Assembly: GCA_050125095.1 (NCBI GenBank)
Contig: JASFEA010000046.1
Coordinates: 1-20,282, forward strand
Source: a bacterium
GTDB taxonomy: Bacteria; Arandabacterota; Arandabacteria; Arandabacterales; JALGWA01
DNA: 20,282 bases
Reading direction: 5' to 3'
Positions 1 to 20,282 of the stretch are shown here, in pieces (the first letter of the stretch is position 1; every line of letters starts with the position of its first letter). The notes beneath the pieces were generated by a model that made no database searches, had not been told where the DNA came from, and saw nothing but the letters and a program-made list of their open reading frames with translations. Position numbers and translations under genes: made by a program.

Positions 1-1
1 G

Positions 2-1951
2 CTTATAGCCGCTTATCCTCTCGGCGGCGCCATTCCAGACGAGGATGTTGGCCTCCCTGTCGGCGGCGCTGATCCAGATATCCAGCGCGTCCATTATGCC
101 TCCGAGAAAGCGGCTGAGGGCGAGCGCCTTCTGCTCGGCCCGCTTGCGGGCTTCGATGTCGCGAACGAAGGCCAGCACTCTGTTGCGCGGGCCATACTCG
201 GCAAGCGACAGATTGACCTCGACCCAGAACACCCGGCCCGACTTGTCCTTGCAGCGCCACTCGAAGAGGCTGGAGCCCTCGGCGGCTGCGATCTTGATTA
301 GCCTGACTGCATCCTCATTTGTGAAAGGGCTTTCGCCGGCGCTTATGTCTCCCACGTTGAGCCTGAGCATCTCGTCATGAGAATAATCCAGCATCTCGCA
401 GGTTTTCCGATTTACGTCCAGGATGCGGCCGGTCTCCGGTTCGTGCACGAATATGCCGTCGCTGGCGCTGTCGAATATGGCGCGGTAGGCCGCCTCGGAC
501 CCTCGCAGCGTCTGGCTTGCCTGTTTGCGCTCGATGCTGCTGGCGAGGACCCTGCCGACGGCGGACAGGAACTCCATCTCTTGCTCGCTGCATGCATGGC
601 AGTCCCCGAGATAGAGGTTGATGAGCCCGAGCAGTCTGCCAGATGAGGATATTGGGACGCAGTACTGGCTGCGCGCCCCTTCCGGCTGGCACTGCCGCTG
701 CTCCTTTCCGCTGCCGCCCGAGCGGTACATGATCTGGCCCGTCGCGGCCGCGGCGCCGCAGAAGCACTCCCCCACCCTGCGCCTCGCGCAGGCCCTGAGG
801 GTTTCGGTTGAGAGCCCGGACTCGGCCCTCATGACAAGCGAGTCGGTGGCCGGGTCCATGAGCAATATGCCGCCCATTGCGTCGGGCTCGAACCACGGCA
901 CTTCGAGAATGGCGGCCAGCATCTTCTCAAGCATCGCGTCCCGCGAGTCCTCTTCCAGCGAGATCTGCAGGAGGTCGTTTATTACCTTCTGGGCCTGCCA
1001 GGAGCGCTCGATCACTTCCCCGGCCGCGTGCCTGTCGGTCACGTCCCTTATGACTCCGACTATGCCGGTCGGCACATTGTCGTCGCCCAGCATGAAGGAC
1101 ATATTGAGCTCGCCCCACAGCGTCGAGCCGTTCTTGGTCATGAATTCCAGCTCGAGCACCCTGGACCTGCGCGGGTCCCTGTTGCGCATCGCATCGGGCG
1201 AGAGCTCATCCACCACCGCCGCCATGGCGACCTCGAGCGACCGCCCGCTGAGGAGTCCCTGGTACCCCATGCCCAGAGCCTCCTCGGCTGTGTATCCCAG
1301 AGTCCGTTCCACGGACGGGCTGACGAAGGTGAAGTTGAGGCCCATGTCCATGGTCCATATGATATCGTTGACGTACTCGGCGAACATGCGATAGCGCTTG
1401 TCGGTATCGTCGAGCTCTCTGGCGAAGAGCTCGTGCTCGGTAAGATCCACCATGGAGATCCACACGCGTTCGTAGGTGGCATCATATCCCGGCGCCACCC
1501 AGAACTTGAGAAGCAAGTGCTTCTTGGCGCCGCTGAGTGTCCTGTTGTAAGTATCGGCTTCCATCGAGGTCCTGCCCTCTGCCATGGCGACAAGCACCTG
1601 CTTGAAGCCGTCGTAGGACTCCTCGCAGAATAGCTTGTCTACATTGCCGAGGAGTTCGGCTACGTCCCGCGCCCCATAGAGCGCTGCCGTGGCTTCATTG
1701 ACGGCGTTAACCTTGACCATGGCCGCGCACTTGGCCACTTCTTCGGGATGGTAGTCCAGGTAGGTTCTGATGTCCTCTACGCCCGACCGCAGAATCGAAT
1801 CCAGGTAGGCTTTGACATCGGACGCGTCCTCTTCCCAGAGGGACACCGGAGCCTGCTTGAAGAGCGCCCTGTAGAGCATACCGGCCTGAGGAGCAGGCCG
1901 TGATTCGCCGGCCCGGTCCGGGCGCGCGGCGTCGCAGGTAGTCGGCTTCAC
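2..1951 (-). CDS. Multi-PAS/GAF sensor protein, partial (3' end and output domain lie beyond the left edge)
   Basis: Absent from the ORF track because it has no stop in the window. Manual translation is open from GTG at 1951 (SD GAAGGGG 5 nt upstream; alternative ATG 1879) to the edge. It contains PAS-like LFKQAPVSLWEEDAS, PAS YRMFAEYVNDIIWTMD...GIVGVIRDVTDR, GAF GECFCGAAAATG...YCVPISSSGRLLGLINLY, PAS YRAIFDSASDGIFVHE...LAFVRDIEARKRAE, and the start of another PAS (WNGAAERISGYK). Confidence 0.9.
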   Translation of the reverse strand, partial: MKPTTCDAARPDRAGESRPAPQAGMLYRALFKQAPVSLWEEDASDVKAYLDSILRSGVEDIRTYLDYHPEEVAKCAAMVKVNAVNEATAALYGARDVAELLGNVDKLFCEESYDGFKQVLVAMAEGRTSMEADTYNRTLSGAKKHLLLKFWVAPGYDATYERVWISMVDLTEHELFARELDDTDKRYRMFAEYVNDIIWTMDMGLNFTFVSPSVERTLGYTAEEALGMGYQGLLSGRSLEVAMAAVVDELSPDAMRNRDPRRSRVLELEFMTKNGSTLWGELNMSFMLGDDNVPTGIVGVIRDVTDRHAAGEVIERSWQAQKVINDLLQISLEEDSRDAMLEKMLAAILEVPWFEPDAMGGILLMDPATDSLVMRAESGLSTETLRACARRRVGECFCGAAAATGQIMYRSGGSGKEQRQCQPEGARSQYCVPISSSGRLLGLINLYLGDCHACSEQEMEFLSAVGRVLASSIERKQASQTLRGSEAAYRAIFDSASDGIFVHEPETGRILDVNRKTCEMLDYSHDEMLRLNVGDISAGESPFTNEDAVRLIKIAAAEGSSLFEWRCKDKSGRVFWVEVNLSLAEYGPRNRVLAFVRDIEARKRAEQKALALSRFLGGIMDALDIWISAADREANILVWNGAAERISGYK

Positions 1952-1997
1952 ATTGTCCCCTTCGCTGGATAGAGGCGGAGCACTTCTCCACTTTAGT

Positions 1998-2025
1998 TTT
2001 TCGGCAGGGACCTAAGCCGGCTTTA
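1998..2025 (-). promoter_or_regulatory. Putative sigma28 (FliA) promoter for the PAS/GAF sensor gene
   Basis: Minus strand TAAA-gccggcttaggtccct (16 nt)-GCCGAAAA, about 47 nt upstream of the GTG start. One mismatch to the TAAA-N15/16-GCCGATAA consensus. Confidence 0.65.
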
Positions 2026-2034
2026 GGTAAGGGG

Positions 2035-2223
2035 CTACGGGATTTCAGCCCTCAGGCTTATGGCCTTCAAGCTCCGGAGCAGCGTGTCGGCGACCCCGAG
2101 AACCAGGTGGCGGTTCTCGCAAAGGAGGCCCTCTCTCCTTAAGAAGCTCAATACATAGGTGCCTCTGGCAAGCGCCCGGGCCTGGGTATCGAGTTTATCA
2201 CGAAGGTCATGACTTCTTCGCAA
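2035..2223 (-). CDS. Possible small hypothetical protein (62 aa)
   Basis: TTG start preceded by AAGGAGGAGG. It overlaps the end of the upstream gene by 17 nt and fills the gap up to the sigma28 promoter. No recognisable domain, and the SD-like run also encodes KEE in the upstream gene. Confidence 0.4.
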   Translation of the reverse strand: MRRSHDLRDKLDTQARALARGTYVLSFLRREGLLCENRHLVLGVADTLLRSLKAISLRAEIP

Positions 2224-3013
2224 GGTCCTCCTCCTTGAGATTGATCATGTTGATGCCGTCCGCATACGGAGTGGCCTTGGCCTCCTTGAGCGACCTGAGC
2301 CTCGAGATGACGCCTTCTATCTCCCGGCATTCCTCCTCGATTCTCTCAAGCGCGTCGCCCGCGCCGGTGACGACCCCCTCCTGGCCCTTCATGAAGCGTA
2401 CGGCGGCCTGAATGGCCGAGACGCTGTTATTGACGCTGTGGTTTATGCTGACAACCACCTCGCCGATGGCGGCGAGTCTCTCGGCTTTCACAAGCTCCTG
2501 CTGCGTCTGCTTCAGAAGCCCGTTCACGCGTTCGAGTTCCTGCACCTTGCTCGTCAGCGATTCATTGGCGGAGCTGAGCTCCAGTATGAGGCGCTGATTC
2601 TCGAGGGCGAGGAACCTGCGTTCGAGCGCCTGGTCCACATAGGCGAGTATCTGTGAAGATGTCAGCGGCTTTGTGAGATAGGAAACCGCTCCCCTGTGCA
2701 TCGCGTCCGCGGCGGACTTGACCGAGGCGTATCCGGTAATCATGATGAACTGCGTAAGGGGGAAGACGTCTTTCACCCCTGTCAGCAGGTCCATACCCGA
2801 AGTCCCGGGCATCTCAAGGTCGGTAATGACGAGATCGTATTCCTGGGACGTGGCGGCCACCAGGGCATCCGGTGAATGAGCATAGAGGTCGGGCGAATAT
2901 GTGCCCCTTCTCAAGACCTCTCCCAGAAGGTGCAGAATCTCCTCGTCGTCATCAACGATCGCGATTCTAACCTGCTTGTCGCCGGCGCGCGAATCCCTGT
3001 CATTAATGCCCAC
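2207..3013 (-). CDS. Response regulator: receiver + coiled coil + HisKA-like (DHp) domain, no HATPase domain
   Basis: Receiver residues intact (IVDDD, ITDLEMP, ITGY, LTKP). Then ELVKAERLAAIGEVVVSINHSVNNSV, an H-box-like segment, and the protein ends without N/G1/F/G2 boxes. Overlaps the upstream gene by 11 nt. Confidence 0.88.
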   Translation of the reverse strand: MGINDRDSRAGDKQVRIAIVDDDEEILHLLGEVLRRGTYSPDLYAHSPDALVAATSQEYDLVITDLEMPGTSGMDLLTGVKDVFPLTQFIMITGYASVKSAADAMHRGAVSYLTKPLTSSQILAYVDQALERRFLALENQRLILELSSANESLTSKVQELERVNGLLKQTQQELVKAERLAAIGEVVVSINHSVNNSVSAIQAAVRFMKGQEGVVTGAGDALERIEEECREIEGVISRLRSLKEAKATPYADGINMINLKEEDLAKKS

Positions 3014-4217
3014 TTTTAGCTCCTTTCCGCACCGGCAGCCAGATGGAGAAGGTGCTGCCCTTCCCCGGGCGGGAGTCCACGCCTATCGAACCGCCGTGCG
3101 CTTCCACAATGGCCTTAGCGACGGGAAGACCGAGCCCGGCGCCGGCAAATCGTCGTGTATGTGACATATCCGCTTGCGTGAAGGTGTCGAATATGTTGGC
3201 TATCTTCTCCCTGGGAATCCCGATCCCCGTGTCGGTGATGCTGACGGTGATGCCGCCGCGCTCGGGCGACTGGCGGACGCCGATCGTCACCGACCCCGAG
3301 TCCAGGTTGAACTTGACGGCGTTTTCTATGAGGTTGCGCATAACGACGCCCAGCTTTTCGACATCACCCTCGATCCTGGGTTCGCCGTCGCCGTCGAAAA
3401 CCACCTCGACTCCCTTGCTCTTTATGACCGGGTCTAAGGCGTCGATCGCCCCGGTAATAACTTCGCTTACCACAACCTCCTCTTCGGAGATCAGAAGATC
3501 GCCCGCCCTCACCTCCGTCATCACGAGAAGGTTGAGGATCAGGGTCTCCAGCCGGTCCAGGTTGACCTTCATGCCCTTCATCCATTTCCTCTCGGGGCCG
3601 TCGGCGCTGGCCAGCTGCTCGACGGAGGGCATGAGTATGCTGAGGTAGCCCTTCAGGGAGGTCAGCGGCGTGCGGAATTCATGAGAGATGGTGCTGATCA
3701 CATTGGTCTTTATCTGGTCAATCTCAATGAGTTTCTTCATGAGATGCGACAGCTCGATGTTCTCGCGGGCGAGCTTGCGCTTTTCCAGGCCGAGCCTCAC
3801 CGTCTTCTCGAGATCATGCAGGGAAAAGGGCTTCACAATGTAGTCGTAGGCGCCCTTCCTGAGGGCTTCGACGGCCGACTGCACCGTGGCATAGCCGGTC
3901 ATGATTATGAAGACCGTGTCCGGGTCGACATCCAGCACCTCTTCGAGCAGGCCGACTCCGCTCATGCCCGGCATCCTGAGATCGCTCACGACGGCGCTGA
4001 AGGTCCGTTCGTGAATCAGAGAGAGGGCCTGTCTCGAGTCCCTCGCCATCTCCGTGGCATAGCCCTTGGAAGCCAGGAATTCCGACAGGGCAAAAAGAAT
4101 GTCCTCCTCGTCGTCGACCAGGAGGACGCGTTTTTCGTCCGGCTTTTCCCTGATTTCTCTAAGCTCTTTTTCGAGCACGAATGTTGAACCGCTTTCCTCG
4201 GGAGTAAGGGTAGTCAC
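3003..4217 (-). CDS. Hybrid sensor histidine kinase (REC-HisKA-HATPase_c), cytoplasmic
   Basis: Receiver LVDDE...SDLRMP...MTGY...VKP; H-box SHEFRTPL; N-box NLIENAVKF; G1 DTGIGI; F-box IFDTFTQ; G2 GAGLGL. GTG start with AGGAG SD. No transmembrane segment. Confidence 0.95.
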   Translation of the reverse strand: MTTLTPEESGSTFVLEKELREIREKPDEKRVLLVDDEEDILFALSEFLASKGYATEMARDSRQALSLIHERTFSAVVSDLRMPGMSGVGLLEEVLDVDPDTVFIIMTGYATVQSAVEALRKGAYDYIVKPFSLHDLEKTVRLGLEKRKLARENIELSHLMKKLIEIDQIKTNVISTISHEFRTPLTSLKGYLSILMPSVEQLASADGPERKWMKGMKVNLDRLETLILNLLVMTEVRAGDLLISEEEVVVSEVITGAIDALDPVIKSKGVEVVFDGDGEPRIEGDVEKLGVVMRNLIENAVKFNLDSGSVTIGVRQSPERGGITVSITDTGIGIPREKIANIFDTFTQADMSHTRRFAGAGLGLPVAKAIVEAHGGSIGVDSRPGKGSTFSIWLPVRKGAKSGH

Positions 4218-4235
4218 CGTTATGCTCCTATCCTG

Positions 4236-5129
4236 CTAGTGCGAGGGAACAAGAGAACGGGCCACGCCTTCATCCGCAACTGAAGCCGGCGATCCGGGCT
4301 CGCCGGATCCCGCCTCCCCGGCGGTGGAAAGAAGCGTGTCCCTGTAGGCCCGCAGCCTTCCTCTGAGCCTCAGCATGGCCTTGGTGTGTATCTGCGAAAT
4401 CCTGGATTCGGAGACACCGAGGGTGCGTCCGATCTCCTTGAGGGTCATGTCCTCGTAATAGTAGAGAGCCACAACCGTTCTTTCCTTGTCAGGAATATTC
4501 ATGATGGCTTCGGCAACGATGTCCCGCATCTGCTCCCTCTCGATGCCGGCGGAAGGCGACACGCCGTCTTTGGCGCAGACCAGGTCGATAATCCTGGAGG
4601 TCTTTTCCCCGTCCTGGTTTCCGACGAAGTCGTCCAGGGAGAGAAGCCCCGCCGAGACAATCTCCTCGACCATGGTGCGCAGATCGGAGAGCGAGATGTT
4701 GAGCCTGTTGGCTATCTCGGCGTCGGTGGCTGCCCTGCCGAGCTCGTTCTCCAGGTGGGAGTAGGTTTCCTCGAGCATCCTGGCCTTGCGCCGCACCGAC
4801 CGCGGCACCCAGTCTAAAGATCGCAGGTCGTCCACGATCGCGCCGCGAATACGGGCCACGGCATATGTCTCGAACTTGGTGTCCCGTCCGGGATCGTATT
4901 TCTCAATTGCGTCCATGAGACCGACGACTCCGGCGCTCACGAGGTCGTCGATTTCAACCGACGGGGGGACCGACATCGCCATCCTGCCGGCGACGTACTT
5001 AACCAAGTAGAGGTAGTTCTGAATCAGGCTGTCCCTGATCCCGGTGGACTGAGCCTTCCTGTATTCAGCCCAGAGACCAATCAGTTCCTCCTGGCTAAGT
5101 CCGGCGGAAGTCCTGTTCATAGTCACCAT
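4236..5129 (-). CDS. fliA: RNA polymerase sigma-28 factor (FliA/WhiG/SigD family)
   Basis: DDLVSAGVVGLMDAIEKYDP, KFETYAVARIRGAIVDDLRSLDWVPRSVR, and region 4 LYYYEDMTLKEIGRTLGVSESRISQIH. Confidence 0.96.
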   Translation of the reverse strand: MVTMNRTSAGLSQEELIGLWAEYRKAQSTGIRDSLIQNYLYLVKYVAGRMAMSVPPSVEIDDLVSAGVVGLMDAIEKYDPGRDTKFETYAVARIRGAIVDDLRSLDWVPRSVRRKARMLEETYSHLENELGRAATDAEIANRLNISLSDLRTMVEEIVSAGLLSLDDFVGNQDGEKTSRIIDLVCAKDGVSPSAGIEREQMRDIVAEAIMNIPDKERTVVALYYYEDMTLKEIGRTLGVSESRISQIHTKAMLRLRGRLRAYRDTLLSTAGEAGSGEPGSPASVADEGVARSLVPSH

Positions 5130-5172
5130 CCTTCTTGTAAGCCAACCCTAGCAACACCAGCCGCTCATATAC

Positions 5173-5188
5173 TGCAATGGGTGTGCCT
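5173..5188 (-). promoter_or_regulatory. Putative sigma54 (-24/-12) promoter for the fliA operon
   Basis: Minus strand AGGCAC-ACCCA-TTGCA with exact GG-N10-GC spacing, 44 nt upstream of the fliA ATG. A sigma54 activator gene lies directly upstream. Confidence 0.8.
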
Positions 5189-5225
5189 ACTCACGGCAAG
5201 ATGGCAACATAGGCCAATGATTCTA

Positions 5226-5238
5226 TAAATCATTGAAA
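5226..5238 (-). promoter_or_regulatory. IHF-like site 1
   Basis: Minus strand TTTCAA-TGAT-TTA versus consensus WATCAANNNNTTR (1 mismatch), in an AT-rich patch ~40 nt upstream of the -24 element. Confidence 0.55.
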
Positions 5239-5319
5239 AGAAACAGATTAGGGAAGCGGCCGGCCTTGCCCGAGGCCTAAAAACCGGGGGATTTGGCACT
5301 TTGCTTCGGGTATTTAGTA

Positions 5320-5332
5320 TAACCTATTGAAA
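5320..5332 (-). promoter_or_regulatory. IHF-like site 2
   Basis: Minus strand TTTCAA-TAGG-TTA (same single mismatch), in a second AT-rich patch 94 nt from site 1. Confidence 0.5.
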
Positions 5333-5558
5333 ATAAATCAATTACGCATGGCCAGAGACTCCGGTGACCTAATCCTGTGGTAAGTTTTCAACCAGTGAAA
5401 ATCACCAGGCATGCGGAAAGGTCAGCACCCCGCGAATCGCGCCTGACGTGCAGAGACTGATAAACCAAAGCACGAGATGGCACTCAGCGGGCTAAGACTT
5501 CAAATTAATGCCTAAATCTGCAAAAGGAAAGAAGGGTGGTAAGAGGCTGACCGGTTGG

Positions 5559-6950
5559 CTAAAAATCTGCCAGGTGGTACTTCTTGATTTTCTGTCTCAA
5601 AGTCTGTCTCGTTATGCCGAGTACGCGGGCCGCGCTCGACTTGTTTCCGCCGGCCCACTCAAGAGCCCCTATAATGGCGCGCTTTTCGGCTTCCTGTAAT
5701 GATATCGGCACTCTCGCCTGTTCTCTGAAGCTGATTTCGCTCGGGCCCGCCTGAGTCTTGTCCAGCATCTCAGCGGGAAGATGCTCCGCCAGGATGAGAT
5801 CGGTGCTCTCTAAGAGTATGGCCCTCTCGATGGTGTTCCTGAGTTCCCTTACGTTGCCGGGCCAGTGGTAGCGCATCATTATGTCCCTCGCCTCGCGCGA
5901 GAGGCCGCGCACCGAGCGCGTGAGCTCCCTGTTGAAGTGGTCGATGAAGTAGCTCGAGAGTATGGGGATGTCCTGCTTGCGCTCGCGCAGGGCCGGCACG
6001 TAAATGGGGATCACCATGAGCCTGAAGTAGAGGTCGCTTCTGAACTTGTCCTGGTCCATGGCGACCTTGAGGTCGCGGTTGGTGGCGGCGATAATGCGCG
6101 TGTTCACCACTATGTCCTCAACGCCGCCGACGCTCCTGAAGCGCTTGGTCTCGATAAGCCGGAGCACCCTGGACTGCAGACCCATGGGCATCTCCCCTAT
6201 CTCGTCCAGAAACAGAGTGCCTCCCTCGGAGAGCTCCACGAGCCCCTTCTTCTTCGCCATCGCGTCCGTGAAGGCGCCCTTCTCATGGCCGAAGAGTTCG
6301 CTCTCGAGGAGATGCTCGGGCAGTGAGGCGCAGTTGATCTCCATGAAGGGCTTGTCCTTGCTGGGGCCCTGGAAGTGAATGCCCCTTGCCACCAGCTCCT
6401 TGCCCGTCCCGCTCTCGCCCTGTATGAGCACCGTGGAGGCCCTGCTCTCGGCGACCTTCTCGATCACCTCGGCGATCTCCTCCATCATCTTGCTCTTGCC
6501 GACGACGAAGCGGTCGAACTCACGATAGCCGACCACTATCTGTCTTACCGACTGCGCCTCGCGCTTGAGGCGCGCCCCGTCGAGCCCCCTGTCCACGCTC
6601 TCCGCCAGTTTATCGATGTCGACGGGCTTGGGCAGGCACTGGAAAGCCCCCAGGCGGGCCGCCTCGAAAGCCATCTCCACCTTCACGTCCTCGGCGAGCA
6701 GAATGACGGCCGTCTCCCTGTTGCTCTTCTTGCACTCCTTGAGGAAATCGGCTACGTCGACATCAGGCTGGTCTACATCGGCTATCAGGACGGCGTGGTT
6801 GCCGCTCTCCAGGGCCTTGAGGGCGTCTTCCACAGATGAGGCGGCCTTTGCCGTGCAGCCGAGTTTGGTGAGAGCCCTGGGGATTTCGGGGGCCAGGGCG
6901 GCGCTGCCGAAAAGGACTACGCTGAATCCGCTCTTGCGACTCTTAGCCAT
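5559..6950 (-). CDS. Sigma54-dependent enhancer-binding protein (NtrC/Fis family) with atypical receiver domain
   Basis: Walker A GESGTGKE, ESELFGHEKGAFTDA, Walker B TLFLDEIGE, IIAATNRDL, FRSDLYFRL, WPGNVREL, and Fis HTH GNKSSAARVLGITRQTLRQKI. The N-terminal receiver-like domain lacks the beta1 acidic pair. Confidence 0.96.
   Translation of the reverse strand: MAKSRKSGFSVVLFGSAALAPEIPRALTKLGCTAKAASSVEDALKALESGNHAVLIADVDQPDVDVADFLKECKKSNRETAVILLAEDVKVEMAFEAARLGAFQCLPKPVDIDKLAESVDRGLDGARLKREAQSVRQIVVGYREFDRFVVGKSKMMEEIAEVIEKVAESRASTVLIQGESGTGKELVARGIHFQGPSKDKPFMEINCASLPEHLLESELFGHEKGAFTDAMAKKKGLVELSEGGTLFLDEIGEMPMGLQSRVLRLIETKRFRSVGGVEDIVVNTRIIAATNRDLKVAMDQDKFRSDLYFRLMVIPIYVPALRERKQDIPILSSYFIDHFNRELTRSVRGLSREARDIMMRYHWPGNVRELRNTIERAILLESTDLILAEHLPAEMLDKTQAGPSEISFREQARVPISLQEAEKRAIIGALEWAGGNKSSAARVLGITRQTLRQKIKKYHLADF
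5702..5729 (-). promoter_or_regulatory. Possible intragenic sigma28 promoter pointing at fliA
   Basis: Minus strand TTCA-gagaacaggcgagagt (16 nt)-GCCGATAT, the same -35 and spacing as the site at 7935-7962. It lies inside coding sequence, so a chance match cannot be excluded. Confidence 0.4.
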
Positions 6951-6983
6951 GGGCCACCTGCGATTGAAGAAGCTCTGGCAGAG

Positions 6984-7013
6984 ATACTATTTTAGAGCGG
7001 GCGGATAAGTCAA
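6984..7013 (-). promoter_or_regulatory. Putative sigma70 promoter for the enhancer-binding protein
   Basis: Minus strand TTGACT-N18-TAGTAT, 34 nt upstream of the ATG at 6950. Confidence 0.6.
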
Positions 7014-7040
7014 CTTCTAAAATGCAAAGAGACTGGAGCT

Positions 7041-7283
7041 TCAGCGGGGCGGGTTCTCTTCCAGCAGGCGGGAGGCGACTATGCGGAGCACATTGTCGGT
7101 GTTGTAGTAGTCGGTCTCTATCCTGATCCTGGCCGCCATTATCTTATCCTCCCGGACGTTCTCCCTCTCGTCGCCGATCTCCTTCGAGATGCGGCGGCAT
7201 TCGGCGACCAGTTCGGCCGGGAGTTGGCTCAGCCTGTCCCGAGAGGCGGGCCTACCTGTTTTTTCGCTCTTTTCTATTTCCAT
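7041..7283 (-). CDS. flgM: Anti-sigma28 factor FlgM-like protein
   Basis: 80 aa, starts MEI. The C-terminal [32 protein letters not shown] fits the FlgM pattern (VRxxKVxxxKxxIxxGxY...IAxxLL). fliA and csrA are nearby. Confidence 0.75.
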
Positions 7284-7512
7284 TTTTGGACGCTTCCGGG
7301 TTCTGCTTCAGTCTCTGCTCACGAGGGGTCTTGGGGACCACCTTGCCGTTTTCACGGACGATGGCCTCATAGACCTCCATGCGGTGCACAGGTATCTCCT
7401 TGGGGGCGTTGATCCCGATCTGGACCTGCTCGCCCTTAATGTCTACCACAATGACCTCGATGCTGTCACCTATCATTATCCGTTCGTTGCGCTTCCGTGT
7501 CAGGATTAGCAC
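7252..7512 (-). CDS. csrA: Carbon storage regulator CsrA
   Basis: From GTG at 7512 (SD GAGGAGG): [48 protein letters not shown]. The ORF-track start at 7581 is too far upstream. Confidence 0.95.
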
Positions 7513-7525
7513 CTTTACTGCCTCC

Positions 7526-7891
7526 TCACAAACCCGGTGTATCTCCCACACCGGTGAGCTGCAATTCATGCACCTCTTCATCCATGCAAGTGTCTGTGTC
7601 GAAGTACCGACAGAGTCCTGTGATCTCGAGAACCTTCTTGAGCCTCGGCCTCATCCCCACGATGGATATGCGTCCACCCATCGACCTCAAGGTTTGTGCG
7701 TTTCCTACGAGAGTGCCCAATCCGGAGGAGTCAACGACGCTGACAGAGGTGAGGTCAAGCGTAATACGGAGCGCGCCATCGGCTATGGCCGATTGAATGG
7801 CCTCGCCGACGGCACTCGCGGTGTAAACATCTATACGGCCCGTCACTTCAATGCTGAAATTGTCGTTTTCGCGCCTGGTTCTGATTCTCAC
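7526..7891 (-). CDS. STAS-domain anti-sigma factor antagonist (SpoIIAA/RsbV-like)
   Basis: [28 protein letters not shown] with the phosphorylatable Ser motif, and [18 protein letters not shown] 9 nt before the GTG. Confidence 0.92.
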
Positions 7892-7934
7892 GACCCATAA
7901 CTCCTTTCAGAGGCCGTACCTGATCACATAATTT

Positions 7935-7962
7935 CTATCGGCACCCTCGATTGGCGACTGAA
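7935..7962 (-). promoter_or_regulatory. Putative sigma28 promoter for STAS-csrA-flgM
   Basis: Minus strand TTCA-gtcgccaatcgagggt (16 nt)-GCCGATAG in the 81-nt intergenic gap. Confidence 0.7.
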
Positions 7963-7972
7963 TCTACTTTTT

Positions 7973-9712
7973 TCACGAACAGGTCTCGGTCGGTGCGAAG
8001 AGCTGGTCCTCCAGGACCGTGCGCGTGACCCTCATCACTTCCTCCAGCGAGGTCACTCTCGCGGCGCATTTGTCCAGGCCGTCCTCGAGCATGGTGCGGT
8101 ACCCGGTGGCGCGGGCCTGCCTCCTGAGCGTCTGCTCGTCCGCGCCGTGCACTATGGTGCGCCTCATCTCATCGTTTATTACCACCAGCTCGTAGAGACC
8201 GACTCTCCCTCTGTAGCCCGACTGGGAGCATCTCTCGCAACCGACGGCCCTCAGGGTTCTCTCCAGATGCCTGACCTCTCCCGTCTCGGGAACTGTCACG
8301 TGGCAGGCAGCCGCCTCCTCCGCGCATGCTTCGCACAGCCTGCGGACCAGCCGCTGAGCCAGTATGGCCGAGACCGAAGAGGCGACCAGGAAGGGCTCTA
8401 TGCCCATGTCTATCAGCCTGGTGATTGCCGAAATGGAGTCGTTGGTGTGCACGGTGGTGAAGACCAGGTGACCGGTTAGGGCCGCCTGAATGGCGATCTC
8501 GGAAGTCTCCACGTCGCGCGTCTCGCCCACCATTATAATGTCGGGGTCCTGCCTGAGAATGGACCTCAGGCCGGCCGCGAAAGTGAAACCGGCGGCGGGA
8601 TTGGTGTGACCCTGATTGACTCCCCTTATCTGGCTCTCAACCGGGTCCTCCAGCGTCACGATGTTCTTATCCGGCGTGTTGATGCGGCTCAAGGCCGCGT
8701 AGAGCGTCGTGGACTTGCCGCTGCCCGTGGGCCCGGTAACCAGCACTATCCCGTGCGTCAGGCCCAGAACCTGGTTGAAAGTGCCGAGGACGCCGGGATC
8801 CATCCCGAGGTCTTCGAGCGGGATGGTGGAACCGCATCTCTCGAGAAGTCTCATGACGACCTTCTCGCCGTGTATCGTGGGAAAAGTCGAAACGCGCACA
8901 TCGAAACGGCGGCCCTTGATTCTCATTGTGAACCTGCCGTCCTGCGGCATGCGACGCTCCGCGATATTGACGTTGGCGAGGATCTTGAGCCTTGAAGTGA
9001 CCGCGGCCCTCAGCATCCTCGGAATGACCATGGCGTCCTGCAGCACGCCGTCCACCCTGTATCTCACCCTCAGGCAGCTCTCCTCGGGCTCGGTGTGGAT
9101 GTCGCTCGCGCTCTTGTCGACCGCGCGCTCTATGATGAGGTTCACCAGCTTTACAACGGGCGCCTCGTGGCTGAGTTTCTCGGTCTCGCCGATGTCATCC
9201 TGGTCGGCCTCCTCCAGGCCGTCTCCTATCTGGGTGTTGAGCTCTTCCATGGCCTCGACAAGCGTCCCCGGCATGCCGTAATAGGACTCGATGGTCGTGA
9301 TTATCTCGTTCTGCCTGGCGATAACCGGTTCCACCTCGCAGCCCGTGACAAACCTTATTTCTTTTATAGCTTCCGAGTTGGTCGGGTCGGCCATGGCCAC
9401 CGTGAGCCTGTCTTCAACCCTGAGGATGGGAATGGCCAGAAGGTCGCGGGCCATGTTCTCCGAGATGAGCCCTATGACCACGGGATCGATGACGGTGGTC
9501 TCGAGGCTCATGCAGGGAATACCGAGCTGGGTGGACAGCGCCTCACCGATCTGGGTTTCGGTAGCCGCGCCCTCCTCGATGGCCAGCTCACCCAGGCGTT
9601 TCCTGACCTTTCGCTGCCTCTCAAGAAGGCCCGCGAGCACTTCCTGCGTGATTACGCCGGCCTTTACGAGGATGGAGCCGAGTTTGCTGTAATACAGGTC
9701 GTTGCTATCCAT
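7973..9712 (-). CDS. GspE/PilB-family secretion or pilus assembly ATPase with N-terminal MshEN domain
   Basis: [15 protein letters not shown], Walker [10 protein letters not shown], Asp box TLEDPVE, Walker [13 protein letters not shown], His box [11 protein letters not shown], and tetracysteine CEAC...CERC. Tandem (K/R)LG motifs at the N-terminus. Confidence 0.95.
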
Positions 9713-11570
9713 CTCGCTGGCATTCGCTTTCCGGAAGGAGCGTGTCCATATTGTCCTGGAAAACCGGACATGCGTAACAGCCCGCCGGACTGTGATCCCT
9801 GTCGCCGCACAGGCTGCGGTCTATGTCCTCGGCAAGGAAGCAGCGCCAGTCGGCCTGCCCGTACTCCGGGCAGGAGCGCTTTTCCTCATCGTCGTGCTCG
9901 AATTCCTCCCAGCACCTCTTGAACTCGCCCGCGTCATGCGGCAGGTTAAGCTGGCGAGCCACGGCCCTTATGAGCGTGGCCGTGTTCGCGAGGGCGTCGA
10001 AGTAGACCCCGAGGCCGTCTCTCACCGAGCCGACGTACTCATCGACGGCATCGAGGAGTTTTATGCCGCGGTCTATGAGCTCTATCGAGTCGCTCCCGCT
10101 TGTGACCGCCCCCGCGCACCCGGCGACGATGCCCGGTCCGCCCGCCGGATACGCCGCGGCGTAATTTGCTGCGGGGACCCTGGGGCTGCCGGCCGGAACC
10201 ATGACGCGATTTAAGACCTTGAGCGTCTGGGCAGCGGTCGCCCCCCGCCGCGACCCCGCACCCCTTTCCGAATTGGAGGCGTCGAGCCTCCGCGCGATCT
10301 CGGCCACGTTCTGGAAGGACCTGACCACGTGGTTGCTGTCCATGCGGTGCTCCGAGGTGTTGGAGGCTATTTCATGCGCGATGTTGCGCGCCATTTCGAA
10401 GGAATCCGATATCTTGTCTATCACCTTGCCGGCGCTGCCGACCAGCACCTCTCCCCTTTCCACCCTCTCGACGCTCTCCTTCATCTCCACCACCACGTTG
10501 GCCACGCTGGTCTGCACGGTGGTTATGAGGTCGCTTATCTCCTTGGTGGAAGAGCTCGTCCTCTCGGCCAGCCCGCGTATCTCTTCGGCCACGACGCCGA
10601 ATGCCTTACCGTGCTCACCCGACTGCGAGGCGATGATGGCGACGTTCAGGGCAAGCAGGTTGGTCTCATCGGCGATGTCCTTGATTACCTCGATGATCTT
10701 GCCGATTTCCTGCGACCACATCCCGAGCGTGCCCGCCGACTTGGCGGCCTTCTTGACGCTCGCTATGGTGGCGCGGTTCTCCTTTTCCATTTCCTCTATG
10801 ACCTTGATCGCCTCGAGCGCGACACGGTTGGCCGTATCGGTCGATGACTCGAGGTCCTTGCCGCTTCTCACCATATCCTGGAGGAAGGAGTCCAGCCGTG
10901 ACACCGAGTAGGAAGTCTCGCCGGCCGAGCTCAGAAGCTCCTTGGCGTCATGTCGGACGTCCCTCAGCACGGCCGTCATGTCCTCAAGCGAACCCGAGAT
11001 GTCGTCCAGCAGATCGGAGACCTGGCCGGATGCGCCTTCGGGTCCGGATTCGACGGCGTCGCCCGGGCCTGAACCCCATGCAGCCGCCGGCTCGGCGGGC
11101 CTGAGCGTCCTCAGCGTAACCAGCGCTCCCCTGAGACCGGTCACGCTCTCTTCGAGTTCGCCCATCTTGGCAAACACGTCCCGCCTGATCTTGACGGACA
11201 CCGACTCGGCGTCATTGACCGCGGCCACGAGCGAGTAACACGTCCTCAGCATGGCCCTGAGGGCCAGCCTCGAGGTCTCCACCTCGCGTGCGATTTCCTC
11301 ATAATCGGGCGGAAGGCCTACGTCCACGCTATCCCCTTCACGGCCGCCCGTGATTCTATCGCGCAGTTTCATAATGGGAAGCATCGCGCTGCGCGCCCAA
11401 TTCACAAACCAGGCCAGCACCAATACCGTGGCCGCCACTGCGGCGTATGTCCAGGGGTGTGGCCCGATGGTAAGAGCAAGCGTGATTGCCGCGCCCAGCG
11501 TAAGGCATAGAGCGGCCGTCAAGAGGTGGAGATTTTTCATTATGTTTGACGAAGTCACACTATCCCCCAA
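9705..11570 (-). CDS. Methyl-accepting chemotaxis protein, atypical (2 TM, no periplasmic domain, Cys-rich C-terminal tail)
   Basis: Hairpin tip [43 protein letters not shown]; two adjacent N-terminal hydrophobic helices. Start uncertain (TTG 11570, GTG 11558 or ATG 11540). Overlaps the ATPase start by 8 nt. Confidence 0.9.
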
Positions 11571-11638
11571 ATAACGAATGCTCTAAATCATCTATCGTCA
11601 GTCGGCCGGCCCGGCATTAGCGCTTCCGCCCTCGGGCT

Positions 11639-14185
11639 CTAAGACCCGACCGCCTCTGTGCCGGCGCGATTGACGTCCAGTACATATACGCTTTCGCCTT
11701 CGAGCGCAAAACGAGCGGCGCGCCTTACCGGCCCGTCGGCGGCGCCATGGCCGGCTTGTTCGGTAATCTCGAGCTTTTCGACGGGCACCTCCATCTCTCC
11801 AATCACCCTGCTCACTCCGACGCCGCATCGCTCGGGAAACTTGAGTATGGCGATTTTGGCCATGGAGTCTCCGTTCCCGCCGGCACAGCCGAAGCCGCCA
11901 CCACCCGTGCCGCCGCCCGTGCCGCCACTTTCTCCGTTGCCGCCCTCACCATTGCCGACCTTGAGAAGGCCGTGGCAGAGCCCGCGCTCGAAGAATATGC
12001 CCTCCCATGTATTCCCGAGCACCGGCACCTCGACCAGAGGCCGCATCGGCACTACCTGGCTCAATATGCTTAAGGGAACCGCGCAGAGTCCCATCGCGGT
12101 CTCGAAGAGCCCCATTTTGCAGAATGACCTGCCGCTGCCTGCCGAACCCAGGCCCACCTCAGGGGGGTACCTGTCCACCGGCTTCCTGCCGGCCGCATAG
12201 GCCCGGCCCCCGGCCCTCAGCAGCGGCTCGGGTTGTACTATGACCGCCGGCCGCCGGTCGTGAAGCTCGGTGGCCCCTGCAATAACGGGCGGCGCATGCA
12301 TGGACTCCGGAAGCGGCCTCGTTGCTATGTCGGTTTCCCCCCACACCCTCCCGACGACCATGGCGTGGCGCACGTCGCCCAGTCCGAGAATCACCAGCGA
12401 CCTGGGGGCCTCGTGGCGCTCGGCGCCGAGAAGACCGGCAAGGTCAAAGGCCTCCACCCTCCCATGCCTTATCGTCCCGGCGAATCCCCCTTCTTCTATC
12501 TCGCGCTTGAGCCTGCCCCTGTAAGGGATGATTTCCTCAACATATGTCAGGGGCAGAACGGCGGTGATGCCGCCCTCCTCGAAAACCACACCCCGGGACA
12601 CAGCCAGAGTGAGCGGCACCAGGAGCGAGAAACAGGTGCCCCTGCCGGGCCTGGTCTCGACATTGACCAAGCCCCGAAGGGACTCTATATGCACCTTTAC
12701 CTCGTCGAGCCCTACGCCTCTCCCCGAGATCTCGGTCACCTCGGCGCTGGTGCTCACCCCGGGTTCGAAAAGCAGGCTCACCAGGTCGTCCTCCGAGAAC
12801 TCATCTATGCCTTTCGCACGCGCGATCTTCTCTATTTTCTCGAAGTCGAAACCCGCGCCGTCGTCCTCTATGTCAATCCTCACATAATTGGACTCCTGTC
12901 TAGCTCTCAGCGTGATTCTGCCGCCCGCCGGCTTTCCTCGGCGAGCCCGCTCCTCTTCGGGCTCGATACCGTGGTCTACCGCGTTCCGGATAAGATGGAG
13001 TACGGGGTCGTATATCTCTTCCAGCAGCGCGCGGTCGATCCGGGTTCCCTCACCCTGGAAGGCGAGGTCGATGGTCTTGCCCTGCTTGCGCGCCAGTCTT
13101 CTTATCTCGCCCGTATAGCGTTCGAAGAGCATAGAGACGGGCACCAGCCTCGCCTCCATGATCGCCGATTCGATCTCGTTTATGCGGCGGTTCAACAGCA
13201 GCCCGAGCTTCAGAAGCTCGTCGCGCTCTTTCCTTCCCGTGATGGTAGCGGCCAGACCTCTCGCCACCTCAGCCAGCTTGAACCTCACAGAGTAGAGTTC
13301 CGAGATGGAGTTCATAACCGAGTCGAGGCGTGAAAGGTCGACCTTCACCGACATGGGCGCGGGCGCCTTCGCTTTGGGGGCCCGGCTGCCCGCCGTGCCG
13401 GCACCCTCGGGCCGGACTGCGCTGCACCGGCCATCACCGTGAGGGCTTGCGGCGCGCGCCTCAATGAGACTGCCGCCCATCTCACCTATGTAGATGTCGA
13501 AGGCCTCGCCTTCGGATTCCACGGAATAGAGCAGCGCAAGAGTCCGTTCGCCGGCCTGGCCGGGAGGAGGCGGCACGGCCAGAACCTTGCCGTACTTCTC
13601 GAGCTCGGGCAGCACCTCGCCTGCAAGTTCGGAGAAGGACTTGCCGTTCAACTTGAAGGTCATGTGCACCACCCGCTTGCCCGTCTTGAGACACTCGGCG
13701 ATTTCTTCGCTCTCCCACGGCATGAGCTCATCCAGACTGCCCGAAGGCAGCCGGCCCCTGAGGTCCTTAAGCGGGTCGGCCTCCGGCTTGTCTGGAACGG
13801 TTCCGAGGAAGCTCTCTATGCGGGCGATGACCCCCTCCGGGTCGGTCTCGACCTCTTCCCCCTTTGCCTCGCGGAGCATGAGGACGATTTCATCCAGAGC
13901 TTCTATTATGGTGTCTATGGCTGTCGGGCCGAGGGCCATGCCGCCCGAGCGCACCTCTTCGAGCACGTTCTCGACAGCCCCGGCTATTCTGCCGACGTCG
14001 ACAAGCTCGAACATGCCGGCAGTGCCCTTGAGCGAATGGGCCTTCCGGAACAGGGCGTTTACGAAGGTCTCCGAGTCGGCCCGGGCAGGGTCCAGTGTGG
14101 CGAGATCACGCGAGAGTCTCTGCACGGCCTCAAGGCTCTCGGCGATGAAGTCGCTTCTCATCCGCTCCAGTTGTTCTTCCGACAT
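11639..14185 (-). CDS. cheA: Chemotaxis histidine kinase CheA with an additional C-terminal CheW-like domain
   Basis: Hpt LFRKAHSLKG; dimerisation SVKVDLSRLDSVMN; HATPase HLIRNAVDHGIE, DDGAG, LFEPGVST, SGRGVGLD; P5 VPLTLAV...IAGATELHDRRP; then a second CheW-like region. Confidence 0.94.
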   Translation of the reverse strand: MSEEQLERMRSDFIAESLEAVQRLSRDLATLDPARADSETFVNALFRKAHSLKGTAGMFELVDVGRIAGAVENVLEEVRSGGMALGPTAIDTIIEALDEIVLMLREAKGEEVETDPEGVIARIESFLGTVPDKPEADPLKDLRGRLPSGSLDELMPWESEEIAECLKTGKRVVHMTFKLNGKSFSELAGEVLPELEKYGKVLAVPPPPGQAGERTLALLYSVESEGEAFDIYIGEMGGSLIEARAASPHGDGRCSAVRPEGAGTAGSRAPKAKAPAPMSVKVDLSRLDSVMNSISELYSVRFKLAEVARGLAATITGRKERDELLKLGLLLNRRINEIESAIMEARLVPVSMLFERYTGEIRRLARKQGKTIDLAFQGEGTRIDRALLEEIYDPVLHLIRNAVDHGIEPEEERARRGKPAGGRITLRARQESNYVRIDIEDDGAGFDFEKIEKIARAKGIDEFSEDDLVSLLFEPGVSTSAEVTEISGRGVGLDEVKVHIESLRGLVNVETRPGRGTCFSLLVPLTLAVSRGVVFEEGGITAVLPLTYVEEIIPYRGRLKREIEEGGFAGTIRHGRVEAFDLAGLLGAERHEAPRSLVILGLGDVRHAMVVGRVWGETDIATRPLPESMHAPPVIAGATELHDRRPAVIVQPEPLLRAGGRAYAAGRKPVDRYPPEVGLGSAGSGRSFCKMGLFETAMGLCAVPLSILSQVVPMRPLVEVPVLGNTWEGIFFERGLCHGLLKVGNGEGGNGESGGTGGGTGGGGFGCAGGNGDSMAKIAILKFPERCGVGVSRVIGEMEVPVEKLEITEQAGHGAADGPVRRAARFALEGESVYVLDVNRAGTEAVGS
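11894..11957 (-). repeat. Low-complexity Gly-rich coding stretch with a 12-nt-period tandem duplication
   Basis: CCCGTGCCGCC at 11904-11914 and 11916-11926. Encodes GNGEGGNGESGGTGGGTGGGG inside the last CheA domain. Confidence 0.6.
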
Positions 14186-14243
14186 ATCGCGTTCCCCGGA
14201 TGCAGGGCATACCTGCCCGTCTCAAGACACTTCTCCGGTACAA

Positions 14244-14271
14244 TTATCGGCACTCGGGGAATCGTTCTTTA
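14244..14271 (-). promoter_or_regulatory. Sigma28 promoter for cheA-mcp-ATPase
   Basis: Minus strand TAAA-gaacgattccccgagt (16 nt)-GCCGATAA, perfect -35 and -10 boxes, 59 nt upstream of the cheA ATG. Confidence 0.85.
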
Positions 14272-14314
14272 AAAGGGCGGTGGGACATTGAAGCCTGTCT
14301 TTGCTCGCCCGCTC

Positions 14315-14698
14315 CTAGCCGGCGAGAGACTTCTGCGCGAGGTACTGCTCTATGACAAGCCGGTCGTAGTCGTCGATATCGGTGAAGAAACAGCCTATTT
14401 CGTAGAGCTTCTTGCCCTTGGCGACCTTCTCCGGAACCGTACGGACGACCATGCCCTCGCAGGTGATCGGATGCTTCTCGACCTTGCCGTCGCTGTCGGT
14501 AACGGGGATTACCAGCGACACCTTGAGCTTGGTCATAGGGGGAACGTGGAAAGGAAGCGCGCAGTAGAAACCGCCTGCGCTCAGGTTAATGGTTCTGGCG
14601 GTGAAGAACTGCCCCTCGTCATCCAGGCCCTGCATATCGATGGGCATGTCCAGCGCAGCCCTTCTATGCTTCCTCCGTTCCTCTTTATCTCTGGCCAT
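14315..14698 (-). CDS. Single-domain PilZ protein (predicted c-di-GMP receptor)
   Basis: ERRKHRR (RxxxR) and NLSAGG (D/NxSxxG). ATG 14698 with GAGGAGG SD is preferred over the ORF-track start at 14779. Confidence 0.92.
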   Translation of the reverse strand: MARDKEERRKHRRAALDMPIDMQGLDDEGQFFTARTINLSAGGFYCALPFHVPPMTKLKVSLVIPVTDSDGKVEKHPITCEGMVVRTVPEKVAKGKKLYEIGCFFTDIDDYDRLVIEQYLAQKSLAG

Positions 14699-14766
14699 CC
14701 GGTCCTCCTCTCCGTACGCAAATGCTACCAGAAGCGACGGCTCGGTGGCAAGCTCTTCCTTTACCA

Positions 14767-14794
14767 TTGACTTCGTCATATATTGGAATATGAT
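14767..14794 (+). promoter_or_regulatory. Putative sigma70 promoter for the thioredoxin-fold/TPR gene and thyX
   Basis: TTGACT-N16-TATGAT in an AT-rich divergent intergenic region. Confidence 0.6.
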
Positions 14795-14815
14795 TTAACT
14801 CAAAACCCCATGGAT

Positions 14816-15673
14816 ATGATGATGAAACTCCTGATTCTCGCGATATCGATCTCGCTCGCGCTCGGCCTGGCCTGCGGCCGGGATGAGAGGGCGGCTGAGG
14901 CGCCGCCGACCGAAATCAGATGGTACGCCTCGGTCGAGGAAGCCCGAGCCGGCGCGGAGGCAGGCGGCAATCTGGTTCTCATGAGCTTCGAGGCTTCTTG
15001 GGACCCCTGGTCGCAGCTTCTTCACGACAGCCTCTACGTCCATCCCGACGTTATCGACAGCCTCATCGCGTTCAGCTGCACCAGAGTGGACGTGGACGTG
15101 GACACCCTCGCGAGGCAGGAATTCGGTGTGAACCTCTATCCCACCATCGTCATCACGGACGCCTATGGCAGCGAGCTCGGGCGCATCATTGGCTATCAGG
15201 CTCCCCCCGTCTTTCTCGATGCCCTCTCTCCCATCAAGAACCGGCTGGACAGGGTGTCGGGCATGTTCGCGGTCGAGGGTATGCGCCGGAACGACGCCGA
15301 GTTCCTGCTGACCTTCGGGAACATCCTGTTCGAGATGGGAGTCTACGACGCCGCCCTGATGAGATACGAATGGGCCGGAGAGATGGACCCGGACAACGCG
15401 AGCGGCATTCGCGAGGAGTCGATGTTCGCCATGGGCGAGTGCTACATGCTTTCGGGACGCGACAGGAGCGCGGCGCGGACATTCAGGTCCTTCGCCTCGA
15501 ACTTCCCCGAGAGCGAGCGCACGGAGGAGGCGCTTCTCCTTGCCGCACTCTGCTACGAGCGCGGCGGGTACAGCCGCGCCGCAAGGGACGTGCTCCGCAG
15601 CTACAGGAGCTTATTCGAGGAAGGACGCTTCTCTGAATATGTCGAGGACAGGCTGGAAGAAGGAGACCGGTAG
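14816..15673 (+). CDS. Exported (possible lipoprotein) thioredoxin-fold protein with C-terminal TPR repeats
   Basis: Signal peptide MMMKLLILAISISLALGLA-C; thioredoxin-like VLMSFEASWDPWS...FGVNLYPTIVI...GRIIGY; TPR-like helices (ESMFAMGECY, EALLLAALCY). Start is one of ATG 14810/14816/14819/14822. Confidence 0.8.
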   Translation: MMMKLLILAISISLALGLACGRDERAAEAPPTEIRWYASVEEARAGAEAGGNLVLMSFEASWDPWSQLLHDSLYVHPDVIDSLIAFSCTRVDVDVDTLARQEFGVNLYPTIVITDAYGSELGRIIGYQAPPVFLDALSPIKNRLDRVSGMFAVEGMRRNDAEFLLTFGNILFEMGVYDAALMRYEWAGEMDPDNASGIREESMFAMGECYMLSGRDRSAARTFRSFASNFPESERTEEALLLAALCYERGGYSRAARDVLRSYRSLFEEGRFSEYVEDRLEEGDR

Positions 15674-15677
15674 AACC

Positions 15678-16298
15678 TTGGAAATCGAGATGCTGACTAT
15701 CACACCCGATTGCGAGAAGGTCATAGAGCGGGCCGGGCGCACCTGCTACATGTCGCTGGACAAGGCCGGCGGGGAGTCGACCGACCGTTTTGTCCGTATG
15801 CTTGTCACTCGCGGTCATCACTCTGTCCTGGAGCACGCTTCGGCGACCTTTGCAATCAGCGGCGTATCGCGCGCGTGCACGCATCAGCTGGTCAGGCACA
15901 GGCTGTGTTCTTTCTCCCAGAAGTCGCAGCGTTATGTTTCCGAGAGGGAGACGGGCTTCGTGGTGCCCGAGTCGGTGGCCGCCAGCGAGGAGGCCCTCAA
16001 AATCTTCACGGACTCCACCGCCGCCTCGCACGCGTCTTACGAGAAACTCGTAGAGCTGGGTATACCCAAGGAGGACGCGCGGTTCATCATCCCGGGCGCC
16101 GTGCACACCGACATCGTCCTCACCGCCAACCTGCGGGAACTCCGCCACGTCATAGAGCTCAGGGGCTCGAGGCACGCCCAGTGGGAAATAAGGGAGCTCG
16201 CCGTGGCCATGCTTGGGATACTGAAGAAGGAGGCTCCCAACGTCTTCTTCGATCTTGATGCCGGCGCGGACGGCTGCGTAACAAGGACAGGGCCTTAA
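15678..16298 (+). CDS. thyX: FAD-dependent thymidylate synthase ThyX
   Basis: AGRTCY, GHHSVLEH, SRACTHQLVRHRLCSFSQKSQRY (RHRx7S motif), EDARFIIP, AQWEIR. Start TTG 15678 (or ATG 15690). Confidence 0.96.
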   Translation: MEIEMLTITPDCEKVIERAGRTCYMSLDKAGGESTDRFVRMLVTRGHHSVLEHASATFAISGVSRACTHQLVRHRLCSFSQKSQRYVSERETGFVVPESVAASEEALKIFTDSTAASHASYEKLVELGIPKEDARFIIPGAVHTDIVLTANLRELRHVIELRGSRHAQWEIRELAVAMLGILKKEAPNVFFDLDAGADGCVTRTGP

Positions 16299-16309
16299 GG
16301 CGCGCCGGG

Positions 16310-17062
16310 CTAGATCCCCCCTACCGGCAGCCTGACGCCGACGGAGAGGTCCACCGACTGGATGTCCGTATTGAGCTCGGACCGCACAGTCCTGCCCCCG
16401 ATCGCCGCCGTGGTCTCGGCGCTCCACGTGAAGATCCAGGTGAACTTCAGCTCGGCCAGTATGGCCAGGGATTCCCAGACCCGGTAGTCAGCGCCGATCC
16501 CGGCCGCGAGAAAGAACTGGTTGCCGTACTTGAACTCGGCCTCAACCGCCCTATCCACTCCCGGGTCTCCCTCCCGCATTGTGCCCTCGTATCGCGTCGC
16601 CACCTTGGCCCAGCCGATATCCAGTTTGAGATAGGTCGAGCCGGTCTTGAAGTCCCTGGCTACGAACCTAACCGGGAAGCTCATGAAGGTGTTGGTCCAG
16701 GACGCCTCAAGCTCCGTAATCTCGTCGACGCTTCCCGAGGTATCCGGCTTGGAGTTGATGAAGTCCTTTGCCGCCCCGGCGTCGGCGGAGTATTCGAGAT
16801 AGCCGAACCTGAAGCCGACCCAGGTCACTCCGCCAACCCTTGTTTCGACCTCGAGGTTGAAACCCAGGCCGGTCCCGGCGCCCCCGCCCCTGGCGGACCA
16901 GCCGTACGGCGCCTGGTATATGATATTGTCCTTGTCGGCGAAGGTCCCCACGGGGAATGCTCCCACGATGGCGGCGTTCAGGTTTACCTCGGCCGCGCCG
17001 GCAGCCTGCGCGAGGCAGGCTACAGAAAGTGCGAACAGAATGAGCGCATGCGATTTCCTCAT
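16310..17062 (-). CDS. Outer-membrane beta-barrel protein (small OmpA/OmpW-like barrel)
   Basis: Signal peptide ending AQAAGA; amphipathic strands GLGFNLEVE, YLKLDIGWA, FLAAGIGADYRV, LAELKFTW, and terminal LSVGVRLP. SD AAGGGAGG. Confidence 0.8.
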   Translation of the reverse strand: MRKSHALILFALSVACLAQAAGAAEVNLNAAIVGAFPVGTFADKDNIIYQAPYGWSARGGGAGTGLGFNLEVETRVGGVTWVGFRFGYLEYSADAGAAKDFINSKPDTSGSVDEITELEASWTNTFMSFPVRFVARDFKTGSTYLKLDIGWAKVATRYEGTMREGDPGVDRAVEAEFKYGNQFFLAAGIGADYRVWESLAILAELKFTWIFTWSAETTAAIGGRTVRSELNTDIQSVDLSVGVRLPVGGI

Positions 17063-17124
17063 CGATCAGCCTCCCTTATCGGCGGCCGCAGAGCCGGCCG
17101 CCTTATAATCGTCGGTTTTCATGA

Positions 17125-17153
17125 AGCCTAACACCGGGCCCGGCGGCGGTCAA
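17125..17153 (-). promoter_or_regulatory. Putative sigma70 promoter for the beta-barrel gene
   Basis: Minus strand TTGACC-N17-TAGGCT with a TGn extended -10. Confidence 0.55.
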
Positions 17154-17181
17154 TATGTGTTGATTTCGCGTAAGTTTTATC

Positions 17182-17211
17182 TTGGCTTCGGGCACAACGC
17201 TTTGCTAGAAT
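17182..17211 (+). promoter_or_regulatory. Putative sigma70 promoter for the secreted protein
   Basis: TTGGCT-N18-TAGAAT with a TGn extended -10. Confidence 0.5.
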
Positions 17212-17254
17212 AGGCGCAGCACAAGGCAATGAACCGGAAGACTAGGAGCGCAAA

Positions 17255-18112
17255 ATGAACAAGGCATTGATACTGACCCTGGCAGTAGTCCTGATCGGCG
17301 CCGCCACCGTGCAGGCGTATGAGGCAAAGCAGTACCGGCTGAGCGAGACCTTCCTGCTGGAGGCCGTGGACGAGTGTTATCTCCAGTATTATTACTACAT
17401 ACCCTGCCCGACCCAGTCCTGGTTCTGGGGATTCTACGAGTGGGAGCAGAATGACATCATCGGCCAGTTCTTCGCCGTGGGCGACACATCCACGGGCATA
17501 TATGATCCATGCGATCCTCTGGAATGCCACACCCTGGACCGTTTCCGCGTACTCGACTTCGCCGGGTACGGGTCGATTTACCCGGGGCAGTTCACGGTTG
17601 AGTTCGACGTGTGGTGCTCGGATGAGGACGGTTGCCCCGTGGGGCCGTCCCTCTGGAACAGCGGGCCCGTGGAAACCGAACACAACTGGGGCTTCATAGA
17701 TATAGAACCTAACCTCTTCCTCACGTCCTGCTGCATCGACACGCTTCTTAAAGCCACGCCCAGGATTCTGATAACCGCGAGGCACATCGGAACGGAGGCG
17801 ACTTACCCGCGCTGGGGTACGGACAACATCAGCGCGCCGTATACCGACGCCTGCGAGATGCATGACATAGGCTGTATGAACGCTCTCTATCCCAGGCCGA
17901 CGTCGAGCCATTACAGCACGATACACTCGGGCTACTACGGCATAGACTTCACTTACTGCCCTCCGCAGTGGTTCCTCGACGGCGACGACACGACCGCCGG
18001 CGGCACCGACTGGGGCTACGTGGAGTTCGCCTGGCGGCTTTACCTGCGATGCGAGGGTCCGGACGCCATAGAGCCGACGTCGTGGGGGAGCATCAAGAGC
18101 ATGTATCGCTGA
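17255..18112 (+). CDS. Secreted Cys/aromatic-rich hypothetical protein with C-terminal SWGxIKxxYR motif
   Basis: SD AGGAG; signal peptide MNKALILTLAVVLIGAATVQA; 12 Cys; acidic and Tyr/Trp-rich; ends AIEPTSWGSIKSMYR. Confidence 0.85.
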   Translation: MNKALILTLAVVLIGAATVQAYEAKQYRLSETFLLEAVDECYLQYYYYIPCPTQSWFWGFYEWEQNDIIGQFFAVGDTSTGIYDPCDPLECHTLDRFRVLDFAGYGSIYPGQFTVEFDVWCSDEDGCPVGPSLWNSGPVETEHNWGFIDIEPNLFLTSCCIDTLLKATPRILITARHIGTEATYPRWGTDNISAPYTDACEMHDIGCMNALYPRPTSSHYSTIHSGYYGIDFTYCPPQWFLDGDDTTAGGTDWGYVEFAWRLYLRCEGPDAIEPTSWGSIKSMYR

Positions 18113-18114
18113 GG

Positions 18115-19464
18115 TCAGGCGGAGTATTTCTCTATATAGGCATCCGAGTCGAACTTGGATTTCATTCCCTTGAGACTCATATATCGGACCTTCCCGAAGA
18201 CCGGTCTTTCGCCCCATGCGCGGTCGTGGACCCCGCCTATGCTCCAGGCGATTCCCGTATAGCCGCTCGGGTCCCTTCCGTCCAGCTCATACCGGTCGTT
18301 CAGATAGACCGCGAACCTCATCGCCGCCGCGGGCGATCTCGTCCATTCCAGGATCTTCTTTGCCCAGTACATTCTCATGTACCCGTGCATCTTTCCCCGC
18401 GTCACCATCTCGCGCTGGGCCGCGTTCCAGAGGCCGTCATGGGTCTGCGATGTCTCTAGCCGGCGCAGCGTGTAAACGTATTCGCGCGGGTCGCCTTCGT
18501 GCTCCGCCAGCGTCCGCCGCGCCCAGTCCGGAAAGCCGCGGACTCCGTCATAATGCGCGTTATGCAAACAGAAGTTGTCGGAGAGTTCGCGCCTTACTAC
18601 GAGCTCTTCCATGAACGCCTCTTTCGCCCGCGTCGGGGCCTTGCTCGTCTCAACCTCTATGGCGACCCGCTGCGCCGAGAGGTGGCCGAAGTGCAGGTAC
18701 GGCGAGAGGCCCGATTGGCCTTCGAGCGAGGGATCGTTCCGCTTCTCCGGGTAGTGTCTGAGCCCCCTACCTATGAAGCGCTTGAGTGCCCGCCGGGCGG
18801 CTCTCTCGCCCGGCCTGACCCACCCTACGGGCCCCACGTCGCGATCGACTTGAAGCCCCTCTCTTACCCGCCGCCAGCTCACCTCCGGGACGCTGCCCTT
18901 ATAGGCCGGGCGGCTCTTCGGAAGCGGCGGGAAGAGGTCAAGATACTCCTGCAGCGCGCGGCGGATCTTCGGCCGCAGCGTGTACGCGCCGTACTCCTGT
19001 TTTTGTGACGCCATACGGCAGGGCACGATGTTGTGCGCATCCACTTCGTACATGTCGGCATCTATGCCCGATGAGACTTTTCTCTTCCACCTGCGTTTGA
19101 CACGCAGCGGATCGAAGTCGGTGACCAGCCAGCCGGCTTCGTTCTCCCTTACGAAACGGATTATCCGGGCGGCGGGATCGCCCTTGAGAAGAAAGAACGG
19201 GATGCCCTTGCGCGCAAGCGACTGCGCGACTTCTTCGAGGCCTTTCAGCATGAAATCATAGGCTCTGAGGGTCGCTCCGAGGAAGTCGTCCACGAGGCAG
19301 AAGACAACAACCAGCGGTACGCGCTCTCTCCGGGCGATTTCGGCGGCGTAGATGAGCGCCCAGTTGTCATGGGCGCGCTGGTCCCTGCTCATCCAGTAGA
19401 CTGCAATACGCCCGCCCCGGCCCTTCTCATTCAGTACATTCACGCGTCCGGGATTCACCGGCAT
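18115..19464 (-). CDS. phrB: Deoxyribodipyrimidine photolyase, class II
   Basis: VYWMSRDQRAHDNWAL, SGLSPYLHFG, EELVVRRELSDNFC, GKMHGYMRMYWAKKILEW, NDRYELDGRDP, FGKVRYM. Confidence 0.95.
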   Translation of the reverse strand: MPVNPGRVNVLNEKGRGGRIAVYWMSRDQRAHDNWALIYAAEIARRERVPLVVVFCLVDDFLGATLRAYDFMLKGLEEVAQSLARKGIPFFLLKGDPAARIIRFVRENEAGWLVTDFDPLRVKRRWKRKVSSGIDADMYEVDAHNIVPCRMASQKQEYGAYTLRPKIRRALQEYLDLFPPLPKSRPAYKGSVPEVSWRRVREGLQVDRDVGPVGWVRPGERAARRALKRFIGRGLRHYPEKRNDPSLEGQSGLSPYLHFGHLSAQRVAIEVETSKAPTRAKEAFMEELVVRRELSDNFCLHNAHYDGVRGFPDWARRTLAEHEGDPREYVYTLRRLETSQTHDGLWNAAQREMVTRGKMHGYMRMYWAKKILEWTRSPAAAMRFAVYLNDRYELDGRDPSGYTGIAWSIGGVHDRAWGERPVFGKVRYMSLKGMKSKFDSDAYIEKYSA

Positions 19465-19531
19465 TGCCTCTGCCCTTCCTCTGCCTCTCAGCCGCTCATT
19501 TTACTTCTTACCCGCTCAACCTACCTCGCTG

Positions 19532-20281
19532 TCACAGGGCCCCGCCGAGCAGGTCCGCCAGGGCATCGTCGACACCCGGGAAACCGAACTCGAAACCGGA
19601 ATCGAGCAGCTTGCGCGGAATCACGCGCTGTCCCTCTATGAGCACCCTGCCGAACTCGCCCATTGCCATTCCCAGAGCGAACGCCGGAACGCCGACCGGG
19701 AAGGCGCGCCGTCCCAAAGCCCGCGCCAAGGCCTTCGCGAAGTCGCGGTTTCTTGCAGGACAGGGCGAGGTGCAGTTGACCGGCCCTTCGATGGCGGTTT
19801 GCTCGAGAATAAAGCGCAGCGCCTCGGCCAGGTCGATCTCATGTATATATGAAAACCACTGTTTGCCGCTTCCAAGCGAGGCCACGGGCAGGTGCTTAAA
19901 GGTCTTCAGCATCTGGGCCAGGGCCCCTCCTCTCCTGCCGAGCACGATTCCGAAGCGGCAGGGAACCACCCGCGCTCCGGCCTGCCGCGCCGAGAGAGCC
20001 GCCTCTTCCCACTCCCGCGCCACCGACGCGAGGAAGTCCGACCCGGGCGGGCTCTCCTCGTCGAGCAATTCGTCTCCGCGGAATCCGTAGTAGCCCACTG
20101 CCGACGCGTTGAGGAGCGACGTCGGCTTCCCCCTGTGACGCGCTATGGCGTCCACTACATTGCGCGTTATGCGCAGGCGGCTTTCGCGTATCTCTTTCTT
20201 TACGGCCGAAGTCCACCTGGCGAAGATGGAACGCCCCGCGAGATTTACGACGGCGTCGTGTCCGCCGGCGGCTTCCTGCCA
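19532..20281 (-). CDS. TIGR01777/YfcH-family NAD-dependent epimerase-like oxidoreductase, partial (5' end beyond the right edge)
   Basis: Frame is open to the edge: HDAVVNLAGRSIFARWT...IRESR, NASAVGYYG, FLASVAREWE, RFGIVLG, GSGKQWFSYIH, GQRVIPRKLL. Confidence 0.92.
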   Translation of the reverse strand, partial: WQEAAGGHDAVVNLAGRSIFARWTSAVKKEIRESRLRITRNVVDAIARHRGKPTSLLNASAVGYYGFRGDELLDEESPPGSDFLASVAREWEEAALSARQAGARVVPCRFGIVLGRRGGALAQMLKTFKHLPVASLGSGKQWFSYIHEIDLAEALRFILEQTAIEGPVNCTSPCPARNRDFAKALARALGRRAFPVGVPAFALGMAMGEFGRVLIEGQRVIPRKLLDSGFEFGFPGVDDALADLLGGAL

Positions 20282-20282
20282 G

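Follow-up and report, generated by a model that had tools for sequence, protein, structure and literature searches.

A gene cluster of Candidatus Eisenbacteria brings together regulators of the flagellar type, chemosensory genes and a secretion ATPase, and raises the question of which machinery these regulators serve. The window, by which we mean the whole 20,282-nt stretch of DNA that was analysed, belongs to a MAG of 3.35 Mb with 91% completeness, and was analysed by computation throughout. It contains 12 co-oriented ORFs with GC3 between 0.63 and 0.83.

Gene content of the window

14315..14698 (longest ORF to 14779), minus strand: PilZ-domain protein (PF07238, E 3.8e-12)
11639..14185, minus strand: CheA (P1, P3, P4, P5) with an extra C-terminal CheW-like domain (Hpt, H-kinase_dim, HATPase_c, CheW)
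9705..11570, minus strand: MCP (MCPsignal, E 3.6e-34)
7973..9712, minus strand: PilB/GspE-family secretion ATPase with an MshEN N-terminus (T2SSE 445 bits, MshEN 78 bits)
7526..7891, minus strand: STAS-domain protein of the anti-sigma-antagonist family (PF01740, E 1.1e-18)
7252..7512 (longest ORF to 7581), minus strand: CsrA paralogue (PF02599, E 1.3e-21)
7041..7283, minus strand: p80, an 80-aa FlgM-like candidate anti-sigma factor (weak Pfam FlgM match, complex model)
5559..6950, minus strand: EBP, an NtrC-type sigma-54 enhancer-binding protein (Sigma54_activat 218 bits, HTH_8, partial REC match)
4236..5129, minus strand: SIG, a FliA/WhiG-family sigma factor (TIGR02479, 276 bits against a cut-off of 190)
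3003..4217, minus strand: RECHK, a hybrid REC-HisKA-HATPase kinase (profile matches and synteny)
2207..3013, minus strand: RECx, a canonical REC with a coiled-coil degenerate HisKA and no ATPase domain (Pfam)
2..1951, minus strand: PAS-GAF-PAS-PAS protein without an output domain (Pfam), its end lying on contig C121, where the C-terminus was read

The initial annotation had counted about 13 co-oriented genes, and these 12 are present where it had placed them. The thirteenth, a small ORF, is unsupported: it has no Pfam match and was not found in relatives. The same annotation had described the window as free of flagellar structural genes, and searches of the window ORFs with Pfam and curated profiles agree, finding none.

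EBP has the architecture REC-AAA+-HTH with a GAFTDA loop and a degenerate receiver, which in alignment lacks the acidic pair and the Thr throughout the order-level lineage; rpoN is present on contig C2. The STAS protein contains a DSSG motif and scores 77 bits with TIGR00377 (cut-off 53). The GTG start of csrA was deduced by comparing the starts of orthologues, and the PilZ start was placed at the conserved Met28. RxxxR and N-x-S-x-x-G, the motifs of PilZ domains, are both visible in the PilZ translation and kept in its orthologues.

Flagellar genes elsewhere in the genome

Outside the window, the genome encodes FlhA and a second FliA/WhiG sigma factor directly after flhF, together with flgE, fliLMOPQR, flhB, flgI, flgJ, flgN, flgK, flgL, fliS, fliD and motA, and this flagellar set also holds its own fliW-csrA pair and flagellin. 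The regulatory genes of the window are therefore paralogues. SIG shares 42% identity with the flhF-linked FliA on contig C74, and the two types fall into separate clades with SH-aLRT values of 95 and 98; in sequence, the canonical FliAs that are linked to flhA in other phyla resemble SIG (up to 53%) more than they resemble the flhF-linked copy. The window CsrA is 40% identical to the CsrA of the flagellar cluster. The one FliW found in the genome accompanies the latter CsrA and flagellin, whose leader carries GGA motifs, and none adjoins the window CsrA. The SIG gene also has a GGA-containing Shine-Dalgarno region, which is only suggestive.

One alternative is that the cluster is a flagellar and chemotaxis late-gene island set apart from the structural genes, with SIG as the main flagellar sigma-28, p80 as the flagellar FlgM, an FlrC/FlgR-like EBP, and cheA, mcp and PilZ as ordinary class III motility genes. 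In E. coli, che genes and PilZ brakes are normally under sigma-28, and SIG resembles the canonical flhA-linked FliAs. The window CheA (by tblastn) and MCP are the sole matches of their kind in the source genome, p80 is one of its two FlgM-like matches, both weak, and the flgN-flgK genes on contig C8 have no flgM in front of them. We nevertheless consider this alternative unlikely, since the flagellar genes have a dedicated flhF-linked FliA and FliW-CsrA pair, and the promoters, the conservation of the cluster and its external targets also count against it.

Promoter-like sites

The initial annotation had listed one sigma-70, one sigma-54 and four sigma-28-type sites, and all six are found at its coordinates.

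6984..7013, minus strand: sigma-70-type promoter of the EBP gene, TTGACT-N18-TAGTAT
5173..5188, minus strand: sigma-54 promoter (-24 GG / -12 GC) of the sigma-REC-kinase operon, aGGCAC-N5-TTGCA
14244..14271, minus strand: sigma-28-type promoter of the cheA-mcp-ATPase operon, TAAAG-N15-GCCGATAA
7935..7962, minus strand: sigma-28-type promoter of the STAS-csrA-p80 operon, TTCAG-N15-GCCGATAG
1998..2025, minus strand: sigma-28-type site upstream of the PAS-GAF gene, TAAAG-N15-GCCGAAAA
5703..5729, minus strand: sigma-28-type site within the 3' end of the EBP gene, TTCAG-N15-GCCGATA

Every one of 11 order-level loci retains both the sigma-70 site (TTGACTT ... TAGTATG) and the sigma-54 site (GGCA[CT]-N5-[TC]TGCA). 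The site of the STAS operon is likewise kept in 11/11 loci, and that of the cheA operon (T-n-n-A-G N15 GCCGA) in all seven orthologous loci holding the region. The PAS-GAF gene was found only within the genus and is, like its promoter, genus-specific. The fourth sigma-28-type site lies inside the EBP gene, some 600 nt upstream of SIG, and is a candidate autoregulatory promoter of SIG: its position is fixed in 11/11 order-level loci and T-n-n-A-G is retained although the encoded residues vary, while its overlap with conserved Pro-Ile codons counts against this role.

With the N15 spacer the motif is found 18 times in the genome as a whole, against 7, 12, 8 and 3 times with N13, N14, N16 and N17, and three of the 18 copies fall on this 20-kb contig. 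In five relatives THMAG-N14-TGCCGAT is found 12 to 22 times per genome and the reversed pattern 0 to 2 times, an enrichment that is overstated because the reversed control includes TAG, a triplet under-represented in coding DNA.

Flagellin promoters have a different form, CTAAAGT ... CGAT (TAAAG-N16-CGAT), in the 10 readable of 11 loci examined. The cluster-type sites all have N17 to CGAT with TGC before it, so that the flagellin spacer is 1 nt shorter; this difference in spacer and -10 context argues against a late-gene island. A full flagellar set elsewhere in the genome, with a sigma-28 promoter on flagellin, had been named in the initial annotation as the finding that would speak against a non-flagellar output. 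Both are present, and the non-flagellar reading is retained because the flagellar genes have a separate sigma factor and a promoter with a different spacer.

Conservation of the cluster and its persistence without flagellar genes

Gene order in relatives had been suggested as a check, and the order PilZ-CheA-MCP-ATPase-STAS-CsrA-p80-EBP-SIG-RECHK-RECx is shared by 13/13 order-level loci, seven of them whole on one contig and the rest cut by contig ends. Two class-level loci keep PilZ-CheA-MCP-p80-like-EBP-SIG-RECHK; RECHK keeps its place in every order-level locus and in both at class level, RECx in those at order level. SIG orthologues are carried by 15 of the 18 genomes of the phylum. The flhF-linked type of FliA occurs in eight genomes, and FlhA is present in all eight.

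FlhA, flagellin and FliP were all not found in seven of the 18 genomes, which are MAGs like all others compared, so that absence of a flagellar gene means that it was not found. Six of these seven genomes, from four genera and with completeness of 98, 93, 91, 87, 73 and 57%, carry SIG with the cluster and its promoters intact, a distribution that runs counter to a late-gene island.

Predicted targets outside the cluster

Three genes or operons unlinked to the cluster have the T-n-n-A-G N15 GCCGA promoter as well. A CheY-like gene, not found in the source assembly, has it in all 14 order-level loci with enough upstream sequence, and the gene of an orphan solute-binding protein, which in genome G000 adjoins hrcA-grpE-dnaK-dnaJ, has it in 14 of 15 loci. 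The third target is the type IVa pilus operon ABC-pilMNOPQ, adjoining pilA, where the promoter is present in 11 of 12 order-level loci, the twelfth having GCCGAC; it was not seen in the two class-level genomes. A cluster-type promoter upstream of a pilus operon likewise weighs against a late-gene island.

The breadth of the candidate targets might instead point to a general c-di-GMP-responsive switch of lifestyle or development (biofilm, stress, dormancy) resembling Streptomyces WhiG, in which pili would be one target among many, with no link between them and the ATPase. The two c-di-GMP receptor modules, PilZ and MshEN, would suit such a switch, and the candidate targets in G000 are heterogeneous, including, beside the solute-binding protein, a TonB receptor, an M23 peptidase, a GAF protein and a REC-HDOD protein. 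Outside the cluster, however, retention of the promoter across genomes is shown just for the pilus operon and for the genes of the CheY-like and solute-binding proteins, and the other candidates are near chance expectation. A general switch therefore seems to us improbable, even with the precedent of WhiG2 (PMC12871210).

Chemosensory genes and the ATPase

CheA ends in 194 aa that form a weak second CheW-like domain (CheW match, E 0.0054). The N-terminal part of the MCP contains two hydrophobic segments and no recognised sensor domain, its first 250 aa having no Pfam match; the C-terminal tail is rich in Cys. CheB was not found in the source genome, nor was any CheA or MCP other than those of the window, so that the chemosensory module may also serve swimming in the flagellated members.

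The N-terminus of the ATPase shows tandem 24-residue motifs of the MshEN type and is predicted to bind c-di-GMP, the NF053729 c-di-GMP motif scoring 47.6 bits (cut-off 38). Its score is slightly higher with GspE (610.8 bits) than with PilB (604 bits), as would be expected if the circuit timed a type II secretion-like export with the orphan ATPase as its GspE, and not pilus-based motility. Yet the ATPase falls below the curated equivalog cut-offs of both families, the cluster contains no secretin, pseudopilin or platform gene by Pfam search, with no platform gene beside the ATPase, and the conserved external target is the pilMNOPQ operon adjoining pilA. Paralogues of the ATPase are located on contigs C127 and C9, the latter with a second ATPase-platform pair that would fit export, and a platform protein (T2SSF) is present in 17 of the 18 phylum genomes. 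On this evidence we hold control of secretion to be very improbable.

p80 as a candidate anti-sigma factor

The gene named flgM in the initial annotation is present, and its product can be called FlgM-like at most. p80 matches Pfam FlgM with E 0.054 and 14 bits, under the cut-off of 25, and three of 11 members of its family match at E <= 1, the best at 0.054; on sequence, membership of the FlgM family is not established. No protein in the source genome exceeds the Pfam cut-off for FlgM, and p80 might double as the flagellar FlgM because the genome offers only two weak matches. The p80 family has a conserved block, R-x-D-K-I-x-x-A-R-x-R-x-x-x-G-Y-Y-D; p80 has 108 unannotated relatives, and FlgM was not among the results of a PDB profile search.

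A predicted complex of p80 with SIG supports their binding. It scores 0.64, which 116 of 157 solved complexes and only 2 of 215 mismatched pairs attain, whereas the best of three controls scores 0.00; at least 81% of contacts are shared between runs, with partner pLDDT of at least 74, and p80 contacts sigma regions 2 and 4 of SIG. This pass could echo the already solved FliA-FlgM complex.

Proposed circuit

Taken together, we think it probable that the cluster is a lineage-specific cassette of Candidatus Eisenbacteria in which flagellar-type regulators control type IVa pili and a minimal chemosensory pathway instead of the flagellum. The initial annotation had proposed that flagellar control logic may have been repurposed to serve something other than the flagellum, a type IV filament for instance, and three comparative lines support it: the flagellar genes' own FliA and CsrA-FliW, the cluster in the six non-flagellate genomes, and the promoter of the pilus operon.

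We infer the wiring, including the assignment of sigma factors to promoters, from the conserved promoter sites. EBP would be expressed from the sigma-70 promoter and, with sigma-54, would activate the gene of SIG together with the REC-kinase and the REC adaptor. SIG would then read T-n-n-A-G N15 GCCGA(T/A) before cheA-mcp-ATPase, before STAS-csrA-p80 and before its own gene, and would also drive the three unlinked targets. By sequestering SIG, p80 would close a negative feedback loop, the CsrA copy may supply feedback at the level of translation, and both would presumably be relieved. The inputs for c-di-GMP would be PilZ and the MshEN domain of the ATPase, and CheA would transfer phosphate to the CheY-like and REC proteins.

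Relation to known systems

In the polar-flagellum hierarchy of Vibrio and Pseudomonas, FlrA/FleQ and FlrC/FleR are followed by sigma-54 and then by FliA-FlgM. The proposed circuit is similar in that EBP and sigma-54 would activate a sigma-28 gene, a small anti-sigma candidate lies in the sigma-28 regulon, and che genes would be under sigma-28. It differs in having no flagellar structural gene in or near the cluster, in being kept without flagella, and in its external pilus target; non-flagellate Eisenbacteria also lack a flagellar export apparatus to remove the anti-sigma factor.

Chemosensory arrays are tied to type IV pili or a sigma-54 activator in Pil-Chp of Pseudomonas and in Frz, Dif and Che3-CrdA of Myxococcus. 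As there, an MCP, CheA and CheY-like protein are associated with pili or a sigma-54 activator and not with flagellar rotation. Unlike them, the Eisenbacteria module has one MCP, one CheA and no CheB that was found, and would be governed by a sigma-28-type factor of its own, with feedback from CsrA and a FlgM-like protein. MshE of Vibrio cholerae is a pilus extension ATPase that binds c-di-GMP, and shares with the window ATPase an N-terminal MshEN of two tandem 24-residue motifs followed by the T2SSE ATPase; the Eisenbacteria gene differs in lying inside a chemosensory operon without pilins, platform or secretin.

The partner switch of CsrA, FliW and flagellin is described for Bacillus and Campylobacter (PMC13443453). 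The likeness is that csrA is co-transcribed with late-stage regulators and the other CsrA gene lies beside fliW and flagellin, and the difference is that the window CsrA has no adjoining FliW.

The closest precedent is the split of WhiG1 and WhiG2 in Actinomycetota (PMC12871210), where one sigma-28 clade remains with the flagellar cluster and a second, tied to c-di-GMP, has become available for other outputs; in Rubrobacter and Actinoplanes these include type IV pilus genes. The Eisenbacteria belong to another phylum, and the likeness is one of arrangement that implies no kinship of clades. In the Eisenbacteria the anti-sigma candidate is the short FlgM-like p80 in place of RsiG, the entry points of c-di-GMP would be PilZ and MshEN and not the anti-sigma factor, and the SIG gene, probably dependent on sigma-54 and EBP, is embedded with CheA, MCP, CsrA and STAS. 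Judged by the genomes compared, a second copy of the flagellar late-gene control kit is kept in this uncultured phylum and seems to survive in relatives that lost their flagella, and its apparent role is to turn on genes of pilus assembly and chemosensing in place of flagellar ones.

Gene content of the cluster

Sigma-28 with its antagonist FlgM, CsrA and a sigma-54 activator make up the textbook logic for the ordered building of a flagellum. The window, which is the entire contig C46 of a Candidatus Eisenbacteria genome (G000; 3.35 Mb, 268 contigs, 91% complete), encodes parts of this kind beside signalling genes. Gene calls with Pfam and NCBIfam models bear out the cluster of co-oriented minus-strand genes described in the initial annotation; the small ORF also listed there is unsupported by the Pfam scan. 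The order of transcription is PilZ, CheA, MCP, ATPase, STAS, CsrA, p80, EBP, SIG, REC-HisKA-HATPase kinase, REC-coiled-coil protein and PAS-GAF-PAS protein. The features referred to by position are:

4236-5129, minus strand: FliA/WhiG-family sigma factor (SIG)
5559-6950, minus strand: NtrC-type sigma-54 activator (EBP)
7041-7283, minus strand: FlgM-like protein of 80 residues (p80)
9705-9900, minus strand: C-terminus of the MCP
14783-15673, plus strand: thioredoxin-like/TPR protein, divergent from PilZ
17255-18112, plus strand: 285-residue protein with no family match

The two plus-strand genes flank the cluster, and their positions are kept in those relatives of the same order whose contigs reach there. 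The Rfam scan of the window returned no RNA family at gathering score.

Two of the cluster proteins carry sequence features of c-di-GMP binding. PilZ-type receptors of c-di-GMP are marked by RxxxR and [D/N]xSxxG motifs, and the PilZ protein of the cluster (PF07238, 46.9 bits) has RRKHRR and N-L-S-A-G-G, conserved across orthologues. The ATPase of the PilB/GspE family (MshEN, PF05157, 77.7 bits; T2SSE, 445 bits) carries an N-terminal c-di-GMP motif (NF053729, 47.6 bits against a cut-off of 38), as expected of an MshE-type c-di-GMP-binding ATPase, and stays just short of the equivalog cut-offs for GspE (610.8 against 630.25 bits) and PilB (604 against 675.65 bits). CheA comprises Hpt, dimerisation, ATPase and CheW-like P5 domains, and its extra 190 residues match CheW weakly (E 0.0054). 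The MCP has two N-terminal hydrophobic segments, with no sensor domain recognised by Pfam. Its C-terminal tail, some 60 residues long and without a Pfam match, is rich in cysteine; the six cysteines include a C-x-x-C, and the tail may act as a metal or redox sensor. The STAS protein (TIGR00377, 77 bits against 53) has a DSSG motif. Neither an RsbW-type kinase (HATPase_c_2) nor a PP2C phosphatase was found within the cluster; three RsbW-like HATPase_c_2 kinases and PP2C phosphatases are present elsewhere in the genome. CsrA exceeds its equivalog cut-offs (NF002469, 85.8 bits against 73; TIGR00202, 79.9 against 70.1).

EBP (Sigma54_activat, 218 bits, with HTH_8) has a conserved sigma-54 promoter downstream of it and qualifies as an enhancer-binding protein. 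Its sigma-54 contact loop reads GAFTDA rather than the usual GAFTGA in all 13 orthologues. In orthologues from the same order (order-level loci), the receiver domain keeps the Asp and the Lys but no longer has the acidic pair or the Thr. It is canonical in those from relatives sharing only the class (class-level loci), and in these loci the ATPase, STAS and CsrA were not found.

The left end of the window (2-431) overlaps positions 3-431 of contig C121 with 99% identity over 143 residues, and the two contigs are therefore adjacent. The PAS-GAF-PAS protein ends on C121, which adds only one more PAS domain; beyond it lie a methyltransferase and a FlgD_ig/Por_Secre_tail protein, with a large SpoIIE-type phosphatase on the opposite strand.

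Relation to the flagellar genes of the same genome

SIG is a full-length member of its family (TIGR02479, 276.4 bits against a cut-off of 189.6), with Sigma70_r2, r3 and r4 all found. The initial annotation had held that a flagellar gene set elsewhere in the genome, with a sigma-28 promoter on flagellin, would speak against a repurposed circuit. Such a set formally exists in G000, but it comes with its own regulators and does not overturn the reading. Contig C74 carries flgE, fliL, fliM, fliOPQR, flhB, flhA and flhF, followed directly by a second FliA/WhiG sigma factor (237 bits) and then by PilZ, FapA, HDOD and rod genes. Contig C8 carries flgG, flgA, flgI, flgJ, flgN, flgK, flgL, fliW, csrA, flagellin, fliS, fliD, flbD and motA, with glycosyltransferases between csrA and flagellin in that order. 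SIG and the flhF-linked FliA share 42% identity, and the CsrA of the cluster and the flagellar CsrA 40%. The presence of a separate flhF-linked FliA and of fliW-csrA with the flagellar genes points to paralogy and not to an operon split from them. The CheA and MCP of the cluster are the only ones found in this genome, where no CheB was found, and they may have a dual role in swimming in flagellated members.

On C74 (10355-12260), flhF and the start of the flagellar fliA overlap, with no FlhG/MinD-like gene in between. The fliW-csrA pair lies 8 kb upstream of flagellin on C8. The flagellin leader (C8, about 15478-15745; also seen in the extracted loci L149-L157) is conserved over about 230 nt and combines a GGCAAGGAAGCC element with a G-rich ribosome-binding site, features as would be expected for CsrA-FliW control.

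Conservation independent of flagella

Of the 18 genomes examined for the phylum, 15 encode an orthologue of SIG, with identities of 56-89%. Gene order is identical in all 13 order-level loci examined; seven loci lie complete on a single contig, and contig ends interrupt the other six. PilZ-CheA-MCP-EBP-SIG-REC-kinase is retained in both class-level loci, where a small ORF between the MCP and EBP genes ends in a G-Y-Y-D motif shared with p80. Beyond the phylum, SIG comes closest (42-53%) to canonical FliAs encoded downstream of flhB-flhA-flhF, and none of these is accompanied by the cluster. A quick maximum-likelihood tree of 95 rows, whose sampling is biased as they were picked by similarity to SIG, groups the cluster-type sigmas in a single clade (SH-aLRT 95), apart from the Eisenbacteria sigmas of the flhF-linked type, which make up a long-branch clade of their own (98).

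Seven of the 18 genomes (G003, G005, G008, G010, G011, G014 and G015) have no FlhA, no flagellin and no FliP, and G006 is without FliP alone; all of these are metagenome-assembled genomes, so that absence means not found. SIG is present in six of the seven, which belong to four genera and are 98, 93, 91, 87, 73 and 57% complete. The non-flagellate loci that were aligned (G003, G005, G008 and G014) have the neighbour genes and all the promoters that their contigs reach. The flhF-linked type of sigma was found in eight genomes, all with FlhA, and SIG is linked to flhA or flhF in none of the 15 Eisenbacteria loci. SIG shows neither the co-occurrence nor the linkage with flagellar genes that marks a functional orthologue of flagellar FliA. 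Non-flagellate genomes are interspersed with flagellate ones on the SIG tree, which makes repeated loss of flagella, with retention of the cluster, probable. Comparative genomics supports the main proposal of the initial annotation, that flagellar control logic has been repurposed for a non-flagellar output.

Promoters of the cluster and two promoter classes

The six cis-elements noted earlier (a sigma-70 site at 6984-7013, a sigma-54 site at 5173-5188 and sigma-28 sites at 14244, 7935, 1998 and possibly 5702) are all exactly in place. EBP is preceded by TTGACTT ... TAGTATG, and SIG by the sigma-54 promoter GGCA[CT]-N5-[TC]TGCA, each in 11 of 11 order-level loci; rpoN is present in the genome. 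About 157 nt further upstream of the SIG promoter lies an inverted repeat, TAAC(C/T)-N15-(A/G)GTTA, recovered by pattern in six of the 11 loci, with a half-site in three more. The promoters of cheA (7/7) and STAS (11/11) read T-n-n-A-G, 15 bases, GCCGA(T/A). A further site lies within the EBP gene in all 11 loci; its T-n-n-A-G is kept despite differing encoded residues, and its -10 element overlaps conserved Pro-Ile codons. It precedes the EBP stop codon by 170 nt in nine of the 11 and by 182 nt in two; for the window itself the script gave a distance of 224 nt.

Altogether, T-n-n-A-G N15 GCCGA sites are conserved at six gene sets, and it is these that represent the TAAA ... GCCGATAA type of promoter looked for in a SIG regulon; we infer that SIG reads them. 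The flagellin promoter, readable in 10 of the 11 loci examined, has CTAAAGT and then CGAT one base closer, without the TGC context. Because two conserved promoter classes coincide with two sigma paralogues, the data suggest a division of labour between the paralogues. No other sigma-28-family factor was found in the non-flagellate genomes, which would make SIG the only candidate reader of the GCCGA class there.

The Shine-Dalgarno sequence of SIG reads AAGGA in 10 of 11 sequences. It is suggestive, as a lead only, of a CsrA site at the ribosome-binding site, AAGGA being also merely a good ribosome-binding site; leader folds over seven loci share no GGA hairpin.

Output of the circuit

Beyond the cluster, the N15 motif occurs 18 times in G000, against 3 to 12 times for neighbouring spacers. 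In each of five relatives a stricter pattern is found 12 to 22 times, against 0 to 2 times for the reversed pattern, which contains TAG and makes a lenient control. Two hits of the pattern 3.9 kb downstream of pilC led to a type IVa pilus cluster of the Myxococcus/Geobacter kind, with the order pilT-pilC-pilS-pilR-pilA, ABC ATPase, ABC-2 permease, 347-residue protein, PAS protein, pilM, pilN, pilO, 257-residue protein and pilQ. A promoter of the GCCGA class closely follows the pilA terminator in 11 of 12 order-level loci; the remaining one reads GCCGAC, and the promoter is absent from both class-level loci. A platform protein was found in 17 of the 18 genomes. The pilus operon promoter is the best evidence for the output of the circuit.

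Genes downstream of the hits in G000 were also compared with the genes that follow a subset of the hits in these five relatives. Two pairs were close enough for orthologues, and were then checked across the phylum. A CheY-like single-domain receiver has the promoter in all 14 order-level loci with enough upstream sequence; the gene is found in non-flagellates, and was not found in the G000 assembly. An orphan PF04392 solute-binding protein adjoining hrcA-grpE-dnaK-dnaJ has it in 14 of 15 loci. Two weaker cross-genome matches (22-29% identity) were set aside. The other candidate targets in G000 (TonB receptor, M23 peptidase, HEAT protein, GAF protein, GNAT, REC-HDOD and epimerase) have no match close enough for orthology in the hits compared, and are at most putative targets or else chance occurrences.

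In two relatives (G003, contig C61, locus positions 2509-5933; G005, contig C86, 2446-5756), the next gene on the same strand after the CheY-like gene with its cluster-type promoter is an ORF of 71-74 residues with no family match. ComEC, here comprising Competence and metallo-beta-lactamase domains, comes after it, and this proximity hints at a link to DNA uptake. The solute-binding protein of G000 (contig C59, 12662-13757) lies directly upstream of grpE-dnaK-dnaJ, where G003 has hrcA, with no ABC permease or ATPase next to it.

The FlgM-like protein

The conserved C-terminal block of p80 resembles the sigma-binding helices of FlgM. Against PF04316 its best match has an E-value of 0.054 (14.2 bits, gathering cut-off 25), and three of 11 family members match at E <= 1. 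No protein of the genome exceeds the cut-off in a FlgM family search, which gave two weak matches (E about 0.2), and a PDB profile search with the p80 alignment returned one unrelated weak match and not FlgM. A profile homologue search, which needs shared 5-residue words and covered only proteins of 40-140 residues, yielded 108 relatives, all unannotated, and no link to annotated FlgM.

The modelled complex of p80 with SIG scores 0.64, against 0.00 for the best of three controls; this mark is reached by 116 of 157 solved complexes and by two of 215 mismatched pairs. Contact agreement between runs is at least 81%, and partner pLDDT at least 74. The predicted contacts involve SIG residues 33-72 and 201-236, in sigma regions 2 and 4. 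The model supports binding of p80 to SIG, but it may echo the FliA-FlgM complex, which has already been solved, and so shows likeness rather than proof.

Known systems and significance

The nearest precedent is the split of WhiG1 and WhiG2 in Actinomycetota (PMC12871210). There, one sigma-28 clade goes with flagellar genes, and the other is under RsiG and c-di-GMP and drives functions that include sporulation and type IV pili. The Eisenbacteria circuit differs in phylum, type of anti-sigma factor and dependence on sigma-54, and in its setting among CheA, MCP, CsrA, STAS and an MshE-like ATPase. In a CsrA survey, Eisenbacteria figure as a group with few CsrAs for which repression of B. subtilis hag is predicted (PMC13443453). 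The open-access library searched gave no account of this cluster, nor of a sigma-28-controlled pilus operon outside Actinomycetota.

Duplicated flagellar-type parts appear to have been kept over long evolutionary times in bacteria without flagella and, by the promoter evidence, attached to type IVa pilus assembly and to the organism's only chemosensory pathway. Control of the FlgM type depends on export through the flagellar apparatus, and a search of the non-flagellate genomes with p80 revealed no such apparatus; how a FlgM-like anti-sigma factor is released without it therefore becomes a sharp question. One rather improbable answer is that the cassette is a checkpoint of type IV pilus assembly copying the flagellar one. 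In non-flagellates, a working pilus machine would lead to the removal or neutralisation of p80, and possibly of the CsrA antagonist, by export driven by the co-transcribed MshE-like ATPase or by a STAS partner-switch on p80, gated by c-di-GMP (PilZ, MshEN) and the CheA array. If true, it would be the first example of anti-sigma export or partner switching serving as a checkpoint for a type IV filament.

The promoter motifs and regulon members amount to a first regulatory map for a phylum of which, to our knowledge, there is no cultured representative. If confirmed, the circuit would be the second, independent case, after the actinobacterial WhiG2, of a flagellar sigma factor re-used for pili.
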